Shown here: positions 1 to 40,525 of the stretch, piece by piece | Layout: each line of letters opens with the position of its first letter | Position numbering within the stretch: position 1 is the stretch's first letter | From: Przondovirus NAN33P6 | Reading direction: 5' to 3' (one strand) | Length of the DNA stretch: 40,525 bases | Sequence record: OZ035736.1 | Notes under the pieces: model-generated | Database searches by the model: none | Told to the model about the DNA's origin: nothing | Seen by the model: only the letters and a program-made list of their open reading frames with translations | Program-made: the position numbers and the translations under genes

Positions 1-29
1 TGAGCGCCCAGACTTATAAGGAGTAACAT

Positions 30-287
30 ATGGACCTGATTAAGTTCCTCGAAATGTTAGACACTGAGATGGCTCAGCAGATGCTCATGGACCTGAAGAA
101 TCCCGAGAAGCGAACCCCTCAGCTGTACAACGCCATTGGTAAACTACTGGAGCGGCACAAGTTCCAAATCTCTAAGCTGACCCCTGACGTTAACATCTTG
201 GGCGGTCTTGCTGAAGGTCTGGAGGCTTACAACTCCAAGGTGGGTGCTGATGGTCTGACAGATGACGATAAGTTCACCCTACAGTGA
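30..287 (+). CDS. 18: Terminase small subunit (DNA maturase A), T7 gp18 homolog
   Basis: 85 aa; FLEMLDT.MAQ.ML.DL...PQLYNAI.KLL.RHKFQI.KL.PDV.ILGGLA...GLTDDD..TLQ matches recalled T7 gp18 nearly end to end; AAGGAG RBS at 20-25. Confidence 0.9.
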   Translation: MDLIKFLEMLDTEMAQQMLMDLKNPEKRTPQLYNAIGKLLERHKFQISKLTPDVNILGGLAEGLEAYNSKVGADGLTDDDKFTLQ

Positions 288-335
288 TATACTCAAGGTA
301 CTACTATATGTAGTGCCTTTATGGATGTCATTGCA
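288..335 (+). promoter_or_regulatory. Putative RNase III processing hairpin (R18.5-like)
   Basis: ACTCAAGGTA...TACTATATGTAGTG...CCTTTATGGA; same motif family recurs at about 9470, 10005 and 16590 and resembles the recalled T7 R1.1 substrate (ACUCAAGGUCA...GGCCUUUAUGAUUG). Confidence 0.55.
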
Positions 336-383
336 CTACGCTAGGCGTTCCTACGTGAAATCTGAGAAACAACGGGAGGCATT

Positions 384-830
384 ATGCTGGAGTTCACAAA
401 GAGAATCGTCCCGTATCTTGTGGCTATCATGGTGTTTGCCTTCGGGTGGCACTTGGGGACACAGTCTACGGACGCCAAATGGAAGGAGGAAGTACAGAAT
501 GAGTACGTTAAGAAGCAAACGGCTAGAGCTGAAACTCAGAAAGCGATTGACGCAGTATCGGATAAGTACCAAGCAGACCTTGAGGGGCTGGAGGGCAGCA
601 CTGATAGGATTATTGCTGATTTGCGTAGCGACAATAAGCGGCTGCGCGTCAAAGTCAAACCTACCAGTGTCGCCGCAGGACCAGACGGTCGATGCCTCAT
701 TGATGGTTCCGTCGAACTACACGAAGCAACTGCTCGAAGTCTTATCGCAATAACCCAGAAGGCTGACCTCAAAGAGAAGGCCCTACAGGACACAATTCGT
801 AAGCTGCAAGGGAAAGGAGGTGAACATTGA
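384..830 (+). CDS. 18.5: i-spanin (Rz-like inner membrane spanin), T7 gp18.5 homolog
   Basis: 148 aa; MLEF.....GWHLG..S.DAKWK.EV.NEYVK...[13 protein letters not shown] matches recalled T7 gp18.5; N-terminal TM segment. Confidence 0.9.
499..753 (+). CDS. 18.7: o-spanin (Rz1-like outer membrane lipoprotein), T7 gp18.7 homolog, embedded in +1 frame of gene 18.5
   Basis: Internal ATG at 499 of ORF 262..753; MSTLR...[19 protein letters not shown] matches recalled T7 gp18.7 including lipobox-like ISGC. Confidence 0.85.
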   Translation: MSTLRSKRLELKLRKRLTQYRISTKQTLRGWRAALIGLLLICVATISGCASKSNLPVSPQDQTVDASLMVPSNYTKQLLEVLSQ

Positions 831-2584
831 GTAACTCTCAGCAAGCCAAGAACGCCTTAATCATTGCGCAACTGAAGGGTGACTTTGTCGCCTTTCTCTT
901 CGTGCTCTGGAAGGCCCTGAACCTGCCGGAACCAACCAAGTGTCAAATCGACATGGCCAAGTGTCTGGCAGACCCAAAGAACAAGAAGTTTATCCTTCAG
1001 GCTTTCCGTGGTATCGGGAAGTCGTTCATCACGTGTGCGTTCGTAGTGTGGACCCTATGGCGTGACCCTCAGTTAAAGATACTGATTGTCTCAGCCTCGA
1101 AGGAACGTGCGGACGCTAACTCCATCTTCATCAAGAACATCATCGACTTGTTGCCTTTCCTGAGTGAGCTTAAGCCTCGCCCCGGTCAGCGTGACTCCGT
1201 GATTAGCTTTGATGTAGGCCCTGCCAAGCCTGACCACAGCCCGTCAGTTAAGTCTGTGGGTATTACGGGTCAGCTTACTGGTAGCCGTGCCGATATCATC
1301 ATTGCGGATGACGTGGAGATTCCCGGTAACTCTGCAACCCAAGGTGCCAGAGAGAAACTCTGGACGTTGGTTCAGGAGTTCGCCGCACTGTTGAAACCTC
1401 TGCCGACTAGTCGTGTTATCTATCTGGGTACCCCTCAGACCGAGATGACGCTCTACAAGGAACTTGAGGACAACCGTGGTTACTCCACAATCATCTGGCC
1501 TGCGCAGTATCCTCGCTCCAAAGAGGAAGACCTGTACTATGGCGACCGACTGGCTCCTATGCTCCGTAGTGAGTACGATGAGGACAAAGAGGGTCTCGGT
1601 AGTCAACCTACTGACCCGGTTCGATTTGACTCCATGGACCTTCAGGAACGTGAGGTGGAATACGGCAAGGCTGGCTATACACTTCAGTTCATGCTCAACC
1701 CGAACCTCAGTGACGCCGAGAAGTATCCTCTACGCCTCCGTGACGCTATCGTGTGCGGCCTACAGATGGACAAGGCCCCAATGCACTACCAGTGGCTGCC
1801 GAACCGTCAGAACCGCAATGAGGAGCTTCCTAACGTGGGCATGAAGGGTGACGAGATTTACTCCTTCCATACAGCCTCCAGTAACACTGGTGCGTATCAG
1901 GGTAAGATTCTGGTCATTGACCCCAGTGGTCGCGGTAAGGATGAGACCGGCTGGTGCGTACTGTACACCCTCAACGGTTACATCTACCTGATGGATGCTG
2001 GCGGTACTCGTGGGTACGAAGAGAAGTCCCTTGAGTTCCTCGCTAAGAAGGCTAAACAGTGGCAGGTACAGACTGTGGTCTTCGAGAGCAACTTCGGTGA
2101 CGGCATGTTCGGTAACGTGTTCCAGCCTGTGCTCCTGAAGCATCACCCGGCGCAACTCGAAGAGATTCGTGCTCGTGGTATGAAAGAGGTCCGCATTTGC
2201 GATACCCTTGAGCCTGTGCTGGCAAGTCACCGCTTGGTCATCCGGGATGAGGTCATCCGACAGGACTACCAGACGGCACGTGATGCAGACGGTAAGCACG
2301 CTCTGAAGTACAGCCTGTTCTACCAGATGACCCGTATGAGCCGTGAGAAGGGCGCTGTGGCACACGACGACCGCCTTGATGCGTTAGCATTGGGTGTCGA
2401 GTTCCTACGCTCTACGATGCAGCAGGACGCTGTTAAGATAGAGGCTGAGGTACTTCAGGAGTTCTTGGAGCATCACATGGAGAAGCCCCTGAGTAACATC
2501 TCCCAGTTCAGGGCCACCAGTAGCAACGGCGTGGACATCCGATGGGAAGACGATGGGGATGACACTATGTTCATCGCATGGTGA
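827..2584 (+). CDS. 19: Terminase large subunit (DNA maturase B), T7 gp19 homolog
   Basis: 585 aa; [35 protein letters not shown]...[18 protein letters not shown] nearly identical over long runs to recalled T7 gp19; apparent TTG start at 827 overlapping the gene 18.5 stop (TTGA), GGAGG at 816-820. Confidence 0.95.
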
Positions 2585-2664
2585 TTATGCAGGGATTGTG
2601 CATAAGGATTCATTAGGCCACGGAAGGCCACTTCAGGAAAACTTCAGGCATAACAGACACTTGG

Positions 2665-2687
2665 AATTAGGTAGCACTATAGGGAGA
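2665..2687 (+). promoter_or_regulatory. Phage RNAP promoter (phiOR-like, right end)
   Basis: AATTAGGTAGCACTATAGGGAGA; exact consensus 23-mer, +1 G at 2682. Confidence 0.85.
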
Positions 2688-2828
2688 GACCCCTAAAGAC
2701 TTACTATAAGAACACTTAAAGTTTCATTCATATAGTTATGCACTACAGGTCTCCTCTATGAGAGAGGGTAGTAATGATAATATCACCCTCTAACTATAAG
2801 ACACTAAGAGCTAACACAAGGAGGACCT

Positions 2829-2978
2829 ATGCGCTTACTGTTAACCTTACTGCGCCATAGGACTACTTGGCGGTTTCTGCTGGTACTTGCTGGTGCCCTT
2901 GGGGCTTCACTGGTTACTCAGCAACAACTCGGTGGACTGGAGACTCTCGTGTGCTCTCTACTCACTTGTAGCGATTAG
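2829..2978 (+). CDS. 19.5: T7 gp19.5 homolog (small protein of unknown function)
   Basis: 49 aa, below the ORF-track cutoff; MRLLLTLLRHRTTWRFLLVLAGALGASLVTQQQLGGLETLVCSLLTCSD resembles recalled T7 gp19.5 (ends ...SILTCSD); GGAGG RBS upstream. Confidence 0.75.
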   Translation: MRLLLTLLRHRTTWRFLLVLAGALGASLVTQQQLGGLETLVCSLLTCSD

Positions 2979-3059
2979 GGTCTTCCTGACGCGCTAGGGA
3001 TTCCGTAGTGATGCTTATCAGCATACACCACTCCATCCCTCTACAGTCAATACTTAAAG

Positions 3060-3440
3060 TTAACCTTAGGTGATTCACTGGGTCTACCTACGGGTCTATG
3101 CACTGACCTGAGGACTACCTGAGGTTACCTTTAAGAATTTTACATAAAGTTCTGAGTGTACATCTCACAGTTTAAACTTTTGGTTATCCCCCCGGTACCC
3201 TCCAGTTCACCCAAAGTAACCATAGGCCACCCCTAAACCTTCGGTTTAACCTTAGGTGGGACTGATGGGAAACCTGAGGTGATACTATATGTTGTGGTGA
3301 GTGGGACCTTGGGTGACTATATGTTGATGTCACTGTGTCCCTATCTGTTGGGCCTCTTTAAGTAACAACCTGAGGTTAGACCTGAGGCATCCACCTTAGG
3401 ACATCCTGAGGTAATACCTGAGACCATATACCTTAGGTTA
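3060..3440 (+). repeat. Array of about 10-12 CCT(G/T)AGG heptamers flanking the presumed genome end and terminal repeat
   Basis: CCTTAGG at 3064, 3250, 3394, 3431; CCTGAGG at 3107, 3118, 3273, 3369, 3381, 3405; variants CCTTCGG 3238, CCTTGGG 3307; positional analogue of the T7 CCTAAAG end repeats. Confidence 0.65.
3163..3350 (+). repeat. Probable direct terminal repeat (collapsed to one copy), with left genome end near 3163
   Basis: TCTCACAG at 3163-3170 resembles the T7 left-end start TCTCACAGTGTACGG; GTGTCCCTATCTGTT at about 3335-3350 resembles the T7 motif near the inner end of its 160-bp repeat; boundaries are estimates. Confidence 0.45.
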
Positions 3441-3506
3441 ACCATGGGCCATCCGGTGAGTCATTACTATAAGGCTATTGGGAGACCATTGTCAAATCAT
3501 CCAACC

Positions 3507-3529
3507 AATTAGGTAGCACTATAGGGAGA
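3507..3529 (+). promoter_or_regulatory. Phage RNAP promoter (phiOL-like, left end)
   Basis: AATTAGGTAGCACTATAGGGAGA exact consensus. Confidence 0.85.
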
Positions 3530-3608
3530 CACTTAAAGTGTTACTATGAGACCATCACCAATAAGAACACTATCACTATAGGTCTAACTAAAAGTTTAAC
3601 TTTGAGTG

Positions 3609-3637
3609 TTGACATTCAGATTCCGTTATGAGACATT
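3609..3637 (+). promoter_or_regulatory. Candidate host sigma70 early promoter (A1-like)
   Basis: TTGACA (3609-3614), 17-bp spacer, GACATT; same relative position as T7 A1 (TTGACT...GATACT); weak -10. Confidence 0.4.
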
Positions 3638-3743
3638 AGCAACCGTTGAGACAGACACAACGTTATCAACCACTAGCACACTTCGAGTTACTAGCTGGAT
3701 ACGGAAGGGTCTCAAGTAGCCATCAACCGGCATACGAAAATGG

Positions 3744-3772
3744 TTGACTCAACGATGCACAAGTAGTAACGT
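3744..3772 (+). promoter_or_regulatory. Candidate host sigma70 early promoter (A2-like)
   Basis: TTGACT (3744-3749), 17-bp spacer, TAACGT. Confidence 0.4.
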
Positions 3773-3861
3773 AGTAAGCAAGCAGTAACTAGCAGCACCG
3801 CTCTTTAACAATATGGATTAGTCAAAGCTGATATGTACACCATGACAATAGTGTTTAACTA

Positions 3862-3916
3862 GTGGCTACATTCGGGTCTCTGGCAAGGTACGTCCTGTCA
3901 CCCTGGGAGTAGCCAC
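3862..3916 (+). promoter_or_regulatory. Structured leader upstream of gene 0.3 (possible R0.3-type processing site)
   Basis: 8-bp inverted repeat GTGGCTAC (3862-3869) and GTAGCCAC (3909-3916) enclosing about 40 nt, just upstream of the gene 0.3 RBS. Confidence 0.3.
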
Positions 3917-3947
3917 GCTGATAACCACTAATTGAAGGATATACATC

Positions 3948-4415
3948 ATGATTTACACTAAAGAGCCAGCTAATAAAGTATTCGTATTCGTTACCGCTTA
4001 TCGTGGTCATGAGTCGCTCGAGGTTAACGAGAAGATGCTCAAGGGTCTCATTCGCACCATTAAGACCTATCCGGGTGCATATGGCAACATTCGTGATGAG
4101 CACGTGCAAGGCTGCTTTAAGGAAGATGGCATGCCTGAGGCAACACAAGAACGCACGCTCAAGGTTGAATGTACTGAGAAGCAAGCGGCAGAGCTGACGT
4201 GGTTGGCCTGTAAGACCTACTCGCAGGACGCTGTTCTGGTGGTGAACTCACAGACCCATACAGCCGCGCTATGGTCTATCGAGGATGTAGGCGAGTACCC
4301 ACAGGTCTACCCACGCTTGAAAGAGGTGTCCTTAGGTGGCACGCTGCAACAAGTGGACGCACCAAAGGGTGAATGCTATTCAATCATCGACGGGCAATAT
4401 TGGGAGGTGGTGTAA
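3948..4415 (+). CDS. 0.3: S-adenosylmethionine lyase (T3-type SAMase, anti-restriction), T3 gp0.3-like
   Basis: 155 aa; M.YTKEPA..VF......R.....EVN........RT....PG.YG......GC..E...ATQERT..V.C..KQAA.L...AC...QDAVLV.NSQTHTA.L resembles recalled T3 SAMase; unlike the T7 Ocr DNA mimic. Confidence 0.75.
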   Translation: MIYTKEPANKVFVFVTAYRGHESLEVNEKMLKGLIRTIKTYPGAYGNIRDEHVQGCFKEDGMPEATQERTLKVECTEKQAAELTWLACKTYSQDAVLVVNSQTHTAALWSIEDVGEYPQVYPRLKEVSLGGTLQQVDAPKGECYSIIDGQYWEVV

Positions 4416-4597
4416 TGGTCAAATATGGTCTCACTCAGCAGGAAATACACGAGTACCGCAGCGCCTTTAAGACGGCTTGCGAGTGCACTGCTGGCATACC
4501 TGAAGCAAAATCCGACTGGTTCTGCTACTACATGGCCCAAATGGCCCAGACCTATCGCACACGTAAGGTAATGTATGATAACCCTGTTCGTAATTAG
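4415..4597 (+). CDS. Small early protein, possibly T7 gp0.4-like
   Basis: 60 aa from the ATG overlapping the 0.3 stop (TAATG), GGAGGTGG RBS; MVKYGLTQQ...YMAQMAQ has weak resemblance to recalled T7 gp0.4 (VQYGLTAQ...AMAQ). Confidence 0.45.
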   Translation: MVKYGLTQQEIHEYRSAFKTACECTAGIPEAKSDWFCYYMAQMAQTYRTRKVMYDNPVRN

Positions 4598-4772
4598 TGT
4601 GTACGCCCTGATTGTCCTGTACTTTGTGCGGGACTTTCGTAAGGGTCTCAAGGTGCACAAAGCATCTTTCAGTTACATGAAGTGGGGCTTATTGCCTCGC
4701 TTTACTGTACGGCTACCTAATGGCCGCTTTAAGGCTAACAAAGTGGGGGTATTTTATGTTGCAACGCACTGA
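4575..4772 (+). CDS. Small hydrophobic early protein (hypothetical)
   Basis: 65 aa; N-terminal hydrophobic stretch ITLFVISVYALIVLYFV; in the gene 0.5/0.6 position; start uncertain. Confidence 0.35.
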   Translation: MITLFVISVYALIVLYFVRDFRKGLKVHKASFSYMKWGLLPRFTVRLPNGRFKANKVGVFYVATH

Positions 4773-4950
4773 GATACTGAAGGCACTATCTGAGCGGTAC
4801 CTTGCACCCGAGGGTGTACGAGTCCGGGTAATGGACTACACGGGAAACCCGCTGGCACCTGAGAAGGTAGCTTATCGCATCACCTTTACTTCGCTTGGAA
4901 GAAAGCACAGGGTAACATACTGGCCTAACACTGTAGGCTTCCAATCATAG
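4756..4950 (+). CDS. Small early protein (hypothetical, gene 0.6 position)
   Basis: 64 aa from internal ATG MLQRTEILKAL of ORF 4720..4950; precedes gene 0.7. Confidence 0.35.
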   Translation: MLQRTEILKALSERYLAPEGVRVRVMDYTGNPLAPEKVAYRITFTSLGRKHRVTYWPNTVGFQS

Positions 4951-4988
4951 CAATATCACCAATTCAATCTATACAAGGAAACAACCTA

Positions 4989-6002
4989 ATGAACTACACC
5001 GATATGCAAGCACGCTTAGACGCCATCCGTAACCTGCCAATCTGTGAACTCGACAAGCGCCAGCCGCTGCTGGTAGCACTCATCGCTGACATTGTGAACT
5101 GTGAGACGTCCGACGGTGACGATACGGACAGCGGTTGGGGTCTGGAATGTCAGGACTATTGGCAAACCCTGAAGATTAAGGCCAAGGACGCTGGGTTTAG
5201 CCTGCTGGGCAACGGTCACTTCAGCGCAGCGTTTAAGCACGAGCTGCTGCCGGGTAGGGTCATTAAGGTTGGCTTTAAGAAAGAGGACTCAGGGGCCGCC
5301 TACGTGGCTTTCTGCCGGATGAACCAAGGCCGGGTAGGGATTCCTAACGTCTATCACGTAGCGCGTCACGCTGGATGCTATACGGTGGTTCTGGATGAGC
5401 TGGAACCATGCAAGAGGCGCGACAACGAGACGCACGAGCATTACGCGGACCTAGCGAATTACTTTGTGGAGAACTCTGGTGCAGAGCTGGGAGATGTTGA
5501 CGGTGCAGAGAAGGAATTACCCTTCGTCGAGACGTGTCAAATGATTCACAAGTTCTTCTACGGGATTGCGTCTTTTGATATGCACAGCGGAAACATCATG
5601 TTCACCAAAGACGGCAAGCCAGTGATTACCGACCCGGTGTCATTCTCAGCGGACCGGGACCGTGAGCCTTTCTCACTGGAACCTGAGGAACTGCTCGCAG
5701 AGATTGAGCAGATAGCACACAATAAGATGATTGAACGTTGTAAGCGCAACAAGGCTAAGCGCGACCCGAACGGGGAGCTGCGCATCGCACGCCGTAAGGC
5801 AAACAAGGAACGTCGGGCACGTCGTAAGGCGCACGCTCGGTGGCGTAAGGAGCAGGAAAAGCGTGATGCCGAACTCTTAAAGTTTGACCTTGCGAAAGTC
5901 GAGGAGCGGGTACTGGCATGGCAGGTGGGACCCGGCCTAGCGATACAGCAAGGAAAGCCACTACCAATCGACAACTACCTTCAGGGTAGACTCATGGGCT
6001 AA
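4989..6002 (+). CDS. 0.7: Ser/Thr protein kinase with host transcription shut-off region, T7 gp0.7 homolog
   Basis: 337 aa; LPICELDKRQ, AGF.LLGNGHFSAA, RVIKVGFKKEDSGAAY.AFCRM.QGR.GIPNVY.V.RHAGCYTVVLD, FDMHSGNIMF, ITDPVSFS match recalled T7 gp0.7; basic K/R-rich C-terminus. Confidence 0.9.
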   Translation: MNYTDMQARLDAIRNLPICELDKRQPLLVALIADIVNCETSDGDDTDSGWGLECQDYWQTLKIKAKDAGFSLLGNGHFSAAFKHELLPGRVIKVGFKKEDSGAAYVAFCRMNQGRVGIPNVYHVARHAGCYTVVLDELEPCKRRDNETHEHYADLANYFVENSGAELGDVDGAEKELPFVETCQMIHKFFYGIASFDMHSGNIMFTKDGKPVITDPVSFSADRDREPFSLEPEELLAEIEQIAHNKMIERCKRNKAKRDPNGELRIARRKANKERRARRKAHARWRKEQEKRDAELLKFDLAKVEERVLAWQVGPGLAIQQGKPLPIDNYLQGRLMG

Positions 6003-6073
6003 CAAGGTGTATCTTAGGTGTCTCCAAACGGTGAGGCACCAATAGATAAACTTTATTCACAAAGAGGCACACA

Positions 6074-8794
6074 ATGAACGCATTAAACATTGCACGTAAT
6101 GACTTCTCAGAGATTGAACTAGCAGCTATCCCGTACAATATCCTCAGTGAGCACTATGGGGACAAGCTGGCACGTGAGCAGTTAGCACTGGAGCACGAGG
6201 CGTACGAGCTGGGTGAGCAGCGTTTCCTGAAGATGTTAGAACGTCAGGTGAAAGCTGGCGAGTTCGCTGACAACGTGGCCGCTAAACCGCTGGTCCTAAC
6301 GTTGCACCCGCAGCTGACCAAGCGTATTGACGACTGGAAGGAGGAGCAAGCAAACGCTCGCGGTAAGAAACCTCGCGCATACTACCCGATTAAGCACGGT
6401 GTGGCTTCTGAGTTAGCTGTTAGCATGGGCGCTGAGGTGCTCAAAGAGAAGCGCGGAGTGTCCAGTGAGGCAATCGCACTGCTAACCATCAAGGTCGTCT
6501 TAGGGACGCTCACAGACGCCTCAAAGGCCACAATCCAGCAGGTGTCCTCACAGTTAGGCAAGGCCCTTGAGGATGAGACCCGCTTCGGTCGTATCCGTGA
6601 GCAGGAAGCCGCATACTTCAAGAAGAACGTAGCGGACCAGCTGGACAAGCGAGTAGGCCACGTGTACAAGAAGGCTTTCATGCAGGTAGTCGAGGCCGAT
6701 ATGATATCCAAAGGGATGCTGGGCGGCGACAACTGGGCGAGCTGGAAAACTGACGAGCAGATGCACGTAGGGACCAAGCTGCTGGAGCTGCTTATCGAGG
6801 GGACTGGTCTGGTGGAAATGACCAAGAACAAGATGGCCGATGGCTCCGACGATGTGACCAGTATGCAGATGGTCCAGCTGGCTCCGGCGTTTGTGGAACT
6901 CCTGAGCAAACGAGCGGGCGCACTCGCGGGTATCAGTCCGATGCACCAGCCGTGCGTAGTCCCTCCGAAACCTTGGGTGGAGACTGTAGGCGGTGGCTAC
7001 TGGTCAGTCGGTCGTCGCCCTCTGGCACTGGTGCGTACCCACTCCAAGAAGGCGCTGCGCCGCTACGCAGACGTGCACATGCCCGAGGTATACAAGGCGG
7101 TCAACCTCGCGCAAAACACGCCGTGGAAGGTGAACAAGAAGGTGCTGGCGGTAGTCAACGAGATTGTCAACTGGAAGCACTGCCCGGTTGCTGACGTCCC
7201 AGCGATTGAACGTGAAGAGCTACCACCACGCCCGGACGATATTGACACCAACGAGGTGGCACGTAAGGCATGGCGCAAGGAGGCCGCAGCGGTCTACCGT
7301 AAGGACAAGGCCCGCCAGTCTCGCCGTTTGTCAATGGAGTTCATGGTCGCACAGGCCAACAAGTTCGCTAACCACAAGGCCATCTGGTTTCCTTACAACA
7401 TGGACTGGCGCGGACGTGTGTACGCTGTGAGCATGTTCAACCCGCAGGGTAACGACATGACCAAGGGTATGCTGACGCTGGCTAAGGGCAAGCCAATCGG
7501 TCTCGATGGGTTCTACTGGCTGAAGATTCATGGTGCAAACTGTGCAGGCGTCGACAAGGTTCCCTTCCCTGAGCGCATCAAGTTCATCGAAGAGAACGAG
7601 GGCAACATTCTGGCGAGTGCAGCTGACCCACTGAATAACACTTGGTGGACACAGCAGGATTCACCATTCTGTTTCTTAGCGTTTTGCTTCGAGTACGCAG
7701 GCGTTAAGCATCACGGCCTGAATTACAACTGCTCGCTGCCGCTGGCGTTCGATGGGTCATGCTCTGGGATTCAACACTTCAGCGCTATGCTCCGCGATTC
7801 CATCGGTGGTCGTGCGGTAAACCTGCTGCCATCTGATACCGTGCAGGATATCTACAAGATTGTGGCTGATAAGGTCAACGAGGTGCTCCACCAGCACGCT
7901 GTCAACGGGTCTCAGACGGTGGTCGAGCAGATTGCCGACAAGGAGACTGGCGAGTTCCGCGAGAAGGTAACGCTGGGTGAGTCCGTACTGGCTGCGCAGT
8001 GGTTGCAATACGGCGTGACCCGCAAGGTGACTAAGCGTTCGGTCATGACGTTGGCGTACGGTTCCAAAGAGTTCGGCTTCCGCCAGCAAGTTCTTGAGGA
8101 TACCATTCAGCCAGCTATTGACAACGGCGAGGGCTTGATGTTTACGCACCCTAACCAAGCGGCTGGCTACATGGCTAAGCTGATTTGGGACGCTGTGACC
8201 GTGACCGTAGTGGCCGCTGTCGAGGCGATGAACTGGCTGAAGTCTGCCGCTAAACTGCTGGCCGCTGAAGTCAAGGACAAGAAGACCAAAGAGGTGCTCC
8301 GTAAGCGCTGCGCAATCCACTGGGTAACACCAGACGGCTTCCCGGTGTGGCAGGAATACCACAAGCGTGACCAAGCGCGCCTGAAGCTGACGTTTCTGGG
8401 TCAGGCCAACGTGTTCATGACGTACAACAAAGGGGATACCAAAGAGATTGACGCACATAAGCAGGAGTCAGGAATCGCTCCTAACTTTGTGCACTCACAG
8501 GATGGTAGTCACCTGCGCATGACCGTAGTGCACGCCAACGAGGTCTACGGGATTGACTCCTTCGCGCTCATTCATGACTCCTTCGGGACCATTCCGGCAG
8601 ACGCTGGGAATCTCTTTAAGGCAGTCCGTGAGACGATGGTCAAGACCTACGAGGATAACGATGTAATCGCTGACTTTTATGACCAGTTCGCTGACCAGCT
8701 GCATGAGTCTCAACTGGACAAAATGCCTGCGGTCCCGGCCAAAGGTGACCTGAATCTGCGCGATATCTTAGAGTCTGACTTCGCGTTCGCCTAA
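6074..8794 (+). CDS. 1: Single-subunit DNA-dependent RNA polymerase, T7 gp1 family
   Basis: 906 aa; extensive near-identity to recalled T7 RNAP (AIWFPYNMDWRGRVYAVSMFNPQGNDMTKG, LPLAFDGSCSGIQHFSAMLRD, HDSFGT, C-terminal FAFA); specificity-loop region differs (RLKLTFLGQANVFMTYN versus T7 RLNLMFLGQFRLQPTIN). Confidence 0.97.
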   Translation: MNALNIARNDFSEIELAAIPYNILSEHYGDKLAREQLALEHEAYELGEQRFLKMLERQVKAGEFADNVAAKPLVLTLHPQLTKRIDDWKEEQANARGKKPRAYYPIKHGVASELAVSMGAEVLKEKRGVSSEAIALLTIKVVLGTLTDASKATIQQVSSQLGKALEDETRFGRIREQEAAYFKKNVADQLDKRVGHVYKKAFMQVVEADMISKGMLGGDNWASWKTDEQMHVGTKLLELLIEGTGLVEMTKNKMADGSDDVTSMQMVQLAPAFVELLSKRAGALAGISPMHQPCVVPPKPWVETVGGGYWSVGRRPLALVRTHSKKALRRYADVHMPEVYKAVNLAQNTPWKVNKKVLAVVNEIVNWKHCPVADVPAIEREELPPRPDDIDTNEVARKAWRKEAAAVYRKDKARQSRRLSMEFMVAQANKFANHKAIWFPYNMDWRGRVYAVSMFNPQGNDMTKGMLTLAKGKPIGLDGFYWLKIHGANCAGVDKVPFPERIKFIEENEGNILASAADPLNNTWWTQQDSPFCFLAFCFEYAGVKHHGLNYNCSLPLAFDGSCSGIQHFSAMLRDSIGGRAVNLLPSDTVQDIYKIVADKVNEVLHQHAVNGSQTVVEQIADKETGEFREKVTLGESVLAAQWLQYGVTRKVTKRSVMTLAYGSKEFGFRQQVLEDTIQPAIDNGEGLMFTHPNQAAGYMAKLIWDAVTVTVVAAVEAMNWLKSAAKLLAAEVKDKKTKEVLRKRCAIHWVTPDGFPVWQEYHKRDQARLKLTFLGQANVFMTYNKGDTKEIDAHKQESGIAPNFVHSQDGSHLRMTVVHANEVYGIDSFALIHDSFGTIPADAGNLFKAVRETMVKTYEDNDVIADFYDQFADQLHESQLDKMPAVPAKGDLNLRDILESDFAFA

Positions 8795-8804
8795 GGTCTA
8801 AGGC

Positions 8805-8827
8805 AATTAGGTAGCACTATAGGGAAC
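8805..8827 (+). promoter_or_regulatory. Phage RNAP promoter variant (upstream of ORF 8893)
   Basis: AATTAGGTAGCACTATAGGGAAC; -17..+4 consensus, +5/+6 differ; followed by hairpin GGAACCTTCG...CGAGGGTTCC at the transcript 5' end. Confidence 0.75.
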
Positions 8828-8892
8828 CTTCGAATGGCCGAGGGTTCCATTACTTAAAGTCTTAACTTAGAGAATACTTAAAGAGGCACATC

Positions 8893-9456
8893 ATGACTTA
8901 CTCAATAGTTGTAACCATCTTGTTAATCGTATTAATCGTCCTGTTCGTAAGGGCCGCCACACGCCTCGCTACCTGCGAGTACGCCCTTGAGAAGCAGGCC
9001 AAGAGTAACGAGGAGTACACAAACATCTTGCATGACAAAGTGTGTCGCCTGTCTGAAGATAAGGCAGCACTCAATAAGCAGGTGCGGTGGCTTGAGTCCA
9101 CGCTTAAGGAAGAAGAGCAGAAGGTGCGCGATGTGAATGAACTCCGAGAGCACCAGCGGGACCGCATGAAGTTCCTCCGCAAGTCACTGAAGGAAGCACA
9201 AGACGAGCTGATGATGGTCTCCGACCTGATTCACGTTAAGTTCACAGCTGTGTTGCCGGACGGTACCCACTCTAAGACGCTCTTTAAGTTAGGACTTGGG
9301 CCTTGTGGTCTGCACGTTAAGTCCCTGCGCTGGACCGAGCTGGATGACCGCTATCTGATAGACCAGCTGTGCACCAACGGTGAGCGCAAGCAGTTCGTCT
9401 ACTACAAGAGCGAAGTAGTAGGCCGCATCGAGTTCCGCCACGGTAAGTTTGAATAA
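8893..9456 (+). CDS. Hypothetical early protein with N-terminal TM helix and coiled-coil (no T7 counterpart recognised)
   Basis: 187 aa; AAGAGG RBS; hydrophobic TILLIVLIVLFV followed by a charged heptad-like region; sits between gene 1 and gene 1.1. Confidence 0.7.
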   Translation: MTYSIVVTILLIVLIVLFVRAATRLATCEYALEKQAKSNEEYTNILHDKVCRLSEDKAALNKQVRWLESTLKEEEQKVRDVNELREHQRDRMKFLRKSLKEAQDELMMVSDLIHVKFTAVLPDGTHSKTLFKLGLGPCGLHVKSLRWTELDDRYLIDQLCTNGERKQFVYYKSEVVGRIEFRHGKFE

Positions 9457-9475
9457 GGTAGCACTATAGGAACAT
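9453..9475 (+). promoter_or_regulatory. Degenerate phage promoter-like element (phi1.1-like)
   Basis: AATAAGGTAGCACTATAGGAACA; keeps the GGTAGCACTATAGG core but diverges at -14 and +3..+6. Confidence 0.45.
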
Positions 9476-9515
9476 ACTCAAGGTCATCGTCTGGTGGCCT
9501 TCATGAATGTCCCTT
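9470..9515 (+). promoter_or_regulatory. Putative RNase III processing hairpin (R1.1-like)
   Basis: ACTCAAGGTCATCGTCTGGTGGCCTTCATGAATG, close to the recalled T7 R1.1 substrate. Confidence 0.6.
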
Positions 9516-9539
9516 ACTATCGCAATCAGGAGTAACATC

Positions 9540-9716
9540 ATGTACCAGAACACAATCAACTTCGAGCGCAACCGTGAACGTCAGCAGACCGAGGGCTACA
9601 TCCCTAAGGGCCGCAAGCTGAACAAGACAAAGCGTGGTGGCGGTGTGAAAGGTTCTTTCCGTAACGCCAAGGGTGACAGCGTTGTTAACCAAGAGAAATA
9701 CTTCGTAGGAGCGTAA
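9540..9716 (+). CDS. 1.1: T7 gp1.1 homolog (small basic protein)
   Basis: 58 aa from the internal ATG of ORF 9507..9716; KGRKLNKTKR matches recalled T7 gp1.1. Confidence 0.7.
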   Translation: MYQNTINFERNRERQQTEGYIPKGRKLNKTKRGGGVKGSFRNAKGDSVVNQEKYFVGA

Positions 9717-9719
9717 CAA

Positions 9720-9986
9720 ATGGCCGAGCAAACTAAATGGTTGTTTGACGGTAGCACTTCGCAGTGGTCACGATTGGGTGCCACAGAGCGCAGGTTGATG
9801 GACGAGACGGGACTACGTGTAATCATGACGTACCGCCCATTCAACCGCACAGTGCTATTCTCTGTGTATGAACCTCGCCCGGATTACGACGAGGTGCTCG
9901 TGGAGAAGACCTTCAGTCGCTGGTCGATTGACTCAGCGTCAGACTGGCTGGCAAAACTCACAGCCGACTACTCAAGTTGGAAATGA
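9720..9986 (+). CDS. 1.2: Probable gp1.2 (inhibitor of host dGTPase) by position and size
   Basis: 88 aa; same position and length class as T7 gp1.2 and ends in WK like recalled gp1.2; similarity otherwise weak. Confidence 0.55.
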   Translation: MAEQTKWLFDGSTSQWSRLGATERRLMDETGLRVIMTYRPFNRTVLFSVYEPRPDYDEVLVEKTFSRWSIDSASDWLAKLTADYSSWK

Positions 9987-10007
9987 TTAGGTAGCACTAT
10001 AGGCAGA
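9985..10007 (+). promoter_or_regulatory. Phage RNAP promoter variant (phi1.3-like)
   Basis: TGATTAGGTAGCACTATAGGCAG; +3 C differs from consensus. Confidence 0.6.
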
Positions 10008-10048
10008 CTCAAGGTCATCGGATTCCGGTGGCCTTTATGATTGCTTAT
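10005..10048 (+). promoter_or_regulatory. Putative RNase III processing hairpin (R1.3-like)
   Basis: ACTCAAGGTCATCGGATTCCGGTGGCCTTTATGATTG. Confidence 0.6.
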
Positions 10049-10086
10049 TGCACACTAAATGAACACTACACTTCGGAGACATCATC

Positions 10087-11145
10087 ATGATGAACATTAA
10101 GACTAATCCATATAAGGCCGTTTCATACGTACGCTCTGCTATCGAGAAGGCGCTGGAGACTTCCGGTTACCTCATCGCAGACACTAAGCACGATGGGGTT
10201 CGCGGGAACATTTGCGTAGACAACACGGCCAACGCAGCGTGGCTCAGCCGGGTCTCCAAGACCATTCCGGCGCTTGAGCACCTCAACGGTTTCGACCAGC
10301 GCTGGCAGAAGTTACTGAAAGATGACCGCTGGATTTTCCCTGATGGCTTTATGCTTGATGGCGAACTCATGGTAAAGGGCGTAGACTTCAACACCGGGTC
10401 TGGCCTGCTGCGTACCAAGTGGCTCAAGAAATACAACATGGAGTACCACAACGTGTCAGTAACACCAGACATGCTGAAGCCTCGCAAGGTTGGCGTTGCT
10501 AAGCGTGTTCGTACCGAGTTTAGACTATCCACCGCGCACCTAAAAGTTGTCCTCTACGATATCATTCCGCTTGACATTATCGAGTCAGGTGATGACTACA
10601 ACGTGATGACCCTCCTCCGCCTTGAGCACGTCAAGGTAGCCTTACCAGTCCTGCAAGACCACTTCCCCGAAGTCGAGTGGTGCCTCTCGGAGTCCCATGA
10701 AGTTTACGACATGGACGAACTCGATGCGCTTTACCGACAGAAACGAGAAGAAGGTCATGAAGGTCTGGTGGTTAAGGACCCTCGCGGTATCTATAAGCGC
10801 GGTAAGAAGTCCGGCTGGTGGAAGCTGAAGCCAGAGAACGAGGCTGACGGTGTAGTTGTGGGACTCAACTGGGGAACTCCCGGTCTTGCCAACGAGGGCA
10901 AGGTGATTGGCTTCGAGGTTCTCCTTGAGTCAGGTCGCGTGGTCTCCGCTAACAACATCTCTCAGGCACTTATGGAGGAGTTCACCTCTGCGGTACTAAC
11001 TCAGGAACTGAACGGAGACACTCAGGCGTATATTGGCTGGGCGTGCCAAATCAAGTACATGGAGGAAACTCCAGATGGCTCCCTGCGTCACCCATCGTTC
11101 GACAAATGGCGTGGCACCGAGGCTGACCCTACCACCAAGATGTAA
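10087..11145 (+). CDS. 1.3: ATP-dependent DNA ligase, T7 gp1.3 homolog
   Basis: 352 aa; MMNIKTNP.KAVS.V.SAI.KAL...GYLIA..K.DGVRGNICVDNTAN..WLSRVSKTIPALEHLNGFD, EGLVVKDP, SLRHPSF match recalled T7 ligase (active-site K in KHDGVRG). Confidence 0.95.
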   Translation: MMNIKTNPYKAVSYVRSAIEKALETSGYLIADTKHDGVRGNICVDNTANAAWLSRVSKTIPALEHLNGFDQRWQKLLKDDRWIFPDGFMLDGELMVKGVDFNTGSGLLRTKWLKKYNMEYHNVSVTPDMLKPRKVGVAKRVRTEFRLSTAHLKVVLYDIIPLDIIESGDDYNVMTLLRLEHVKVALPVLQDHFPEVEWCLSESHEVYDMDELDALYRQKREEGHEGLVVKDPRGIYKRGKKSGWWKLKPENEADGVVVGLNWGTPGLANEGKVIGFEVLLESGRVVSANNISQALMEEFTSAVLTQELNGDTQAYIGWACQIKYMEETPDGSLRHPSFDKWRGTEADPTTKM

Positions 11146-11166
11146 TTAGGTAGCACTATAGGAGAC
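11144..11166 (+). promoter_or_regulatory. Phage RNAP promoter variant
   Basis: AATTAGGTAGCACTATAGGAGAC; initiating run is GG rather than GGG. Confidence 0.65.
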
Positions 11167-11172
11167 AACAAC

Positions 11173-11259
11173 ATGTCTATCAATCTGATTCTAATCATCG
11201 TGTTCATCCTCGCGGCTATCGTGTGGTCAATGAATGACGAGCCACCTAAAGGAGCATAA
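11173..11259 (+). CDS. Small hydrophobic peptide (28 aa), hypothetical
   Basis: MSINLILIIVFILAAIVWSMNDEPPKGA; immediately downstream of promoter 11144; below ORF-track cutoff. Confidence 0.35.
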   Translation: MSINLILIIVFILAAIVWSMNDEPPKGA

Positions 11260-11261
11260 CC

Positions 11262-11525
11262 ATGCGCTTACACTTCAATAAATCCAACGGTATCTTCTCG
11301 GTTCGCCGGGAGGACCGCAGCACTGTAGCAGCCTCCGAGCGCCACGGTAAGATTCCACGTATCGGCGACACCTTCGAGCTGTCACCTCGTGTGCACATCT
11401 TGGTTACTCGCGGTCTCTACGAATTGGCTCAGACTAAGAGCCGTCCTTTCGTACCCGTTGTGGTAACCAAGTGGCCACGCCTTCGTCTGTTCTGGGAGCG
11501 CATCAAGGAGGTGGTCAATGACTGA
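11262..11525 (+). CDS. 1.6: T7 gp1.6 homolog
   Basis: 87 aa; F.K.NG.F.VRR.DRS.V.ASE.HGK.PRIGD.F.LSP.V.ILVTRGLY.LA..K.RPF matches recalled T7 gp1.6. Confidence 0.7.
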   Translation: MRLHFNKSNGIFSVRREDRSTVAASERHGKIPRIGDTFELSPRVHILVTRGLYELAQTKSRPFVPVVVTKWPRLRLFWERIKEVVND

Positions 11526-11943
11526 ACGTGAAATTCAAGTAGTGAACCTGCTGGTTGAACAAAACACTGACCGCCCAGACTCCACAACGTGCGCTGATGG
11601 CGTCATATGCTACAAGGTATCGTGCATCGAGTGTCCGCTAGACACCAAAGGTACGACCATTGGGGAAGTCCGCGCAATGAAGGACAGCAAGGCTCCTAGT
11701 GTAGAAGACGACGGGGTCAAGCAGCCTAGTCATTACCAACTGTTCGGAGGTATTGAGGCCATCGAGGTGATTGCGCGAAGCATGACCCAAGAGATGTTCA
11801 AGGGGTATTGCCTCGGGAACATCCTCAAGTACCGCCTCCGTGCTGGTAAGAAGTCCGAGCTTGCTACCTTAGAGAAAGACATGGCGAAGGCCGCTTTCTA
11901 TCTGGAACTATACGAGAAACACAAGGGGTTGTGTCATGATTGA
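11518..11943 (+). CDS. 1.7: Probable gp1.7 (nucleotide kinase) homolog
   Basis: 141 aa; position between 1.6 and 1.8; assignment mainly positional. Confidence 0.5.
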   Translation: MTEREIQVVNLLVEQNTDRPDSTTCADGVICYKVSCIECPLDTKGTTIGEVRAMKDSKAPSVEDDGVKQPSHYQLFGGIEAIEVIARSMTQEMFKGYCLGNILKYRLRAGKKSELATLEKDMAKAAFYLELYEKHKGLCHD

Positions 11944-12072
11944 GTTAACACCGAGTCGTATTGAAATCCTGAAGTATTGGGCGAAGGACTTCCTCAGAAT
12001 CTACCAGACTGAGGACTTCACCAAGGAGGAGCTTGAGTTCATTGAGGAGATTCTTAGCAATGAAACCGAGTG
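11936..12072 (+). CDS. Small acidic ORF (45 aa), hypothetical
   Basis: MIELTPSRIEILKYWAKDFLRIYQTEDFTKEELEFIEEILSNETE; overlaps the 1.7 stop and the 1.8 start; below ORF-track cutoff. Confidence 0.3.
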
Positions 12073-12185
12073 ACTGGTGCCGAGCGATGTACGAGAAGAC
12101 GCTCGACCCTGCGTACATCACCCTGTATAACATGTGGAAGGAGCGAGAAGATGCAAAAGTTTGTCGTAACGGTCGAGACAGCTAA
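12060..12185 (+). CDS. 1.8: T7 gp1.8 homolog
   Basis: 41 aa; SDWCRAMYEKTLDPAYITLYNMWK resembles recalled T7 gp1.8 (SEWCRKMWEETFDDAYIKLYELWK). Confidence 0.6.
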   Translation: MKPSDWCRAMYEKTLDPAYITLYNMWKEREDAKVCRNGRDS

Positions 12186-12315
12186 CGCATCGTACGAACT
12201 CCCGGTACACGCTGGGTCTCTTGAGGAGGCCCTCGAAGTTGCCGAGGCGGAGTACGAAGAGTTAGGCCAAGTGACCCGGGTACGCCCGGATACTAATTTC
12301 GGGTTCGACCTGTAG
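12151..12315 (+). CDS. 2: Inhibitor of host RNA polymerase, T7 gp2 homolog
   Basis: 54 aa from internal ATG of ORF 12070..12315; VETANASYELPVHAGSLEEALEVAEAEYEELGQVTRVRP resembles recalled T7 gp2. Confidence 0.75.
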   Translation: MQKFVVTVETANASYELPVHAGSLEEALEVAEAEYEELGQVTRVRPDTNFGFDL

Positions 12316-12316
12316 T

Positions 12317-12339
12317 CATTAGGTAGCACTATAGGGACA
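12317..12339 (+). promoter_or_regulatory. Phage RNAP promoter variant (phi2.5-like)
   Basis: TCATTAGGTAGCACTATAGGGAC; followed by 5' hairpin GGGACACAGGTTGTCCC. Confidence 0.7.
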
Positions 12340-12380
12340 CAGGTTGTCCCTCTTACTGTTTAAACTTAAGGAGATTCATC

Positions 12381-13076
12381 ATGGCATTCGCTAAGAAGAA
12401 AATTTACACCACCAAGATTGGTACCTGTGAGCCGTACGCTTACTTCAACAAGCCGGACTATGGCGGTGAGGGTTTTGAGAACCCACGCGGTACCTACAAG
12501 GGTTCCGTAACGTTCAAGAACGAAGACTGTCAGGAGCTGGTAGACCTCATCGTTAAGACCCATGAGGAAAACTACGCGGCCCGTCTGGAAGCGCACGAAG
12601 CGAACCCGCCGAAGGTTCAGAAGGGTAAGAAACCTCTGAAGCCGTACGAAGGCGACATGCCGTTCTTCGACAACGGTGATGGTACAACCACGTTCAACTT
12701 CAAGTGCTACGGTTCGTACGAGGACAAGAAGACTGGCGAGACCAAGAAGATTGTTCTGGGCGTAGTAGACGCGAAGGGCAAGCGCATCCAAGACGTTCCG
12801 ATTATCGGCGGCGGGTCCAAAGTGAAGATTCGCTTCTCGCTGGTACCGTACGGCTGGTCTGCGGTAGCTGGCGCTTCCGTTAAGTTGCAGCTGGAAGGCG
12901 TGATGCTGGTCGAACTGGCTACCTTTGGTGGTGGCGAAGACGACTGGGCTGACGAAGCCGTAGAAGGCGGTTACGAAGCTGACGAACCTCGCAGCCGTAA
13001 ACCTCAGGAAGACCCGGAAGACTGGTCTGGTGAGGAAGCTGACGAGGGCGAAGCCGAAGAAGACGATGACTTCTAA
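12381..13076 (+). CDS. 2.5: Single-stranded DNA-binding protein, T7 gp2.5 homolog
   Basis: 231 aa; OB-fold region followed by a highly acidic C-terminal tail ending ...EAEEDDDF, characteristic of gp2.5. Confidence 0.9.
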   Translation: MAFAKKKIYTTKIGTCEPYAYFNKPDYGGEGFENPRGTYKGSVTFKNEDCQELVDLIVKTHEENYAARLEAHEANPPKVQKGKKPLKPYEGDMPFFDNGDGTTTFNFKCYGSYEDKKTGETKKIVLGVVDAKGKRIQDVPIIGGGSKVKIRFSLVPYGWSAVAGASVKLQLEGVMLVELATFGGGEDDWADEAVEGGYEADEPRSRKPQEDPEDWSGEEADEGEAEEDDDF

Positions 13077-13525
13077 TGGCGGGCTATGGGGCCAAAGGGA
13101 TTCGGAAGGTGGGTGCCTTCCGGTCTGGCCTTGAGGACAAGGTGTCCAAGCAGTTAGAATCAAAGGGCGTCACGTTCGACTACGAATTGTGGCGCATCCC
13201 TTACGTTATTCCTGCGAGTGACCACCTTTACACTCCAGACTTCTTGCTACCTAACGGCATCTTCGTGGAGACTAAGGGTCTCTGGGAAGCCGAGGACCGC
13301 AAGAAGCACCTACTGATTCGTGAGCAATACCCGGAGTTAGACATCCGGTTAGTGTTCTCATCGAGTCGCACTAAGATTTACAAAGGGTCACCAACCAGTT
13401 ACGCTGAGTGGTGCGAGAAGCATAACATCTTGTTTGCCGACAAATTGATTCCCGTAGACTGGCTGAAGGAGCCGAAGCGTGATGTACCGTTCGGCAAGTT
13501 CAAGCAGAAGAAAGGAGCAAAGTAA
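13076..13525 (+). CDS. 3: Endonuclease I (Holliday junction resolvase), T7 gp3 homolog
   Basis: 149 aa; MAGYGAKGIRKVGAFRSGLEDKVSKQLESKG, PDFLLPNGIFVETKGLWE..DRKKHLLIREQ.PELDIR.VFSSSRTK.YKGSPTSY nearly identical to recalled T7 gp3. Confidence 0.95.
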   Translation: MAGYGAKGIRKVGAFRSGLEDKVSKQLESKGVTFDYELWRIPYVIPASDHLYTPDFLLPNGIFVETKGLWEAEDRKKHLLIREQYPELDIRLVFSSSRTKIYKGSPTSYAEWCEKHNILFADKLIPVDWLKEPKRDVPFGKFKQKKGAK

Positions 13526-13527
13526 GT

Positions 13528-13983
13528 ATGGCCAAGGTTCAATTCACTAAGCGACAGGAGACCTCTCAGATTTTCGTTCACTGTTCAGCCACCAAGGCAA
13601 CCATGGACGTAGGTGTTCGTGAGATTCGTCAGTGGCACAAAGAGCAGGGTTGGTTGGACGTTGGGTACCACTTCATCATCCGTCGTGACGGTACCGTTGA
13701 GGCGGGCCGAGACCAAGACGCTGTGGGTTCACACGTCAAGGGATACAACTCGACTTCTGTCGGCGTGTGTCTGGTGGGCGGTATCGACGCTAAGGGTAAC
13801 CCTGAGGCAAACTTCACGCCAGCCCAGATGCAGTCGCTGCGTTCACTGCTGGTAGAACTGAAGGCGCAATACGCTGGGGCCGTGCTGATGGCACACCACG
13901 ACGTAGCGCCTAAAGCCTGCCCGAGCTTCGACCTGAAGCGCTGGTGGGAGAAGAACGAGCTGGTCACTTCTGACCGTGGGTAA
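13528..13983 (+). CDS. 3.5: Lysozyme (N-acetylmuramoyl-L-alanine amidase, RNAP inhibitor), T7 gp3.5 homolog
   Basis: 151 aa; FVHCSAT, DVGYHFIIRRDG.VE.GRD...GSHVKGYNS.S.GVCLVGGID, AHHDVAPKACPSFD matches T7 lysozyme. Confidence 0.95.
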   Translation: MAKVQFTKRQETSQIFVHCSATKATMDVGVREIRQWHKEQGWLDVGYHFIIRRDGTVEAGRDQDAVGSHVKGYNSTSVGVCLVGGIDAKGNPEANFTPAQMQSLRSLLVELKAQYAGAVLMAHHDVAPKACPSFDLKRWWEKNELVTSDRG

Positions 13984-13984
13984 A

Positions 13985-14007
13985 CATTAGGTAGCACTAC
14001 AGGGAGA
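13985..14007 (+). promoter_or_regulatory. Phage RNAP promoter variant (phi4-like)
   Basis: ACATTAGGTAGCACTACAGGGAGAC; C at -2 (TACA instead of TATA). Confidence 0.6.
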
Positions 14008-14046
14008 CAATTACGTTTCCCTGTTGTCGCTTGAGGAGGTTACTTT

Positions 14047-16049
<2,003 letters not shown>

Positions 16050-16069
16050 TCAACCTAAGGAGAACCATC

Positions 16070-16279
16070 ATGTTTAAACTTATCGAAGCATTAGGCCGTC
16101 TGGTCATCGCGCTGTACGTACGTGAAGCCAAGGCACTGGACAAAGCGTCCAAGGTGGAAGCAGAAGCAGCCGCTAAGTTGGCTAAGGCCGCCGACAAGGC
16201 ACGTCAGGCATCTCTGGATGCAACCGCAGAGGCAGCGAAAGTTGCACTTAAAGCTCAGAAACTTAAGGAGTTCTTCTAA
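16070..16279 (+). CDS. 4.3: T7 gp4.3 homolog
   Basis: 69 aa from internal ATG of ORF 16025..16279; MFKLIEALGRLVIALYVREAK resembles recalled T7 gp4.3 (MFKLIKKLGQLLVRMYNVEAK); AAGGAG RBS. Confidence 0.7.
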   Translation: MFKLIEALGRLVIALYVREAKALDKASKVEAEAAAKLAKAADKARQASLDATAEAAKVALKAQKLKEFF

Positions 16280-16590
16280 TGACTACCAAAGCTAAATTCC
16301 CCGGCAACACCATTCAGCTGTCCGACACTGTAGACCAGTGGGGCCGCAAGGTTCACATCAACGTTCGCAACGACAAGGTCACTCTGGTCTACCGCTGGAA
16401 GGCCAAGAGCGATAACCGTGCGCATACTCAGCGTGTGACCCTCGACGATACTCAAGCAGCTCGCCTTCTGGCATCCGTGGCTGTCGCAGCGGCAGTAGCT
16501 GTTGGTGAGGACAAAGTGCGTGACTCAATTCTGATCAAAGAGGCTGGAGAAACCTCCAAGAGACTGGCCGAAGCGTCAGAACTTAAGTGA
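16279..16590 (+). CDS. Hypothetical protein (gene 4.5 position)
   Basis: 103 aa; Ala/Val-rich segment LLASVAVAAAVAVGED; no homolog recognised. Confidence 0.5.
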   Translation: MTTKAKFPGNTIQLSDTVDQWGRKVHINVRNDKVTLVYRWKAKSDNRAHTQRVTLDDTQAARLLASVAVAAAVAVGEDKVRDSILIKEAGETSKRLAEASELK

Positions 16591-16635
16591 TAAACTCAAG
16601 GTCATTACTATATGTAGTGGCCTTTATGATTATCA
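16590..16635 (+). promoter_or_regulatory. Putative RNase III processing hairpin (R4.7-like)
   Basis: AAACTCAAGGTCATTACTATATGTAGTGGCCTTTATGATT; shares the TACTATATGTAGTG loop with the site at 288-335. Confidence 0.6.
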
Positions 16636-16662
16636 TACACAACATATTGAGAGGACATTACC

Positions 16663-17049
16663 ATGCGTAAACCTGAAGAAATCCGTGCAGACATCGAGAA
16701 GCTGACCAAAGAGCTGGAAGCTGTTAAGATTCACGAGTCCAGACAGGTTGCTGCTGTTAACATCTTGTATAACTTAGGGTGGACACACGACCCTCGCAAG
16801 GGCTGGCAGAAACCTGCGCCAAAGTGCAGCGACTATAAGGCACCGCTGAAGGCTGGCGAGCTGGCAACGTGGGAGGATGGTGCCCTTGGTGGAACCGTAT
16901 ATATCCGTAGCGTTGGCAACAAGTTCTCACAAGTGTCTCACGTCCGTGGCGTTAGTCGCCTTGGTGCTGACGTCCTTACAGGCAGCTTCGCGATTGAGAA
17001 CAGCAAGTTGACAATCCGTCCTCGTGAGTATTTCATCGGACGTCGATAA
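16663..17049 (+). CDS. 4.7: Hypothetical protein, probable gp4.7 by position
   Basis: 128 aa; immediately upstream of the DNA polymerase gene, as T7 gene 4.7. Confidence 0.5.
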   Translation: MRKPEEIRADIEKLTKELEAVKIHESRQVAAVNILYNLGWTHDPRKGWQKPAPKCSDYKAPLKAGELATWEDGALGGTVYIRSVGNKFSQVSHVRGVSRLGADVLTGSFAIENSKLTIRPREYFIGRR

Positions 17050-17065
17050 GTAACAGGAGACCACT

Positions 17066-19180
17066 ATGTTAGTAACCGATATCGAGGCCAACAACCTCTT
17101 AGAGAAAGTCACTCAGTTCCACTGTGGGGTCATCTATGACTACAGTACGGACGAGTACGTATCGTATCGACCTTGGGACTTCTCAGCGTATCTCGATGCG
17201 TTAGAAGCTGAGGTGGCTCGTGGTGGTCTCATCGTATTCCACAACGGTCACAAGTACGATTCCCCAGTGTTAACCAAGCTGGCCAAGCTCCAGTTAAATC
17301 GAGAGTTCCACCTGCCGCGCGAGAACGTAGTGGACACGCTGGTGCTCAGTCGTTTACTGTTTGCGAACATCAAAGATTCCGACATGGCCCTGCTGCGTTC
17401 CGGTAAGTTACCCGGTAAGCGCTTCGGGTCTCACGCTCTGGAGGCATGGGGTTACCGCTTAGGTGAGATGAAGGGTGAATACAAGGATGACTTCAAGAAG
17501 CTCCTTGAGGAACAGGGAGAGGACTATGTGGACGGTGCTGAGTGGATTAGCTTCAACGAGCCGATGATGGACTATAACGTTCAGGACGTTGTGGTTACCA
17601 AGGCGCTGTTAGAGAAACTTCTGAGCGATAAGCACTACTTCCCAGCTGGCATAGACTTCACGGATGTTGGTGAGACAACCTTCTGGTCAGAGTCCTGTGA
17701 GGCCGTCTGGTTGGAACACCGGGCCGCTTGGTTACTCGCTAAGCAGGAGCGCAACGGATTCCCGTTCAACACCAAGGCCATCGAGGAACTCTACGTTGAA
17801 CTCGCTGGTCGTCGTTCTGAACTCCTTCAGACACTCACCGACACTTTCGGAACTTGGTATCAGCCTAAGGGTGGCACTGAGTTATTCCTGCACCCGCGAA
17901 CTGGGAAGCCTCTGGGGAAATACCCGCGAGTGAAGTACCCGAAGCAGGGTGCCATCTACAAGAAACCAAAGAACAAAGCTCAGCGTGATGGTCGTGAACC
18001 CTGCGAGCTGGACACTCGGGATTACGTAGAGGGCGCCCCATATACACCAGTAGAGCACGTTGTGTTCAACCCTAGTAGCCGAGACCACATTGCGCTCAAG
18101 CTGAAGGAAGCCGGATGGGTACCGACAGAGTTCACCGATAAAGGTGCACCTAAGGTAGACGACGAGGTCCTTGAGCATGTGCGTGTGGAAGACCCTGAGA
18201 AGCAGCGCTGCATCGACCTCATCAAAGAGTACCTGATGATACAGAAGCGTATCGGTCAGGCGGCTGAGGGCGACAAAGCGTGGCTACGTTACGTTCAAGA
18301 GGATGGTAAAATCCATGGTTCAGTCAATCCAAATGGGGCCGTTACTGGCCGAGCAACACACAGTTTTCCTAACCTCGGACAAGTTCCCGGAGTCCGTTCT
18401 CCTTATGGTGAACCTTGCCGGGCAGCATTCGGAGCTGAACATCACCTTGATGGGATTACTGGAAAACCTTGGATTCAAGCAGGTATCGACGCCAGCGGTC
18501 TTGAATTGCGGTGTCTCGCCCACTTTATGTCCAAGTACGATAATGGAGATTACGCGGACGTTATCCTCAATGGTGACATTCACACAGTCAATCAACAGGC
18601 CGCTGAGCTTCCGACTCGTGACAACGCGAAGACCTTTATCTACGGATTCCTTTACGGAGCAGGCGATGAGAAGATTGGACAAATCGTTGGAGCAGGTAAG
18701 GAACGCGGAAAGGAACTCAAGAAGAAATTCCTTGAGAACACCCCAGCAATCGCAGCGTTGCGTGAAGGAATCCAGCAGACCCTCGTCGAGTCATCCAGAT
18801 GGGTCGCAGGAGAGCAGAAGGTCAAGTGGAAACGACGCTGGATTAAGGGACTGGATGGAAGAAAGGTACACGTTCGGTCACCACATGCCGCGCTCAACAC
18901 GTTGCTTCAGTCAGCGGGTGCGCTCATTTGTAAGCTGTGGATTGTCGAGACTGAAGAGTTGCTTCTTAAAGCAGGATTGAAGCACGGATGGGATGGCGAC
19001 TTCGCCTACATGGCGTGGGTCCACGATGAGATTCAAGTTGCGTGCCGGACCCCAGAGATTGCACAGCAGGTGATTGACACAGCGCAACAAGCTATGCGCA
19101 ACGTTGGGGAACACTTTAAGTTCCGTTGCCGTCTGGATACAGAAGGTAAGATGGGTCCTAACTGGGCCGTATGTCACTAA
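17066..19180 (+). CDS. 5: DNA polymerase (family A, with 3'-5' exonuclease), T7 gp5 homolog
   Basis: 704 aa; near-identical over long runs to recalled T7 gp5 (DIEAN.LLE.VT.FHCGVIYDYST.EYVSYRP, KIHGSVNPNGAVTGRATH, DASGLELRCLAHFM, C-terminal GKMGPNWA.CH). Confidence 0.97.
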   Translation: MLVTDIEANNLLEKVTQFHCGVIYDYSTDEYVSYRPWDFSAYLDALEAEVARGGLIVFHNGHKYDSPVLTKLAKLQLNREFHLPRENVVDTLVLSRLLFANIKDSDMALLRSGKLPGKRFGSHALEAWGYRLGEMKGEYKDDFKKLLEEQGEDYVDGAEWISFNEPMMDYNVQDVVVTKALLEKLLSDKHYFPAGIDFTDVGETTFWSESCEAVWLEHRAAWLLAKQERNGFPFNTKAIEELYVELAGRRSELLQTLTDTFGTWYQPKGGTELFLHPRTGKPLGKYPRVKYPKQGAIYKKPKNKAQRDGREPCELDTRDYVEGAPYTPVEHVVFNPSSRDHIALKLKEAGWVPTEFTDKGAPKVDDEVLEHVRVEDPEKQRCIDLIKEYLMIQKRIGQAAEGDKAWLRYVQEDGKIHGSVNPNGAVTGRATHSFPNLGQVPGVRSPYGEPCRAAFGAEHHLDGITGKPWIQAGIDASGLELRCLAHFMSKYDNGDYADVILNGDIHTVNQQAAELPTRDNAKTFIYGFLYGAGDEKIGQIVGAGKERGKELKKKFLENTPAIAALREGIQQTLVESSRWVAGEQKVKWKRRWIKGLDGRKVHVRSPHAALNTLLQSAGALICKLWIVETEELLLKAGLKHGWDGDFAYMAWVHDEIQVACRTPEIAQQVIDTAQQAMRNVGEHFKFRCRLDTEGKMGPNWAVCH

Positions 19181-19198
19181 TAATACAGGAGATTTATC

Positions 19199-19486
19199 AT
19201 GGCTATTACCAAGTGTGTACATGTGAGTTTTGATGCTAAGTTGGTACTGTCTACCGAAGACGTCGAGAAGATTACTAAAGACCTAGTGGTAGCCTCCAAG
19301 GGTTTCCTTGGGGGTGAGCCGACAGATGGTTGGAAGCTGGCTGGTATCGAGGCTGCTGTAACTGATGGGCCGGAAGCAGCAATCGAGCTGGCACTGAAGG
19401 GAATCATCGCCAAAGAGCTTAAGGCTTTACTGAACGAGATGAAGTTCAACTCCTTCGGTAACTTCCGAGTGGGGTTCAAGCAATGA
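19199..19486 (+). CDS. Small protein, possibly gp5.5-like
   Basis: 95 aa; position and size as T7 gene 5.5; similarity not confirmed. Confidence 0.45.
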   Translation: MAITKCVHVSFDAKLVLSTEDVEKITKDLVVASKGFLGGEPTDGWKLAGIEAAVTDGPEAAIELALKGIIAKELKALLNEMKFNSFGNFRVGFKQ

Positions 19487-19692
19487 GTGAGTACCTCAAA
19501 GTTCTGGCGGCCCTCAAGGGCTGCCCTAAGTCCTTCCAGTCGAACTACGTACGTAACAACGCTGCGTTAGTCGCTGAGGCTGCGAGCCGTGGTCACATTT
19601 CGTGTCTGACCATGAGTGGTCGTAACGGTGGCGCTTGGGAAATTACCAGTGCCGGAGTGAAATTCCTTAAGACACATGGAGGTTGCCTGTGA
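19483..19692 (+). CDS. 5.7: T7 gp5.7 homolog
   Basis: 69 aa; MSEYL.VL.A.K.CPK.FQSNYVRNNA.LVAEAASRGHISCL..SGRNGGAWEIT closely matches recalled T7 gp5.7. Confidence 0.9.
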   Translation: MSEYLKVLAALKGCPKSFQSNYVRNNAALVAEAASRGHISCLTMSGRNGGAWEITSAGVKFLKTHGGCL

Positions 19693-20594
19693 GTAAGCAC
19701 ACATTGTTATCCTTCAGCGACTACCGGGCAACCCAGAAGATTGCCAAGGGTGTCCTTGTGATGGATGGTGACTGGCTGGTATTCCAAGCCATGAGTGCCG
19801 CTGAGTTCGATGCCTCTTGGGAGGAAGAGATTTGGCACCGCTGCTGTGACCACGCTAAGGCCCGTGAGATTCTGGAGAACTCCATCGAGTCCTACAAGGG
19901 CCGCAAGAAGGCATGGAAGAATGCAGACGTTATCCTAGCGTTCACCGACCGTGTCAACTGGCGCAAGCTGCTGGTGGACCCAACGTACAAAGAGAACCGA
20001 GCAGTCGTCAAGAAACCTGTGGGTTACTTCGAGTTCCTTGAGTACGTCTTCGAGACCTACACGTGCGTCCTTGAGCCTCAGCTCGAAGGCGATGACGTGA
20101 TGGGCATCATCGGGTCTAACCCTCTCGTATACAACTACGAGAAGGCCGTACTGGTCTCCTGTGACAAGGACTTTAAGACCGTCCCGGATTGTGACTTCCT
20201 GTGGTGTACCACTGGTAACATCCTCGTACAGACTCGGGAGACAGCCGACTACTGGCATCTCTTCCAGACCATCAAGGGTGACATCACCGATGGTTACGGT
20301 GGGATTCCCGGATGGGGCGATACCGCCGAGGACTTCCTCAAGGAACCCTTCATTGTGGAGCCAGTAACGTCCGTGCTGAAGTCCGGTAAGAACAAGGGCC
20401 AAGAGGTAACCAAGTGGGTGAAACGCTCTCCTGAGCCGGAAGAGACGCTCTGGGACTGCATTAAGTCCATTGGTGCCAAAGCAGGGATGACCGAAGCGGA
20501 AGTAATCAAGCAGGGCCAGATGGCTCGCATCCTCCGTTCTGATGAGTACAACATCGAGACTGGGGAGATTACTCTATGGCAACCGGGCAGCTGA
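19689..20594 (+). CDS. 6: 5'-3' exonuclease, T7 gp6 homolog
   Basis: ILVMDGDWLVFQAMSAAEFDASWEEEIWHRCCDHAKAR, KKPVGYFEFL, CDKDFKT.P.CDFLWCTTGNIL, TLWDCIKSIGAKAGMTE match T7 gp6; start inferred as GTG 19689 (GGAGG at 19678-19682, overlaps the 5.7 stop); ORF track starts at TTG 19683. Confidence 0.93.
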   Translation: MSKHTLLSFSDYRATQKIAKGVLVMDGDWLVFQAMSAAEFDASWEEEIWHRCCDHAKAREILENSIESYKGRKKAWKNADVILAFTDRVNWRKLLVDPTYKENRAVVKKPVGYFEFLEYVFETYTCVLEPQLEGDDVMGIIGSNPLVYNYEKAVLVSCDKDFKTVPDCDFLWCTTGNILVQTRETADYWHLFQTIKGDITDGYGGIPGWGDTAEDFLKEPFIVEPVTSVLKSGKNKGQEVTKWVKRSPEPEETLWDCIKSIGAKAGMTEAEVIKQGQMARILRSDEYNIETGEITLWQPGS

Positions 20595-20686
20595 TTCTTA
20601 TCGTCCTGACCATGGGCTTAATCGCTCGTGGTCTCTGGATGTTGGCCTTGATTATCAAGCAGATAGTCGAGCACAAAGCAGAGTGA
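20576..20686 (+). CDS. 6.3: T7 gp6.3-like small hydrophobic protein
   Basis: 36 aa MATGQLILIVLTMGLIARGLWMLALIIKQIVEHKAE; overlaps the 3' end of gene 6 as T7 gene 6.3 does. Confidence 0.55.
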   Translation: MATGQLILIVLTMGLIARGLWMLALIIKQIVEHKAE

Positions 20687-20702
20687 TAAACTCATGGGCA
20701 CT

Positions 20703-20725
20703 AATTAGGTAGCACTATAGGGAAG
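20703..20725 (+). promoter_or_regulatory. Phage RNAP promoter (phi6.5-like) embedded in a hairpin
   Basis: AATTAGGTAGCACTATAGGGAAG; flanked by inverted repeat GGGCACT (20695-20701) and AGTGCCC (20724-20730). Confidence 0.75.
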
Positions 20726-20772
20726 TGCCCATTATGATTATTACTTAAAGATTACTTAAAGAGGAGACTCAA

Positions 20773-21018
20773 ATGTTAAAACCTATAGAGCACATCCTTA
20801 ACAATCCTAATGACCTTCCTGACGTACCGCGAGCTGTCAAGGAGTACCTACAGTCTCGCTACAATGCTGACTTCCTGTATCAGTCAGAGGTCCGTAAGCT
20901 GCGTGAGGCTGGCCACAGCGAGGAGTTCATCTCCGGGGTACTGTATGGTCACTACATGGCTTCTCGTGTCCTCGACGAGATGGAGGGACGCCAGCGTGCA
21001 CTCAAAGAAGGAGATTGA
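20773..21018 (+). CDS. 6.5: Probable gp6.5 homolog
   Basis: 81 aa; position downstream of phi6.5 and size match T7 gp6.5; AAGAGGAG RBS. Confidence 0.6.
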   Translation: MLKPIEHILNNPNDLPDVPRAVKEYLQSRYNADFLYQSEVRKLREAGHSEEFISGVLYGHYMASRVLDEMEGRQRALKEGD

Positions 21019-21020
21019 TT

Positions 21021-21242
21021 ATGTGTTTCTCACCTAAGATGAAAGCACCTAAGGTCGACACGACGACTGTCCCTGAGCCAGCTCCGCTAACCGAGGAACC
21101 TAGGGGTGTCCAGTACGGTGGAGACGAGGACTCAAACAGCACCACTCCCGAGGTGTCAGGTCGTAAGTCACTCAAGGTGACCAAGACGACCGAGCCTACA
21201 GGGTCCGTCAGTAAAATCCGTAAGTCAGCTTTAGGAGGCTAA
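21021..21242 (+). CDS. 6.7: T7 gp6.7 homolog (small virion protein)
   Basis: 73 aa from ATG 21021; MCFSPK..APK.DT......EPAPLT.E...V.YGG......T.EVSGRK.LKV matches recalled T7 gp6.7. Confidence 0.8.
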   Translation: MCFSPKMKAPKVDTTTVPEPAPLTEEPRGVQYGGDEDSNSTTPEVSGRKSLKVTKTTEPTGSVSKIRKSALGG

Positions 21243-21243
21243 C

Positions 21244-21504
21244 ATGGGACTGTTTAAGAAAATCAAGAAGGCTATCTCCAAGGTAGTCAAGGCACCACTC
21301 AAGGCCGTTGGTCTGGCAGCAGATGCACCCAATGTGCAAACAGCCGCTGAGACACCTGTGGCCGCACCTCAGGAAGCACCGAAAGAGGTCGTGGAGGACG
21401 TTGAATCTTCAGCAGACACTGAGTCCGGCAAGAAGAAAACTCGCGCCTCCGGCAAGAAGTCCCTCTCAGTTTCCCGCAGCTCTGGCGGTGGGATTAACTT
21501 ATGA
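21244..21504 (+). CDS. 7.3: T7 gp7.3 homolog (tail-associated protein)
   Basis: 86 aa; lysine-rich N-terminus and C-terminal ...ASGKKSLSVSRSSGGGINL match recalled T7 gp7.3 (...GGKKSLSVARSSGGGINI). Confidence 0.8.
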   Translation: MGLFKKIKKAISKVVKAPLKAVGLAADAPNVQTAAETPVAAPQEAPKEVVEDVESSADTESGKKKTRASGKKSLSVSRSSGGGINL

Positions 21505-21527
21505 TTGGTTACGGGGAGGGCTAACAA

Positions 21528-23135
21528 ATGGCAGAAGTTAAACTCGAAGGCTTCGCAGAGGAGGGAGCCAAGGCGGTATACGACCGTCTGAAGAACGACC
21601 GACAGCCTTACGAGACACGAGCAGAGTCCTGTGCGCAGTACACGATTCCCTCACTGTTCCCTAAGGATTCCGATAACGCATCGACCGATTACACGACTCC
21701 GTGGCAATCCGTAGGTGCTCGCGGGCTGAACAACCTAGCGTCCAAGCTGATGCTGGCCCTGTTCCCGATGCAATCATGGATGAAGTTGACCATTAGCGAA
21801 TACGAAGCGAAGAACCTTCTGGGTGACGCCGAGGGTCTCGCTAAGGTCGATGAGGGCCTCTCAATGGTAGAGCGCATCATCATGAACTACATCGAGTCCA
21901 ACAGTTATCGAGTGACTCTCTTTGAGTGCTTGAAGCAACTGTGTGTGGCTGGCAACGCGCTGCTTTACTTACCGGAGCCTGAGGGTTATACCCCGATGAA
22001 GCTCTATCGGCTGAACTCGTATGTGGTCCAGCGAGACGCTTTCGGTAACGTGCTCCAGATTGTCACACTCGACAAGATTGCGTTCAATGCGCTCCCTGAA
22101 GACGTTCGTGGTCAGGTGGAAGCGGCTCAAGGTGAGCAGAAGGAAGACGCTGAGATTGACGTCTACACCCACGTGTACCTGAACGAAGCCGGGGATGGCT
22201 ACTCGAAGTACGAAGAGGTTGCCGAAGAGGTAGTTCCGGGCAGTGAGGCCGAGTACCCGCTCGAAGAGTGTCCGTACATTCCGGTCCGCATGGTCCGCAT
22301 CGACGGTGAATCCTACGGTCGTTCCTACGTGGAAGAGTATCTGGGCGACCTCAAGTCCCTAGAGAACCTGCAAGAGTCCATCGTTAAGATGGCGATGATT
22401 ACCGCTAAGGTTATCGGTCTGGTAGACCCGGCAGGTATCACTCAGGTTCGCCGACTCACAGCAGCACAGTCTGGTGCGTTCGTACCGGGCCGTAAGCAGG
22501 ACATTGAGTTCCTCCAGCTGGAGAAGTCCGGCGACTTTACCGTAGCGAAGAACGTAAGCGACACCATTGAGGCGCGCCTCTCGTATGCCTTTATGCTCAA
22601 CAGTGCGGTACAACGTACAGGCGAGCGAGTCACAGCCGAAGAGATTCGGTACGTGGCGTCAGAGCTGGAAGATACCCTAGGTGGTGTCTACTCGATTCTC
22701 TCACAGGAACTCCAGCTGCCTCTGGTAAGAGTGCTCTTGAAGCAACTACAAGCCACGCAGCAAATCCCGGAGTTACCTAAAGAGGCCGTCGAGCCAACTA
22801 TCAGCACTGGCCTTGAGGCTATCGGACGTGGGCAGGACCTTGACAAGCTGGAGCGCTGCATTGCTGCATGGTCAGCTCTTAAGTCCCTCGAAGGCGATGA
22901 TGACCTCAACTTGGCTAACCTCAAGTTACGCATCGCTAACGCTATCGGACTCGACACTGCTGGTATGCTTCTCACTCAGGAGCAGAAGAATGCCCTTATG
23001 GCACAGCAAGGCGCTCAGATTGCTACACAGCAAGGGGCCGCAGCGTTGGGTCAGGGGATGGCCGCACAGGCTACTGCAAGTCCTGAAGCGATGGCCGCTG
23101 CGGCTGATTCAGTCGGTATGCAACCGGGCATGTAA
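21528..23135 (+). CDS. 8: Portal (head-tail connector) protein, T7 gp8 homolog
   Basis: 535 aa; long identical runs to recalled T7 gp8 (YTIPSLFPKDSDNASTDY.TPWQ.VGARGLNNLASKLMLALFPMQ, VQRTGERVTAEEIRYVASELEDTLGGVYSILSQELQLPLVRVLLKQLQATQQIPELPKEAVEPTISTGLEAIGRGQDLDKLERC). Confidence 0.97.
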   Translation: MAEVKLEGFAEEGAKAVYDRLKNDRQPYETRAESCAQYTIPSLFPKDSDNASTDYTTPWQSVGARGLNNLASKLMLALFPMQSWMKLTISEYEAKNLLGDAEGLAKVDEGLSMVERIIMNYIESNSYRVTLFECLKQLCVAGNALLYLPEPEGYTPMKLYRLNSYVVQRDAFGNVLQIVTLDKIAFNALPEDVRGQVEAAQGEQKEDAEIDVYTHVYLNEAGDGYSKYEEVAEEVVPGSEAEYPLEECPYIPVRMVRIDGESYGRSYVEEYLGDLKSLENLQESIVKMAMITAKVIGLVDPAGITQVRRLTAAQSGAFVPGRKQDIEFLQLEKSGDFTVAKNVSDTIEARLSYAFMLNSAVQRTGERVTAEEIRYVASELEDTLGGVYSILSQELQLPLVRVLLKQLQATQQIPELPKEAVEPTISTGLEAIGRGQDLDKLERCIAAWSALKSLEGDDDLNLANLKLRIANAIGLDTAGMLLTQEQKNALMAQQGAQIATQQGAAALGQGMAAQATASPEAMAAAADSVGMQPGM

Positions 23136-23156
23136 TTAGGTAGCACTATAGGGAGA
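23134..23156 (+). promoter_or_regulatory. Phage RNAP promoter (phi9-like)
   Basis: AATTAGGTAGCACTATAGGGAGA exact consensus. Confidence 0.85.
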
Positions 23157-23250
23157 CCGAACGTAAGACCACTCAAGCCGACCTTAGGGTAGCCGTTGAG
23201 TGAACACTGCTAGTAAGTCTCCGCTTAGTCTTAACTTTAAGGAGATTGAA

Positions 23251-24207
23251 ATGGCTGGCGAATCTAACGCAGACGTATACGCATCCTTCGGTGTCAACAG
23301 TGCTGTACTGACTGGTAGTACACCTGAGGAGCACCAAGAAAACATGTTGGCTCTTGATGTTGCTGCCCGTGATGGCGATGATGCAATCGAGCTGAACACC
23401 AACAGTGATGACCTGTATGGCTCCGATGTGGACCCGTTCGGTGAACCTGAAGAGGGCCGAATGCAGGTCCGTATCTCCGCTGACGGTTCAGACGAACAGG
23501 AAGGCGAAGAGGGTCAGGGTGATGAAGAACAGCAGGGCGATGAAGAGAGTCAGTCGGAGGAAGTAACCGACGATGGTGAACCTGAAGAGTTCAAGCCTAT
23601 TGGCGAAACTCCGGCTGACATCAACGAAGCCTCTCAGCAGCTGGAAGAACACGAAGCTGGCTTTAACGACATGGTTGCCACTGCAATAGAACGCGGTCTC
23701 TCACAGGATGCTGTGACCCGTATTCAGCAGGAGTACCAGAACGAAGACAGTTTGTCCGATGAGTCTTACCGAGAGCTGGCCGAGGCGGGCTACAGTAAGG
23801 CGTTCGTCGATGCGTACATTCGTGGTCAGGAAGCTCTGGTCAACCAGTACGTAGAGAAAGTGATGGACTTCGTGGGAGGCCGTGAGCGCTTCCAGCAGGT
23901 CTACAGCCACATGCAGACCAATAACCATGAGGGTGCCGAGGCGCTCATCAAGGCTTTTGAGTCTCGTGATGTAGCCACCATGAAGACGATTCTGAACCTA
24001 GCGGGACAGTCTCGTGATAAAACCTTTGGTAAGAAAGCTGAACGCTCTATTGCCAAGCGTGCTACCCCAGCGAAACCTGTGGCCCGTAAAGCTGAAGGCT
24101 TCGAGTCTCAGGCTGAGATGATTAAAGCTATGTCAGACCCACGTTACCGCACCGACTCCAAGTACCGTCGTGAAGTGGAACAGAAGGTTATCGACTCTAA
24201 GTTTTAA
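23251..24207 (+). CDS. 9: Capsid assembly (scaffolding) protein, T7 gp9 homolog
   Basis: 318 aa from ATG 23251 (AAGGAG RBS); SNADVYASFGVNSAV, ENMLALDVAARDGDDAIEL, acidic middle, C-terminal MIKAMSDPRYRTD..YRR.VEQKVIDS match T7 gp9. Confidence 0.93.
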   Translation: MAGESNADVYASFGVNSAVLTGSTPEEHQENMLALDVAARDGDDAIELNTNSDDLYGSDVDPFGEPEEGRMQVRISADGSDEQEGEEGQGDEEQQGDEESQSEEVTDDGEPEEFKPIGETPADINEASQQLEEHEAGFNDMVATAIERGLSQDAVTRIQQEYQNEDSLSDESYRELAEAGYSKAFVDAYIRGQEALVNQYVEKVMDFVGGRERFQQVYSHMQTNNHEGAEALIKAFESRDVATMKTILNLAGQSRDKTFGKKAERSIAKRATPAKPVARKAEGFESQAEMIKAMSDPRYRTDSKYRREVEQKVIDSKF

Positions 24208-24228
24208 TTAGGTAGCACTATAGGGAGA
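24206..24228 (+). promoter_or_regulatory. Phage RNAP promoter (phi10-like)
   Basis: AATTAGGTAGCACTATAGGGAGA exact consensus; followed by an unusually long leader of about 210 nt before gene 10. Confidence 0.85.
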
Positions 24229-24441
24229 CTGACAACCTCGCAATAACGGCGACCATTCGTCAGGTGCGAGACTGTGCTATCAGATAGACTAGGAGATTAT
24301 GGGTGAGACCTAGACTCCCTTCGAGTTACACAATGAGTATCACCTCGTTTCAAGTAGTACCTCAATAGCTTGGCAACGATAGGCCCGTTTGGTCAGCGTA
24401 ATGACTAATTCTATTCTTTAAACAACATAAGGAGATTCAAC

Positions 24442-25473
24442 ATGGCTAACATGCAAGGTGGACAGCAGCTCGGTACTAACCAAGGTAAAGGTCAATCCGC
24501 AGCAGACAAGCTGGCGCTATTCCTGAAAGTATTCGGCGGTGAAGTCCTGACCGCATTCGCTCGTACCTCTGTGACCGCCAACCGTCACATGCAGCGTCAA
24601 ATCAGCTCCGGTAAGTCCGCACAGTTCCCTGTGATTGGTCGCACCAAGGCTGCTTACCTGCAACCGGGCGAGTCTCTGGATGACAAACGTAAAGACATCA
24701 AGCACACCGAGAAGACCATTAACATTGATGGCCTGCTGACTGCGGACGTGCTGATTTACGACATCGAAGACGCGATGAACCACTATGACGTGCGCTCCGA
24801 GTACACCTCTCAGATTGGTGAGTCTCTGGCGATGGCAGCTGATGGTGCGGTACTGGCTGAGCTGGCTGGTCTGGTTAACCTCGCGGATTCCGTCAACGAG
24901 AACATCGCTGGTCTGGGCAAACCGTCCCTGCTGGAAGTTGGCGCTAAGGCTGACCTGACCGACCCGGTCAAACTGGGCCAAGCGGTTATCGCACAGCTGA
25001 CCATCGCTCGTGCAGCTCTGACCAAGAACTACGTCCCGGCGAACGACCGTACGTTCTACACCACCCCGGACGTATACTCTGCGATTCTGGCGGCTCTGAT
25101 GCCTAACGCTGCGAACTATGCGGCTCTGATTGACCCTGAGCGTGGTTCTATCCGTAACGTGATGGGCTTCGAGGTCGTCGAGGTTCCGCACCTGACCGCT
25201 GGTGGTGCTGGTGATGACCGCCCGGACGAAGGCGCAGAAGCGACCAACCAGAAGCACGCCTTCCCGGCAACTGGTGGTAAAGTCAACAAAGAGAACGTTG
25301 TGGGCCTGTTCCAGCACCGTTCCGCTGTTGGTACCGTTAAGCTGAAAGACCTCGCTCTGGAGCGTGCTCGCCGCGCTGAGTATCAGGCTGACCAGATTAT
25401 CGCTAAGTATGCGATGGGCCATGGTGGTCTGCGTCCAGAATCTGCTGGTGCACTGGTTTTCACAGCAGCCTAA
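24442..25473 (+). CDS. 10A: Major capsid protein, T7 gp10A homolog
   Basis: 343 aa; AAGGAG RBS; broad similarity to T7 gp10A; ends ...HGGLRPESAGALVFTAA with GGTTTTC heptamer at 25455-25461. Confidence 0.95.
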   Translation: MANMQGGQQLGTNQGKGQSAADKLALFLKVFGGEVLTAFARTSVTANRHMQRQISSGKSAQFPVIGRTKAAYLQPGESLDDKRKDIKHTEKTINIDGLLTADVLIYDIEDAMNHYDVRSEYTSQIGESLAMAADGAVLAELAGLVNLADSVNENIAGLGKPSLLEVGAKADLTDPVKLGQAVIAQLTIARAALTKNYVPANDRTFYTTPDVYSAILAALMPNAANYAALIDPERGSIRNVMGFEVVEVPHLTAGGAGDDRPDEGAEATNQKHAFPATGGKVNKENVVGLFQHRSAVGTVKLKDLALERARRAEYQADQIIAKYAMGHGGLRPESAGALVFTAA

Positions 25474-25751
25474 GCGTAAATACCTTTAGTGCTCGGACGG
25501 TAACTCCGTCTGAGTACGAGGTACAGACTGTGACCATTGCTGGTGATTCACTTAAGGTGACACTTGATGGGCTGGAGGGAGTAACGGACTGGTCAACCCT
25601 TGAGGTAACTTACGGTACTTCCGGGATTGCCAGCCATACTCGCCGGACCAACACGCTGTACTTCAAAGGAATCGCTGTGGGCGAAACTCTAGTGACTGTC
25701 AGCTTTGACGGGTCTGAAAGGAAGTCCTTTAAGCTGGTCGTGACTAATTAA
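24442..25751 (+). CDS. 10B: Minor capsid protein gp10B-like, predicted product of a -1 frameshift near the end of 10A
   Basis: Heptamer G_GTT_TTC at 25455-25461; the -1 frame is open from 25461 to the stop at 25749-25751 (covers ORF 25530..25751); mirrors the T7 10A/10B arrangement. Confidence 0.6.
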
Positions 25752-25763
25752 AACTAAGCCAAA

Positions 25764-25801
25764 CCCCTTGGGGACCACTCACGGTCTCTGAGGGGTTTTT
25801 T
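25764..25801 (+). terminator. T-phi-like intrinsic terminator downstream of gene 10
   Basis: CCCCTTGGGGACCACTCACGGTCTCTGAGGGG hairpin followed by TTTTTT; close to recalled T7 T-phi. Confidence 0.85.
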
Positions 25802-25818
25802 CGTTAGGAGCTTACATT

Positions 25819-26397
25819 ATGAACATGCAAGATGCTTACTTTGGGTCTGCCGCTGAGCTGGATGCTGTCAACGAGATGCTCGCAGCTATCGGTGAATCCC
25901 CGGTGACAACCCTTGACGAAGATGGTAGTGCAGACGTGGCGAACGCTCGTCGTATCCTCAACAGGATTAACCGCCAGATTCAGTCTAAAGGTTGGGCCTT
26001 CAACATCAACGAGTCGGCCACACTGACCCCGGACGCCAGCACTGGGCTTATCCCATTCCGCCCTGCCTACCTGTCCATACTTGGTGGCCAGTACGTTAAC
26101 CGTGGTGGCTGGGTGTACGATAAGTCCACAGGGACGGACACCTTCTCTGGACCAATCACCGTGACCCTGATTACCCTTCAGGACTACGACGAGATGCCTG
26201 AGTGTTTCCGCCAGTGGATTGTCACCAAGGCCAGCCGCCAGTTCAACTCTCGGTTCTTCGGAGCGGAGGACGTAGAGAACTCTCTGGCACAGGAAGAGAT
26301 GGAAGCACGGATGGCGTGCAACGAGTACGAGATGGACTTCGGACAGTACAACATGCTCGACGGTGACGCATACGTTCAGGGTCTCATCGGTCGTTAA
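25819..26397 (+). CDS. 11: Tail tubular protein A, T7 gp11 homolog
   Basis: 192 aa; [78 protein letters not shown] match T7 gp11. Confidence 0.95.
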
Positions 26398-26419
26398 TCA
26401 GAAACTTAAGGAGGACCAA

Positions 26420-28795
26420 ATGGCTCTCGTATCACAATCAATCAAGAACCTCAAGGGAGGCATTAGCCAACAGCCTGAAATCCTACGGTACCCAGAGCAG
26501 GGTTCACTTCAGGTCAACGGTTGGTCCTCCGAGACTGAGGGCCTCCAGAAGCGACCACCTATGGTGTTCATCAAGTCCTTAGGAGGCCGTGGGTATCTTG
26601 GGGAAGACCCCTACATCCACCTCATCAACCGTGACGAATACGAGCAGTATTACGCTGTGTTCACAGGGAATGACGTTCGGGTATTCGACCTGTCCGGCTA
26701 TGAGTATCAGGTCCGAGGTGACCGCTCATACGTTACCGTCAATAACCCTAAGGATAACTTGCGGATGGTCACAGTGGCTGACTACACGTTCATCGTGAAC
26801 CGCACCAGACAGGTCCGAGAGAGTCAGAACTTGACCAACGGTGGTACATTCAGGGATAACGTGGACGCCCTCATTAACGTTCGCGGTGGTCAGTATGGGC
26901 GAAAGCTCGAAGTGAACATTAACGGCGTGTGGGTAAGCCACCAACTGCCTCCGGGTGACAACGCTAAGGAGGACCCACCAAAGGTCGACGCACAGGCTAT
27001 CGCTGAGGCCCTAGCGACTCTTCTCAGAACGGCACACCCTACGTGGACGTTCAACGTTGGAACAGGGTTCATTCATTGTATAGCTCCGGCAGACACCACA
27101 CTTGACATATTCGAGACAAAGGATGGGTATGCAGACCAGCTAATCAATCCGGTCACCCATTACGTCCAGAGCTTCTCTAAGTTGCCTCTGAACGCCCCAG
27201 ATGGGTACATGGTGAAGATCGTCGGAGATACGTCAAAGACCGCCGACCAGTATTACGTTAAGTACGACAAGAGTCAGAAGGTCTGGAAGGAAACTGTTGG
27301 ATGGAACATCTCGATAGGACTGGATTACACCACTATGCCTTGGACACTGGTTCGCGCAGCTGACGGTAACTTCGACCTCGGGTATCACGATTGGAAGGAC
27401 CGACGTGCTGGCGACGAGGATACCAACCCTCAGCCATCCTTTGTGAGCTCGACGATAACTGATGTGTTCTTCTTCAGGAACCGCTTAGGGTTCATCTCTG
27501 GGGAGAACATCGTGATGTCACGTACCAGTAAATACTTTGAGTTCTACCCGCCGTCAGTGGCCAACTACACGGATGATGACCCACTGGATGTTGCTGTGAG
27601 CCATAACCGAGTGTCTGTCCTGAAGTATGCTGTGAGCTTCGCTGAGGAGCTTCTACTGTGGTCTGATGAGGCACAGTTCGTCCTGTCGGCCAACGGTGTG
27701 TTATCCGCTAAGACCGCACAACTTGACCTGACCACCCAGTTCGACGTGTCAGACCGTGCGCGTCCTTACGGTATCGGCAGGAACATCTACTATGCGTCTC
27801 CTCGCAGCTCCTTTACGTCCATCATGCGCTACTACGCGGTACAGGATGTAAGCTCTGTGAAGAACGCAGAGGACATGACGGCTCATGTACCGAACTACAT
27901 CCCGAACGGTGTGTATAGCATCAACGGGTCTGGTACGGAGAACTTCGCGTGTGTACTGACCAAGGGCGCTCCCAGCAAGGTGTTCATCTACAAGTTCCTC
28001 TACATGGATGAGAACATCCGGCAGCAGTCGTGGTCCCACTGGGACTTCGGGGACGGTGTGGAGGTGATGGCCGCAAACTGTATCAACTCGACGATGTACA
28101 TGCTGATGCGGAATGCCTACAACGTGTGGATAGCTGCGGTGGACTTTAAGAAGAACTCTACGGACTTTCCGTTCGAGCCTTACCGATTCCACGTGGACGC
28201 CAAGCGTTCATACCACATCTCAGAGACTGCGTACGACATTGAGACGAACCAGACGGTAGTGAACGTCAAGGATATCTACGGTGCGTCGTTCTCTAAGGGT
28301 ACCGTGGCAATCTGCGAGAGTGATGGTAAAATCACCGAGTACGAGCCTACGGGTTCCTCTTGGGATTCAACCCCGGACATCCGCATTAGCGGTGACATTT
28401 CCGGTAAGGACATTGTCATCGGGTTCCTGTACGACTTCCAGTATGTGTTCAGTCGGTTCCTCATCAAGCAGGAGCAGAATGATGGGACAACGTCGACGAT
28501 GGACTCTGGTCGTCTACAGCTGCGCAGGGCTTGGGTGAACTATCAGGACACTGGTGCGTTCACTGTGAGCGTCGATAACGGCAACCGCGAGTTCAACTAT
28601 CTGGTAAACGCCAGAGTTGGTTCTACTGGTTTACGGCTGGGTCAGAAGGCCACAACTACTGGCCAATACCGCTTCCCGGTGACGGGTAACGCCCTGTACC
28701 AGAAGGTGTCCTTGAGTTCCTTCAACGCTTCCCCTGTGTCAATCATTGGGTGTGGCTGGGAGGGTAACTATACCAACCGCGCCAGCGGTATTTAA
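26420..28795 (+). CDS. 12: Tail tubular protein B, T7 gp12 homolog
   Basis: 791 aa from ATG 26420 (AAGGAGG RBS); MAL.SQSIKNLKGGISQQP.ILRYP.QGS.QVNGWSSETEGLQKRPP, GRLQLRRAWVNY, IIGCGWEGNY match T7 gp12. Confidence 0.95.
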   Translation: MALVSQSIKNLKGGISQQPEILRYPEQGSLQVNGWSSETEGLQKRPPMVFIKSLGGRGYLGEDPYIHLINRDEYEQYYAVFTGNDVRVFDLSGYEYQVRGDRSYVTVNNPKDNLRMVTVADYTFIVNRTRQVRESQNLTNGGTFRDNVDALINVRGGQYGRKLEVNINGVWVSHQLPPGDNAKEDPPKVDAQAIAEALATLLRTAHPTWTFNVGTGFIHCIAPADTTLDIFETKDGYADQLINPVTHYVQSFSKLPLNAPDGYMVKIVGDTSKTADQYYVKYDKSQKVWKETVGWNISIGLDYTTMPWTLVRAADGNFDLGYHDWKDRRAGDEDTNPQPSFVSSTITDVFFFRNRLGFISGENIVMSRTSKYFEFYPPSVANYTDDDPLDVAVSHNRVSVLKYAVSFAEELLLWSDEAQFVLSANGVLSAKTAQLDLTTQFDVSDRARPYGIGRNIYYASPRSSFTSIMRYYAVQDVSSVKNAEDMTAHVPNYIPNGVYSINGSGTENFACVLTKGAPSKVFIYKFLYMDENIRQQSWSHWDFGDGVEVMAANCINSTMYMLMRNAYNVWIAAVDFKKNSTDFPFEPYRFHVDAKRSYHISETAYDIETNQTVVNVKDIYGASFSKGTVAICESDGKITEYEPTGSSWDSTPDIRISGDISGKDIVIGFLYDFQYVFSRFLIKQEQNDGTTSTMDSGRLQLRRAWVNYQDTGAFTVSVDNGNREFNYLVNARVGSTGLRLGQKATTTGQYRFPVTGNALYQKVSLSSFNASPVSIIGCGWEGNYTNRASGI

Positions 28796-28821
28796 CTGAA
28801 CGTCTCCCTGTGGTGTTGCTC

Positions 28822-28844
28822 AATTAGGTAGCACTATAGGGAGA
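28822..28844 (+). promoter_or_regulatory. Phage RNAP promoter (phi13-like)
   Basis: AATTAGGTAGCACTATAGGGAGA exact consensus. Confidence 0.85.
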
Positions 28845-28867
28845 CCACACTAAGAGGGACTTAAAGC

Positions 28868-29278
28868 ATGTACATAAGAAACACCGTAAGTAATGACTTC
28901 GAGTTATTCATCCCGGCCTACCATGACGTACTTGAGGCGCAGGCCATGGGTATAGAACCATCGTTCCCAGCGGTTACTGAGTGTGTCACGTTAGACCACG
29001 ATGGTTTTCCTTTGGCTATAGGTGGACACTGCGGAGACCAGTGCTGGTTCGTCACGAGTGACCAAGTGTGGAGACTCGACAGGGCTGGCAAGCTGGAGTT
29101 CCGTGAGAGAATCATGGAGTACAGGGACATGTTATTAAATGTTTATCCATCCCTGTGGAACTTCGTGTGGGTCGGTAATGGTCCCCACAAGCGGTTCCTT
29201 AAGTCCATCGGTGCTGTATTCCACGAGGAGTACACTCAGGGTGGGAAGTTCCAACTGTTCACCATAACGAGGAGGTAA
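28868..29278 (+). CDS. 13: Internal virion protein, probable gp13 homolog
   Basis: 136 aa; position and size as T7 gp13 between phi13 and gene 14. Confidence 0.7.
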   Translation: MYIRNTVSNDFELFIPAYHDVLEAQAMGIEPSFPAVTECVTLDHDGFPLAIGGHCGDQCWFVTSDQVWRLDRAGKLEFRERIMEYRDMLLNVYPSLWNFVWVGNGPHKRFLKSIGAVFHEEYTQGGKFQLFTITRR

Positions 29279-29280
29279 CT

Positions 29281-29871
29281 ATGTGCTGGGTGGCAGCTAT
29301 TCCTATCGCAATGACGGCAGTGCAGGCCATCGGTCAGTCACGCAATGAGGCCAAGATGATTGGCCTTCAGAATGACCAGATGCGCCGACAGTCTGCCCAG
29401 ATGATTAAAGAGTCAAACATTCAGAACGCTAACGCCAGCCTTGAGCAGAAGCAGAAGCTGGAAGAAGCCAGTGCGGACCTGACCGCTAAGAATCTCGATA
29501 AGGTTCAGGCCATGGGTACAATCCGTGCAGCAATCGGAGAGGGAAACCTTGAGGGTAACAGCATGGACCGTATCAGTCGAATCGAAGAGGGCAAGTTCAT
29601 TCGGGAGGCCAACGCGGTCACCGATAACTACCGTCGAGACTATGCGTCACTGTTCGCTCAGCAGCTGGGTAACTCTGAGTCGACTATCGACCAAGTTAAG
29701 TCCATGCAGAAAGCTGAGGGCAAGGGTAAGTCTAAGCTGGAGCAGGTACTCGACCCACTAGCACTGATGACCTCACAGGGTGCATCCGCGTATGCTTCCG
29801 GTGCATTTGACAGTAAGGGCACCAAGGCACCAATAAGTAAGGCCCAAGGTACTAAGGTAGGAGGTAAATAA
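29281..29871 (+). CDS. 14: Internal virion (core) protein B, T7 gp14 homolog
   Basis: 196 aa; MCW.AAIPIA...QAI, NIQNA..SL....KLEEASA.LT..N..KVQA.G.IRAAIGE..LEG.SMDRI.R..EG.FIREAN.VT.NYRRDY, LDPLA.M.S..ASAYASGAFDSK match T7 gp14. Confidence 0.9.
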   Translation: MCWVAAIPIAMTAVQAIGQSRNEAKMIGLQNDQMRRQSAQMIKESNIQNANASLEQKQKLEEASADLTAKNLDKVQAMGTIRAAIGEGNLEGNSMDRISRIEEGKFIREANAVTDNYRRDYASLFAQQLGNSESTIDQVKSMQKAEGKGKSKLEQVLDPLALMTSQGASAYASGAFDSKGTKAPISKAQGTKVGGK

Positions 29872-32126
29872 TGGCCAGTAAATTAGAACAAGCATTAAGC
29901 CAACTACCACAGGCCGGGTCTACCCGTATCCGTGGTGGCTCGGCATCCATGCAGTATCGCCCAGTGACCATCCAACAGGAAGGGTTCCGGCAGTCTAATC
30001 TCGTGCAGTCCTTGGCGAAGTTTGGTACTGCGGTGGGTGAAGCAGCGGATGCTTACGACAAGCGTCAACGGGACAAGGCCGATGAGCGGTCCGATGAGAT
30101 TATCCGTAAGTTGACCCCAGAGCAGCGCCGGGAGGCAATCAAGAACGGGACCCTGCTATATCAGGATGACCCGTACGCTATGGAGGCCCTACGGTTCAAG
30201 ACTGGACGTAACGCAGCGTTCCTCATTGACGACGAAGTGGCACAGCGTGTTCAGAACGGTGAGTTCCGTACTCGTGCTGAGATGGAAGAGTATCGCCACA
30301 AGCGGTTGACCGAAGGTGCCAATGAGTTCGCCGAACAGTTCATGATTAACCCTGAGGACTCTGAGTTCCAGAGAGGGTTCAACGCGAACATCACTGAGCG
30401 CAACATCTCGCTGTACGGTAAGCACGATACGTTCCTTAGTGAGCAAGCCCAGAAGGGTGCCATACTGGCCTCGAAGGTTGAGCTGTCAGGCGTACTCAAA
30501 GACCCTGCCGTTCTGGCCCGTCCAGAGTCCGGTGAGTTCTTCCAGCGCTACATCGACAACGCGATTAAGACCGGGAGTATCCCTAGCGACGCTCAGGCGC
30601 AGCAGGTCATCATAGGGTCCCTTAACGACGTCATCCAGCGTCCGGGTGCCACCAACTTCCTCCAGAGCCTTGCAGACCGTCCGGTTACCCTCAACGGGAA
30701 GACCTCGACCTATAAGGAGCTGATGGGAGAGGAGCAATGGAACGCCCTGATGGTCAAGGCCCAGTCGACTCAGTTCGACAATGACGCCAAGTTGTCTGAA
30801 GGTTTCCGCCTTGGGATTACAAGCGCGTTGAACCAAGACGATACCAGCAAGGGCTGGGAGATGCTTCAGGGTGCCAAAGCGGAACTTGACCGCCTACAAC
30901 CCGGTGAGCAGATGACCCCAGAGCGTGAGCGCTTGATTCAGGCTGAGGAGCAGATGCAGGCCCGTTTCCGTCAGGAGGCCCAAGCCGCAGCCAAAGAGAT
31001 GGACAAGCGTCAGAAGACTATAAACAAGAATCAGGTCATCGACCAGCAGTTCACCAAGCGTATAAACGGTCAGTACGTGTCCACCAGCTACAAGGACATG
31101 CCGACCAATGAGAACACCGGAGAGTTCACGCACAGTGACATGGTGAACTACGCTAACGGTAAGCTGGCCGAGATTGACCAGATGCAGCTCACTGAGCAAC
31201 AGAAGGACCGTATGAAGCTGAGCTACCTCCGGGCAGACTCAGAGGGTGGAGCCTTCCGTACCGTTGTGGGCCAGATGGTAACCGACGCTGGGTCTGAATG
31301 GTCTGCCGCTGTGATTAACGGTAAGTTACCGGAGGACACCACGGCGCTGAACAAGCTGCGTACCATGCGTAACACCGACCCGGACCTCTTCGCTGCACTG
31401 TACCCGGACAAGGCTGAGCTGTTCCTAACGCTCGACATGATGGATAAGCAGGGGATTGACCCTCAGATTCTCATCGACGCTGACCGTTCTCGCCGCAGCC
31501 TAACAAAAGAGATGCAGTACGAGGATGACAAAGCGTGGGCGGCACTGAAGAACAACTCCCAGTCCCCAGAACTGTCCCGCATTCCGGCCAGTCTTGATGC
31601 TATGGCCAGAAAGATGTATGACAGCGTCAAGTACCGCACAGGCAACAGTGACATGGCCATGGAGCAGGTCGATAAGTTCCTCAAGGAATCCACTGTGACT
31701 TTCAAAGGTGATGACGTGGATGGTGATACCATTGGTATTATCCCGAAGAACATCCTACAGGTCAGTGATGACCCTAAGAGCTGGGAGCAGGGCCGAGACA
31801 TCCTCGAAGAAGCCCGTAAGGGAATCATCGCGGCTAACCCTTGGGTGACCAACAAGCAGCTGACGATGTACCAGCAGGGTGACTCCATCTACATGATGGA
31901 CACCACTGGCACTGTACGCATCCGCTACGACAAGGAGCTACTGACTCGAACCTATCAGGAACAGCAGCAGCGACTGGCCAAGGAAGCCGAAGAGAAGGCA
32001 CTGAAGGAAGCAACCAAACGCGCACCTATTGCCGCAGCCACTCAGGCCCGTAAGGCCGCTGGTGAGCGTGTCCGTGCGAAACGTAAAGCCACTCCGAAGT
32101 TCATCTATGGAGGTGGTTACCAATAA
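29871..32126 (+). CDS. 15: Internal virion (core) protein C, T7 gp15 homolog
   Basis: 751 aa; IIRKLTPEQRREA..NGTLLYQDDPYAMEALR.KTGRNAA, EMEEYRH.RL.EGA, GEEQWNALMV, KQGIDPQ, SWEQGRDILEEARKGIIA.NPW.TNKQLTMY.QGDSIY.MDTTG match T7 gp15. Confidence 0.95.
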   Translation: MASKLEQALSQLPQAGSTRIRGGSASMQYRPVTIQQEGFRQSNLVQSLAKFGTAVGEAADAYDKRQRDKADERSDEIIRKLTPEQRREAIKNGTLLYQDDPYAMEALRFKTGRNAAFLIDDEVAQRVQNGEFRTRAEMEEYRHKRLTEGANEFAEQFMINPEDSEFQRGFNANITERNISLYGKHDTFLSEQAQKGAILASKVELSGVLKDPAVLARPESGEFFQRYIDNAIKTGSIPSDAQAQQVIIGSLNDVIQRPGATNFLQSLADRPVTLNGKTSTYKELMGEEQWNALMVKAQSTQFDNDAKLSEGFRLGITSALNQDDTSKGWEMLQGAKAELDRLQPGEQMTPERERLIQAEEQMQARFRQEAQAAAKEMDKRQKTINKNQVIDQQFTKRINGQYVSTSYKDMPTNENTGEFTHSDMVNYANGKLAEIDQMQLTEQQKDRMKLSYLRADSEGGAFRTVVGQMVTDAGSEWSAAVINGKLPEDTTALNKLRTMRNTDPDLFAALYPDKAELFLTLDMMDKQGIDPQILIDADRSRRSLTKEMQYEDDKAWAALKNNSQSPELSRIPASLDAMARKMYDSVKYRTGNSDMAMEQVDKFLKESTVTFKGDDVDGDTIGIIPKNILQVSDDPKSWEQGRDILEEARKGIIAANPWVTNKQLTMYQQGDSIYMMDTTGTVRIRYDKELLTRTYQEQQQRLAKEAEEKALKEATKRAPIAAATQARKAAGERVRAKRKATPKFIYGGGYQ

Positions 32127-32142
32127 CCATTAAGGAGACAAC

Positions 32143-35100
32143 ATGAGCTACGATAAGTCTAAACCTAGCGATTACGATGGCATCTTCCAGAAGGCAGCAG
32201 ACTCTCATGGGGTCTCCTATGACCTCCTGCGTAAGTTATCGTTTAACGAATCATCCTTCAACCCTAAGGCCGTCTCTAAGACTGGCCCTAAGGGCATCAT
32301 GCAGTTCACCCGCAACACGGCCCGAGCGATGGGCCTTAACGTGACAGACGGTGACGACGATGGGCGCTACAACCCTGAGTTAGCCATTGACGCTGGTGCT
32401 AAGCTGCTTGCGAGCCTCGTTAAGAAGTACAATGGGGATGAGCTGAAAGCAGCCCTAGCGTACAACCAAGGGGAAGGCCCAGCGGGTGCTCCCCAGCTCC
32501 AAGCGTACGACAAGGGAGACTTCGGGTCTATCTCGGAGGAAGGTCGTAACTACATGCGCAAGCTGCTGGATGTGGCCAAGAGTCCGAACTCAGGCGCACT
32601 GGAGGCGTTCGGTGGCATCACCCCAAAGGGTAAAGGGATTCCCGCAGAGGATGCCTTCAAGGGCATCGCTAAGGCTGGAAAGGTTGGTACCGAACTGCCG
32701 GAGTCCCATGGGTTCGACGTTGAAGGTGTAGCGCAGGAAGCGCCCAACACTCCGTACGCTAAGGACTTCTGGGAGAAGACCGGGACGACTCTCGACGAGT
32801 ATAACGCTCGGTCAACCTTCTTCGGGTTCGGGGATGCGGCTGAAGCTCAGATTCAGAACTCCACATTAGGTGTGGCCTTCCGTGCTGCGCGTGCCGACGA
32901 TGGGTATGATGTGTTCAAGGACACGATGACCCCGACTCGCTGGAACTCTTATGTTCCATCCAAGGAAGACTTGCAGAAGCTGCGCGACTCTGGGTTACCT
33001 CCGAGTTACTACGGTGTGGTGACTGGTGGTGACGGCGAGAACTGGGATGCACTCATCAAGCTGGCCAAGGATAACTTCGAGGCTGACCAACGGGCCGCTG
33101 AGGCTGGTACTGGGGCGAAACTCGCTGCTGGTATCGTTGGTGCTGGTGTAGACCCACTAAGCTATGCACCTCTGGTCGGTGTGGCCGGGAAAGGACTCAA
33201 GGTGGTCAATAAGGCCCTGCGAGTAGGCGCACAGGCTGGAGCACTCAGTGTTGCCTCTGAGGGAATCCGTACGTCAGTAGCTGGTGGTGAAGCTCACTAC
33301 GCTGATGCAGCACTTGGCGGGTTACTGTTCGGTGCTGGCATGTCGGCTCTTAGTGACGCTGTGGCCGCTGGTATCCGCAAGGCTCGTGGAGTAGACTCCG
33401 TGAATGAGTTCGCTGGTCCAGCACTCCGCATGGAAGCACGAGAGACTGCCATAAACACTGGGGGTCACGACACCTCGACTCTACCTCCAGAGAACTTCTC
33501 GTTCGAGCAGGGCCACAGAGGTGTTCCGTTCGCCGACCACCCGACCGAAGAGGGCGCAGTGGTTCTGGCTAATGGTTCCATCCTGAGCGATACCAACCCG
33601 CTTAACCCAAGGACTCAACGTGACTTCGCAGAGATTGACCCAGAGCGTGCAGCCCCCGGTATCAGGCTCGGTGGGTTCACTGAGATTGGCCTGAAGACCT
33701 TAGGGTCCAAGGATGCTGGTGTTCGTGCAATCGCTCAGGACCTCGTGCGCTCTCCAACAGGGATGCAATCAGGGTCTAGTGGTAAGTTCGGGGCTACAGC
33801 TTCGGACATCCATGAGCGGCTCCATGCGACTGACCAACGGATGTACAACCAACTGTATGACGCTGTTGACCGCGCCATGAAGGACCCAGAGTTCTCCGTG
33901 GGTGAGCAGAAGATGTCACGCAGAGCCATCCGTCAGGAAGTCTACAAGCGTGCTGCCTTGGCGATTGAGCGCCCAGAGTTACAGGCTGATTTGACCAAAG
34001 GTGAACGTGAGGTGATGGACCTGCTGAAGGAGCACTTCGACACCAAGCGTGAACTGATGGAACAGCCGGGTATCTTCGGTAACGCTAACGCCGTGAGCAT
34101 CTTCCCCGGTAGTCGACACAAGGGTACCTACGTGCCTAACGTGTACGACAGGGGCGCTAAGGAACTGATGATGCAGAAGCTGGGTGGACCTGAAGGGCTC
34201 CAACAGGCAATCGCTCAGAGCTGGCTCACCAGTTACCGAGTGCGTCCTGAGGTCAAGGCACGTGTCGACGAGTACCTTATGGAACTCAACGGCTACAAGT
34301 CGGTAGACCAAGTGACACCTGAGGTGGTCCAGAAGCACGCCATTGACAAGGCTTACGGTATCAGTCACACAGAGGACTTCACAGCGTCCAGCGTCATTGA
34401 CGACAACATCACAGGTCTGGTCGGTATCGAGAACAACTCGTTCCTTGAAGCCCGTAACATGTTCGACAGCGACATCCCGGTCACCTTGCCGGACGGGTCA
34501 ACCTTCAGTGTCAACGACCTGAGGGACTTCGATATGGCACGGATTATCCCAGCGTACGACCGTCGAGTTAACGGTGATATCTCCATCATGGGTGGCAGTG
34601 GGAAGACCACGAAGCAGCTCAAGGACGAAATCATGGCGTTAGACAAGCGGGCCGAACGTAAGGGGCAACTGAAGGGTGAAGTGGAAGCGCTGAAGGACAC
34701 CGTTAAGATTCTCACTGGGCGTGCTCGACGTAACAACGATACAGCCTTTGAGACGGCTATGCGTTCCCTGAATGATCTAGCGTTCTTCGCTAAGAACTTC
34801 TACATGGGTCCGCAGAACCTCACAGAGATTGCTGGGATGTTGGCTAAGGGTAACGTTAAGGCGATGCTACACGGTATCCCAACGTTGCGAGACCTCGCCA
34901 CCAGAACCTCTCCGGTGTCGGGTAGTGAACTTCGTGAACTCCATGGGGCGCTGTTCGGTAAGGAACTCGACCAGTTAATCCGTCCTGGACGTGAGGACAT
35001 CGTACAGCGAATCCGTGAGGCTTCCGATACCAGTGGAGCCATGGCGTCAGTCATTGGTACCATTAAGTTCGGCACTCAGGAGCTGTCAGCACGCTCTCCT

Positions 35101-36108
35101 TGGACCAAGATGTTGAATGGTACAGCCAACTACATTCTGGACACTGCCCGTCAAGGTGTGCTCGGTGATGTGGCTGGTGCGGCCCTAGGCGGTAAGGGTT
35201 CCAAGTTTGGTAAAGAGAACTTCCTCAAAGCTGCCTCTATCAGTCCTGAGCAGTGGAAGGGCATCAAGCAACTCTTTGTCGACCACGCGACTCGTGACGC
35301 TAACGGCCAGTTCACCATCAAGGACAAGAAGGCTTTCAGTCAGGACCCGAGAGCGATGGACCTGTGGCGTCTTGCCGATAAGGTTGCCGACGAGACCATG
35401 CTACGGCCTCACAAGGTATCACAGCAGGATTCCAAGGCGTACGGTGCTGGTGTCAAGATGGCTATGCAGTTCAAGAACTTCACCATCAAGTCACTCAACG
35501 CTAAGTTCATTCGGTCCTTCTATGAGGGCTACAAGAACAACCGCGCTATCGACATGGCATTGACCCACATCCTGTCACTCGGTATAGCCGGGACTTACTA
35601 TGCGATGCAGGCCCACGTGAAGGCTTACGGTCTCCAAGAGTCTCAACGTAAGGACTACCTGAAGAAAGCCCTGAACCCGACCATGCTGGTGTACGCAGCG
35701 TTGACTCGAAGTTCCCACATTGGTGCCCCGCTGTCCATCGTCTCGATGATTGCAGGTGCCGCTGGGTTCCAAGATGCAAACATGCTGCGCTCCACCATCT
35801 TGCCTAAGGAGGAACAGTTCCAGAAGAAAGGCGGGGCGTCCAAAGGTCGGGCTGAGTCGAGTAACCTTGCGGGTAACCTAGGGTCTCAGGTCCCGGCTCT
35901 TGGTTACGTAGGGAACGTCATTGCGACCGCTAAGAACGCCTACGGTGTTGTTACAGCACCCAATAAGCCGACTGAGCGCGACTACATGACTGGCCTGATG
36001 AACTCCACTAAGGAGCTTGTGCCGAACGACCCGCTGACCCAACAGCTCATAATGAAAATCTATGAGGCTAACGGAGTAACCATCAAACAGCAGCCTAAAC
36101 CCAACTAA
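32143..36108 (+). CDS. 16: Internal virion (core) protein D with N-terminal lytic transglycosylase domain, T7 gp16 homolog
   Basis: 1321 aa; PSDYDG.FQKAAD..GVSYDLLRK, TGP.G.MQFT (transglycosylase motif region), KAALAYNQGEG, long conserved central and C-terminal runs (ARSPWTK.LNGT.NY.LD.ARQG, DPLTQQL..KIYEANGV). Confidence 0.95.
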   Translation: MSYDKSKPSDYDGIFQKAADSHGVSYDLLRKLSFNESSFNPKAVSKTGPKGIMQFTRNTARAMGLNVTDGDDDGRYNPELAIDAGAKLLASLVKKYNGDELKAALAYNQGEGPAGAPQLQAYDKGDFGSISEEGRNYMRKLLDVAKSPNSGALEAFGGITPKGKGIPAEDAFKGIAKAGKVGTELPESHGFDVEGVAQEAPNTPYAKDFWEKTGTTLDEYNARSTFFGFGDAAEAQIQNSTLGVAFRAARADDGYDVFKDTMTPTRWNSYVPSKEDLQKLRDSGLPPSYYGVVTGGDGENWDALIKLAKDNFEADQRAAEAGTGAKLAAGIVGAGVDPLSYAPLVGVAGKGLKVVNKALRVGAQAGALSVASEGIRTSVAGGEAHYADAALGGLLFGAGMSALSDAVAAGIRKARGVDSVNEFAGPALRMEARETAINTGGHDTSTLPPENFSFEQGHRGVPFADHPTEEGAVVLANGSILSDTNPLNPRTQRDFAEIDPERAAPGIRLGGFTEIGLKTLGSKDAGVRAIAQDLVRSPTGMQSGSSGKFGATASDIHERLHATDQRMYNQLYDAVDRAMKDPEFSVGEQKMSRRAIRQEVYKRAALAIERPELQADLTKGEREVMDLLKEHFDTKRELMEQPGIFGNANAVSIFPGSRHKGTYVPNVYDRGAKELMMQKLGGPEGLQQAIAQSWLTSYRVRPEVKARVDEYLMELNGYKSVDQVTPEVVQKHAIDKAYGISHTEDFTASSVIDDNITGLVGIENNSFLEARNMFDSDIPVTLPDGSTFSVNDLRDFDMARIIPAYDRRVNGDISIMGGSGKTTKQLKDEIMALDKRAERKGQLKGEVEALKDTVKILTGRARRNNDTAFETAMRSLNDLAFFAKNFYMGPQNLTEIAGMLAKGNVKAMLHGIPTLRDLATRTSPVSGSELRELHGALFGKELDQLIRPGREDIVQRIREASDTSGAMASVIGTIKFGTQELSARSPWTKMLNGTANYILDTARQGVLGDVAGAALGGKGSKFGKENFLKAASISPEQWKGIKQLFVDHATRDANGQFTIKDKKAFSQDPRAMDLWRLADKVADETMLRPHKVSQQDSKAYGAGVKMAMQFKNFTIKSLNAKFIRSFYEGYKNNRAIDMALTHILSLGIAGTYYAMQAHVKAYGLQESQRKDYLKKALNPTMLVYAALTRSSHIGAPLSIVSMIAGAAGFQDANMLRSTILPKEEQFQKKGGASKGRAESSNLAGNLGSQVPALGYVGNVIATAKNAYGVVTAPNKPTERDYMTGLMNSTKELVPNDPLTQQLIMKIYEANGVTIKQQPKPN

Positions 36109-36129
36109 TTAGGTAGCACTATAGGGAGA
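36107..36129 (+). promoter_or_regulatory. Phage RNAP promoter (phi17-like)
   Basis: AATTAGGTAGCACTATAGGGAGA exact consensus; transcript starts with GGGAGACC...GGTTTCCC inverted repeat. Confidence 0.85.
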
Positions 36130-36170
36130 CCAGCACGGTTTCCCTTCTCATTCAACTTAAGGAGGTCACG

Positions 36171-38702
36171 ATGGACCAAGAAATTAAAACAGTCATCCAG
36201 TACCCCACAGGGTCCACTGAGTTCGACATCCCGTTCGACTACCTGTCCCGTCGCTTCGTCAGAGTGTCTCTGGTCTCTGAGGATTCCAGAAGACTGCTGA
36301 GTAACATCACGGAGTACCGCTACGTCTCCAAGACCAGAATCAAACTACTGGTTTCTACTGAAGGTTTCGACCGTGTTGAGATTCGTCGGTTTACCTCAGC
36401 CTCTGAGCGAATTGTTGACTTCAATGATGGCTCTGTGCTGCGAGCAACAGACCTTAACGTATCACAGCTACAGTCGGCGCATATTGCGGAAGAAGCCCGT
36501 GACGCAGCCCTGCTGGCCATGCCTCAGGACGACGCAGGTAACCTCGATGCACGCAGTCGCCGTATCGTTAACTTGGCTCCCGGTATTGACGGCACTGACG
36601 CTATCAATAAGAACCAGTTAGATTCAACGCTGGGTGAGGCTGGTGGTATCCTTTCTGATATGAAAGAAGTACAGAAGGAAACCTATGACTACATCGAGAA
36701 GCTCGGTGACGACACTTCGATTGTCCGTGGGGTAACTTGGGTGTACAATCAAGGGTCTGCCGTTGGTGGCGAGACTACTGTACTCATCGATAAACCTACC
36801 CGCACGCTGGCCGTTCCTTATATTGAGATTAATGGTAGCCGCCAAGAGGTTGGGTATCACTTCTCGTTTGATATTGCCACCCAGATGATTACCTTAACGG
36901 AACCACTGGTTACCGGGGACTTCCTGATGGCAATGACCACAGAGTCTAGTGTACCTCTGGAAGACCTTCTGACCAACCCTACTGGTGCCTCGGCTATTGG
37001 TACCTCCGATGGTCGAAACGTTCAGGCAAACATCGACGAGCTTCGCTCCGAGTTAGACTTCCTGAAAGACACGACGGTACTTGACGTTAGACGCTTTGGT
37101 GCTGTTGGTGATGGTATTGCAGATGATTACCCAGCGTTTCAGAAAGCGTGCATAGCCGCTAGTCAACTTGGTGGGGCAATAGTCCACGTACCGACTCCAA
37201 AGGTAAAATGGAAGATTGGATTCCCGGTTTACTTGTTCGACCGCACTTGGGTCCGTGGGACAGGCATCAACTGTATTGTCGAGTTCACTGACCCGCTGTA
37301 TGCTCGCAAGTCCCGCTCTGGGTTCGTCATTGGGTCTGGCTACGAGCAGAACCGCGACAAGGCTATTCAATGTCTTAACGATGGCACTTGGGCCACTACT
37401 GGTTCGGTGGTAGATAGGAACTTCGTTGAGTTGGACCGAGGTCAGTACGTTCGCGACAATCCGAGCAAGGTCCAGTCGAGACTGTGCCGAGTGTCCGGGA
37501 TGTACCTGAAGGCTTCATATCCGAATGGTGCTACCCTGAAGGGTGGTTACGCAGTGTCTGGTGCCAACGCAGTAGACTCAGAGGTATTTGATATCTGGGG
37601 CGAAGGTTGGACTGAGATTATCAACTTCGGGTCTGACGTACCACCAGCTACACCAAGCTGTCACAACCTCCATGCGTACGACATCACGTGTGTTGCACCT
37701 AACGACTACGAGACGTACTACAGTGCAGGATTCATTGCGAACTCTACAAGTTGCTCTATTGGCCGCTTCAAGCAGCTCAGGGCAATAGCTGACGGTTCTC
37801 CTCATGGTTCCTGTGGTTCCACGAACTACACCGAGTTCTGTTCGTTCTATGACATTGATGTGCCCAATCTTGGTCGTACTGCATCTTCTGAGGGTATCCT
37901 CGTGAACAACTCTAAGGGCGCGGTGACTCGTAACATCCGTATCGGGAACGCTAAGACGTGCGTGGCTGAATACTACACCACTGGTGCGGGTATCTTCTAC
38001 GACCGTAACCATCCGAACGTGTTCGACGGTATTCACGCTAACAACTGTGACAACGCGGTAGCTCTCCGCTCCAAGTTCTCAGTTTGGAAGAACGTGACGC
38101 AGACCAACTGTACCTATCACGTCTACTTCGGGACTACCAACGCACAAGCCTGTGTGGTCAAGTTCGTACCGGACACAATCGGTGGTGGTAATAACGTAGA
38201 CATTCTGGACAGGCTCCGCGATAACGTTGTGACTGGCTGGCGTGTGCGCTCGCTCCACATCCGACCCATCGCCTACCTACTGAACGACAAGTCAGTGTTG
38301 CGTAGCTGGGATGCTGGTAAGAACATCAAGGCTGAGAACGGTGTGGGATTCCAGTGGTTATTCCCTGTACCATCTACCATGCGTGCAATCACTCAGGTCA
38401 GCCAATGGTTTACCTTCGAGGTGGGTGCAGCGACGGCCGGGACAGAGGTCAAGGTTCAGGTTCGCCGTATGTCAGCGTACAACGGAGACGCCAACGAGCA
38501 GCCTGTAATCCTCTTTGAGAACAGCCGCAAGGCCTCTCTGGATACCGTACAGGCTACTAACATTGTTGCCAACTCCCCGGGTCTGGTCCTGACGTCCCCT
38601 ACGGATGGACTGGCTAACGCTGTGGATGTCCTCGTGAGTGTTACAGCGCCGACCGTTAACTTCAACATGAAAGAAGCTCGCATCACGTATCTGGGCGACT
38701 AA
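36171..38702 (+). CDS. 17: Tail fibre/tailspike: T7 gp17-like N-terminal adaptor domain fused to a large, non-T7 C-terminal domain with depolymerase-like (pectate-lyase-type beta-helix) features
   Basis: 843 aa versus 553 in T7; first ~150 aa match T7 gp17 (F.IPF.YL.R.FV.V.L, VDF.DGS.LRA.DLNV.Q.Q..H.AEEARD, LDAR.RRIVNLA); downstream begins [22 protein letters not shown], a motif typical of beta-helix glycanase/depolymerase tailspikes. Confidence 0.85.
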
Positions 38703-38715
38703 CTAAGGAGACAGT

Positions 38716-40302
38716 ATGTTAAACAAATTGAATCAACCTAAAGGCTCTACAATCGGTGTGCTCAAGGATGGGCGCACCGTCCAAGAGGCAATCGACGAGC
38801 TGGAGAAGATTAAGACCCGCAACGTTGACCCTGAGCGCTTCCGTGAGACACTGACGTCAAGTGACGATGAGGTATTCGAGAAGCTGTTCGCGTGGTTGGC
38901 TACTCAGTCAGACGTTGTGGGAACCTCAAGTTCTTCCTATATCACAGCCTTACCTCGCATGATTGAGCTTAGCGGTCGTACCTATACGTTGACTAAGCGT
39001 CACGTGCTGGACGGTAACTTTGGTATACAGAACGGTACCATCCTGATGTCCGGTGAGGGTGAGATTATCATGGGCCTCGATGCTGGTACCAAGACTCGTC
39101 GTCACTTCCTTAAGTATGCACATTTTGAGTACATCGGGGAAACAGACCGTAGCACCTCTCTGGTCACCATGGCGCGGTGCTTCAACTCTGTGGTTCTGTT
39201 CTGTAACTTCATAGCTGGTGGCGATGCCGCTCGCAACAGGGCTCCACGTACACGTTACGGCCTGTTCGCAGGGTCCACCAGATGCTGGGGCTTACAGTTA
39301 ATCGGTGGTGAGTATTATGGTGGCGACTGTGCGTTGCGTGTTGGACGCGCTAACGACCACACTGGGTTGACCATTCGTCCCGGTACTGTTCACCATTCTC
39401 GCGTTATCAATATGCTACTATGTAACCCAGCGGGTGCTGAGGTGTCTGGTTGTAACATTGAACACGCAGACAATGGTGCCATCGGCCTAGGGATTACCTC
39501 CGGTACCAATACATCAGGTAACGCAGCCCATGGCGTTCGCATCAATGGTGTGTACTTATACAACAACGGTAACGGCTCCAGCGGCTCAAACGTAGCACCT
39601 GCGAATATTCTCATTGGTAAGGACATTCCGGGCACCGAAGGTTGGGACCGCCCGGGCGAGTTGATTACGTCAAGCCGAAACACCGCGCACAGTATTACTG
39701 TGTCAGAGTGCTACATTGTAAGCCCAAACACAGAGAATGCCTGGCAGGTGAACGCCCTGTACGGTGTGTCCTTCGTGGACAACAAAGTGGGCCTCAAAGG
39801 TGACGCTACGATTCACGGTGTGTACGACGGTACGTGTGCTAACTGCTGGGCTGTTGGAAACCGAGATCAAGGCGGTAAGGTATTCCAGTTCTCCTCTACA
39901 GCAACCAACGCGATTCTGACTACCCGCAAAGGTAAGTGGACTCCGAAGATTATCGGTGAGGGTACGGCAGGTAACACTACACTGAGTGCTTCTGGCGGCG
40001 CATACTCTCTGGATAATGGAATGGTAACCGTATCGTGCTTCGCAGTGGTAGACACTAAGGATCCTAACATGGCTGGGAACCTGAACATCAAACTCCCGGT
40101 AGCCTGTGAGGACCAGCAGCGAGGTGGTAACGGAATTTCTCTGACTAACATCCCCGGCGTATCGAGTCCTAACGGGAGTGTTATAATCATTGGGGATACC
40201 GCTCGAATCATGCTAGGGTCTGCGAGATTGCAGCCCGAGAACATCACAACAGGCACTGCTATCCACTTCTCAGTGTCATACCCAGCCGATGTTAAGGTAT
40301 AA
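38716..40302 (+). CDS. Second tailspike-like protein (putative receptor-binding protein/glycanase) lacking a gp17-type adaptor domain
   Basis: 528 aa; strong RBS AAGGAGACAG; no T7 counterpart between gene 17 and 17.5; Gly/Asn/Thr-rich repetitive segments consistent with a beta-helix; sequence-composition inference only. Confidence 0.6.
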   Translation: MLNKLNQPKGSTIGVLKDGRTVQEAIDELEKIKTRNVDPERFRETLTSSDDEVFEKLFAWLATQSDVVGTSSSSYITALPRMIELSGRTYTLTKRHVLDGNFGIQNGTILMSGEGEIIMGLDAGTKTRRHFLKYAHFEYIGETDRSTSLVTMARCFNSVVLFCNFIAGGDAARNRAPRTRYGLFAGSTRCWGLQLIGGEYYGGDCALRVGRANDHTGLTIRPGTVHHSRVINMLLCNPAGAEVSGCNIEHADNGAIGLGITSGTNTSGNAAHGVRINGVYLYNNGNGSSGSNVAPANILIGKDIPGTEGWDRPGELITSSRNTAHSITVSECYIVSPNTENAWQVNALYGVSFVDNKVGLKGDATIHGVYDGTCANCWAVGNRDQGGKVFQFSSTATNAILTTRKGKWTPKIIGEGTAGNTTLSASGGAYSLDNGMVTVSCFAVVDTKDPNMAGNLNIKLPVACEDQQRGGNGISLTNIPGVSSPNGSVIIIGDTARIMLGSARLQPENITTGTAIHFSVSYPADVKV

Positions 40303-40311
40303 GGAGGTATC

Positions 40312-40521
40312 ATGTTGTCCCTAGACTTCAACAACGAAGTTATCAAGGCGGCTCCCATTGCGGGGGTCGCTGGGGCCGATGGTGTAGCGAGGCTCTTCTG
40401 GGGCCTCTCACTCAACGAGTGGTTCTACGTCGCGGCAATCGCCTACACAGTGGTTCAGATTGGTGCCAAGGTAGTCGATAAAATCATTGATTGGAAGAAA
40501 GCAAACAGAGGTGACTCATGA
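40312..40521 (+). CDS. 17.5: Class II holin, T7 gp17.5 homolog
   Basis: 69 aa; MLSLDFNNE.IKAAPI.G...AD..ARLF.GLSLNEWFYVAAIAYTVVQIGAKVVDK.IDWKKAN nearly identical to recalled T7 gp17.5; stop overlaps an ATG at 40518. Confidence 0.95.
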   Translation: MLSLDFNNEVIKAAPIAGVAGADGVARLFWGLSLNEWFYVAAIAYTVVQIGAKVVDKIIDWKKANRGDS

Positions 40522-40525
40522 GAGA

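What the first reader, a model, noticed from the sequence alone, without database searches (positions are those of the whole stretch)
1..40525. Window is a complete, circularly permuted T7-like phage genome with all genes on one strand
Gene content and order run 18-19.5, genome ends, 0.3-1-1.3-2.5-3.5-4-5-6-8-9-10-11-12-13-16-17-17.5, i.e. a full T7-type gene set rotated so that the packaging genes come first. The holin stop at the window end overlaps an ATG (ATGAGAGA) and the window start carries the gene 18 RBS and start, so the two ends probably abut in a circularised assembly. About 40.5 kb is the expected size once a terminal repeat is collapsed.
Basis: partly seen in the sequence, partly recalled or inferred. 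Interest (0 to 1): 0.5.

Follow-up and report, generated by a model that had tools for sequence, protein, structure and literature searches.

The report
Rotated complete Klebsiella T7-like phage genome
The window is one complete genome of an ordinary T7-like Klebsiella phage (genus Przondovirus), written as a closed circle that starts at the packaging genes with its 180-base terminal repeat present once.

Summary
Confirmed, and ordinary. The window matches hundreds of Klebsiella Przondovirus records (KP32/K11 group, T7 supergroup) along its whole length. The closest, NAN33P2, aligns over 97.6% of the window, with a one-way similarity of 93.4%.

- **Gene set and strand:** 41 of 56 T7 proteins have homologues, all on the + strand and colinear with T7 after rotation. 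Thirteen phage-RNA-polymerase promoters are all on the + strand. No minus-strand ORF tested has any family match.
- **Window ends abut:** the end-to-start join matches internal, unbroken sequence at 97-98.8% over its full 168 nt in all 30 listed records (123 cover at least 80%).
- **True ends:** the virion ends are inside the window. The direct terminal repeat is 3163-3342, present once, and its boundary motifs are conserved with T7 and KpV767. The packaged DNA would be linear, about 40,705 bp, and not biologically permuted.

- The "0.3" gene is a T3-type SAM lyase, not T7 Ocr.
- A second receptor-binding gene (38716-40302) lies between gene 17 and the holin.
- The ATG overlapping the holin stop opens only an 8-codon ORF.

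By the 95% rule this is probably a new species of a crowded genus. Interest is low.

The parts
30..287 (+). Gene 18, terminase small subunit (85 aa)
   Evidence: 72% identical to T7 gp18. Pfam DNA_Packaging_2, 3.1e-17. 98.8% identical to KpV767 terS. RBS AAGGAG at 19-24.
384..830 (+). Gene 18.5, Rz-like i-spanin. The embedded gene 18.7 o-spanin is at 499-753.
   Evidence: T7 gp18.5 59% and gp18.7 56% identical. Pfam Phage_lysis.
827..2584 (+). Gene 19, terminase large subunit (585 aa, TTG start)
   Evidence: 80% identical to T7 gp19. 99.1% identical to KpV767 terL, with the same TTG start after GGAGGTG.
2665..2687 (+). Phage RNAP promoter in the phiOR position
   Evidence: Exact match to the window consensus AATTAGGTAGCACTATAGGGAGA. 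T7 has phiOR between genes 19 and 19.5.
2829..2978 (+). Gene 19.5 (49 aa)
   Evidence: T7 gp19.5 57% identical. KpV767 gp52 98% identical.
3063..3437 (+). Cluster of ACCTKAGG short repeats flanking and inside the terminal repeat. It corresponds in position to the short-repeat arrays at the T7 concatemer junction.
   Evidence: 9 of the 18 window copies lie here, all on +. Chance expectation for the whole window is 3.2. Repeat families D1, D2, D6. The T7 comparison is from my own knowledge.
3163..3342 (.). Direct terminal repeat, single collapsed copy. 3163 is the inferred left end of virion DNA and 3342 the inferred right end.
   Evidence: Aligns end to end with the annotated 180-bp repeat_region of KpV767. 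Boundary motifs are shared with T7. It is unique in the window. DTRs of 180-183 bp are reported for the genus (PMC10438801).
3466..3495 (-). Leftward sigma-70-like promoter (TTGACA-18-TATAGT). No gene lies downstream of it.
   Evidence: 11 of 12 consensus match. The hexamers are conserved in KpV767 and NAN33P2. T7 has a leftward promoter A0 near its left end.
3507..3529 (+). Phage RNAP promoter in the phiOL position
   Evidence: Exact consensus match. T7 phiOL is at 405.
3609..3790 (+). Candidate host-RNAP early promoters (TTGACA at 3609, TTGACT at 3744) upstream of the first early gene
   Evidence: Sequence motifs only. KpV767 annotates a promoter region at the homologous place. Inferred, not tested.
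3948..4415 (+). First early gene: S-adenosylmethionine lyase (T3 gp0.3 type), not T7 Ocr
   Evidence: Pfam S-AdoMet_lyase, 4.5e-37. phrog_2226, 1.7e-48. T7 gp0.3 has no hit.
4415..4950 (+). Three small early genes of unknown function (4415-4597, 4575-4772, 4720-4950)
   Evidence: phrog_5058, phrog_2385 and phrog_16587.
4989..6002 (+). Gene 0.7, protein kinase / host shut-off
   Evidence: T7 gp0.7 50% identical over its full length.
6074..8794 (+). Gene 1, single-subunit RNA polymerase (906 aa)
   Evidence: T7 gp1 73% identical. KpV767 98.3% identical.
8805..12380 (+). Class II early block: T3 1.05-like (8893-9456), 9540-9716, 1.2 dGTPase inhibitor (9720-9986), 1.3 ligase (10087-11145), 1.6, 1.7, 11936-12073, 1.8-like (12060-12185), gene 2 (12151-12315). 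Promoters at 8805, 9452, 9985, 11144 and 12317.
12381..13983 (+). Genes 2.5 (SSB), 3 (endonuclease I) and 3.5 (amidase/lysozyme). There is no homing endonuclease between 3 and 3.5, unlike KpV767.
   Evidence: T7 identities 68%, 81% and 81%. KpV767 gp19 has no hit.
14246..15976 (+). Gene 4, primase-helicase (4A start inferred at 14246; internal 4B-type start at 14450)
   Evidence: T7 gp4A 75% identical. Start candidates.
16070..17049 (+). Genes 4.3, 4.5 (toxin-antitoxin inhibitor family) and 4.7
17066..19180 (+). Gene 5, DNA polymerase
   Evidence: T7 gp5 87% identical.
19199..21504 (+). Genes 5.5, 5.7, 6 (exonuclease, 19689-20594), 6.3-position, 6.5, 6.7 and 7.3. Promoter at 20703.
21528..24207 (+). 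Gene 8 portal (21528-23135) and gene 9 scaffold (23251-24207). Promoters at 23134 and 24206.
   Evidence: T7 identities 80% and 57%. Promoters.
24442..25473 (+). Gene 10A, major capsid protein
   Evidence: T7 gp10A 79% identical.
25455..25751 (+). Predicted 10B extension, reached by a -1 frameshift at GGTTTTC (98 codons, small all-beta domain)
   Evidence: The slippery heptamer is in the same place as in T7, and the -1 frame is open to 25751. The homologous start of KpV767 'hyp39' is ACG here, with no RBS. phrog_7473. AF2 model is all-beta with pLDDT 65.7.
25761..25798 (+). Tphi-like terminator after gene 10
   Evidence: 16-bp stem followed by a T run. -26.8 kcal/mol, z -4.9.
25819..36108 (+). 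Genes 11, 12 (26420-28795), 13, 14, 15 and 16: tail tube and internal core proteins. Promoter at 28822.
   Evidence: T7 identities 61-70%. KpV767 identities 96-100%.
36171..38702 (+). Gene 17 equivalent, RBP1 (843 aa): T7-type N-terminal anchor plus a pectate-lyase-like depolymerase. Promoter at 36107.
   Evidence: Pfam Phage_T7_tail, 3.6e-37. T7 gp17 aligns only over residues 1-156. 97.5% identical to KpV767 gp46, the K57-specific Dep_kpv767 (PMC7693772).
38716..40302 (+). Second receptor-binding protein, RBP2 (528 aa). It has no T7 counterpart.
   Evidence: The N-terminal 35 aa match the N-terminus of KP32gp38 depolymerase, PDB 6tku. PHROG tail spike/fibre families match the N-terminus only. 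96-99% identical in NAN33P2, NAN33P1, PMBT12 and KA1-1. The KpV767 69-aa stub equals its first 67 aa.
40312..40521 (+). Gene 17.5, class II holin (69 aa)
   Evidence: T7 gp17.5 83% identical. Pfam Phage_holin_2_2, 7.3e-33.

Best explanation
The window is the whole genome of a lytic Klebsiella podophage of the genus Przondovirus (Studiervirinae; the KP32/K11 branch of the T7 supergroup). It is written as a closed circle opened 29 nt upstream of gene 18.

Biologically it is a linear, non-permuted DNA of about 40,705 bp. Its left end is at window 3163, and the 180 bp at 3163-3342 are repeated at both ends. The assembly kept one copy of the repeat, as in a replicative concatemer junction.

The inferred life cycle follows T7:
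- Host RNA polymerase transcribes the early genes rightward from promoters around 3600-3800. These genes are the SAM lyase, the kinase and the phage RNA polymerase.
- The phage polymerase then reads 13 promoters of consensus AATTAGGTAGCACTATAGGGAGA, all rightward. It expresses the replication genes and then the virion genes, with a Tphi-type terminator after gene 10.
- Terminase gp18/gp19 cuts concatemers at the repeat boundaries.
- Two tailspikes (RBP1 anchored to the tail, RBP2 docked on RBP1) degrade capsule.

What is shown here: homology, gene order, strand, promoter positions, repeat boundaries and continuity of the junction. What is inferred from T7 and KP32 biology: transcription timing, packaging cuts, the frameshift and the capsule specificities.
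For: - Whole-length megablast matches to Przondovirus records: 255 records cover at least 80% of the first 25 kb. NAN33P2 covers 100% of the rest at 97%.
- One-way similarity to NAN33P2 is 93.4%, with 97.6% of the window aligned.
- 41 of 56 T7 proteins have hits, all on + and colinear.
- KpV767 proteins match at 55-100% identity, most at 85% or more.
- The 13 promoters are all on +, at positions that mirror T7 phiOR, phiOL, 1.1A/B, 1.3, 1.5/1.6, 2.5, 3.8, 6.5, 9, 10, 13 and 17.
- The DTR is single-copy with conserved boundaries.
- The junction is contiguous in relatives: 123 records cover at least 80% of it, and the 30 listed cover it fully.
- Tphi-like terminator.
- No tRNA genes and no Rfam hits, as in this genus (PMC13248640).
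- The literature reports that przondovirus DTRs of 180-183 bp are routinely collapsed or placed mid-contig by assemblers (PMC10438801).
Against: - No reads are available, so the termini and the repeat copy number are inferred from homology, not measured for this phage.
- The exact genome is not in the phage collection searched (best 93.4%), so the junction continuity rests on relatives.
- Host and capsule type are not given.
Confidence: 0.95

Rival explanations
1. The genome is truly circularly permuted in virions (headful packaging, as in P22 or T4), so the rotation reflects biology and not assembly.
For: The only support is that the record can be closed into a circle.
Against: - The terminase genes are 72-80% identical to T7 gp18 and gp19.
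- The 180-bp repeat and both its boundary motifs are conserved with T7 and with KpV767, whose record carries the repeat at both ends.
- Primer walking in ten przondoviruses found fixed 180-183 bp DTRs (PMC10438801).
- The cut point coincides with a database convention.
Confidence: 0.02
2. The window is an incomplete or mis-joined contig, with sequence missing or duplicated between its end and its start.
For: KpV767 and NAN33P2 differ from the window by about 31 nt at exactly this place: the holin 3' end and the spacer.
Against: - The joined 168 nt, including those 31 nt, matches single unbroken stretches inside 123 independent records. The best are 98.8% identical over 168/168.
- There is no end overlap of 8 nt or more.
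- Every T7 essential gene is present and intact.
Confidence: 0.02
3. Some genes are encoded on the minus strand, so 'all genes on one strand' is wrong.
For: - Long minus ORFs exist, up to 301 aa at 24517-25422.
- A strong leftward sigma-70-like promoter lies at 3495-3466.
Against: - The eight longest minus ORFs have no Pfam match. The six longest of them, plus two in the ends region, have no PHROG match.
- All minus ORFs of 100 aa or more lie 72-100% inside homology-supported + genes.
- There is no minus-strand phage promoter with 5 or fewer mismatches.
- No relative examined annotates a minus-strand gene.
- The leftward promoter points into the terminal repeat, where only an unsupported 49-aa ORF exists.
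Confidence: 0.03

Closest known systems
Przondovirus NAN33P2 (OZ035814/OZ035820)
   Same: Same genus and the same gene order. Both RBPs are 99.4% identical. The record is opened at the same offset, 29 nt before gene 18.
   Different: - One-way intergenomic similarity is only 93.4%, below the 95% species line.
- Different alleles or no alignment at 4419-4543, 4769-4974, 16652-17066 (gene 4.7) and 24230-24314.
- The holin 3' end and the spacer also differ.
Klebsiella phage KpV767 (NC_047772, Przondovirus KpV767)
   Same: - Colinear, with most proteins 85-100% identical.
- RBP1 is 97.5% identical to the experimentally K57-specific depolymerase.
- The record has natural ends with the 180-bp DTR at both ends, which fixes the termini here (PMC7693772).
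   Different: - KpV767 has RBP2 truncated to 69 aa, an extra endonuclease between genes 3 and 3.5, and extra small genes (gp02, 05, 21, 27, 30) that are absent here.
- The window has a full-length 528-aa RBP2.
Escherichia phage T7 (NC_001604)
   Same: - Same architecture: a DTR with the same boundary motifs, phiOL/phiOR flanking the ends, an early/middle/late gene order on one strand and single-subunit RNAP.
- Tphi after gene 10 and a GGTTTTC frameshift site at the end of 10A.
- All essential genes are shared.
   Different: - No Ocr; a T3-type SAM lyase sits in its place.
- 13 other T7 genes, non-essential in T7 to my knowledge, have neither a tblastn hit nor a family-level counterpart: 0.4-0.6, 1.1, 1.4, 1.5, 2.8, 3.8, 4.1, 5.3, 5.9, 7 and 7.7. 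Genes 1.2 and 5.5 are matched only at PHROG family level, and a gene occupies the 6.3 position.
- The promoter consensus differs, and the DTR is 180 bp against 160 bp.
- The tail fibre is replaced by two depolymerase tailspikes.
- The 10B extension is 98 codons against 59 counted from the slippery site.
Klebsiella phage KP32 dual-depolymerase system (group A 'KP32viruses', Latka et al. 2019)
   Same: RBP1 has a T7-gp17-type anchor. RBP2 starts with the conserved N-terminal peptide of KP32gp38, PDB 6tku (PMC6872550).
   Different: The enzymatic domains differ from KP32's K3 and K21 enzymes. RBP2's body has no Pfam family, and only a 38% relative outside the genus, in Serratia phage IME250.

Membership tests
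T7 supergroup (Autographivirales / Autotranscriptaviridae, Studiervirinae) | Encodes its own single-subunit RNA polymerase in the early region | tested here: met
   6074-8794 is 73% identical to T7 gp1 over its full length.
T7 supergroup (Autographivirales / Autotranscriptaviridae, Studiervirinae) | Unidirectional, syntenic gene order (early, DNA metabolism, virion, packaging) | tested here: met
   41 T7 homologues are all on + and colinear after rotation. The 13 phage promoters are all on +. No minus ORF is supported.
T7 supergroup (Autographivirales / Autotranscriptaviridae, Studiervirinae) | Linear genome with fixed ends and direct terminal repeats | tested here: inconclusive
   A single copy of a 180-bp element homologous to the KpV767 and T7 DTRs, with conserved boundaries, is present. 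Duplication at physical ends cannot be seen without reads or virion DNA.
Genus Przondovirus | Nucleotide similarity of 70% or more across the genome to members of the genus (ICTV genus criterion, from my own knowledge) | tested here: met
   93.4% to NAN33P2. KpV767 aligns in 87-100%-identical blocks over most of the genome. 457 records fall in the 90-95% band.
Existing Przondovirus species | Intergenomic similarity of 95% or more to a described member | tested here: not met
   The best is 93.4%, one-way, in the INPHARED copy of August 2025. Later or undeposited genomes were not searched.
KP32-type anchor-branched dual RBP system | First RBP with a T7 gp17-like anchor; second RBP with the conserved N-terminal docking peptide | tested here: met
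   Pfam Phage_T7_tail on RBP1 residues 1-154. RBP2 residues 1-35 match KP32gp38 residues 1-35, 2.4e-9. The T4gp10-like branching segment was not tested directly. RBP1 residues 1-331 match the 7xy1 tail fibre.
Circularly permuted (headful-packaged) phage genomes | No fixed termini, with terminal redundancy generated by headful cutting | not testable with these tools
   This needs read-terminus statistics. Homology argues against it: T7-type terminase and conserved DTR boundaries.

The most novel reading that the evidence does not exclude
The phage is a new Przondovirus species (93.4% to its nearest deposited relative). It carries the K57-type depolymerase of KpV767 together with an intact second tailspike, of which KpV767 retains only a 69-aa stub. 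It would then represent the un-decayed dual-specificity ancestor state proposed by Latka et al. for KpV767. It would also display a 98-residue beta-sandwich domain on a fraction of capsid subunits through a T7-type -1 frameshift.
Probability: 0.5. Interest if true: 0.2.

Novelty: new member of a known kind. Interest (0 to 1): 0.08.

Why it matters
It matters mainly for bookkeeping. The record should be re-oriented to start at window 3163, and the 180-bp repeat should be added at the right end to represent the packaged DNA.

The phage is probably a distinct species in a genus of more than 100 species. Its tailspike pair, a K57-type enzyme plus an uncharacterised second enzyme shared with K. oxytoca and K. 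aerogenes phages, could interest phage-therapy or depolymerase work. No open biological question is touched.

Tried and rejected
- **First promoter pattern:** it was mis-spaced and found nothing. A Hamming scan with the repeat seen at 2665 and 3507 replaced it.
- **Rfam and tRNA scans:** nothing found.
- **Minus-strand ORFs:** Pfam on the eight longest, and PHROGs on the six longest plus two in the ends region. Nothing found.
- **Same genome elsewhere:** an exact 50-mer from the gene 4.7 region found 8 IMG/VR contigs of 40.3-41.7 kb, none of matching length. The one locus readable by script was 92.6% identical, so the same genome was not recovered.
- **Literature:** a search for NAN33P2 found no paper. 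The 2026 announcement of 19 przondoviruses does not list a 40,525-bp genome.
- **10B extension:** no Pfam family and no PDB sequence match. The Foldseek hits were all weak, E of 3.5e-3 or worse, to generic beta-sandwich or CBM-like domains. Only 'small all-beta domain' is claimed.
- **Sigma-70 scan:** it gave no more sites than shuffled sequence, so the early promoters are named only by position and motif.

Full report
**What the window is.** Megablast of the two halves of the window against 50,697 phage records finds over a thousand matching records, dominated by Klebsiella phages. 255 records cover at least 80% of the first 25 kb, mostly at 90-95% identity. Przondovirus NAN33P2 covers 100% of the last 15.5 kb at 97%. 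A script-level blastn gives 97.6% of the window aligned to NAN33P2 and a one-way identity-weighted similarity of 93.4%. The taxonomy is Caudoviricetes; Autographivirales; Autotranscriptaviridae; Studiervirinae; Przondovirus. This is the KP32/K11 group of T7-like Klebsiella podophages.

**Gene content, order and strand.** I fetched T7, translated its 56 annotated proteins and ran tblastn on the window. 41 proteins hit, every hit is on the + strand, and the order is exactly T7's after rotation: 18, 18.5/18.7, 19 and 19.5 at 30-2978, then 0.7, 1, 1.3, 1.6-2, 2.5, 3, 3.5, 4, 4.2-4.7, 5, 5.7, 6, 6.5-7.3, 8-16, 17 (N-terminus only) and 17.5 at 4989-40521.

- T7 proteins with neither a tblastn hit nor a family-level counterpart are 0.3-0.6, 1.1, 1.4, 1.5, 2.8, 3.8, 4.1, 5.3, 5.9, 7 and 7.7. 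These are dispensable in T7 (own knowledge).
- Genes 1.2 and 5.5 are recognised at PHROG family level, and a gene of another family occupies the 6.3 position.
- Proteins of KpV767 map at 55-100% identity, most at 85% or more, and their implied starts fall on start codons preceded by Shine-Dalgarno motifs.
- Plus-strand genes cover 92% of the window.

For the minus strand:
- The eight longest ORFs (152-301 aa) have no Pfam match. The six longest of them, plus two ORFs in the ends region, have no PHROG match.
- All 28 minus ORFs of 100 aa or more lie 72-100% inside supported + genes.
- A Hamming scan with the 23-mer AATTAGGTAGCACTATAGGGAGA finds 13 sites with 4 or fewer mismatches, all on + and none on - at 5 or fewer. 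Shuffled sequence gives 0.8 sites at 7 or fewer mismatches.
- The promoter positions are 2665, 3507, 8805, 9452, 9985, 11144, 12317, 13985, 20703, 23134, 24206, 28822 and 36107. They mirror T7 phiOR, phiOL, phi1.1A/B, 1.3, 1.5/1.6, 2.5, 3.8, 6.5, 9, 10, 13 and 17.
- A 16-bp-stem terminator with a T run follows gene 10 at 25761-25798, like T7 Tphi.

No tRNA and no Rfam family is present. The 'one strand' claim stands.

**The window ends.**
- The holin stop is TGA at 40519-40521 and the ATG at 40518-40520 overlaps it.
- AAGGAG lies at 19-24 and the gene 18 ATG at 30.
- Joined, the ATG reads MRDERPDL-stop, so it is not a gene.
- A 168-nt end+start join matches single uninterrupted internal stretches of other phage records. 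123 records cover at least 80% of it, and all 30 listed cover it fully at 97.0-98.8%. The best hits, 168/168 at 98.8%, include Kp_Pokalde_002, IME531, phiTH1 and FOPMU1.
- KpV767 and NAN33P2 carry a shorter variant of the holin 3' end and spacer. This is why they do not align over the last 36 nt; it is allelic variation, not a gap.

The ends therefore abut exactly. NAN33P2's record is opened at the same offset, and other records of the genus are labelled circular and start at the gene 18 ATG. The rotation is a deposit or assembly convention.

**The true termini.** KpV767's record has natural ends with an annotated 180-bp repeat at both ends.
- Window 13-3342 aligns to KpV767 37068-40395, its right end. 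Window 3163-3371 aligns to KpV767 1-209, its left end.
- The overlap, 3163-3342, is the terminal repeat. It is present once in the window.
- The left boundary reads ...GAGTGTACA|TCTCACAGTTTA and the right reads ...CACTGTGTCCCT|ATCTGTT. T7 has ...GAGTGACTA|TCTCACAGTGTA and ...CTCTGTGTCCCT|ATCTGTT.
- Nine of the window's 18 ACCTKAGG octamers cluster in 3063-3437, all on +, against 3.2 expected for the whole window. This recalls the short-repeat arrays at the T7 concatemer junction (own knowledge).

The packaged DNA is therefore predicted to be linear, 40,525 + 180 = 40,705 bp, starting at 3163. Elek et al. showed by primer walking that przondovirus DTRs are 180-183 bp. They also showed that short-read assemblers delete one copy and open the contig mid-genome (PMC10438801). 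'Circularly permuted' is thus true of the record, not of the virion.

1. The gene in the 0.3 position (3948-4415) is an S-adenosylmethionine lyase of the T3 type (Pfam PF23780, 4.5e-37; phrog_2226). T7 Ocr has no hit.
2. Between gene 17 and the holin there is a second receptor-binding gene at 38716-40302 (528 aa).

**The two receptor-binding proteins.**
- RBP1 (36171-38702, 843 aa) has the T7 gp17 N-terminal anchor (Pfam, 3.6e-37) and a weak, below-threshold pectate-lyase-like match. It is 97.5% identical to KpV767 gp46, which was shown experimentally to be a K57-specific beta-galactosidase depolymerase (PMC7693772).
- RBP2's first 35 residues match the N-terminus of KP32gp38, PDB 6tku. This is the conserved docking peptide of the anchor-branched system described by Latka et al. 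(PMC6872550).
- The body of RBP2 is shared at 96-99% with NAN33P2, NAN33P1, PMBT12 (K. oxytoca host) and KA1-1 (K. aerogenes host). It has a 38% relative in Serratia phage IME250.
- KpV767's 69-aa 'tail fiber' stub equals RBP2 residues 1-67 at 98.5%. The window therefore carries the intact form of a gene that decayed in KpV767.

**Verdict.** The observation and the interpretation are both correct, and the object is an ordinary member of a heavily sampled genus. By the 95% criterion it is probably a separate species, within the limits of the August 2025 collection. Interest is low.

Noticed in passing
window 25455-25751 (+): The ORF after the capsid gene lies in the -1 frame of gene 10A and is open from the slippery heptamer GGTTTTC, which sits in the same place as in T7. 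Where KpV767 annotates a separate 'hypothetical protein' start, the window has ACG and no RBS. It is therefore most likely a 10B-type frameshift extension of 98 residues. A single-sequence AF2 model is all-beta (pLDDT 65.7), with only weak beta-sandwich/CBM-like fold matches.
   Followed up: partly
window 3466-3495 (-): There is a near-consensus leftward sigma-70 promoter (TTGACA-18-TATAGT, 11/12) about 125-150 bp right of the terminal repeat. It points into the repeat, where there is no supported gene. The hexamers are conserved in KpV767 and NAN33P2, and T7 has a leftward promoter A0 in a comparable place. Its function is unknown.
   Followed up: partly
window 38716-40302 vs L001 (KpV767) 36659-36868: KpV767's 69-aa 'tail fiber' is the first 67 residues of the window's full-length RBP2, at 98.5% identity. 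The window, NAN33P2 and PMBT12 keep the intact gene. This fits the 'retrograde evolution' proposed for KpV767 in PMC6872550.
   Followed up: partly
window 827-829: The terminase large subunit gene starts with TTG, 7 nt after GGAGGTG, where T7 has ATG. KpV767 has the same TTG at the homologous start.
   Followed up: no
window 13525-13531 vs L001 10702-11139: KpV767 carries an extra endonuclease gene between genes 3 and 3.5 that is absent from the window. No homologue of T7's HNH genes 3.8 or 7.7, or of its endonuclease 2.8, was detected either, so no homing endonuclease was found in the window.
   Followed up: no
window 40503-40525 + 1-12: About 31 nt at the holin 3' end and the spacer to gene 18 are present in the window and many relatives but absent from KpV767 and NAN33P2. 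This changes the holin C-terminus from ...KKANKE to ...KKANRGDS and leaves a 33-nt spacer containing an 8-codon ORF.
   Followed up: partly
window 16652-17066, 4419-4543, 4769-4974: These segments do not align to the closest genome, NAN33P2, but do have homologues in other przondoviruses. For example, gene 4.7 is 77% identical to KpV767 gp25 at protein level. This points to mosaic exchange of small early and middle genes.
   Followed up: no

Follow-up and report, generated by a model that had tools for sequence, protein, structure and literature searches.

A second promoter type, GGTAG, and its matching RNA polymerase loop in Klebsiella phages of the genus Przondovirus

The genus Przondovirus comprises two polymerase/promoter types, here termed A and B, and the thirteen GGTAG promoters predicted in the genome studied here represent the second promoter type, which recurs in some 230 sequenced K11-like phages of Klebsiella. 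The analysed stretch of 40,525 nucleotides (the window) represents a circularly permuted Przondovirus genome, that of a K11/KP32-like Klebsiella podophage. Its gene order is K11/KP32-like and its nucleotide identity is high genome-wide: comparison with 15 complete genomes gave, for every one of them, 33-36 kb of aligned window sequence at 91-93% identity, and gene 1 is 93-96% identical to that of many przondoviruses. Taken as a whole, the observations are very probably explained by promoters that serve the phage's own polymerase, that fall into two types and that are kept matched to the polymerase by selection. A more specific reading would see two transcriptional incompatibility types within Przondovirus, in which a derived specificity loop arose along with a change of all thirteen promoters from (G/A)C(A/C) to TAG at -10 to -8, and selection kept loop and promoters matched despite free recombination elsewhere. 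The two types would then form a natural near-isogenic orthogonal pair, in which -10/-9 is read without N748/R756 and phenylalanine occupies the Q758 position; we lean slightly towards this reading.

The window carries thirteen copies of AATTAGGTAGCACTATAGGGAGA on the + strand, at the places of the thirteen annotated K11 promoters (phiOL, phi1.05 to phi17, and phiOR; Table 1). A pattern search on both strands detected twelve + strand sites at three or fewer mismatches, against none expected from 100 shuffles of the window, and no copy on the - strand. Six copies are exact 23-mers, five have two mismatches and one has three. The thirteenth site is missed by the ungapped match because one G is absent from its +1 GGG run, and phi1.6 in the K11 record is likewise one G short. 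Twelve of the 13 sites match the block TAGGTAGCACTA exactly, and the copy at 9455 has a single mismatch. An ORF starts 40-240 nt downstream of every site, and the correspondence with K11 is site for site in near-identical flanks. The preliminary description of thirteen + strand promoters, each upstream of a gene, was thus borne out by the pattern search, the ORFs and the K11 positions, and its start positions stand at twelve sites; the start given as 9453 is actually 9452.

These copies have the properties of T7-group promoters, namely a conserved 23-bp element (-17 to +6) with a CACTATAG-type core, repeated far above chance, always on the coding strand with a gene downstream and at a place equivalent to an annotated promoter of a related phage. 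The same genome encodes a single-subunit RNA polymerase with an intact active site and specificity loop, and the thirteen sites are predicted promoters of this T7-type enzyme, the product of gene 1. It is hardly credible that the repeats serve a different function, for instance as sites for replication, packaging or host factors, in view of the identity of the -7 to +6 core to a T7-group promoter, the orientation and downstream gene of every copy, the coincidence with sites annotated as promoters in K11, and the polymerase-dependent GFP expression driven by the KP32 versions of the sites (PMC13580328). In the T7-like layout of the own-polymerase promoters, the seven imperfect copies would drive genes of DNA metabolism (1.05 to 6.5), with the six perfect ones at phiOL and phiOR and at late genes 9, 10, 13 and 17, and the T-phi terminator downstream of the capsid gene would close the layout.

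Table 1. Predicted promoters, polymerase gene and terminator in the window
Feature	Position	Strand	Remarks
phiOR equivalent	2665..2687	+	exact AATTAGGTAGCACTATAGGGAGA; past the terminase large-subunit gene; aligns with K11 phiOR at 40503
phiOL equivalent	3507..3529	+	exact consensus; precedes the early region; aligns with K11 phiOL at 479
Gene 1, T7-type single-subunit RNA polymerase, 906 aa	6074..8794	+	Pfam RNA_pol, RPOL_N
Specificity loop, residues 762-793 (T7 739-770)	8357..8452	+	holds nine of nine type-fixed residues; F781 = nt 8414-8416
phi1.05 equivalent	8805..8827	+	two mismatches; ends …GGGAAC; pattern search, K11 record
phi1.1 equivalent	9452..9474	+	three mismatches; AATAAGGTAGCACTATAGGAACA; pattern search, K11 alignment
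phi1.3 equivalent	9985..10007	+	two mismatches; GATTAGGTAGCACTATAGGCAGA; precedes the ligase gene
phi1.6 equivalent	11144..11166	+	thirteenth site, AATTAGGTAGCACTATAGGAGAC; start site one G short, K11 likewise
phi2.5 equivalent	12317..12339	+	two mismatches; precedes the ssDNA-binding protein gene
phi4 equivalent	13985..14007	+	two mismatches; …CACTACAGGGAGA; precedes the primase/helicase gene
phi6.5 equivalent	20703..20725	+	two mismatches; pattern search, K11 alignment
phi9 equivalent	23134..23156	+	exact consensus; precedes the scaffolding gene
phi10 equivalent	24206..24228	+	exact consensus; precedes the major capsid gene
T-phi-like intrinsic terminator, predicted	25761..25808	+	past the capsid gene; 16-pair stem then T run; K11 phiTE position
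phi13 equivalent	28822..28844	+	exact consensus
phi17 equivalent	36107..36129	+	exact consensus; precedes the tail-fibre gene

The -12 to -8 block of the consensus differs from those of T7, T3, SP6 and K11. The blocks given for these phages in the preliminary description agree with the records: CGACT for T7, ACCCT for T3, GGTGA for SP6 and GGGCA for K11, which also has GGACA and GGACC. The claim that the whole block sets the window apart does not extend to K11, from which it differs just at -10 to -8, the GG at -12/-11 being the same. Type A phages such as K11 and KP32 have (G/A)C(A/C) at -10 to -8 and type B, including the window, has TAG; the AT-rich -17 to -13 segment, the GG at -12/-11 and the -7 to +6 core are common to both. 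By its promoters, the window does not belong to the K11 specificity type, as all 13 sites read GGTAG and not GG(G/A)C(A/C), whereas the rest of the K11 promoter (-17 to -11 and -7 to +6) and the promoter positions match in the alignments. Type B promoters are invariant TAG with the sole exception of T at -8 in phiOL, which reads GGTAT in five of nine type B genomes; in type A, -10 is G or A and in a few cases T, and -8 is A or C.

The window polymerase shares 98.5% amino acid identity with the K11 enzyme and 74% with that of T7 in a protein alignment. Its best solved relative is T7 RNAP (1CEZ/1QLN), with a full-length match to T7 RNAP structures, and the catalytic residues D560, D835, K654, Y662 and H834 (T7 D537, D812, K631, Y639 and H811) are conserved. 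Across 17 genomes, exactly nine of the 906 amino acid positions are fixed by type, and all nine lie inside the specificity loop. The window has H763, R765, D766, T773, F781, K786, D788, T789 and K790, and thus differs at every one from the K11 type (R763, Q765, N766, V773, K781, T786, K788, D789 and S790). Between-type amino acid divergence reaches 26% over codons 761-795 as opposed to 0.7-2.3% elsewhere. Type B is the derived state; type A matches T7 and T3 at five of the nine positions.

The specificity loop enters the major groove at -12 to -7, where T7 Q758 reads -8. K781F falls on the equivalent of Q758 and V773T on that of T7 M750; judging from the alternating pattern of the hairpin, V773T would lie on the same DNA-facing side as K781F. 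In T7, N748 is the presumed reader of -11/-10 and R756 that of -9. Their equivalents, K771 and N779, are unchanged between the types, as is the equivalent of T7 R746. These two residues therefore do not account for the change at -10 and -9, a point against the matched-pair explanation.

The window loop follows the type B pattern HKRDQARLKLTFLGQANVFMTYNKG(D/E)(T/S/A)K, accompanied by GGTAG promoters, and is identical to the loops of KpV92, IL33 and Oda. A census of the phage collection counted 233 records with loop B and 149 with loop A, and no intermediate loop was present among these 382 loop-typed records. The specificity is hence not the phage's own, as had been supposed, since the same loop recurs in those 233 records. 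The suggested orthogonality of the window's polymerase/promoter pair is likewise to be qualified: we infer it from sequence comparison, and K5 and two GGTAG-type contigs each have one promoter of the other type. GGTAG promoters were found in all nine loop-B genomes inspected, the earliest-named of which (KpV289, IL33 and SH-Kp 152410) have ICTV species status; a software-predicted promoter is already annotated in the record of IL33. Phages named 'KP32_isolate 194/195/196' also have the type B loop, together with GGTAG promoters in isolate 195, the one inspected. Literature text searches returned no paper describing the GGTAG promoter, which a 2025 genome-mining study may well list, no characterised polymerase with an identical consensus, and no transcription data for any type B phage.

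For the association scan, 17 genomes were chosen by hand from the 382 records, nine of type B and eight of type A, and loop type and promoter type agreed fully in all 17. The genome-wide scan yielded 51 positions with one base in every type B genome that never occurs in type A, all of them within promoter -10 to -8 or the loop, or at a few bases next to these. In a slightly looser count, confined to common polymorphisms, a site was scored as separating the types perfectly if they share no base there; this was so for 46 of the 64 sites within the loop and the promoter triplets versus 13 of 2,615 elsewhere (Fisher p = 2e-72). Kilobase by kilobase, genomes of different types are as distant from each other as genomes of one type, save at 8-10 kb, and 8 of the 37 segments of the window have a type A phage as nearest neighbour. 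The 17 compared genomes are mosaics across both types.

This mosaicism bears on the alternative that TAG in place of the K11 block is selectively neutral, that both polymerases read both forms equally and that the correlation reflects the common descent of a clade. Such an account would suit the near-identity of the polymerases, the constancy of K771 and N779 and the single GGTAG promoter that K5 has beside a type A polymerase. However, neutral descent with recombination would not hold 13 unlinked three-base blocks in phase with one 84-nt gene segment while the rest of the genome is exchanged between types and rarely tracks them, nor does it sit well with nine of nine fixed replacements in the loop and amino acid divergence of 26% there against about 1.5% elsewhere. 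We regard neutrality as quite improbable. The confinement of type-specific sites in otherwise mosaic genomes instead argues that selection keeps polymerase and promoters matched, so that the two types would be at least partly incompatible: each polymerase would discriminate against the promoters of the other type, and mismatched recombinants would usually be lost.

Mismatched promoters are rare. In the eight type A genomes, GGTAG occurs at one of 107 promoter-like sites, phi4 of K5, and phi1.3 of both K5 and KKP3708 is GGTCA, with T at -10. Among 120 IMG/VR stretches, selected for the presence of a type B promoter, 2 of 301 promoter-like sites were of type A; these are single promoters in two GGTAG-type contigs, phi4 of L020 and phi2.5 of L024. 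The persistence of mismatches in K5, L020 and L024 means either that cross-recognition occurs or that single middle-gene promoters are dispensable.

Discrimination could also be one-sided, with one enzyme, most plausibly that of type A, relaxed at -10/-8 and using both promoter sets and the type B enzyme strict. The variability of type A promoters at these positions, the near-invariance of TAG in type B and the tolerance of GGTCA by K5 and KKP3708 and of GGTAG by K5 point in this direction. Yet the tolerance runs both ways, as L020 and L024 illustrate, and type A genomes should gather GGTAG by recombination if they used it well, which the single K5 site among 107 does not suggest. We consider one-sided discrimination possible but unlikely.

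Provided that the specificities are distinct, the type B enzyme would offer a 98.5% identical partner for the K11/KP32 enzymes in multi-channel expression or in vitro transcription, and the nine loop changes are a short list for a specificity transplant. Mechanistically, the pair probes the reach of the 'three key residues' rule, because -10/-9 change with their presumed readers constant and phenylalanine stands at the -8-reading position. Two matched sets within one freely recombining genus would, if true, illustrate clearly how selection acts against hybrid genomes. This bears on phage lineage separation, cocktail design and recombinant Klebsiella phages, where a chimera of mixed promoter types may express poorly.

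K11 (NC_011043; promoter consensus AATTAGGGCACACTATAGGGAGA) belongs to the same genus as the window and shares its gene order, its thirteen promoter positions, the identical -17 to -11 and -7 to +6 segments and the equivalents of T7 R746, N748 and R756. It differs in (G/A)C(A/C) versus TAG at -10 to -8 and in nine loop residues, including K781F and V773T; moreover, K11-type promoters have three or four sub-variants, each tied to promoter position, whereas the window type is uniform. The KP32 polymerase is of the same genus and has the same 20-aa N-terminal insertion (PMC13580328, RNA 2026). The KP32 promoters were identified via T7 homology in intergenic regions, the same route as here, but KP32 is type A and the promoters assayed were GGGCA, GGACC and GGACA, with no GGTAG among them (PMC13580328).

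As with types A and B, the T7 and T3 polymerases are related and their promoters diverge within a short block that the specificity loop reads, although this block, as checked in the records, lies at -12 to -10 for T7/T3 and at -10 to -8 for Przondovirus. In both T7 and T3, the full promoter set of each phage fits its own enzyme. The T7 and T3 polymerases are 82% identical and come from different genera, whereas the A and B enzymes are far closer (98.5%) and, loop and promoters apart, their phages undergo free recombination. The T7/T3 specificity switch is largely N748D; in Przondovirus, in contrast, the N748 and R756 equivalents stay constant. The SP6 promoter AATTAGGTGACACTATAGAAGAG has GGT at -12 to -10 and the CACTATAG core in common with the window but GA instead of AG at -9/-8 and a different start region, and the SP6 polymerase loop had no recognisable similarity to the window loop in the alignment.

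T7-like polymerases have been grouped by the residues at T7 positions 748, 756 and 758, linked to the -12 to -8 block, and the type A combination KNK-GGGCC was used as one of the orthogonal pairs (Zhu et al., NAR 2025, PMC11880802). In this scheme type B would be KNF-GGTAG, and the main text of that study mentions neither KNF nor GGTAG. With -10 and -9 changing while 748 and 756 remain constant, the window pair does not fit the three-residue code of Zhu et al. (PMC11880802) as presented there.

With up to three mismatches allowed, a search of the window with AATTAGGTAGCACTATAGGGAGA matched 12 sites, all on the + strand, compared with none in each of 100 shuffled sequences. Six of these are exact copies (table of features), and the other six carry 2 or 3 mismatches, mostly at the first base or at +3 to +6; the mismatches elsewhere lie at -14 in site 9452 and at -2 in site 13985. 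A thirteenth site at 11144 has a complete upstream part and a start one G short (…CACTATAGGAGAC), and it escaped the ungapped match because of this missing G. The block TAGGTAGCACTA is exact in 12 of the 13 sites, with one mismatch in the remaining one, and an ORF start follows each site at some tens to about 240 nt. The preliminary description of thirteen repeated promoter copies on the + strand ahead of genes was thus borne out, except that the site placed at 9453 actually starts at 9452.

The reference record of phage K11 annotates 13 promoters (phiOL, 1.05, 1.1, 1.3, 1.6, 2.5, 4, 6.5, 9, 10, 13, 17 and phiOR), with which the window sites could be aligned one-to-one (13/13) with near-identical flanks. 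Even the irregularities are shared by both phages: phi1.6 lacks one G, phi4 has C at -2, and phi1.3 starts with GGC. As judged from this sequence correspondence, the thirteen sites are phage promoters. The perfect copies correspond to phiOL and phiOR and to late promoters 9, 10, 13 and 17, and the imperfect ones lie ahead of genes 1.05 to 6.5, a layout that mirrors the strong late and weaker middle promoters of T7. The promoter core also occurs alone, without the -17 to -8 part, at 2731-2753 (…CACTACAGGTCTC), shortly downstream of phiOR, and at 3564-3586 (…CACTATAGGTCTA), shortly downstream of phiOL; the second of these copies is found in K11 (536) and KP32 (374) as well.

In the gene order, terminase is followed by phiOR (2665) and phiOL (3507), after which come early genes, the polymerase gene, DNA-metabolism genes and structural genes. 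The window is the whole phage genome in circularly permuted form, begun at the small terminase gene, and the terminal repeat, which lies between phiOR and phiOL in K11, has presumably collapsed to a single copy. In K11 and KpV92, the place of the ORF at 4989-6002 (337 aa) is taken by the gp0.7 serine/threonine kinase; the window ORF itself matched no Pfam family at E ≤ 0.001. Two receptor-binding genes at 36171-40302 encode proteins of 843 aa and 528 aa; the former combines a T7 tail-fibre N-terminus with a pectate-lyase-like Pfam match that is weak and sub-threshold, and the latter had no Pfam match. The receptor-binding genes beyond about 37 kb had no nucleotide match in the 16 przondoviruses compared, and they probably represent a different set of capsule depolymerases.

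Features located in the window
Feature	Coordinates	Strand	Details
Exact copies of AATTAGGTAGCACTATAGGGAGA	2665, 3507, 23134, 24206, 28822, 36107	+	pattern search
Small terminase gene	30-287		
Large terminase gene	827-2584		
T7-type single-subunit RNA polymerase, 906 aa	6074-8794		Pfam RNA_pol and RPOL_N
Stem (16 pairs) and T run	25761-25798		3' of the capsid gene, at the K11 terminator position

Comparison with related phages separated two promoter forms. The consensus AATTAGG(G/A)C(A/C)CACTATAGGGAGA (type A) was found in K11, KP32 and six further phages, and AATTAGGTAGCACTATAGGGAGA (type B) in the window and eight further phages. The two types differ at -10, -9 and -8 only, and GG at -12/-11 is common to both. 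The block GGTAG at -12 to -8 had been described as the differing element; this stands for -10 to -8 and fails for -12/-11, where K11 has the same GG. By sequence comparison, the specificity block is indeed unlike those of K11, T7, T3 and SP6, and a matching polymerase loop is present. Across phages, the type A sub-variants GCA, ACA, ACC and GCC are each largely tied to promoter position. Type B promoters are uniform with the exception of phiOL, which has T at -8 (GGTAT) in five of the nine type B genomes. The window phiOL (3507-3529) has G at this position; GGTAT occurs in L008, L010, L011, L014 and L015 as well as in 12 IMG/VR stretches, and among the type B promoters phiOL alone varies recurrently in the specificity block.

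Over its full length, the window polymerase matched structures of T7 polymerase, and its catalytic residues are conserved. Its protein sequence is 98.5% identical to that of K11. Gene 1 DNA has 93% identity to the reference genomes of K11 and KP32 and 95-96% to the best-matching Klebsiella przondoviruses, podophages of the K11/KP32 kind, with KpV92 at the top (96.4%). The final ~550 nt of gene 1 (8240-8794), including the loop, show one difference between the window and KpV92, compared with ~4 differing sites per 90 nt in the rest of the gene, which suggests that this 3' segment was recently exchanged.

In 17 genomes, fixed differences between the types occur at exactly nine amino-acid positions, every one of them within the specificity loop (table of residues). 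Between-type amino-acid divergence reaches 26% in codons 761-795 as opposed to 0.7-2.3% in the remainder of gene 1. A373G, which appeared type-linked in the first four genomes, was not fixed in the 17 genomes.

Polymerase residues fixed between promoter types
Residue	Type A	Type B	T7
763	R	H	K740
765	Q	R	P742
766	N	D	I743
773	V	T	M750
781	K	F	Q758
786	T	K/R	T763
788	K	D/E	K765
789	D	T/S/A	D766
790	S	K	S767

In the T7 promoter complex, Q758 reads -8, R756 reads -9, and N748 reads -11/-10 (summarized in PMC11880802). Residue 781, the Q758 equivalent, is thus the obvious partner of the change at -8, whereas the changes at -10 and -9 have none because the N748 and R756 equivalents are K and N, respectively, in both types. 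The equivalent of T7 R746 is conserved in both types when aligned onto T7. Since residues of the hairpin alternate in orientation, residue 773 would point towards the DNA next to K771. At the loop base, seven changes exchange charges with the net charge kept, which hints that the hairpin might have been re-set. Type A shares R763, T786, K788, D789 and S790 with T7 and/or T3, by which type B is assigned as the derived form.

The window and K11 differ at 34 of 180 nt around the loop, which first suggested an old balanced allele or one imported from a distant lineage. However, four-fold silent divergence in the loop is 0.33 between types and equally 0.33 within type A among the 17 genomes, the between-type value being only a little above the gene average, and neither nucleotide nor translated searches with the loop found a closer loop outside the genus. 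On these results, both origins were rejected. The loop signal is better read, on these substitution counts, as a burst of replacement changes than as great age.

Sixteen genomes were aligned to the window: 15 complete ones, each with 33-36 kb aligned at 91-93% identity, and a 26-kb segment of KpV92, with 25 kb aligned at 94%. Identity to the window overlaps between type A (91.0-92.5%) and type B (91.5-94.1%), in 8 of 37 segments the phage nearest to the window is of type A, and the per-kb mean distance between types equals that within types except at 8-10 kb, the segment holding the loop and three promoters. At 51 positions, all type B genomes have one base in common that is absent from all type A genomes (17 genomes); these positions lie in -10 to -8 of ten promoters, in the loop and at a few neighbouring bases. 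The other three promoters failed this fixed-difference scan owing to coverage, a misaligned phi10 row or the exceptional phi4 of K5.

For the enrichment count, we used the looser rule that no base is shared between types, considered common polymorphic sites only, and took 39 promoter bases and 105 loop bases as targets. Perfectly type-separating sites made up 46 of 64 inside the targets and 13 of 2,615 outside (Fisher p = 2e-72), and none of the 13 outside is more than about 100 nt away from a promoter or the loop. The scan of type-separating sites in the 17 genomes found no other type-linked locus, such as the polymerase-binding lysozyme or the host-polymerase inhibitor. Selection against mismatched sets would keep thirteen unlinked three-base blocks in phase with one 84-nt gene segment, and triplets in phase with the loop in otherwise shuffled genomes are the pattern that such selection would produce. 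We infer, from population patterns only, that the A and B polymerase-promoter pairs would be orthogonal. Five substitutions at 2756, 2757, 2759, 2762 and 2792 separate the types perfectly. They lie outside any promoter, 75-110 nt downstream of where phiOR starts, and may reflect hitch-hiking or an element interacting with the polymerase.

Mismatches between promoter and loop do occur, but they are rare. Phage K5, with a type A polymerase, has GGTAG in phi4, and the downstream flank of this promoter is common to the type B phage KP32_i195 and absent from the other type A genomes compared. Two type B contigs have type A promoters: GGGCA in phi4 at 4666 of L020 (IMGVR_UViG_2974610969_000001) and GGACA in phi2.5 at 8091, together with a type A leader, of L024 (IMGVR_UViG_3300045988_000695). 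Both look like short imported tracts. All these mismatched promoters of K5, L020 and L024 are middle-gene promoters downstream of other promoters. The phi1.3 promoter is GGTCA, with T at -10, in both K5 and Serratia phage KKP 3708; this variant in the two phages and the phi4 of K5 may be intermediates or tolerated mismatches. In the leader of gene 2.5, immediately upstream of the ribosome-binding site, a dinucleotide at 12366-12367 separates the types (type B, ACTTAAGGAG; type A, ACCAAAGGAG), and in the recombinant contig L024 it moves together with the promoter.

The specificity had been suggested as possibly this phage's own, which a translated search with the loop region (52 aa) contradicted. 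The type B loop was found in 233 records at 94-100% identity, every one a Klebsiella phage, and the type A loop in 149 records at 82.7% identity, with none between the two types; a nucleotide search with the loop gave the same split. Type B is hence common to most of a well-sampled genus, about 60% of its sequenced members. Its species-level references include KpV289, IL33, SH-Kp 152410, 2044-307w, KN4-1 and Saitama, and the IL33 record already annotates a software-predicted promoter. At least 120 IMG/VR stretches, mostly contigs of about 40 kb, have the type B motif.

Literature text searches found GGTAGCACTATAGG and TAGGTAGCACTA in no paper of the collection searched and nothing relevant for CACTATAGGGAGA with Klebsiella, and literature searches for Przondovirus promoters and KpV289 found no promoter analysis. 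The KP32 polymerase paper (2026, PMC13580328) tested only GGGCA, GGACC and GGACA promoters, and the polymerase-mining papers PMC13029058 and PMC11477551 contain no Klebsiella type B enzyme. The near-isogenic A/B pair is a candidate natural orthogonal system, and the change at -10/-9 is not accounted for by the accepted reading residues. According to the main text of Zhu et al. 2025 (PMC11880802), T7-like polymerase-promoter pairs were mined and sorted into 24 groups by residues 748, 756 and 758; this main text mentions neither 'KNF' nor 'GGTAG'. The KNK-GGGCC pair, used there as one orthogonal pair, corresponds to type A, and type B is likely to be one of the 24 groups.

What the first reader, a model, noticed from the sequence alone, without database searches (positions are those of the whole stretch)
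3060..3440. Presumed physical genome ends: T7-like left-end motif, collapsed terminal repeat, and an array of CCT(G/T)AGG heptamers
Between gene 19.5 and the first promoter there is no coding capacity but dense short-repeat structure: about ten CCTGAGG/CCTTAGG heptamers plus variants, a TCTCACAG motif at 3163 like the first bases of T7 DNA, and GTGTCCCTATCTGTT near 3340 like the inner end of the T7 repeat. In T7 the analogous CCTAAAG repeats flank the terminal redundancy and are implicated in concatemer processing. Here the heptamer differs (CCTNAGG), suggesting co-evolved recognition by the terminase or maturation machinery.
Basis: partly seen in the sequence, partly recalled or inferred. Interest (0 to 1): 0.6.

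Follow-up and report, generated by a model that had tools for sequence, protein, structure and literature searches.

The report
T7-type genome ends, collapsed repeat
This stretch is the place where the two physical ends of a K11-like (T7-family) Klebsiella phage genome were joined by the assembler, with its 180-bp terminal repeat, polymerase pause site and flanking short repeats; this arrangement is well known in relatives and therefore ordinary.

Summary
Ten exact CCT(G/T)AGG heptamers, all on the + strand, lie in 3064-3437, against 13 in the other 40 kb (Poisson P about 2e-16). TCTCACAG is at 3163 and GTGTCCCTATCTGTT at 3335-3349.

The window is a circularly permuted Przondovirus (K11-like) genome with one copy of the direct terminal repeat. 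By homology to the curated K11 record, to T7, and to isolate records that start at TCTCACAG and end at ...GTGTCCCT, the repeat is 3163-3342 (180 bp). Published run-off sequencing gives 180-183 bp in this genus. ATCTGTT at 3343-3349, its only copy in the genome, is the class II pause signal at the concatemer junction.

The heptamers are this genus's version of T7's CCTAAAG repeats:
- three invariant copies in a highly conserved non-coding block left of the repeat (2979-3162)
- two inside the repeat
- a roughly 12-bp-phased array to its right, whose copy number varies between relatives

Other T7-like lineages use CCTAAAG, CCTAATG or CCTTGAG. Recognition by the maturation machinery is plausible but untested. 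T3 and T7 share one heptamer yet differ in packaging specificity. This is a known kind of feature, of low interest.

The parts
2666..2687 (+). Phage RNA polymerase promoter, equivalent to phiOR. It is the last promoter upstream of the junction. In a concatemer its transcripts run through gene 19.5 and the terminal repeat into the pause site.
   Evidence: Exact match to the genome's own 22-nt promoter consensus. There are 12 sites, all on the + strand, against 0 expected. It is collinear with K11 phiOR at 40503-40525. No terminator-like site was found in 2500-4000.
2829..2978 (+). Gene 19.5 homologue (49 aa), the last gene before the right genome end.
   Evidence: ORF list. phrog_2193, E = 1.4e-22. 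Same length and position as K11 gp19.5 and T7 gene 19.5.
2979..3162 (+). Highly conserved non-coding block at the right genome end, directly left of the terminal repeat. It holds three invariant heptamers (3064, 3107, 3118) and two hairpin-prone inverted repeats (2996-3040 and 3049-3071/3117-3139). It is the best candidate for the cis-acting recognition and processing element, the pacB-type site.
   Evidence: 97.7-99.5% identity among 19 distinct relatives, against 90% for the 3' part of gene 19 and 73-77% downstream. Exactly three heptamers in all 26 distinct left flanks. DNA fold z = -3.2 and inverted repeat I1. T7 has equivalent inverted repeats at the same place.
3163..3342 (+). Direct terminal repeat, a single collapsed copy of 180 bp. 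The virion left end is predicted to begin at T3163 (TCTCACAG...). The right end is predicted to stop at T3342 (...GTGTCCCT). It contains two exact heptamers (3250, 3273), three one-mismatch variants, and a dyad TAAACC-TTC-GGTTTA at 3234-3248.
   Evidence: Boundaries by homology to K11, T7 and isolate records with both ends. Length range 178-184, mode 180, in 40 distinct relatives. 180-183 bp by Sanger run-off (PMC10438801). The dyad covaries.
3335..3349 (+). Concatemer-junction signal: the invariant 15-mer GTGTCCCTATCTGTT. The right-end cut falls after T3342. ATCTGTT (3343-3349), preceded by T, is the class II pause/termination signal for the phage RNA polymerase.
   Evidence: Identical 15-mer in T7, K11, T3-like and other T7-like contigs. 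100% conserved in relatives, though that set was selected by this 15-mer. It is the only ATCTGTT on either strand of the window. K11 annotates this position as 'concatemeric junction'. The class II motif definition comes from bioRxiv 10.64898/2026.02.12.705533.
3369..3437 (+). Tandem array of heptamer units right of the junction: CCTGAGG, CCTGAGG, CCTTAGG, CCTGAGG, CCTGAGA, CCTTAGG. Spacings are 12, 13, 11, 12 and 14 nt. It is the equivalent of T7's right-hand CCTAAAG array.
   Evidence: In 44 distinct relatives there are 2-6 units, spaced 11-15 nt (mode 12), with unit consensus A-CCT(G/T)AGG-T-N-A. Copy number changes by whole-unit indels. This is the least conserved segment, at 73%.
3466..3495 (-). 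Leftward sigma-70-type promoter-like site (TTGACA, 18 nt spacer, TATAGT). It points toward the array and the left end, and is positionally like T7's leftward promoter A0.
   Evidence: 11 of 12 consensus matches. T7 annotates a leftward E. coli promoter A0 at 224, between the repeat and phiOL. A similar sequence is present in K11. Function not tested.
3508..3529 (+). Phage promoter equivalent to phiOL, the first promoter inside the left end.
   Evidence: Exact consensus match. Collinear with K11 phiOL at 479-501.

Best explanation
Window 2979-3529 is the concatemer junction of a K11-like (Przondovirus) T7-family phage. The assembler joined the two virion ends through the 180-bp direct terminal repeat and kept a single copy of it.

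**Predicted virion DNA**
- It starts at 3163 (TCTCACAG...).
- It runs around the permuted assembly and ends at 3342 (...GTGTCCCT).
- Total length is about 40,705 bp, with 3163-3342 present at both ends.

**How it most likely works, by analogy with T7/T3 (inferred, not shown here)**
1. Replication produces head-to-tail concatemers carrying one repeat per junction.
2. Phage RNA polymerase starting at the phiOR-type promoter (2666-2687) transcribes through gene 19.5, the conserved block and the repeat. It pauses at the class II signal T-ATCTGTT (3342-3349).
3. The paused complex, with lysozyme and terminase gp18/gp19, starts maturation.
4. Cuts are made on either side of the repeat, and the repeat is duplicated so that both daughter genomes keep a copy.

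**The heptamers**
The CCT(G/T)AGG heptamers are this genus's version of T7's CCTAAAG short repeats. I judge the most likely role to be phased, oriented, low-specificity contact sites for the maturation machinery. They occur about one per 12 bp, always in the same orientation, on both sides of and inside the repeat. The three invariant copies in the conserved block left of the repeat matter most. The right-hand array tolerates gain and loss of units.
For: **Shown by sequence and homology**
- Genome type and gene context are T7-like: gp18, gp19, 19.5, a SAM hydrolase-like gene and a single-subunit RNA polymerase. Best DNA hits are Klebsiella przondoviruses at up to 97%.
- There is one repeat copy, with no terminal overlap. 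The window ends are contiguous in relatives.
- End boundaries match the K11 annotation and T7. At least 12 records start at TCTCACAG. Six records end at GTGTCCCT, five of them the same contigs.
- Repeat length is 178-184 in 40 relatives, and 180-183 bp by Sanger sequencing (PMC10438801).
- ATCTGTT is unique in the genome. It lies in a 15-mer that is identical in T7, K11, T3-like and other T7-like phages.

**From papers**
- CJ is a class II pause/terminator with a strictly conserved 7-base motif that must be preceded by A, C or T.
- The polymerase-lysozyme complex pauses at the junction and interacts with gp18/gp19 to start maturation (PMC3276506, citing Zhang and Studier 2004).

**Heptamers**
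- About 80-fold local enrichment.
- 278 of 288 copies across relatives' junctions have G or T at the centre, meaning one orientation. Spacing is 11-15 nt, mode 12.
- Arrays with a different core occupy the same positions in other T7-like lineages.
- The block 2979-3162 is 98-99% conserved although non-coding.
Against: **Gaps in evidence**
- No reads or virion DNA were available, so the ends of this particular phage are inferred, not mapped.
- One relative's record (K5, KR149291) annotates a 392-bp repeat that extends through the array and phiOL. That disagrees with K11, T7 and the Sanger-validated lengths. I treat it as over-extended but cannot prove it.

**Against a strict heptamer role**
- K11 has only two exact copies right of the junction, and L016 has none. 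The array changes by whole units between close relatives.
- Mixed cores coexist in single genomes. T7 has CCTAAGG next to CCTAAAG left of its repeat, and CCTTGAGG/CCCTAAGGG inside it.
- T3-like and T7 phages share CCTAAAG, yet package their own DNA preferentially through gp19, while gp18 is interchangeable.

**Other**
- No binding protein for the heptamers is identified in any paper I could read.
Confidence: 0.85

Rival explanations
1. The heptamer arrays are non-functional by-products. Short repeats expand and contract by replication slippage or unequal recombination in a non-coding region, and they persist only because nothing selects against them.
For: Copy number right of the junction ranges from 0-5 exact, or 2-6 relaxed, units among close relatives. 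Changes occur by whole units of about 12 nt. K11 and L016 have decayed arrays. The right array is the least conserved segment, at 73%.
Against: Arrays occupy the same positions, with the same orientation and the same 12-13 nt period, in T7, T3-like, K11-like and at least two further lineages, even though the core differs. Core positions stay near-invariant while spacers vary, although the unit selection partly presupposes this. The three copies left of the repeat are invariant in all 26 distinct flanks. Centre base C is never seen and A is rare.
Confidence: 0.2
2. The repeats and their spacers serve DNA replication at the ends rather than packaging. They would place primase recognition sites just outside the repeat on the lagging-strand template at each end. 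Alternatively they would form part of the secondary origins associated with phiOL and phiOR. Either way they would control how much of the repeat stays single-stranded for concatemer formation.
For: T7-type primase sites ([G/T]GGTC, GTGTC; recognition sequences taken from my own knowledge of T7 gp4) are strand-asymmetric around the repeat. Left of it they are on the + strand only: window 3080 and 3092; T7 five sites; T3-like four of five. Right of it they are on the - strand only: window 3422 and 3484; T7 five; T3-like two. The best-conserved unit of the right array (CCTGAGACCATA, 3417-3428) contains one such site.
Against: The numbers are small, and the T7 sites come from repeated units, so they are not independent. 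The sites lie mostly in the spacers, not in the heptamer core. Genome-wide site density is similar on the two strands (187 against 204). The specificity of this phage's primase is not known.
Confidence: 0.1
3. The heptamers are lineage-specific specificity determinants. Each lineage's terminase would read its own heptamer, so the CCTAAAG to CCTKAGG change reflects co-evolution of protein and site.
For: The core differs between lineages: CCTAAAG in T7 and T3-like, CCTKAGG in K11-like, CCTAATG in three other contigs, CCTTGAG in another. The period is roughly one helical turn and the orientation is fixed. The cores lie next to the cut sites.
Against: T3 and T7 discriminate their own DNA through gp19, yet T7 and the T3-like contigs use the same heptamer. 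Mixed cores occur within one genome. Core differences track phylogeny, so drift explains them equally well. Copy number is not maintained.
Confidence: 0.12

Closest known systems
Klebsiella phage K11 (EU734173) genome ends and other Przondovirus direct terminal repeats
   Same: The sequence is collinear from phiOR through gene 19.5, the conserved block, the repeat (TCTCACAG...GTGTCCCT, 180/181 bp), the annotated 'concatemeric junction' CTATCTGTT, and phiOL. The heptamer family is the same. The genus's repeat length was validated experimentally at 180-183 bp (PMC10438801).
   Different: The window has five exact units plus one variant right of the junction. K11 has two exact units plus degenerate ones. 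The window also lacks a stretch of about 150 bp that K11 has between the array and phiOL. The window's repeat is collapsed by assembly.
Bacteriophage T7 concatemer junction: 160-bp terminal repetition, CJ class II pause site, and flanking CCTAAAG short-repeat arrays
   Same: The first 8 bases (TCTCACAG) are identical, as is the 15-mer GTGTCCCTATCTGTT spanning the right cut and pause signal. Heptamer arrays lie left of, inside and right of the repeat, with a 12-13 nt period and a single orientation. Inverted repeats lie left of the repeat. A dyad AACC-TTC-GGTT sits inside the repeat. The phiOR and phiOL promoters and a leftward host-type promoter are present in both.
   Different: The repeat is 180 bp rather than 160 bp. 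The dominant core is the interrupted palindrome CCT(G/T)AGG rather than CCTAAAG. There are about 6 units to the right rather than about 12. The repeat interior is only loosely similar.
T3/T7 packaging signal pacB + pacC
   Same: The functional logic is the same as that summarised in PMC9860248. A recognition site and a cleavage site sit at the concatemer junction and are used by gp18/gp19. The recognition sequence lies within the terminal 5% of the genome, and specificity comes through gp19 (PMC3276506). The conserved block 2979-3162 is in the expected position.
   Different: I could not read the primary papers (Chung and Hinkle 1990; Hashimoto and Fujisawa 1992; Tsuchida et al. 1996). The exact pacB/pacC coordinates therefore could not be aligned to this window, and no equivalence is shown.

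Membership tests
T7-group (Studiervirinae) direct-terminal-repeat genome ends / concatemer junction | T7-like gene context: terminase genes 18 and 19 and gene 19.5 upstream; early genes and a single-subunit RNA polymerase downstream; phage promoters on one strand | tested here: met
   PHROG hits for gp18, gp19, 19.5, a SAM hydrolase-like gene and RNA polymerase. Twelve consensus promoters, all on the + strand. Best hits are Przondovirus genomes.
T7-group (Studiervirinae) direct-terminal-repeat genome ends / concatemer junction | Left-end sequence TCTCACAG at the start of the repeat | tested here: met
   3163-3170. The T7 and K11 records start with it, as do at least 12 isolate records.
T7-group (Studiervirinae) direct-terminal-repeat genome ends / concatemer junction | Right end ...GTGTCCCT, followed in the concatemer by ATCTGTT | tested here: met
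   3335-3349. T7 and K11 right ends. Six isolate records end exactly there.
T7-group (Studiervirinae) direct-terminal-repeat genome ends / concatemer junction | Repeat length within the genus range | tested here: met
   180 bp here. Range is 178-184 in 40 distinct relatives. 180-183 bp by primer walking (PMC10438801).
T7-group (Studiervirinae) direct-terminal-repeat genome ends / concatemer junction | Short oriented heptamer repeats on both sides of the repeat | tested here: met
   Three copies left, two inside, five plus one right. Same layout in T7, T3-like and other lineages.
T7-group (Studiervirinae) direct-terminal-repeat genome ends / concatemer junction | Physical ends of virion DNA at these positions, with the repeat present twice (2x coverage) | not testable with these tools
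   No reads or virion DNA available. Inferred by homology only.
Class II pause/termination signal of T7-type RNA polymerase | Seven-base motif ATCTGTT in the non-template strand, immediately preceded by A, C or T | tested here: met
   T-ATCTGTT at 3342-3349 on the + strand, the sense of all 12 promoters. Motif definition.
Class II pause/termination signal of T7-type RNA polymerase | The polymerase actually pauses or terminates there | not testable with these tools
   Needs in vitro transcription with this phage's polymerase.
T3/T7 pac site (pacB recognition + pacC cleavage) | Sequence needed in cis for terminase-dependent packaging of a plasmid or concatemer | not testable with these tools
   Only positional and conservation evidence: 2979-3162 is 98-99% conserved. 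The primary papers are not held in the library.

The most novel reading that the evidence does not exclude
The heptamers may not be one fixed motif. They may form a family of related cores (CCT-N-A-N-G, with extended form A-CCTNAGG-T) laid out as an oriented lattice of about 12 bp around every T7-type terminal repeat. A ring- or filament-forming maturation factor, either terminase or the paused polymerase-terminase complex, would load on this lattice. Lineage-specific cores would tune that loading. Comparing the lineages found here gives a natural swap experiment that could settle what these repeats do. By my own recollection their function has been unresolved since T7 was sequenced; that is not checked against a paper.
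Probability: 0.2. Interest if true: 0.5.

Novelty: new member of a known kind. Interest (0 to 1): 0.2.

Why it matters
**Practical value**
- The finding tells an annotator where to open this genome: start at 3163 and append a second copy of 3163-3342 at the right end.
- It also shows that the short ORFs some databases call in this stretch are not genes.

**Scientific value**
- The ends, repeat and pause site are textbook T7 biology and are already annotated in K11.
- The modest added value is comparative. The non-coding block left of the repeat is more conserved than the neighbouring terminase gene.
- The heptamer array right of it is evolutionarily labile, and its core differs by lineage.
- Together these point experiments on T7-type concatemer maturation at the left block rather than at the more eye-catching array. 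A 2026 review still describes this maturation process as poorly understood.

Tried and rejected
- **Rfam.** A scan of 2500-4000 at E up to 1 gave no match. There is no evidence for a known structured RNA.
- **Terminators.** The intrinsic terminator scan found none.
- **Literature on the T7 heptamer.** 'CCTAAAG' alone matched 3,984 unrelated papers, and adding 'terminal repeat' gave nothing useful. 'CCTGAGG' + Klebsiella + 'terminal repeat' gave two papers that, from their titles, looked irrelevant and that I did not open. I therefore found no paper describing the Przondovirus heptamers. The library lacks most subscription journals.
- **Primary sources.** Tsuchida et al. 1996 is not held. PMC9860248 has no supplement held. 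The pacB/pacC coordinates could not be transferred.
- **False positives.** The exact 15-mer search also hit about 40 contigs that are not T7-like junctions, for example L017, L028, L038 and L050, which are coding or unrelated contexts. These were excluded.
- **K5's 392-bp repeat annotation.** Considered as an alternative repeat length and rejected as an outlier against K11, T7, six records ending at GTGTCCCT and the Sanger-validated lengths.
- **Co-variation of heptamer type with gp18/gp19 sequence.** Not run. With about five lineages, any correlation would be indistinguishable from shared ancestry.
- **Restriction-site avoidance of CCTNAGG.** Rejected. The site is over-represented, not avoided.

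Full report
**1. Observation**

There are ten exact CCT(G/T)AGG heptamers, all on the + strand, at 3064, 3107, 3118, 3250, 3273, 3369, 3381, 3394, 3405 and 3431. One-mismatch variants lie at 3220, 3238, 3307 and 3417.

The other 40,144 bases carry 13 + strand copies. That gives 0.12 expected in the region and a Poisson P of 2e-16. Counting both orientations, P is 3e-13. CCTGAGG is the most repeated 7-mer in the region. TCTCACAG is at 3163, and GTGTCCCTATCTGTT is at 3335-3349, a single copy.

Only 3369-3437 is a tandem array, with spacings of 12, 13, 11, 12 and 14 nt once CCTGAGA at 3417 is counted. The other copies are dispersed.

**2. What genome this is**

The best DNA matches are Klebsiella przondoviruses (K11-like T7 relatives), with up to 97% identity over the junction. 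The flanking genes are:
- terminase small subunit (30-287)
- terminase large subunit (827-2584)
- a gene 19.5 homologue (2829-2978)
- a SAM hydrolase-like early gene (3948-4415)
- a single-subunit RNA polymerase (6074-8794)

Twelve copies of one phage promoter consensus lie on the + strand. Two of them bracket the region: 2666-2687 (phiOR-type) and 3508-3529 (phiOL-type).

The window has no terminal overlap. Its last and first 400 bases are contiguous in relatives, running from holin to the small terminase. The window is therefore a circular permutation of a whole genome with one copy of the repeat.

**3. Where the ends are**

- The curated K11 record annotates 'terminal repeat' 1-180 (41001-41181 at the right end), 'concatemeric junction' 180-188, phiOL and phiOR. 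The window is collinear with all of these.
- T7 starts with TCTCACAG and ends with ...GTGTCCCT. ATCTGTT follows the left copy of its 160-bp repeat.
- Among contigs recovered with the 15-mer, at least 12 isolate records start exactly at TCTCACAG.
- A second scan found six records that end exactly at ...GTGTCCCT. Five of them are the same contigs.
- In 40 distinct relatives, the distance from TCTCACAG to GTGTCCCT is 178-184 bp, mode 180.
- Elek et al. [quoted passage not shown] They also describe assemblers deleting the repeat or placing it mid-contig.

By homology, the repeat here is 3163-3342 (180 bp) and the virion genome is about 40,705 bp. One record (K5) annotates a 392-bp repeat. It is the only discordant datum.

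**4. The pause site**

ATCTGTT at 3343-3349 is preceded by T and lies on the sense strand of every promoter. It matches the class II pause/termination motif of T7 RNA polymerase, for which the T7 concatemer junction is the natural example. It is the only ATCTGTT on either strand of the window, where about five would be expected from length alone. The surrounding 15-mer is identical in T7, K11, T3-like and other T7-like contigs whose repeats are otherwise diverged.

**5. Anatomy and conservation**

I aligned 19-28 distinct przondovirus junctions. Identity to the window by segment:

| Segment | Coordinates | Identity |
|---|---|---|
| Gene 19, 3' part | 2100-2584 | 90% |
| Gene 19.5 | 2829-2978 | 97% |
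| Non-coding spacer | 2979-3036 | 99.5% |
| Non-coding block left of the repeat | 3037-3162 | 97.7% |
| Terminal repeat | 3163-3342 | 88.6% |
| Junction 15-mer | 3335-3349 | 100% |
| Right-hand array | 3350-3440 | 73% |
| Early region downstream | 3529-3947 | 76-77% |

The relatives were selected by the 15-mer, so its 100% follows from the selection.

The left block holds exactly three heptamers in every relative. It also holds two hairpin-prone inverted repeats, at 2996-3040 and at 3049-3071/3117-3139. The DNA fold has z = -3.2. T7 has counterparts at the same place.

The right-hand array varies from 2 to 6 units by whole-unit indels. It keeps the unit consensus A-CCT(G/T)AGG-T-N-A and a spacing of 11-15 nt, mode 12. 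Across all junction zones the centre base is G 150 times, T 128, A 10 and C 0, so the orientation is fixed.

**6. Other lineages**

The same layout is seen with other cores: heptamers left of, inside and right of the repeat, with a 12-13 nt period.

| Core | Lineage or contigs |
|---|---|
| CCTAAAG | T7-like and T3-like phages |
| CCTAATG | L013, L021, L046 |
| CCTTGAG | L052 |

Cores are mixed within genomes. T7 has CCTAAGG next to CCTAAAG left of its repeat, and CCTTGAGG, CCCTAAGGG and CCCTTGGG inside it. The K11-type core is thus a shift within one motif family, not a new motif.

**7. Mechanism**

Shown here: sequence identity of the ends and pause signal with experimentally characterised relatives, and the conservation pattern.

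Taken from papers:
- The polymerase-lysozyme complex pauses at the junction and interacts with gp18/gp19 to start maturation.
- T3 and T7 prefer their own DNA through gp19, using sequences within the terminal 5% of the genome.
- gp18 is interchangeable between the two phages (PMC3276506).
- The packaging signal is described as pacB plus pacC (PMC9860248).

Inferred: the phiOR-type promoter drives transcription into 3343-3349. The conserved block 2979-3162 is the recognition and processing element. The heptamers are phased, oriented contact sites of low individual specificity.

T3-like and T7 phages share a core yet differ in packaging specificity. K11 and L016 have decayed arrays. Cores are mixed within genomes. 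Neutral slippage is weakened by the persistence of position, period and orientation across lineages.

A replication-based alternative has suggestive but thin support. T7-type primase sites sit on the + strand left of the repeat and on the - strand right of it, in the window, in T7 and in a T3-like phage.

**8. Novelty**

The ends, repeat and junction signal are already annotated in K11 and were validated experimentally in the genus. I found no paper in the searchable library that describes the przondovirus heptamer core, but it is visible in K11 and is a variant within the T7 motif family. This is a new member of a known kind.

[quoted passage not shown] The comparative pattern therefore has some use for experiment design.

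**9. Limits**

- No reads were available, so there is no direct terminus mapping.
- The primary T7/T3 pac papers are not held.
- Protein binding and polymerase pausing cannot be tested with these tools.

Noticed in passing
window 3234-3248 (inside the terminal repeat): The dyad TAAACC-TTC-GGTTTA is kept across T7-like phages with compensatory changes in the outer pair: AAACC/GGTTT, TAACC/GGTTA, and CAACC/GGTTG in T7. The 3-nt centre also flips between TTC and its reverse complement GAA. This suggests selection for a hairpin, cruciform or dimer-binding site, and palindrome-mediated inversion.
   Followed up: partly
window 3080, 3092 (+ strand) and 3422, 3484 (- strand); T7 L005/L006; L070: T7-type primase recognition sites are strand-asymmetric around the repeat. 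They lie on the + strand only to its left and on the - strand only to its right, in the window, in T7 and (with one exception) in a T3-like contig. The numbers are small and the T7 sites are repeats of one unit.
   Followed up: partly
window 3466-3495, - strand: A near-consensus leftward sigma-70 promoter-like site (TTGACA, 18 nt spacer, TATAGT) lies between the array and phiOL. It points at the left end, like T7's leftward promoter A0 at position 224.
   Followed up: no
window 3188-3199: A poly-C run varies from 5 to 8 C among relatives. It is followed by GGTACC (3194-3199), which I recall as the KpnI recognition sequence. GGTACC is kept in most relatives and reads GGTGCC in a few.
   Followed up: no
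L001/L002 (Klebsiella phage K5, KR149291): The record annotates a 392-bp terminal repeat running through the heptamer array and phiOL. K11, T7 and the Sanger-validated przondoviruses indicate about 180 bp. This is probably an over-extended annotation.
   Followed up: partly
window 34246-34524: Three CCTGAGG copies lie within 280 nt, far from the junction. This is the only other local cluster of the heptamer. I did not check what is encoded there.
   Followed up: no
window-wide, e.g. 8790, 9603, 16054, 17864: CCTAAGG occurs 11 times on the + strand outside the junction and accounts for much of the genome-wide excess of CCTNAGG. It may reflect stop codon plus ribosome-binding sequence (TAAGGAG). 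Not checked.
   Followed up: no
L017, L028, L038, L054, L069, L078, L079, L081, L084, L087, L089: The exact 15-mer GTGTCCCTATCTGTT also occurs in a set of unrelated, mostly much larger viral contigs (about 44-160 kb), always followed by GTTCC(C/T)GTCATAAGATTTCTAAGAGG. This looks like a conserved element of another phage group, not a T7-type junction.
   Followed up: no
window 3350-3505 versus K11 (L003) 189-478: K11 and several relatives carry about 150 extra bases between the heptamer array and phiOL (GAGCTGACTGCTCACGAGG...TTTAGCAGT repeats). The window lacks them.
   Followed up: no

What the first reader, a model, noticed from the sequence alone, without database searches (positions are those of the whole stretch)
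3948..4415. Gene 0.3 is a T3-type SAM lyase rather than a T7 Ocr DNA mimic
The first early gene encodes a 155-aa protein resembling T3 SAMase (conserved QTHTA region and N-terminal TKEPA) with no resemblance to acidic Ocr. SAM-degrading enzymes counter SAM-dependent restriction-modification and related defences and perturb host methionine/SAM metabolism. This gene may set which host defence systems the phage can overcome.
Basis: partly seen in the sequence, partly recalled or inferred. Interest (0 to 1): 0.45.

Follow-up and report, generated by a model that had tools for sequence, protein, structure and literature searches.

The report
Klebsiella T7-like phage SAM lyase gene
The first early gene of this Klebsiella T7-like phage encodes a clear homologue of the phage T3 enzyme that destroys the cell's methyl donor SAM; this is correct but ordinary, because the gene is routinely annotated in this phage genus.

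Summary
The observation and the interpretation both hold. ORF 3948-4415 (+) encodes 155 aa. It matches Pfam PF23780 (S-AdoMet lyase) at E=4.5e-37 and the solved T3 SAMase (7OCK/8BB1) at E=4.9e-24. It is 37% identical to T3 gp0.3 over the full length (E=2e-33), and a confident model (pLDDT 89.5) superposes on 8BB1_E with TM 0.82/0.86. It has no similarity to T7 Ocr (E=46), and no Ocr homologue lies elsewhere in the window.

The residues known to matter for SAM cleavage are kept: G55, aromatic 57 (Phe here, Tyr in T3), E68, Q93 and D94. The protein probably both cleaves SAM and inhibits MetK, but neither activity is shown for it.

The window is a circularly permuted Przondovirus genome. The gene is the first ORF after the phiOL-type promoter, upstream of the kinase and RNA polymerase genes.

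It is not new. The protein is 99.4% identical to one in Klebsiella phage 2044-307w. Many records already call it S-adenosyl-L-methionine hydrolase, and a 2023 paper calls it a marker of the przondovirus genome start. One useful correction: the frequent label 'SAM-dependent methyltransferase' is wrong.

The parts
3948..4415 (+). Gene 0.3 homologue: SAM lyase (SAMase) CDS, 155 aa, stop codon included
   Evidence: ORF. PF23780 E=4.5e-37. T3 SAMase 7OCK/8BB1 E=4.9e-24, and E=1.5e-49 with a family profile. 37% identity to T3 gp0.3. Model TM 0.82/0.86 to 8BB1_E.
3948..3974 (+). Codons 1-9 (MIYTKEPAN): N-terminal tail, equivalent to the MetK-contacting tail of T3 SAMase
   Evidence: M1, I2, T4 and N9 are invariant in 36 homologues. 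In T3, residues M1-K5, A8 and N9 contact MetK. The tail has low confidence in the monomer model, with pLDDT <50 for residues 1-3.
4110..4118 (+). Codons 55-57 (G-C-F): equivalent of Svi3-3 G56/Y58 and T3 G55/Y57, which pack against the ribose and the sulfonium of SAM
   Evidence: Alignment. G is present in 35 of 36 sequences; position 57 is F in 24 and Y in 12. The role of these residues comes from the Svi3-3 structure paper.
4149..4151 (+). Codon E68: equivalent of T3 E68 / Svi3-3 E69, the key substrate-orienting glutamate
   Evidence: Invariant in 36 of 36 sequences. The effects of mutating it in T3 and Svi3-3 are reported.
4224..4229 (+). Codons Q93-D94: equivalent of T3 Q94-D95 / Svi3-3 Q104-E105
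   Evidence: Q is present in 35 of 36 sequences and D in 36 of 36. The T3 E68Q/Q94A double mutant is catalytically dead.
4248..4265 (+). Codons 101-106 (SQTHTA): beta4-beta5 loop, equivalent of T3 Q103/T104/H105/T106, which hydrogen-bond MetK
   Evidence: Q102, T103 and H104 are invariant in 36 of 36 sequences. Their role in T3 is described.
3934..3939 (+). Shine-Dalgarno-like GAAGGA, 8 nt upstream of the ATG
   Evidence: Read directly from the sequence.
3862..3916 (+). Imperfect hairpin 31 nt upstream of the start codon; by position, the counterpart of the T3 RNase III site R0.3 (inferred)
   Evidence: RNA fold gives -31.2 kcal/mol with z=-2.0. T3 R0.3 is annotated 26 nt upstream of gene 0.3. 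The differences in phage TUN1 keep or improve pairing.
3507..3529 (+). Phage RNA polymerase promoter (AATTAGGTAGCACTATAGGGAGA), the phiOL equivalent upstream of the early region
   Evidence: Exact match to the promoter consensus, which has 14 matches at up to 3 mismatches in the window, 12 of them credible + strand sites (0.18 expected by chance). T3 and T7 have phiOL in the same place.
4415..4597 (+). Downstream 60-aa ORF whose ATG overlaps the SAM lyase stop (TAATG); probably translationally coupled, function unknown
   Evidence: Sequence. A CDS is annotated at the same place in TUN1. No Pfam or NCBIfam hit.

Best explanation
ORF 3948-4415 is the gene 0.3 orthologue of a Klebsiella-infecting Przondovirus (T7-like, Studiervirinae). 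It encodes a T3-type S-adenosylmethionine lyase.

Inferred mechanism, by homology to T3 gp0.3 and Svi3-3:
- The gene enters the cell first and is transcribed by the host RNA polymerase as part of the class I (early) region.
- The protein binds SAM through G55, the aromatic F57, E68, Q93 and D94. It holds SAM in a conformation in which the substrate's own carboxylate attacks its gamma-carbon. The products are 5'-methylthioadenosine and homoserine lactone, so the reaction is a lyase reaction, not a hydrolysis.
- Through its N-terminal tail (M1, I2, T4, K5, N9) and the SQTHTA loop (Q102, T103, H104), it probably also binds the host SAM synthase MetK. That would block resynthesis of SAM and stabilise the phage protein.
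- The resulting fall in SAM would disable SAM-dependent defences (type I restriction-modification, BREX) before the rest of the genome enters.

Shown here: homology, predicted fold, conserved residues and gene position. Inferred: enzymatic activity, MetK binding and the anti-defence phenotype.
For: Sequence and profile:
- Pfam PF23780 S-AdoMet_lyase, E=4.5e-37, 127 bits against a 28-bit cutoff, covering profile positions 1-132 of 133.
- phmmer against the PDB finds only T3 SAMase (7OCK/8BB1), E=4.9e-24 over residues 1-153. A 35-sequence family profile gives E=1.5e-49.
- BLASTP against T3 gp0.3: 37% identity, 57% positives, E=2e-33.

Structure:
- The AlphaFold2 model has pLDDT 89.5 and pTM 0.83, with two helices and a beta-barrel-like set of strands.
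- Foldseek ranks 8BB1_E (T3 SAM lyase) first at E=8e-14 with TM 0.82/0.86, then the 7OCK chains, then Svi3-3 (6ZM9) at E=5e-3.

Residues:
- E68, D94, Q102, T103, H104, T4, N9 and I2 are invariant in 36 homologues. G55 and Q93 are each present in 35 of 36. Position 57 is always aromatic.
- These are the positions shown experimentally to matter in T3 and Svi3-3.

Context:
- The gene order is phiOL-type promoter, hairpin, gene 0.3, small ORFs, kinase, RNA polymerase, as in T3.
- 470 phage records encode a homologue, and many annotate it as S-adenosyl-L-methionine hydrolase.
- The literature treats it as the marker of the przondovirus genome start.
Against: - No activity has been measured for this protein or, as far as the held literature shows, for any przondovirus orthologue.
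- Identity to the characterised enzyme is only 37%.
- The tyrosine that stacks on the sulfonium in Svi3-3 and T3 is Phe here. The Svi3-3 Y58F mutant lost five-fold activity and had a destabilised trimer. However, Phe is the majority state in this clade (24 of 36) and can still make a cation-pi contact.
- There is a 7-residue insertion (about 118-124) relative to T3.
- MetK binding in Klebsiella is untested. No Klebsiella MetK was retrieved, and the nearest Enterobacteriaceae MetKs differ from E. coli at one or two of the specificity positions (V211; T214 in some).
- The strict sigma-70 promoter scan found no + strand promoter between 2600 and 3947. Host-polymerase transcription is therefore inferred from synteny only. 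TTGACA at 3609 and TTGACT at 3744 are weak candidates.
Confidence: 0.9

Rival explanations
1. It is a SAM-dependent methyltransferase, as PHROG 2226 and many GenBank records label it. On this reading it uses SAM to methylate a substrate rather than destroying SAM.
For: The best PHROG hit, phrog_2226 (E=1.7e-48), carries the description 'SAM-dependent methyltransferase'. Many related phage records repeat that name.
Against: No methyltransferase family appears in the Pfam scan; the only significant family is S-AdoMet lyase. The predicted fold matches the T3 SAM lyase beta-barrel, and the top Foldseek hits include no Rossmann-type methyltransferase. T3 gp0.3, a member of the same family, is experimentally a lyase. 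The label is best explained as an error propagated from 'SAM' in the original name.
Confidence: 0.01
2. It is a homologue whose main or only role is to bind and inhibit the host SAM synthase MetK, with weak or no SAM cleavage.
For: The longest identical stretches shared with T3 are the MetK-contact motifs (TKEPAN, SQTHTA), and these are strictly invariant across the family. A catalytically dead T3 mutant still partly blocks BREX through MetK. The Tyr-to-Phe change at position 57 corresponds to a Svi3-3 mutation that lowers activity five-fold.
Against: E68, Q93 and D94 are as conserved as the MetK motifs, which would not be expected if catalysis were dispensable. Phe and Tyr alternate freely at position 57 across the family, and T3-like members carry Tyr. 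The DFT analysis found the Tyr proton relay unnecessary for the reaction.
Confidence: 0.06
3. It acts on a SAM-derived signalling molecule (a SAM-AMP lyase, anti-CRISPR type III-B) rather than on SAM itself.
For: Phage-encoded relatives of the Svi3-3-type lyases degrade SAM-AMP. A SAM-AMP lyase structure (9GAD_F) appears in the Foldseek list.
Against: The 9GAD match is weak (E=0.71, probability 0.35, TM 0.36), far below the match to T3 SAM lyase. The SAM-AMP lyases are PII-like trimers related to Svi3-3, not to the T3-type barrel. The protein has the T3-specific MetK motifs. From general knowledge, not tested here, CorA-type III-B CRISPR systems are not typical of Klebsiella.
Confidence: 0.02

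Closest known systems
Bacteriophage T3 gp0.3 SAM lyase (SAMase; PDB 7OCK, 8BB1; Pfam PF23780)
   Same: Both are the first class I gene, and the lengths are similar (155 vs 152 aa). They are 37% identical over the full length. The predicted fold is the same (TM 0.82-0.86). Both have E68, Q94/D95 (Q93/D94 here), G55 and an identical N-terminal M-I-x-T-K-E-P-A-N. The SQTHTA loop, which contacts MetK in T3, is also identical.
   Different: Position 57 is Phe instead of Tyr, and E67 is Gln (a non-essential position in T3). There is a 7-residue insertion near residues 118-124. The protein is mildly acidic (pI 5.1) where T3 gp0.3 is basic (pI 8.2). The next gene overlaps the stop codon, where T3 has an RNase III site R0.5. 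The host is inferred to be Klebsiella rather than E. coli.
Orthologues in Klebsiella przondoviruses (for example phage 2044-307w, TUN1, KP32-like phages)
   Same: 99.4% amino-acid identity to the 2044-307w protein and 87-97% to dozens of others. The genomic position is the same, and many records annotate it as S-adenosyl-L-methionine hydrolase.
   Different: Essentially nothing. The gene shares at most about 95% nucleotide identity with any deposited phage, so this is another isolate or species of the same genus.
Svi3-3 SAM lyase (PDB 6ZM9 and related entries)
   Same: The same reaction is inferred, and the ligand-binding residues are equivalent (Gly, aromatic, Glu, Gln, acidic). The fold similarity is detectable but weak: Foldseek E=5e-3, probability 1.0.
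   Different: Sequence similarity is not detectable by phmmer or by profile search against the PDB, and TM is only 0.38. Svi3-3 is a trimer with active sites between subunits and lacks the MetK-binding residues. T3-type enzymes form a monomeric barrel when bound to MetK.
T7 gp0.3 Ocr (DNA mimic)
   Same: Same genomic slot (first early gene), and the same defences are targeted in the model phages: type I R-M and BREX.
   Different: Unrelated in sequence (E=46) and composition, and different in mechanism: protein mimicry of DNA versus cofactor destruction.

Membership tests
T3-type SAM lyase (Pfam PF23780, S-AdoMet_lyase) | Significant full-length sequence match to the family model and to T3 gp0.3 | tested here: met
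   PF23780 E=4.5e-37, 127 bits against a 28-bit cutoff, profile positions 1-132 of 133. T3 gp0.3 BLASTP E=2e-33, 37% identity. Family profile against 7OCK E=1.5e-49.
T3-type SAM lyase (Pfam PF23780, S-AdoMet_lyase) | Fold: beta-barrel of antiparallel strands with two outside helices, as in 8BB1/7OCK | tested here: met
   AF2 model with pLDDT 89.5, two main helices (24-40 plus a short continuation at 42-45, and 77-90) and 8 DSSP strand segments. Foldseek top hit 8BB1_E with TM 0.82/0.86, E=8e-14. This is a predicted structure, not a solved one.
T3-type SAM lyase (Pfam PF23780, S-AdoMet_lyase) | Substrate-binding residues: Gly55, aromatic 57, Glu68, Gln94, Asp95 (T3 numbering) | tested here: met
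   G55, F57, E68, Q93 and D94 are present and conserved in 35-36 of 36 homologues. Position 57 is F in 24 and Y in 12. Tyr-to-Phe is a conservative deviation from T3.
T3-type SAM lyase (Pfam PF23780, S-AdoMet_lyase) | MetK-contact residues T4, N9, Q103, T104, H105, strictly conserved among homologues at least 30% identical to T3 (Andriianov et al.) | tested here: met
   T4, N9, Q102, T103 and H104 are present and invariant in the 36-sequence alignment.
T3-type SAM lyase (Pfam PF23780, S-AdoMet_lyase) | Catalysis: SAM converted to 5'-methylthioadenosine plus homoserine lactone | not testable with these tools
   Needs an enzyme assay. No published assay of a przondovirus orthologue was found.
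T3-type SAM lyase (Pfam PF23780, S-AdoMet_lyase) | Physical binding to the host MetK | tested here: inconclusive
   The phage-side residues are conserved. The nearest Enterobacteriaceae MetKs (97% identical to E. coli) keep D132, V133 and I178 but have V211 and A or T at 214.
T3-type SAM lyase (Pfam PF23780, S-AdoMet_lyase) | First gene of the class I (early) region of a T7-like genome | tested here: met
   First ORF after the phiOL-type promoter (3507-3529). It is followed by kinase and RNA polymerase genes, with no credible phage promoter until 8812. Same order as T3. First CDS in TUN1.
Ocr (T7 gp0.3 DNA mimic) | Sequence similarity to T7 Ocr | tested here: not met
   BLASTP E=46. tblastn of Ocr against the whole window gives a best E of 0.44, on the opposite strand at 377-487.
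Ocr (T7 gp0.3 DNA mimic) | Extreme acidity mimicking the DNA backbone (T7 Ocr: pI about 4, 34 Asp+Glu in 117 aa) | tested here: not met
   The window protein has pI 5.11, 22 Asp+Glu and 16 Lys+Arg in 155 aa. Ocr has pI 4.05 with 34 and 6.
SAM-dependent methyltransferase (label of PHROG 2226) | Methyltransferase domain or Rossmann-like SAM-binding fold | tested here: not met
   No methyltransferase family in Pfam at E<=1. The fold hits are SAM lyases, not methyltransferases.
Svi3-3-type SAM lyase / SAM-AMP lyase (PII-like trimers) | Close structural match to 6ZM9 or 9GAD | tested here: not met
   6ZM9 TM 0.38 (E=5e-3); 9GAD_F TM 0.36 (E=0.71). No sequence or profile hit. The relationship is distant only.

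The most novel reading that the evidence does not exclude
The przondovirus clade of T3-type SAM lyases has Phe57 instead of Tyr, a 7-residue insertion at about 118-124, and an acidic rather than basic net charge. It could differ functionally from T3 gp0.3, for example in MetK specificity tuned to Klebsiella, a different oligomeric state, or a shifted balance between SAM cleavage and MetK inhibition. This could contribute to which Klebsiella defence repertoires these therapeutic-candidate phages can overcome. Broken alleles occur naturally in relatives (internal deletion, frameshift fusions), which hints that the gene is under fluctuating selection.
Probability: 0.12. Interest if true: 0.4.

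Novelty: already known. Interest (0 to 1): 0.1.

Why it matters
The gene tells us how this phage probably deals with SAM-dependent host defences (type I restriction-modification, BREX): by cofactor depletion, as in T3, rather than by DNA mimicry, as in T7. That is useful when choosing or engineering Klebsiella phages for therapy. It also justifies correcting the widespread 'SAM-dependent methyltransferase' label. It does not open a new question. The family, its structure, its dual mechanism and its presence in przondoviruses are all published or deposited already.

Tried and rejected
1. Ocr identity: rejected by BLASTP, composition and a whole-window tblastn.
2. Methyltransferase label from PHROGs: rejected by Pfam and fold.
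3. NCBIfam scan: no model for this protein, which is uninformative.
4. Rfam scan of 2500-6200: only a sub-threshold chance snoRNA hit, so there is no curated RNA family for the upstream hairpin.
5. Strict sigma-70 promoter and terminator scan of 1-5200: no + strand promoter upstream of the gene at the tool's threshold and no terminators. The early promoters therefore could not be located. TTGACA at 3609 and TTGACT at 3744 have only 3-of-6 -10 hexamers at 17-nt spacing.
The proxy check on other Enterobacteriaceae was inconclusive. The published 'Trp26' does not match E. coli MetK numbering, where position 26 is Ala.
It was rerun without that row.
8. Literature search for an experimental study of a Klebsiella-phage SAM lyase: none found.

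Full report
**Observation**

The window contains an ATG-to-TAA open reading frame at exactly 3948..4415 on the + strand, encoding 155 amino acids. A GAAGGA Shine-Dalgarno-like sequence lies at 3934-3939, 8 nt before the ATG. Both are letter-for-letter identical to phage T3 gp0.3.

**What the window is**

Megablast of the gene and of the first 8 kb finds hundreds of Klebsiella T7-like phages of the genus Przondovirus at about 93% nucleotide identity. The window begins with the spanin and large terminase genes (827-2584). A non-coding genome-end region follows (2584-3947). The early region comes next, so the window is a circularly permuted copy of a whole genome of about 40.5 kb.

The phage-polymerase promoter consensus TAGCACTATAGGGAGA has 14 matches in the window at up to 3 mismatches (0.18 expected by chance); two of them, each with 3 mismatches, look like chance matches. 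One site, at 2672, corresponds to phiOR after the terminase gene. Another, at 3514, corresponds to phiOL. No credible site follows until 8812, just after the RNA polymerase gene.

The stretch 3530-8800 is therefore the class I (early) region. The ORF at 3948 is its first gene, followed by small ORFs, the gp0.7-type kinase gene (4989-6002) and the RNA polymerase gene (6074-8794). This is the order annotated in T3 and T7. In the related phage TUN1 the homologue is the first annotated CDS.

**Identity of the protein**

- Pfam gives one significant family, PF23780 S-AdoMet_lyase. The match has E=4.5e-37 and 127 bits against a curated cutoff of 28, and covers nearly the whole profile.
- A search of all PDB sequences finds only the T3 SAMase of entries 7OCK and 8BB1, at E=4.9e-24. 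A profile built from 35 homologues gives E=1.5e-49.
- Direct BLASTP against T3 gp0.3 gives 37% identity and 57% positives over the full length, E=2e-33.
- An AlphaFold2 model built on the family alignment is confident (mean pLDDT 89.5, pTM 0.83). Its first residues are poorly defined.
- Foldseek ranks the T3 SAM lyase chain 8BB1_E first (E=8e-14, TM 0.82/0.86). The 7OCK chains follow, then the distantly related Svi3-3 lyase 6ZM9 (E=5e-3, TM 0.38).

**Not Ocr**

BLASTP against T7 gp0.3 gives E=46. The protein has pI 5.1 with 22 acidic and 16 basic residues. Ocr has pI 4.05 with 34 acidic and 6 basic residues in 117 aa. tblastn of Ocr against the whole window finds nothing (best E=0.44).

**Functional residues**

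The Svi3-3 structure paper identifies Gly56, Tyr58, Glu69, Gln104 and Glu105 as the SAM-binding residues. It shows that the reaction is a unimolecular lyase reaction giving MTA and homoserine lactone. It maps Glu69 to T3 Glu68. The T3/BREX paper shows that E68Q and Q94A each cut T3 activity five-fold and that the double mutant is dead.

In the window protein the equivalents are G55, F57, E68, Q93 and D94. In an alignment of 36 full-length homologues plus T3:
- E68 and D94 are invariant.
- G55 and Q93 are each present in 35 of 36 sequences.
- Position 57 is always aromatic: Phe in 24 and Tyr in 12.

The Tyr-to-Phe difference from T3 is thus a normal family polymorphism rather than a lesion. One caution is that the Svi3-3 Y58F mutant lost five-fold activity.

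In the 2.8 A T3 SAMase-MetK complex, two parts of the enzyme contact the host SAM synthase. One is the N-terminal tail (M1, I2, F3, T4, K5, A8, N9). The other is the beta4-beta5 loop (Q103, T104, T106). T4, N9, Q103, T104 and H105 are strictly conserved among homologues at least 30% identical to T3.

My alignment reproduces this. M1, I2, T4, N9, Q102, T103 and H104 (window numbering) are invariant. Catalysis is supported by the other residues above.

The low-confidence N-terminal tail in the monomer model fits a segment that becomes ordered only on a partner. That is an inference.

The nearest Enterobacteriaceae MetKs (97% identical to E. coli) keep D132, V133 and I178 but have V211 and A or T at 214. 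This test is inconclusive.

**Mechanism (inferred from T3)**

The gene is expressed first. The enzyme cleaves SAM and probably also blocks its resynthesis by binding MetK. [quoted passage not shown] None of this has been measured for this protein, and I found no paper that assays a przondovirus orthologue.

**Rivals**

- The label 'SAM-dependent methyltransferase', carried by PHROG 2226 and by many GenBank records, is contradicted by family and fold. It is best read as a propagated naming error.
- A MetK-inhibitor-only reading is unlikely, because the catalytic residues are as conserved as the MetK motifs.
- A SAM-AMP lyase (anti-CRISPR) reading is unlikely, because the match to 9GAD is weak (TM 0.36, E=0.71) and that group is related to Svi3-3-type trimers.

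**Novelty**

The protein is 99.4% identical to that of Klebsiella phage 2044-307w and 87-97% identical to dozens of others. In all, 470 phage records encode a homologue, and many name it S-adenosyl-L-methionine hydrolase. [quoted passage not shown]

The finding is therefore correct but already known. Its practical value is limited to annotation hygiene (lyase, not hydrolase or methyltransferase) and to predicting the phage's anti-defence strategy.

**Seen in passing**

- An imperfect hairpin at 3862-3916, 31 nt upstream of the ATG, folds at -31.2 kcal/mol (z=-2.0). By position it matches the T3 RNase III site R0.3. The three differences in TUN1 keep or improve pairing.
- The next ORF (60 aa, 4415-4597) starts with an ATG overlapping the stop codon (TAATG). 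It has no family match.
- Several relatives carry broken alleles. One has an internal deletion removing residues about 41-90 (P0016). Others have frameshift fusions to the downstream ORF (P0013, P0029). Some phage records give only partial matches (K74_evo6, PCCM_KpP253). This suggests the gene is dispensable under some conditions.
- The strict sigma-70 scan did not find the expected early promoters.

Noticed in passing
window 3948-4415; PHROG 2226; GenBank records: The family is widely mislabelled 'SAM-dependent methyltransferase' (the PHROG 2226 description, copied into many Klebsiella phage records). Pfam and fold show it is a SAM lyase. 'Hydrolase', the older name, is also mechanistically outdated.
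   Followed up: yes
window 3862-3916 (+): An imperfect hairpin (-31.2 kcal/mol, z=-2.0) lies 31 nt upstream of the gene. This is the position where T3 has the RNase III site R0.3. The differences in phage TUN1 convert G-U pairs to A-U, or G-C to G-U, and so preserve pairing. No Rfam family matches.
   Followed up: partly
window 4415-4597 (+): A 60-aa ORF whose ATG overlaps the SAM lyase stop codon (TAATG), preceded by GGGAGGTGGTG. It is annotated as hypothetical in relatives and has no Pfam or NCBIfam hit. It is probably translationally coupled to gene 0.3.
   Followed up: partly
relatives P0016, P0013, P0029, P0050; phage records PQ569708.1 and PQ738176.1: Naturally broken or rearranged alleles of the SAM lyase gene exist among close relatives. 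P0016 has an internal deletion of residues about 41-90 that removes G55/F57/E68. P0013 and P0029 are frameshift fusions to the downstream ORF. P0050 has a chimeric N-terminus. An experimentally evolved phage (K74_evo6) retains only residues 99-155. The gene appears dispensable under some conditions.
   Followed up: partly
window 3530-3947 (+): The expected host-polymerase early promoters (A1-A3 equivalents) were not found by the strict consensus scan. Only weak candidates exist: TTGACA at 3609-3614 with GACATT 17 nt downstream, and TTGACT at 3744-3749 with TAACGT 17 nt downstream. Both are conserved in TUN1, but the whole region is 90% identical, so this is uninformative.
   Followed up: partly
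window 2667-2690 and 3507-3529, region 2976-3500: Two identical phage promoters (AATTAGGTAGCACTATAGGGAGA) flank the genome-end region, which carries arrays of short CCTGAGG/CCTTAGG repeats. The assembly is circularly permuted, so the direct terminal repeat appears only once and the physical ends were not located. The TUN1 record start aligns near window position 3270.
   Followed up: no
window 4035-4037 (codon M30): T3 has an in-frame internal start (gene 0.3B, at Met28). The window protein has Met30 with GAGG 11 nt upstream, so a shorter internal product lacking the MetK-binding tail is conceivable but untested.
   Followed up: no
literature (PMC8406200) versus L004 (E. coli metK): Five of the six MetK specificity residues named in the mBio paper match E. 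coli MetK numbering (D132, V133, I178, I211, A214). 'Trp26' does not, because position 26 is Ala. That residue number could not be used.
   Followed up: no

What the first reader, a model, noticed from the sequence alone, without database searches (positions are those of the whole stretch)
8360..8450. RNA polymerase specificity loop carries K/N/F where T7 has N748/R756/Q758
Aligning the C-terminal 136 residues with T7 RNAP (the catalytic HDSFGT lines up exactly) puts this protein's RLKLTFLGQANVFMTYN opposite T7 RLNLMFLGQFRLQPTIN. The residues T7 uses to read positions -11 to -8 are therefore K, N and F here. That is consistent with the altered -12..-8 promoter block and gives a concrete protein-DNA specificity pair to test.
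Basis: partly seen in the sequence, partly recalled or inferred. Interest (0 to 1): 0.55.

Follow-up and report, generated by a model that had tools for sequence, protein, structure and literature searches.

The report
K11-like polymerase loop, second promoter class
This is the promoter-reading hairpin of a Klebsiella T7-group phage RNA polymerase, in a natural variant (Lys/Asn/Phe) that goes with its own promoter sequence (…GGTAG…) instead of the one used by the characterised K11 and KP32 enzymes; it is real and tidy but an ordinary kind of thing.

Summary
Window 8360-8450 encodes HKRDQARLKLTFLGQANVFMTYNKGDTKEI of a 906-aa T7-type RNA polymerase (6074-8794). It aligns without gaps to T7 RNAP, so K771/N779/F781 face N748/R756/Q758.

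The window is a whole Przondovirus (K11-like Klebsiella phage) genome. It has 13 phage promoters, AATTAGGTAGCACTATAGGGAGA, one at each position annotated in K11.

K11 has K/N/K and promoters GG[G/A]C[A/C]. So only F781, plus co-fixed loop residues, separates this enzyme from K11.

Across 52 Przondovirus polymerases there are two loop classes. All nine fixed amino-acid differences lie in residues 763-790. F-class genomes carry GGTA[G/T] at 203 of 208 sites; K-class genomes carry GG[G/A/T]C[A/C] at 192 of 194.

Over about 15 kb, the only class-associated sites are the loop, the -10..-8 triplet of six promoters, and a few sites adjacent to them. The rest is recombined between classes.

The three-residue/five-base code is published (Zhu et al. 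2025), and 233 GenBank phages carry this loop type. I found no text describing the KNF/GGTAG pair. Specificity and orthogonality are inferred, not measured. This is a new member of a known kind, of moderate interest.

The parts
6074..8794 (+). Gene 1: T7-type single-subunit RNA polymerase, 906 aa, K11-like
   Evidence: ORF. Pfam PF00940 at 373 bits and PF14700 at 75 bits. Full-length alignment to T7 RNAP 1cez, E = 0. 14 aa differences from K11 RNAP.
8357..8452 (+). Specificity loop (residues 762-793 = T7 739-770), F-class: YHKRDQARLKLTFLGQANVFMTYNKGDTKEID
   Evidence: Ungapped alignment to T7. All 9 fixed amino-acid differences between the two Przondovirus loop classes lie at 763-790. It is an island of between-class nucleotide divergence, 0.17-0.24 against about 0.05-0.09 elsewhere.
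8378..8380 (+). R769 (= T7 R746), conserved; inferred reader of the conserved C:G pair at -7
   Evidence: Invariant in alignment A1. The T7 R746:G-7 contact is cited from PMC8874028. -7 is C in all listed promoters; this is not independent, because the search pattern required CACTA at -7..-3.
8384..8386 (+). K771 (= T7 N748); shared with K11
   Evidence: A Lys at this position paired with G at -11 is one of the three commonest natural combinations at that residue-base pair in Zhu et al. 2025. -11 is G in all 13 window promoters.
8390..8392 (+). T773 (= T7 M750); Val in all K-class enzymes; same face of the hairpin strand as R769 and K771 (inferred from beta-strand alternation)
   Evidence: Fixed difference, with all three codon positions changed.
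8408..8410 (+). N779 (= T7 R756); shared with K11 and with the K1F-type clade
   Evidence: The K1F-type clade also pairs N at this position with A at -9.
8414..8416 (+). F781 (= T7 Q758); Lys in K11/KP32; the only one of the three key positions that differs between classes
   Evidence: TTC versus AAG, all three bases fixed between classes.
8366..8371 (+). R765-D766 (= T7 P742-I743); Q-N/T in the K-class
   Evidence: Fixed differences.
8429..8443 (+). K786-G-D788-T789-K790 (= T7 T763..S767); T-G-K-D-S in the K-class. Charge is reversed at the T7 K765 position.
   Evidence: Fixed differences. T7 K765 is reported to stabilise promoter binding in simulations.
2665..2687 (+). phage promoter phiOR homologue, AATTAGGTAGCACTATAGGGAGA
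   Evidence: Positional match to the K11 annotation.
3507..3529 (+). phage promoter phiOL homologue
8805..8827 (+). phage promoter phi1.05 homologue; -10..-8 at 8812-8814 is class-associated
9452..9474 (+). phage promoter phi1.1 homologue (AATAAGGTAG...)
9985..10007 (+). phage promoter phi1.3 homologue
11144..11166 (+). phage promoter phi1.6 homologue
12317..12339 (+). phage promoter phi2.5 homologue
13985..14007 (+). phage promoter before gene 4 (CACTACAGG variant)
20703..20725 (+). phage promoter phi6.5 homologue
23134..23156 (+). phage promoter phi9 homologue
24206..24228 (+). phage promoter phi10 homologue
28822..28844 (+). phage promoter phi13 homologue
36107..36129 (+). phage promoter phi17 homologue

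Best explanation
The segment encodes the promoter-specificity beta-hairpin of the phage's own single-subunit RNA polymerase. [quoted passage not shown] This enzyme belongs to a second specificity class within the K11-like genus Przondovirus, with key residues K771/N779/F781 ('KNF'). Its cognate promoter is AATTAGGTAGCACTATAGGGAGA. The characterised K11 and KP32 enzymes are 'KNK' and use AATTAGG[G/A]C[A/C]CACTATAGGGAGA.

Shown here:
- the residue correspondence with T7;
- the 13 cognate-type promoters in the window;
- near-perfect covariation of loop class with the -10..-8 triplet;
- no other part of the polymerase, or of about 15 kb around it, differing consistently between the classes.

Inferred for individual residues:
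- R769 reads the conserved -7 pair.
- K771 reads G at -11 (shared with K11).
- N779 pairs with A at -9, as in the K1F-type clade.
- The K-to-F change at 781 switches the -8 preference. The template base at -8 is T or G (keto) in the K-class, which suits a Lys donor. It is C or A (amino) in the F-class, which suits an uncharged aromatic side chain.
- The co-fixed residues T773, R765/D766 and K786/D788/T789/K790 help to reposition the hairpin so that T at -10 and A at -9 are preferred.
For: Alignment: ungapped to T7 1cez with offset 23; no indel among five T7-group loops.

Promoters: 13 sites against 0 expected by chance, one at each K11-annotated promoter position.

Window versus K11 RNAP: 14 aa differences, 9 of them within 28 residues (763-790); Fisher p = 1e-11. 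In that stretch there are 9 nonsynonymous and 5 synonymous-only codons, against 5 and 140 in the rest of the gene.

52 Przondovirus RNAPs: 27 F-class and 25 K-class. All 9 fixed amino-acid differences lie in 763-790.

Promoter blocks: F-class 203/208 GGTA[G/T]; K-class 192/194 GG[G/A/T]C[A/C]. Position frequencies are given.

Association scan over window 3674-18691: only the loop island 8356-8491, six promoter triplets and a few adjacent sites differ by class.

Recombination: trees from RNAP DNA outside the island need 3-10 class changes, against 1 for the island and about 17 for random labels.

Identical loops: five other loci with an identical 38-aa loop, and phage Speegle, all have GGTAG promoters.

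Literature: T7 748/756/758 are the dominant determinants for -12..-8, and KNK-GGGCC is active and orthogonal in a T7 background (PMC11880802). KP32 RNAP uses AATTAGGGCACACTATAG in vivo (PMC13580328). T7 contacts are R756:G-9, Q758:A-8 and R746:G-7 (PMC8874028).
Against: No activity or binding measurement exists for a KNF enzyme, so specificity and orthogonality are inferred from covariation only.

Only one of the three key residues differs from K11, yet three promoter bases differ. The published three-residue code does not by itself predict this.

L006 carries N779D with unchanged promoters, which argues that N779 may not be critical or that the variant is an assembly error.

Three stray non-cognate promoters exist in otherwise consistent genomes (L008, L012, L038). 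Some cross-recognition, or tolerance of a dead promoter, is therefore possible.

The promoter tallies used a search pattern that fixes -7..-3 (CACTA), restricts -2..+2, and requires G at -11 and 3 of 5 matches at -17..-13. Very divergent sites would be missed.
Confidence: 0.85

Rival explanations
1. Same kind of element, different residue attribution. F781 is not the main determinant. The switch is made chiefly by the co-fixed non-'key' residues (T773, R765/D766, K786/D788/T789/K790), which tilt or re-anchor the hairpin, and F781 merely removes a Lys contact.
For: Three bases change but only one key residue does. Eight other loop positions are fixed between classes in the 52-enzyme sample. The T7 K765 equivalent is charge-reversed (K788 in K11, D/E in the F-class), and K765 contributes to promoter stabilisation in T7 simulations. 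In directed evolution of T7, the non-key loop residue P759 matters.
Against: DCA and mutagenesis in a T7 background indicate that 748/756/758 dominate specificity in most T7-like enzymes. The amino/keto partition of the -8 base between classes fits a Lys-to-Phe change at the residue that contacts -8 in T7. H763 occurs in a K-class enzyme (TUN1) with K-type promoters, so at least one 'fixed' flank residue is irrelevant.
Confidence: 0.25
2. The two loop types are functionally equivalent. Both enzymes tolerate both promoter triplets, and the association reflects shared descent or hitch-hiking rather than specificity.
For: Stray non-cognate promoters persist in three genomes. K-class promoters are already degenerate at -10 and -8. 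On non-loop DNA the nearest neighbour is usually of the same class, 50 of 51.
Against: Association is confined to the loop and to the 3-bp triplets at six separate promoters spread over about 5 kb. The sequence between them shows no class-associated sites, apart from a few adjacent to the promoters. Trees from DNA outside the island need 3-10 class changes. Descent alone would leave linked neutral differences everywhere. The ratio of nonsynonymous to synonymous-only codons is 9:5 in the loop and 5:140 elsewhere.
Confidence: 0.07
3. The loop differences serve another role of this hairpin, such as the RNA exit channel in the elongation complex, termination or pausing, or a partner protein. The promoter triplet would then be read elsewhere in the enzyme.
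For: [quoted passage not shown]
Against: There is no other fixed difference anywhere in the 906-aa polymerase that could read the triplet. No class-associated site was found in the neighbouring genes scanned, including the lysozyme and gp2 regions.
Confidence: 0.03

Closest known systems
Klebsiella phage K11 RNA polymerase and its promoters (NC_011043; Dietz et al. 1990 and Han et al. 2002, as cited)
   Same: Same genus. 906 aa with 892 identical residues. Same K and N at the T7 748 and 756 positions. The same 13 promoter positions. Identical promoter sequence at -17..-11 and -7..+6.
   Different: K781 instead of F781, plus 8 further loop substitutions. Promoter -10..-8 is [G/A]C[A/C] instead of TAG.
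KP32 RNA polymerase (RNA 2026, PMC13580328)
   Same: Przondovirus enzyme with the roughly 20-aa N-terminal insertion. Its AlphaFold model superposes on T7 1QLN with the specificity loop in place.
   Different: Experimentally validated on AATTAGGGCACACTATAG-type promoters, which are K-class. L044 is a 41,119-bp contig that I take to be KP32 because the length equals what I recall for KP32 (not checked with the tools). It is K-class.
T7 RNA polymerase specificity loop (residues 739-770; N748, R756, Q758, R746; PDB 1cez/1qln)
   Same: Ungapped homologous hairpin. R746 and the LGQ tip are conserved. Promoter architecture is the same, with an identical -7..-1 CACTATA.
   Different: K/N/F instead of N/R/Q. 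The promoter block is GGTAG instead of CGACT. No T7 promoter lies within 3 mismatches anywhere in the window.
Engineered T7 variant KNK with promoter GGGCC, and the residue/base network of Zhu et al. 2025 (PMC11880802)
   Same: Same framework: three loop residues against five promoter bases, mined from phage genomes. K at position 748 pairs with G at -11.
   Different: KNF and GGTAG do not appear in the main text. The supplement listing the 24 natural combinations is not held, so I cannot tell whether this pair is catalogued there. Phe at a base-reading position cannot form the hydrogen bonds that their structure-based (RosettaDNA) scoring relied on.
SP6 promoter (ATTTAGGTGACACTATAGAAG)
   Same: Natural SP6 sites such as AATTAGGTGACACTATAGAA differ from the window's promoter only at -9 and -8 upstream of +1.
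   Different: SP6 RNAP is 30% identical in this region. Its aligned residues are R/K/S, and it has a 3-residue deletion after the hairpin. The resemblance is on the DNA side only.

Membership tests
T7-type single-subunit RNA polymerase (Pfam PF00940 + PF14700) | Both Pfam domains score above the curated cut-off | tested here: met
   PF00940 at 373 bits (cut-off 22) and PF14700 at 74.8 bits (cut-off 30.1).
T7-type single-subunit RNA polymerase (Pfam PF00940 + PF14700) | Collinear full-length alignment to T7 RNAP, including the catalytic HDSFGT (T7 D812) motif | tested here: met
   1-906 against 1-883 of 1cez, E = 0. HDSFGT 834-839 aligns with T7 811-816.
T7 specificity loop (beta-hairpin 739-770) | Same length and register between the WQEY and DAHKQ anchors, with R746 and G753 conserved | tested here: met
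   32 residues lie between the anchors in both proteins, with no gap. R769 and G776 are invariant.
T7 specificity loop (beta-hairpin 739-770) | Hairpin inserted in the promoter major groove, making base-specific contacts at -11..-7 | not testable with these tools
   No protein-DNA modelling is available here. This is inferred from the T7 structure (contacts quoted) and from the KP32 AlphaFold/1QLN superposition reported in PMC13580328.
T7 specificity loop (beta-hairpin 739-770) | Loop sequence covaries with promoter positions -12..-8 among relatives | tested here: met
   Two classes. 203/208 and 192/194 sites are concordant, and association is confined to the loop and the promoter triplets.
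K11/KP32 specificity class (KNK; AATTAGG[G/A]C[A/C]CACTATAGGGAGA) | Lys at the T7 Q758 position and the K11 loop sequence | tested here: not met
   F781, plus 8 other loop substitutions relative to K11.
K11/KP32 specificity class (KNK; AATTAGG[G/A]C[A/C]CACTATAGGGAGA) | Genome promoters with C at -9 and A/C at -8 | tested here: not met
   All 13 window promoters have T-A-G at -10..-8.
K11/KP32 specificity class (KNK; AATTAGG[G/A]C[A/C]CACTATAGGGAGA) | Przondovirus genome organisation and a near-identical polymerase outside the loop | tested here: met
   RNAP DNA is 95-96% identical to Przondovirus records. There are 5 aa differences from K11 outside the loop. All 13 promoter positions are shared.
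SP6 specificity class | SP6-type loop and polymerase | tested here: not met
   30% identity, R/K/S at the aligned positions, and a 3-aa deletion.

The most novel reading that the evidence does not exclude
Przondovirus populations maintain two mutually incompatible 'transcription types'. Each type is a coadapted complex of one 28-residue polymerase loop and a 3-bp triplet in each of about 13 dispersed promoters. Epistatic selection holds the complex together while the rest of the genome recombines freely between types. This would be a natural, minimal example of a distributed hybrid-incompatibility system in a virus. It would also supply a ready-made orthogonal partner to the K11/KP32 enzymes, with an unusual non-hydrogen-bonding Phe at a base-reading position.
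Probability: 0.35. Interest if true: 0.65.

Novelty: new member of a known kind. Interest (0 to 1): 0.42.

Why it matters
If the KNF enzyme is as selective as the covariation suggests, it is a natural polymerase/promoter pair that differs from the already commercialised K11 type and the newly characterised KP32 type by at most nine residues and three base pairs. That is a compact system for dissecting how the hairpin reads -10 to -8, including how a phenylalanine substitutes for a hydrogen-bonding side chain. It could also serve as an extra orthogonal channel for in vitro transcription or genetic circuits.

For phage evolution, the pattern shows selection keeping a polymerase and all of its promoters matched despite recombination. 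The signature is sharp islands at the loop and at each promoter triplet, with almost nothing in between. This bears on the old question of how a phage can change promoter specificity when many promoters must change together.

It does not reveal a new type of mechanism.

Tried and rejected
- Offset alignment: rejected. There is no gap between conserved anchors in pairwise or multiple alignments.
- T7-type promoters in the window: none within 3 mismatches.
- Exact K11 consensus: it matched only at exactly 3 mismatches, which exposed the TAG triplet.
- Import of the F-type loop from another genus: not supported. After the K11 class (86.6%), the next best loop in 50,697 phage records is 75% (Dickeya phage Dagda, K/H/Q).
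- An intermediate loop: one search reported one record in the 90-95% identity band. I could not retrieve it by E-value cut-offs. The nearest thing found was TUN1, a K-class loop with H763 and K-type promoters.
- The search for homologous proteins with the C-terminal 207 aa returned only 46 proteins, mostly fragments. It gave no new loop with Phe at this position outside Przondovirus.
- Literature: full-text searches for GGTAGCACTATAGG and AGGTAGCACTA found no relevant paper. Rong et al. 1998 (PMC18451) is not held. The supplements of Zhu et al. 2025 are not held.
- Structure prediction was not run. The tool returns no side-chain or DNA geometry, and the register question was already settled by sequence.
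Full report
**What is at the coordinates.** Window 8360-8450 on the + strand translates to HKRDQARLKLTFLGQANVFMTYNKGDTKEI. It lies in a 906-aa ORF, 6074..8794. The ORF carries both Pfam domains of single-subunit phage RNA polymerases and aligns end to end with T7 RNAP chains of the PDB at E = 0. From residue 728 to the C terminus the alignment has no gap and a constant offset of 23. A multiple alignment with K11, T7, a T3-type, a K1F-type and SP6 shows no indel in the hairpin for the first five. R769 and G776 are invariant in all six, and SP6 has a 3-residue deletion after the hairpin.

**What the window is.** The polymerase gene is 95-96% identical in DNA to hundreds of Klebsiella phages of the genus Przondovirus. 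The first 25 kb match such genomes at about 94-95% over 95-97% of their length. The window is a circularly permuted whole genome of a K11-like phage.

**The window's promoters.** It contains 13 copies of TTAGGTAGCACTATAGG-type sites, all on the + strand, where shuffles give none. There is one at each position where the K11 record annotates a phage promoter, from phiOL through phi1.05, phi1.1, phi1.3, phi1.6, phi2.5, the promoter before gene 4, phi6.5, phi9, phi10, phi13 and phi17 to phiOR. The consensus is AATTAGGTAGCACTATAGGGAGA. No T7 promoter lies within three mismatches.

**The comparison that matters is K11, not T7.** K11 RNAP differs from the window's enzyme at only 14 of 906 residues. 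Nine of these fall in residues 763-790: H763R, R765Q, D766N, T773V, F781K, K786T, D788K, T789D and K790S (Fisher p = 1e-11).
- K11 therefore has K/N/K where the window has K/N/F.
- K11's annotated promoters read AATTAGG[G/A]C[A/C]CACTATAGGGAGA.
- The two promoter types differ only at -10, -9 and -8: TAG against [G/A]C[A/C].
- KP32 RNAP, recently characterised, was validated in vivo on K11-type promoters (PMC13580328).
- Both experimentally studied Przondovirus enzymes are therefore of the other class.

**Covariation.** From IMG/VR I obtained 80 loci with a related polymerase and up to 10 kb of flank on each side. Together with K11, a further Przondovirus contig and the window, this gave 52 full-length Przondovirus enzymes.
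- They fall into two loop classes, 27 F-class and 25 K-class.
- All nine positions where the classes share no amino acid lie in 763-790. There is no such position anywhere else in the protein.
- In F-class loci, 203 of 208 promoter sites carry GGTA[G/T] at -12..-8. In K-class loci, 192 of 194 carry GG[G/A/T]C[A/C].
- F-class frequencies: -10 T 99%, -9 A 99%, -8 G 88% / T 11%. K-class frequencies: -10 A 57% / G 38% / T 5%, -9 C 99%, -8 A 75% / C 24%. All other positions from -17 to +6 are alike.
- The site search fixed -7..-3 (CACTA), restricted -2..+2, and required G at -11 and 3 of 5 matches at -17..-13. The tallies are informative only for the remaining positions.
- Five other loci with a 38-aa loop identical to the window's, and phage Speegle, all have GGTAG promoters.
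- In GenBank phages, 233 records carry the F-type loop at 95% identity or more over 67 aa, and about 150 carry the K11 type. The window's type is in fact the commoner one.

**Selection, not just descent.**
- Mean nucleotide divergence between classes equals that within classes (about 0.04-0.10) along the whole gene, except codons ~745-805, where it reaches 0.17-0.24.
- Neighbour-joining trees from RNAP DNA outside this island need 3-10 changes of class, against 1 for the island and about 17 for random labels. Nearest neighbours nevertheless tend to be of the same class, 50 of 51. The classes recombine, but not to complete mixing.
- In alignments covering window 3674-18691, few columns have allele frequencies that differ by 0.8 or more between classes. 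These are the loop island (8356-8491), the -10/-9/-8 triplet of each of six promoters, and a few sites immediately next to three of those promoters. The coordinates printed for the downstream block are 3 too high.
- The 300 bp between the loop and phi1.05 show no association at all.
- Within the loop, window versus K11 shows 9 nonsynonymous and 5 synonymous-only codons. The rest of the gene shows 5 and 140.
- This is the signature of a polymerase loop and its dispersed promoters being kept matched by selection in a recombining population.
- Three stray non-cognate promoters were seen: L008 and L038 at the promoter before gene 4, and L012 at phi2.5. Both classes occur among contigs of one metagenome sample.

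**How it most likely works.**
- Established for T7: the loop (739-770) lies in the major groove, with R746:G-7, R756:G-9 and Q758:A-8 on the template strand, and N748 at -11/-10 (quoted in PMC8874028, and PMC11880802).
- Zhu et al. 2025 showed by direct-coupling analysis and 137 assays that positions 748/756/758 against -12..-8 dominate specificity in most T7-like enzymes. Lys at 748 goes with G at -11, and a KNK variant of T7 is active and orthogonal on GGGCC.
- Inferred for the window: R769 reads the conserved -7 pair and K771 reads G at -11, both unchanged from K11.
- Inferred: N779 pairs with A at -9, as in the K1F-type clade, whose loop has N at that position and whose promoters read ...AACTATCACTATAGG.
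- Inferred: the Lys-to-Phe change at 781 changes the preference at -8. The degeneracy fits this. The K-class allows A or C, so the template base is T or G, both keto and both able to accept a hydrogen bond from Lys. The F-class allows G or T, so the template base is C or A, both amino.
- Three bases change but only one key residue does. The other co-fixed residues probably contribute: T773 (in phase with R769 and K771 on the strand), R765/D766, and the 786-790 segment with its charge reversal at the T7 K765 position.
- TUN1 has H763 in a K-class loop with K-type promoters, so position 763 is not a determinant.
- L006 has N779D with unchanged promoters, which is a caution about N779.

**Comparison with what is known.**
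- The element is a member of the T7 specificity-loop family by every sequence criterion tested.
- It is not a member of the K11/KP32 specificity class, because both defining features, the Lys at 781 and the C at -9, were tested and not met.
- On the DNA side its promoter is two bases (-9, -8) from natural SP6 sites such as AATTAGGTGACACTATAGAA. The SP6 enzyme is only 30% identical here, with unrelated loop residues.
- The general principle of loop/promoter covariation, mined from phage genomes and used for engineering, is published (PMC11880802).
- I found no text mentioning the GGTAG promoter or a KNF combination. The supplement that lists the 24 natural residue combinations is not held, so the pair may already be catalogued there.

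**Verdict.** The thing itself is a further natural member of a well understood kind. The useful additions are three. The comparator is K11. F781 plus up to seven co-fixed loop residues (763 excluded by TUN1) and three base pairs define the switch. The population data show that the match is actively maintained. Specificity, orthogonality and residue-base contacts remain to be measured.

Noticed in passing
window 3563-3585, 2731-2753 and 3457-3480: Three promoter-core look-alikes lack the -17..-8 recognition block. AACACTATCACTATAGGTCTAAC lies 57 bp downstream of phiOL. TAGTTATGCACTACAGGTCTCCT lies 66 bp downstream of phiOR. GGTGAGTCATTACTATAAGGCTAT lies 50 bp upstream of phiOL. The same elements sit at the same places in both loop classes (L012, L038, L083, L084). 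The phiOL+57 element has ACTAT at -12..-8, the block used by K1F-type phage promoters. Function unknown.
   Followed up: partly
L008 ~11032, L038 ~10696, L012 ~16248: These are stray non-cognate promoters. An F-class genome has a K-type site (GGGCA), and a K-class genome has an F-type site (GGTAG), both at the promoter before gene 4. An F-class genome has GGACA at phi2.5. They are natural mismatch 'experiments' and direct traces of inter-class recombination.
   Followed up: partly
window 3507-3529 versus phiOL of F-class relatives: In most F-class relatives phiOL reads GGTAT at -12..-8 (24 sites in 27 loci). In the window all 13 promoters, including phiOL, read GGTAG.
   Followed up: no
L006 (RNAP loop), also L003, L011, L048: There are rare loop variants within the F-class: N779D at the residue opposite T7 R756, A778S, Q777H and L770M. 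Their GGTAG promoters are unchanged. They may be tolerated variants or metagenome assembly errors.
   Followed up: no
window ~6386-6454 (RNAP residues ~105-127): There is an insertion of about 20 residues relative to T7 RNAP in the N-terminal domain. [quoted passage not shown]
   Followed up: no
window 1-3500: The window is a circular permutation of the genome. The phiOR homologue (2665) precedes the phiOL homologue (3507), so the terminal-repeat region must lie between them. The polymerase gene starts about 3 kb later than in K11.
   Followed up: no
L064 198-430; L076, L077, L081 left ends: The left ends of unrelated T7-group phages carry tandem arrays. L064 has a 21-bp unit (AGGAACCACTGAGTATCATTG) about 11 times. 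The K1F-type loci have ACCTACAGTC-containing arrays.
   Followed up: no
window 9977-9985, 11168-11184, 12355-12367: A few class-associated sites lie just outside promoter triplets: -25 to -17 of phi1.3, +8 and +24 of phi1.6, and +22 to +34 of phi2.5. They are probably hitch-hiking with the triplets, though the -17 difference at phi1.3 (G versus A) lies inside the promoter.
   Followed up: no

What the first reader, a model, noticed from the sequence alone, without database searches (positions are those of the whole stretch)
25455..25751. Programmed -1 frameshift site at the end of the major capsid gene giving an extended 10B-type product
The heptamer G GTT TTC sits seven codons before the 10A stop. 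The -1 frame from 25461 is open for about 97 codons to 25751, and the T-phi terminator follows only after this extension. This reproduces the T7 10A/10B architecture, with the extension sequence differing from T7 and likely decorating the capsid surface.
Basis: partly seen in the sequence, partly recalled or inferred. Interest (0 to 1): 0.45.

Follow-up and report, generated by a model that had tools for sequence, protein, structure and literature searches.

The report
Frameshifted capsid tail with Ig-like domain
This Klebsiella T7-like phage very probably makes a minority of its head protein with an extra surface domain by letting ribosomes slip back one base near the end of the gene, a trick already known from T7, T3 and closer relatives.

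Summary
The window is a Przondovirus (Klebsiella K11/KP32-like, T7 family). Major capsid gene 10A is 24442-25473. G_GTT_TTC lies at 25455-25461 in the slippery phase. The -1 frame is open from there to TAA 25749-25751, and a T-phi-like terminator follows at 25761-25798.

- All 48 distinct relatives keep the -1 frame open from the heptamer.
- Substitutions fall on -1-frame third positions.
- No start codon is conserved. The annotated GTG 25530 is GTA or GTC in 18 of 48, and starting there would cut the first beta strand.
- Relatives in three other genera, 40-50% identical in the domain, show the same arrangement.
- The GenBank record of one of them, Citrobacter phage CR8, annotates this 10B as a -1 frameshift product with mass-spectrometry matches.

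The predicted 10B has 436 aa (46.4 kDa): 10A residues 1-340, a disordered linker of about 20 residues resembling the start of T7 10B, and a 7-strand Ig-like sandwich (pLDDT 91). The domain is unrelated in sequence to the T3 10B domain.

The stimulatory RNA is unresolved. A 12-bp hairpin with compensatory changes lies 27 nt downstream, too far for a canonical stimulator.

Verdict: new member of a known kind, mis-annotated in every Przondovirus record read. Low to moderate interest.

The parts
24442..25473 (+). Gene 10A, major capsid protein (343 aa, 36.4 kDa), zero frame
   Evidence: ORF list. Pfam Gp10A-like 1e-102. 97-98.6% DNA identity to Przondovirus records. Mass.
25407..25470 (+). Overlap window: the only stretch where a -1 shift can join 10A to the extension. 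The -1 frame opens after TAA 25404-25406 and the 10A stop is at 25471.
25455..25461 (+). Slippery heptamer G_GTT_TTC (zero frame ctG GTT TTC). tRNA-Phe would re-pair from UUC to UUU.
   Evidence: Sequence. GGTTTTC in 46 of 48 distinct relatives and C_GTT_TTC in 2. Identical heptamer in T7 and in K5-2-type phages and in CR8, Vec13, Peacock, ST21, EcL30g and Q19. PP81 has A_GTT_TTC.
25461..25751 (+). -1 frame extension of predicted 10B: 96 codons plus TAA. Full 10B = 24442..25461 joined to 25461..25751, 436 aa, 46.4 kDa.
   Evidence: Third-position substitution bias in the -1 frame.
25461..25520 (+). Linker-coding part (extension residues 3-22, HSSLSVNTFSARTVTPSEYE). Predicted disordered. Aligns with the start of the T7 and K5-2-type 10B extensions.
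   Evidence: pLDDT below 50 for residues 1-19. Alignment A3.
25521..25748 (+). Ig-like (Big_2-like) 7-strand beta-sandwich domain, extension residues 23-98
   Evidence: AlphaFold2 pLDDT 91.1 with the diverse alignment. Foldseek hits to the N4 capsid decoration protein, the lambda gpV Ig-like domain and BIG2 proteins. A profile search reaches a Big_2-containing protein at E = 2.8e-5.
25530..25532 (+). GTG used as the start of the separately annotated 73-aa 'minor capsid protein' in public records. Here interpreted as an internal Val codon (extension residue 26).
   Evidence: GTG in 30 of 48, GTA or GTC in the rest. No in-frame start position is shared by all. It lies inside predicted strand A, residues 23-27.
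25489..25517 (+). Conserved RNA hairpin: 12-bp stem GUGCUCGGACGG / CCGUCUGAGUAC with loop UAACU. It can extend to 25481-25523. Role unknown.
   Evidence: Two adjacent pairs show compensatory double changes (AU to GC in 20 sequences, CG to UA in 18) with wobble intermediates. 98.8% of cells are paired. Folding z = -4.65 for 25455-25530.
25656..25676 (+). Invariant block CUGUACUUCAAAGGAAUCGCU, the predicted long-range partner of 25473-25487 and 25518-25526. Speculative.
   Evidence: Predicted by RNAalifold and by the single-sequence minimum-energy fold. All 18 pairs are invariant or change on one side only, so covariation cannot test them. The invariant runs are not statistically unusual (permutation p = 0.39).
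25761..25798 (+). T-phi-like intrinsic terminator after the extension
   Evidence: Annotated as terminator phiTE in the K11 record.

Best explanation
Most ribosomes translating gene 10 terminate at TAA 25471 and make 10A (343 aa). A minority slip one base backwards on G_GUU_UUC (25455-25461): tRNA-Phe in the A site re-pairs from UUC to UUU. These ribosomes continue in the -1 frame to TAA 25749 and make 10B (436 aa, 46.4 kDa).

10B is the complete capsid fold (residues 1-340), a flexible linker of about 20 residues, and an Ig-like beta-sandwich of about 76 residues. Like T7 10B, it would co-assemble into the shell at sub-stoichiometric level, with the Ig-like domain on the outer surface. Such domains on phage particles are generally thought to give weak adhesion to carbohydrates.

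Shown here: the sequence anatomy, conservation of the frame, coding-type evolution of the extension, absence of a conserved start codon, the predicted fold, and homology to extensions annotated as frameshift products in other genera. Inferred: that the slip occurs in this phage, its efficiency, incorporation of 10B into virions, and any binding activity.
For: 1. The heptamer is identical to T7's, at the homologous position and in the same phase. The review PMC5009743 lists G_GU-type X_XXY_YYZ sites with T7 gene 10 as the example.
2. In all 48 distinct relatives the -1 frame is open for 98-99 codons from the heptamer. The zero-frame tail varies in length (VFTAA*, VFKAASA* and others).
3. Variable sites in 25530-25748 fall on the -1-frame third position: 37 of 73, against 22 and 16 at the other two positions. 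The 10A body shows 76 of 100 against 18 and 18 in its own frame.
4. No start codon is conserved. An in-frame NTG is present at 25530 in 30 of 48, at 25521 in 13, at 25497 in 21, and one sequence has none before 25557. Gene callers give 73-, 76-, 83- and 84-aa ORFs.
5. Predicted strand A (extension residues 23-27) lies upstream of or across the annotated GTG at residue 26.
6. The linker upstream of every candidate start aligns with the first ~20 residues of the T7 and K5-2-type 10B extensions.
7. Domain homologues at 40-50% identity sit in the same -1 frame, open from the shift site. The site is CTG GTT TTC in CR8 (Caroctavirus), in Vec13, Peacock, ST21 and EcL30g (Kayfunavirus) and in Q19 (Pektosvirus). 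It is GCA GTT TTC in PP81. Linkers differ in length: the extensions are 90-105 codons.
8. Peacock is annotated likewise.
9. Kvp1 10B was shown by MS to arise by -1 frameshifting at TTTTCA (PMC2579914).
10. The Ig-like fold is predicted at pLDDT 91.1. Foldseek TM scores are 0.64-0.68 to the N4 capsid decoration protein and the lambda gpV Ig-like domain, and 0.79 to the PP81 'minor capsid protein'.
Against: There is no protein or ribosome-profiling evidence for any Przondovirus in the papers searched.

The ten Przondovirus GenBank records whose annotation was read carry no join for 10B. The one-line feature lists of the other listed hits name only separate genes.

No canonical stimulator lies 5-9 nt after the heptamer. 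The conserved hairpin starts 27 nt downstream, or 19 nt if extended.

An invariant GAGG at 25517-25520 lies 9 nt upstream of GTG 25530, so some internal initiation cannot be excluded in genomes that have that GTG.

Two relatives have C_GTT_TTC and PP81 has A_GTT_TTC. P-site re-pairing is therefore not conserved, and the slip would rest on the A-site U_UUC.

No natural in-frame fusion of the capsid protein to this domain was found among 112 protein clusters.
Confidence: 0.85

Rival explanations
1. The downstream ORF is an independent small gene, as annotated in most records. It would be translated from GTG 25530 (or another nearby GTG) using the GAGG at 25517-25520. The product would be a free 73-84-aa Ig-like decoration protein that binds the capsid non-covalently, like the separately encoded minor capsid protein of Vibrio phage Peru-2.
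For: Public records annotate a separate 73-aa 'minor capsid protein' or hypothetical protein, one of them with a ribosome-binding site. GAGG is invariant in the 48 relatives and lies 9 nt before GTG 25530. Free Ig-like decoration proteins exist in T7-like phages (Peru-2 preprint).
Against: The GTG is GTA or GTC in 18 of 48 relatives, which is synonymous Val variation. No alternative start position is shared, and one genome has none before 25557. The 25 codons upstream of the GTG are never interrupted by a stop in 48 of 48 relatives, nor in seven distant relatives whose linkers differ in length. Starting at 25530 would remove most of beta strand A. The upstream linker resembles the T7 10B linker. 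The homologous CR8 product is annotated as the frameshift fusion with MS matches. The invariant GAGG also lies inside predicted RNA helices.
Confidence: 0.08
2. The open -1 frame is an unexpressed remnant of a recombination event, or an accidental ORF. G_GTT_TTC is conserved only because it encodes the conserved Leu-Val-Phe of the capsid C-terminus.
For: The heptamer encodes conserved residues (ALVF or AVVF) and so is constrained anyway. The chance probability of an open frame in a single sequence is not negligible, about 0.016.
Against: The frame is kept open in every relative across four genera despite 50-60% amino-acid divergence. Third-position substitution bias, 43 residues invariant across the 19-sequence alignment A1, and a confidently predicted fold all indicate a translated, selected protein.
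Confidence: 0.03
3. The extended product arises from RNA-polymerase slippage on the T run (insertion of one U in the mRNA), not from ribosomal slippage.
For: A run of four T is present at the site, and an extra U would give the same protein.
Against: From general knowledge, productive transcriptional slippage normally needs homopolymer runs much longer than four. The T7 and Kvp1 cases with the same motif are described as ribosomal. This was not tested here.
Confidence: 0.03

Closest known systems
Bacteriophage T7 gene 10A/10B programmed -1 frameshift (Condron, Atkins & Gesteland 1991, as cited; reviewed in PMC5009743)
   Same: The heptamer G_GUU_UUC is identical, in the same phase and at the homologous position. 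TTC is followed by three sense codons before the stop in both. The capsid protein family is the same. The extension runs up to the T-phi terminator. The first ~20 residues of the extension are alignable (GFHSSLSVNTFSA... against GFQSGVMLGVAST...).
   Different: The T7 extension is 53 aa after the Phe and, per the review, is not an Ig-like domain. Here a 76-residue Ig-like sandwich replaces that tail. T7 has a G-run after the site that is thought to interact with CCCC in the terminator; that G-run is absent here.
10B of Citrobacter phage CR8 (Caroctavirus) and of kayfunaviruses such as Escherichia phage Peacock
   Same: The domain family is the same, with the motifs VTDWS..L.V, TRRTN.LYFKG and YDGS..RSF. 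The heptamer CTG GTT TTC, the -1 frame and the terminator directly after are also shared. CR8 and Peacock are annotated as -1 frameshift joins, and the CR8 record notes MS matches.
   Different: The genus differs, identity in the domain is only about 40-50%, and the linker sequences differ. None of the Przondovirus records whose annotation was read has the join.
Bacteriophage T3 / phiYeO3-12 10B (Ig-like Big_2 extension via -1 frameshift)
   Same: [quoted passage not shown] There is fold-level resemblance: T7M gp10B appears among the BFVD hits at TMq 0.52.
   Different: The slippery site differs (C_CCA_AAG, on a Lys codon). The two domains show no detectable sequence similarity (BLASTP no hit; hhalign probability 0.06%). 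The acquisitions therefore look independent.
K5-2-type przondoviruses (same genus)
   Same: They share the heptamer, the CCTTTAGTGC just downstream, and the terminator.
   Different: The -1 extension has 46 codons and is homologous to the T7 10B tail (TPQQKAAITRARNKALK against TPAQEAARTRAANKARK). It has no Ig-like domain and is unannotated in about 100 records.

Membership tests
T7-type gene 10 programmed -1 ribosomal frameshift (10A/10B) | Slippery heptamer G_GUU_UUC (or equivalent) in the zero frame near the 3' end of the major capsid gene | tested here: met
   25455-25461, phase ctG GTT TTC. Same as T7. GGTTTTC in 46 of 48 relatives.
T7-type gene 10 programmed -1 ribosomal frameshift (10A/10B) | A -1 frame ORF that overlaps the end of 10A and runs on to just before the T-phi terminator | tested here: met
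   The -1 frame is open from 25407 to 25748, and the terminator is at 25761-25798.
T7-type gene 10 programmed -1 ribosomal frameshift (10A/10B) | The extension is a selected coding sequence that depends on upstream translation (no initiation signal of its own) | tested here: met
   Third-position bias. No conserved start codon. The frame is kept open upstream of all candidate starts in 48 of 48 relatives and in seven relatives from other genera.
T7-type gene 10 programmed -1 ribosomal frameshift (10A/10B) | A longer capsid species with a junction peptide detected in virions | not testable with these tools
   Evidence is indirect only: the CR8 record notes MS matches for the homologous 10B, and Kvp1 10B was shown by MS.
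T7-type gene 10 programmed -1 ribosomal frameshift (10A/10B) | A 3' stimulatory element (in T7, distal sequences including CCCC of the terminator) | tested here: inconclusive
   The terminator has CCCC, but there is no G-run after the heptamer. A covarying hairpin lies 27 nt downstream. The candidate long-range helices are invariant and cannot be tested. No Rfam family matches.
T7-type gene 10 programmed -1 ribosomal frameshift (10A/10B) | Extension homologous to T7 10B | tested here: inconclusive
   Only the first ~20 residues align, which is too short for statistical support. The rest is a different domain.
Phage Ig-like (Big_2-type) surface domains appended to structural proteins | Ig-like beta-sandwich fold | tested here: met
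   AlphaFold2 pLDDT 91.1, seven strands. Foldseek TM 0.64-0.68 to the N4 decoration protein and the lambda gpV C-terminal domain. BIG2 proteins appear in BFVD.
Phage Ig-like (Big_2-type) surface domains appended to structural proteins | Match to the Pfam Big_2 (PF02368) or a related Ig-like HMM | tested here: not met
   No Pfam hit even at E <= 10. PHROG 7473 is 'unknown function'. The only link is a weak profile match to a protein that contains Big_2 (P0118, E = 2.8e-5).
Phage Ig-like (Big_2-type) surface domains appended to structural proteins | Carbohydrate or mucin binding, or another adhesion activity | not testable with these tools
   Inferred only, from what is reported for T3 and other phages.
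CR8/Kayfunavirus-type 10B domain family | Sequence homology of the extension domain | tested here: met
   tblastn with P0114 finds 448 phage records, including przondoviruses, CR8, kayfunaviruses and Pectobacterium phages. The alignment shows shared motifs.

The most novel reading that the evidence does not exclude
Frameshifting in this family may not use a canonical adjacent stimulator. It may instead use a structured RNA domain that begins about 20-30 nt after the heptamer. The domain would consist of the covarying 12-bp hairpin (25489-25517) set in a three-way junction, closed by long-range helices between 25473-25487 plus 25518-25526 and 25656-25676. Comparable hairpins at similar distance fold in Kayfunavirus, CR8 and Q19 mRNAs. 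If real, this would give a structural handle on the long-unexplained requirement for distal 3' sequences in T7 gene 10 frameshifting.
Probability: 0.15. Interest if true: 0.5.

Novelty: new member of a known kind. Interest (0 to 1): 0.25.

Why it matters
Several hundred Klebsiella phage genomes are involved, many of them phage-therapy candidates. They carry this gene annotated as a separate small 'minor capsid' or hypothetical protein, or not annotated at all. The correct product is most likely a 436-aa capsid variant that displays an Ig-like domain.

This matters for three practical reasons:
- genome annotation;
- interpreting virion proteomics, where a band near 46 kDa is expected;
- engineering, since the 10B C-terminus is the natural display site, as in T7 and K1F.

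It also bears on whether capsids of these phages adhere to capsule, mucus or other glycans. Within one genus the extension comes in two exchangeable versions, Ig-like and T7-like, which is a compact example of module swapping behind a conserved recoding site.

It does not change what is known about recoding.

Tried and rejected
- Pfam on the extension gave nothing. PHROGs gave only an unknown-function family.
- BLASTP and hhalign against the T3 10B Ig-like domain found no similarity. I therefore dropped the idea that this is the T3 domain.
- The first AlphaFold2 run, with a shallow alignment of close relatives, was mediocre (pLDDT 66.8). It improved only after adding distant homologues.
- Synonymous-site conservation as evidence for the long-range helices: the two 7-codon invariant runs are not significant (permutation p = 0.39), so the long-range model stays speculative.
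- Rfam found no family in 25300-25900.
- A search for in-frame capsid-domain fusions among 112 protein clusters found none.
- The large proteins in the representative search (P0113, P0119, P0120) are repeat proteins with weak partial matches and were not used.
- Literature searches found no proteomic or structural evidence on 10B in Przondovirus. The original Condron 1991 paper is not held in the library. The CR8 genome announcement does not mention the frameshift; only the GenBank record does.
- IMG/VR scans with P0114 and P0115 returned nothing.
- The second GGTTTTC at 29003 is not in the slippery phase.

Full report
**What the window is.** The 1.36-kb segment 24442-25800 is 97-98.6% identical to Przondovirus genomes. 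These are Klebsiella phages NAN33P2, KpV92, KP32 isolates and K11, in Autographiviridae, Studiervirinae. The ORF 24442-25473 encodes a 343-aa protein that matches Pfam Gp10A-like at 1e-102. It lies between the scaffolding gene and the tail tubular A gene, which starts at 25819, as in T7.

**Check of the observation.** The sequence reads ...GCA CTG GTT TTC ACA GCA GCC TAA. G_GTT_TTC therefore occupies 25455-25461 in the slippery phase, and the 10A stop is 25471-25473. Read as GGT TTT CAC..., the -1 frame has 98 sense codons and ends at TAA 25749-25751. A terminator-like hairpin with 16 pairs and a T run follows at 25761-25798. The K11 record annotates it as a terminator.
TTC is followed by three sense codons.
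- An open run of 96 codons has a chance probability of about 0.016. The longest open -1 run inside 10A is 50 codons.
- The -1 frame opens at 25407, so any shift must occur in 25407-25470. G_GTT_TTC is the only in-phase slippery-type site in the entire 10A frame.
- The other GGTTTTC of the window, at 29003, lies in gene 13 in the phase GGT TTT C.

**Is the extension translated, and from where?** I collected 48 distinct sequences of this region from GenBank phage records and IMG/VR contigs and aligned them.
- In all 48 the -1 frame is open for 98-99 codons from the heptamer. The zero-frame tail varies: VFTAA*, VFKAASA*, VFTAAQA* and others.
- In 25530-25748, variable sites fall on the -1-frame third position: 37 of 73, against 22 and 16. 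The 10A body does the same in its own frame: 76 of 100, against 18 and 18.
- The GTG at 25530, which most records use as the start of a separate 73-aa 'minor capsid protein', is GTG in only 30 of 48. Elsewhere it is GTA or GTC, which is synonymous valine variation.
- Other in-frame NTG codons occur at 25497 (21 of 48), 25500 (4) and 25521 (13). One genome has none before 25557.
- Automatic gene callers accordingly give ORFs of 73, 76, 83 or 84 aa for the same gene.
- An ORF that is always open upstream of its inconsistent starts, back to a conserved slippery site, is what a frameshift-dependent extension looks like.

**Evidence from more distant relatives.** A profile search of 1.8 billion representative proteins found short homologues at about 45-55% identity (P0114-P0117). 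tblastn with one of them hit 448 phage records. I read the loci of seven phages:
- Pectobacterium phages PP81 and Q19 (Pektosvirus);
- Citrobacter phage CR8 (Caroctavirus);
- Escherichia phages Vec13 and Peacock, Salmonella phage ST21 and Enterobacter phage EcL30g (Kayfunavirus).

In every one the homologous domain lies in the -1 frame relative to 10A. That frame is open from CTG GTT TTC (GCA GTT TTC in PP81) for 90-105 codons, and linker lengths differ. The CR8 record annotates 10B as a joined CDS. Its note reads 'matches in mass spectrometry analysis; predicted translation by a -1 internal frameshift', and the run 'tttt' is marked. Peacock is annotated by reference to CR8. The related phage Kvp1 was shown by MS to make 10B by a -1 shift at TTTTCA (PMC2579914). 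T7 itself has the identical heptamer at the homologous place. T3 uses C_CCA_AAG.

**What the product is.** The predicted 10B is 10A residues 1-340 followed by 96 residues. That makes 436 aa and 46.4 kDa, against 36.4 kDa for 10A.
- The first ~20 extension residues are predicted disordered. They align with the start of the T7 and K5-2-type 10B extensions: GFHSSLSVNTFSA... against GFQSVGLRVAAFSA... and GFQSGVMLGVAST.... This is suggestive but too short for statistics.
- The remaining ~76 residues fold, with a diverse alignment, into a 7-strand beta-sandwich at pLDDT 91.1 and pTM 0.77.
- Foldseek against the PDB puts the phage N4 capsid decoration protein first (9e99, 27% identity, TMq 0.64). The Ig-like C-terminal domain of lambda gpV (2l04, TMq 0.65) and Big_2 modules follow.
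- Against BFVD the best hit is the PP81 'minor capsid protein' (TM 0.79). BIG2, carbohydrate-binding and capsid-decorating proteins follow, as does gp10B of T7M.
- Pfam does not recognise the domain, and PHROG 7473 is 'unknown function'.
- It has no detectable sequence similarity to the T3 10B Ig-like domain. The two look like independent acquisitions of Ig-like modules behind a capsid frameshift site. The review literature describes this pattern for phage Ig-like domains in general (PMC5009743).
- Predicted strand A (extension residues 23-27) spans the annotated GTG at residue 26. A protein started there would lack that strand.

**Distribution.** About 300 phage records carry this long extension. 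About 100 Klebsiella phage records carry a 46-codon T7-like extension behind the same heptamer, left unannotated (K5-2 type). The two types share CCTTTAGTGC just after the 10A stop, and they share the terminator. The variable part therefore behaves as a cassette between conserved flanks.

**RNA signals.** No stem-loop lies at the canonical 5-9 nt from the heptamer.
- A 12-bp hairpin at 25489-25517 is conserved. Two adjacent pairs show compensatory double changes (A-U to G-C in 20 sequences, C-G to U-A in 18). G-U and U-G intermediates occur, and 98.8% of cells are paired.
- These changes alter amino acids in the disordered linker (Thr/Val/Ala/Met at residue 15, Ser/Pro at residue 19). That argues for selection on the RNA rather than on the protein.
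- The hairpin can extend to 25481-25523 (z = -4.65).
- Both RNAalifold and the single-sequence fold place the hairpin in a three-way junction. Long-range helices to 25656-25676 close the junction (z = -5.2 for 25470-25680).
- Those helices are invariant, so covariation cannot test them. The invariant runs are not statistically unusual.
- Hairpins at similar distance also fold in Kayfunavirus, CR8 and Q19 sequences, on single-sequence folds only.
- T7 frameshifting is reported to need distal 3' sequences, so an atypical stimulator is conceivable. I cannot assign this hairpin a role. Rfam has no matching family.

**Rivals.** Independent initiation of a free small Ig-like protein is the annotated view. 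The invariant GAGG 9 nt before GTG 25530 speaks for it. The non-conserved starts, the always-open upstream frame, the truncated strand A and the CR8 annotation speak against it. I give it about 0.08, and partial dual expression cannot be excluded. An unexpressed remnant ORF is contradicted by coding-type conservation across four genera. Transcriptional slippage on a run of four T is unlikely on general grounds and was not tested.

**Verdict.** This is an ordinary member of the T7-family 10A/10B recoding system, carrying the CR8/Kayfunavirus-type Ig-like module. What is new is modest:
- every Przondovirus record whose annotation was read mis-annotates the gene;
- the module can be assigned an Ig-like fold although Pfam has no family for it;
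- a downstream hairpin with covariation has no known role.

No experiment exists for this genus in the literature I could search.

Noticed in passing
L008 1363-1500 (Klebsiella phage K5-2); about 100 similar records: A second type of Przondovirus has the same GGTTTTC followed by a 46-codon -1 extension homologous to the T7 10B tail (GFQSVGLRVAAFSATVESEPEEVALTPQQKAAITRARNKALKSMEQ). No feature is annotated there in the records listed.
   Followed up: partly
L047 (IMGVR_UViG_3300045988_007064), alignment A2 columns 284-321: This contig has a deletion that removes the last ~14 codons and the stop of the extension. GAAATGA is joined directly to the terminator, so the -1 frame runs into the terminator stem. 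It could be a natural truncation or an assembly artefact.
   Followed up: no
window 25471-25479 and alignment A2 columns 32-40: The 10A stop is polymorphic among close relatives. TAA at 25471 is TCA, CAA or CGA in many, and 10A then ends two codons later at the invariant TAA 25477-25479. The -1 reading (L/S/P-S) tolerates this.
   Followed up: partly
L045 and L050 (Dickeya-phage-like contigs); L053 1414-1420 (PP81): The first base of the heptamer is not conserved: C_GTT_TTC in two relatives and A_GTT_TTC in PP81. P-site re-pairing seems dispensable, and only GTTTTC is universal.
   Followed up: partly
L055, L056, L057 and L059, about 28-100 nt after the heptamer: Kayfunavirus mRNAs share ACCUUUAAGG followed by a different GC-rich hairpin (GGCCCUCUCUACAGAGGGUCC). 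A closing helix to CUUGAAGGUU encloses it. The topology is analogous to the K11-type ACCUUUAG plus hairpin, seen on single-sequence folds only.
   Followed up: partly
window 25656-25676: The 21-nt block CTGTACTTCAAAGGAATCGCT (encoding LYFKGIA) is invariant in all 48 relatives, including synonymous sites. It is complementary to invariant sequences at 25473-25487 and 25518-25526. It is not statistically exceptional on its own.
   Followed up: partly
P0019; H195 OR786095.1: A copy of the extension ORF is deposited as a partial hypothetical protein of Flammeovirga agarivorans on a 562-nt contig. A 39,989-nt T7-like genome with this domain is labelled Staphylococcus phage MBBL139. Both look like contamination or mislabelling.
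   Followed up: no
L007 (phage HJK2), P0058 (PP74), L006 (KN4-1): Annotation noise in public records. The capsid gene is called 'tail protein' in HJK2. The extension ORF is called 'putative capsid assembly protein' in PP74. An 'endonuclease VII' CDS overlaps the end of gene 11 and the start of gene 12 in KN4-1.
   Followed up: no
window 29003-29009: The only other GGTTTTC on the + strand lies in gene 13 (28868-29278), in the phase GGT TTT C. It is not a frameshift candidate and served as a negative control.
   Followed up: yes
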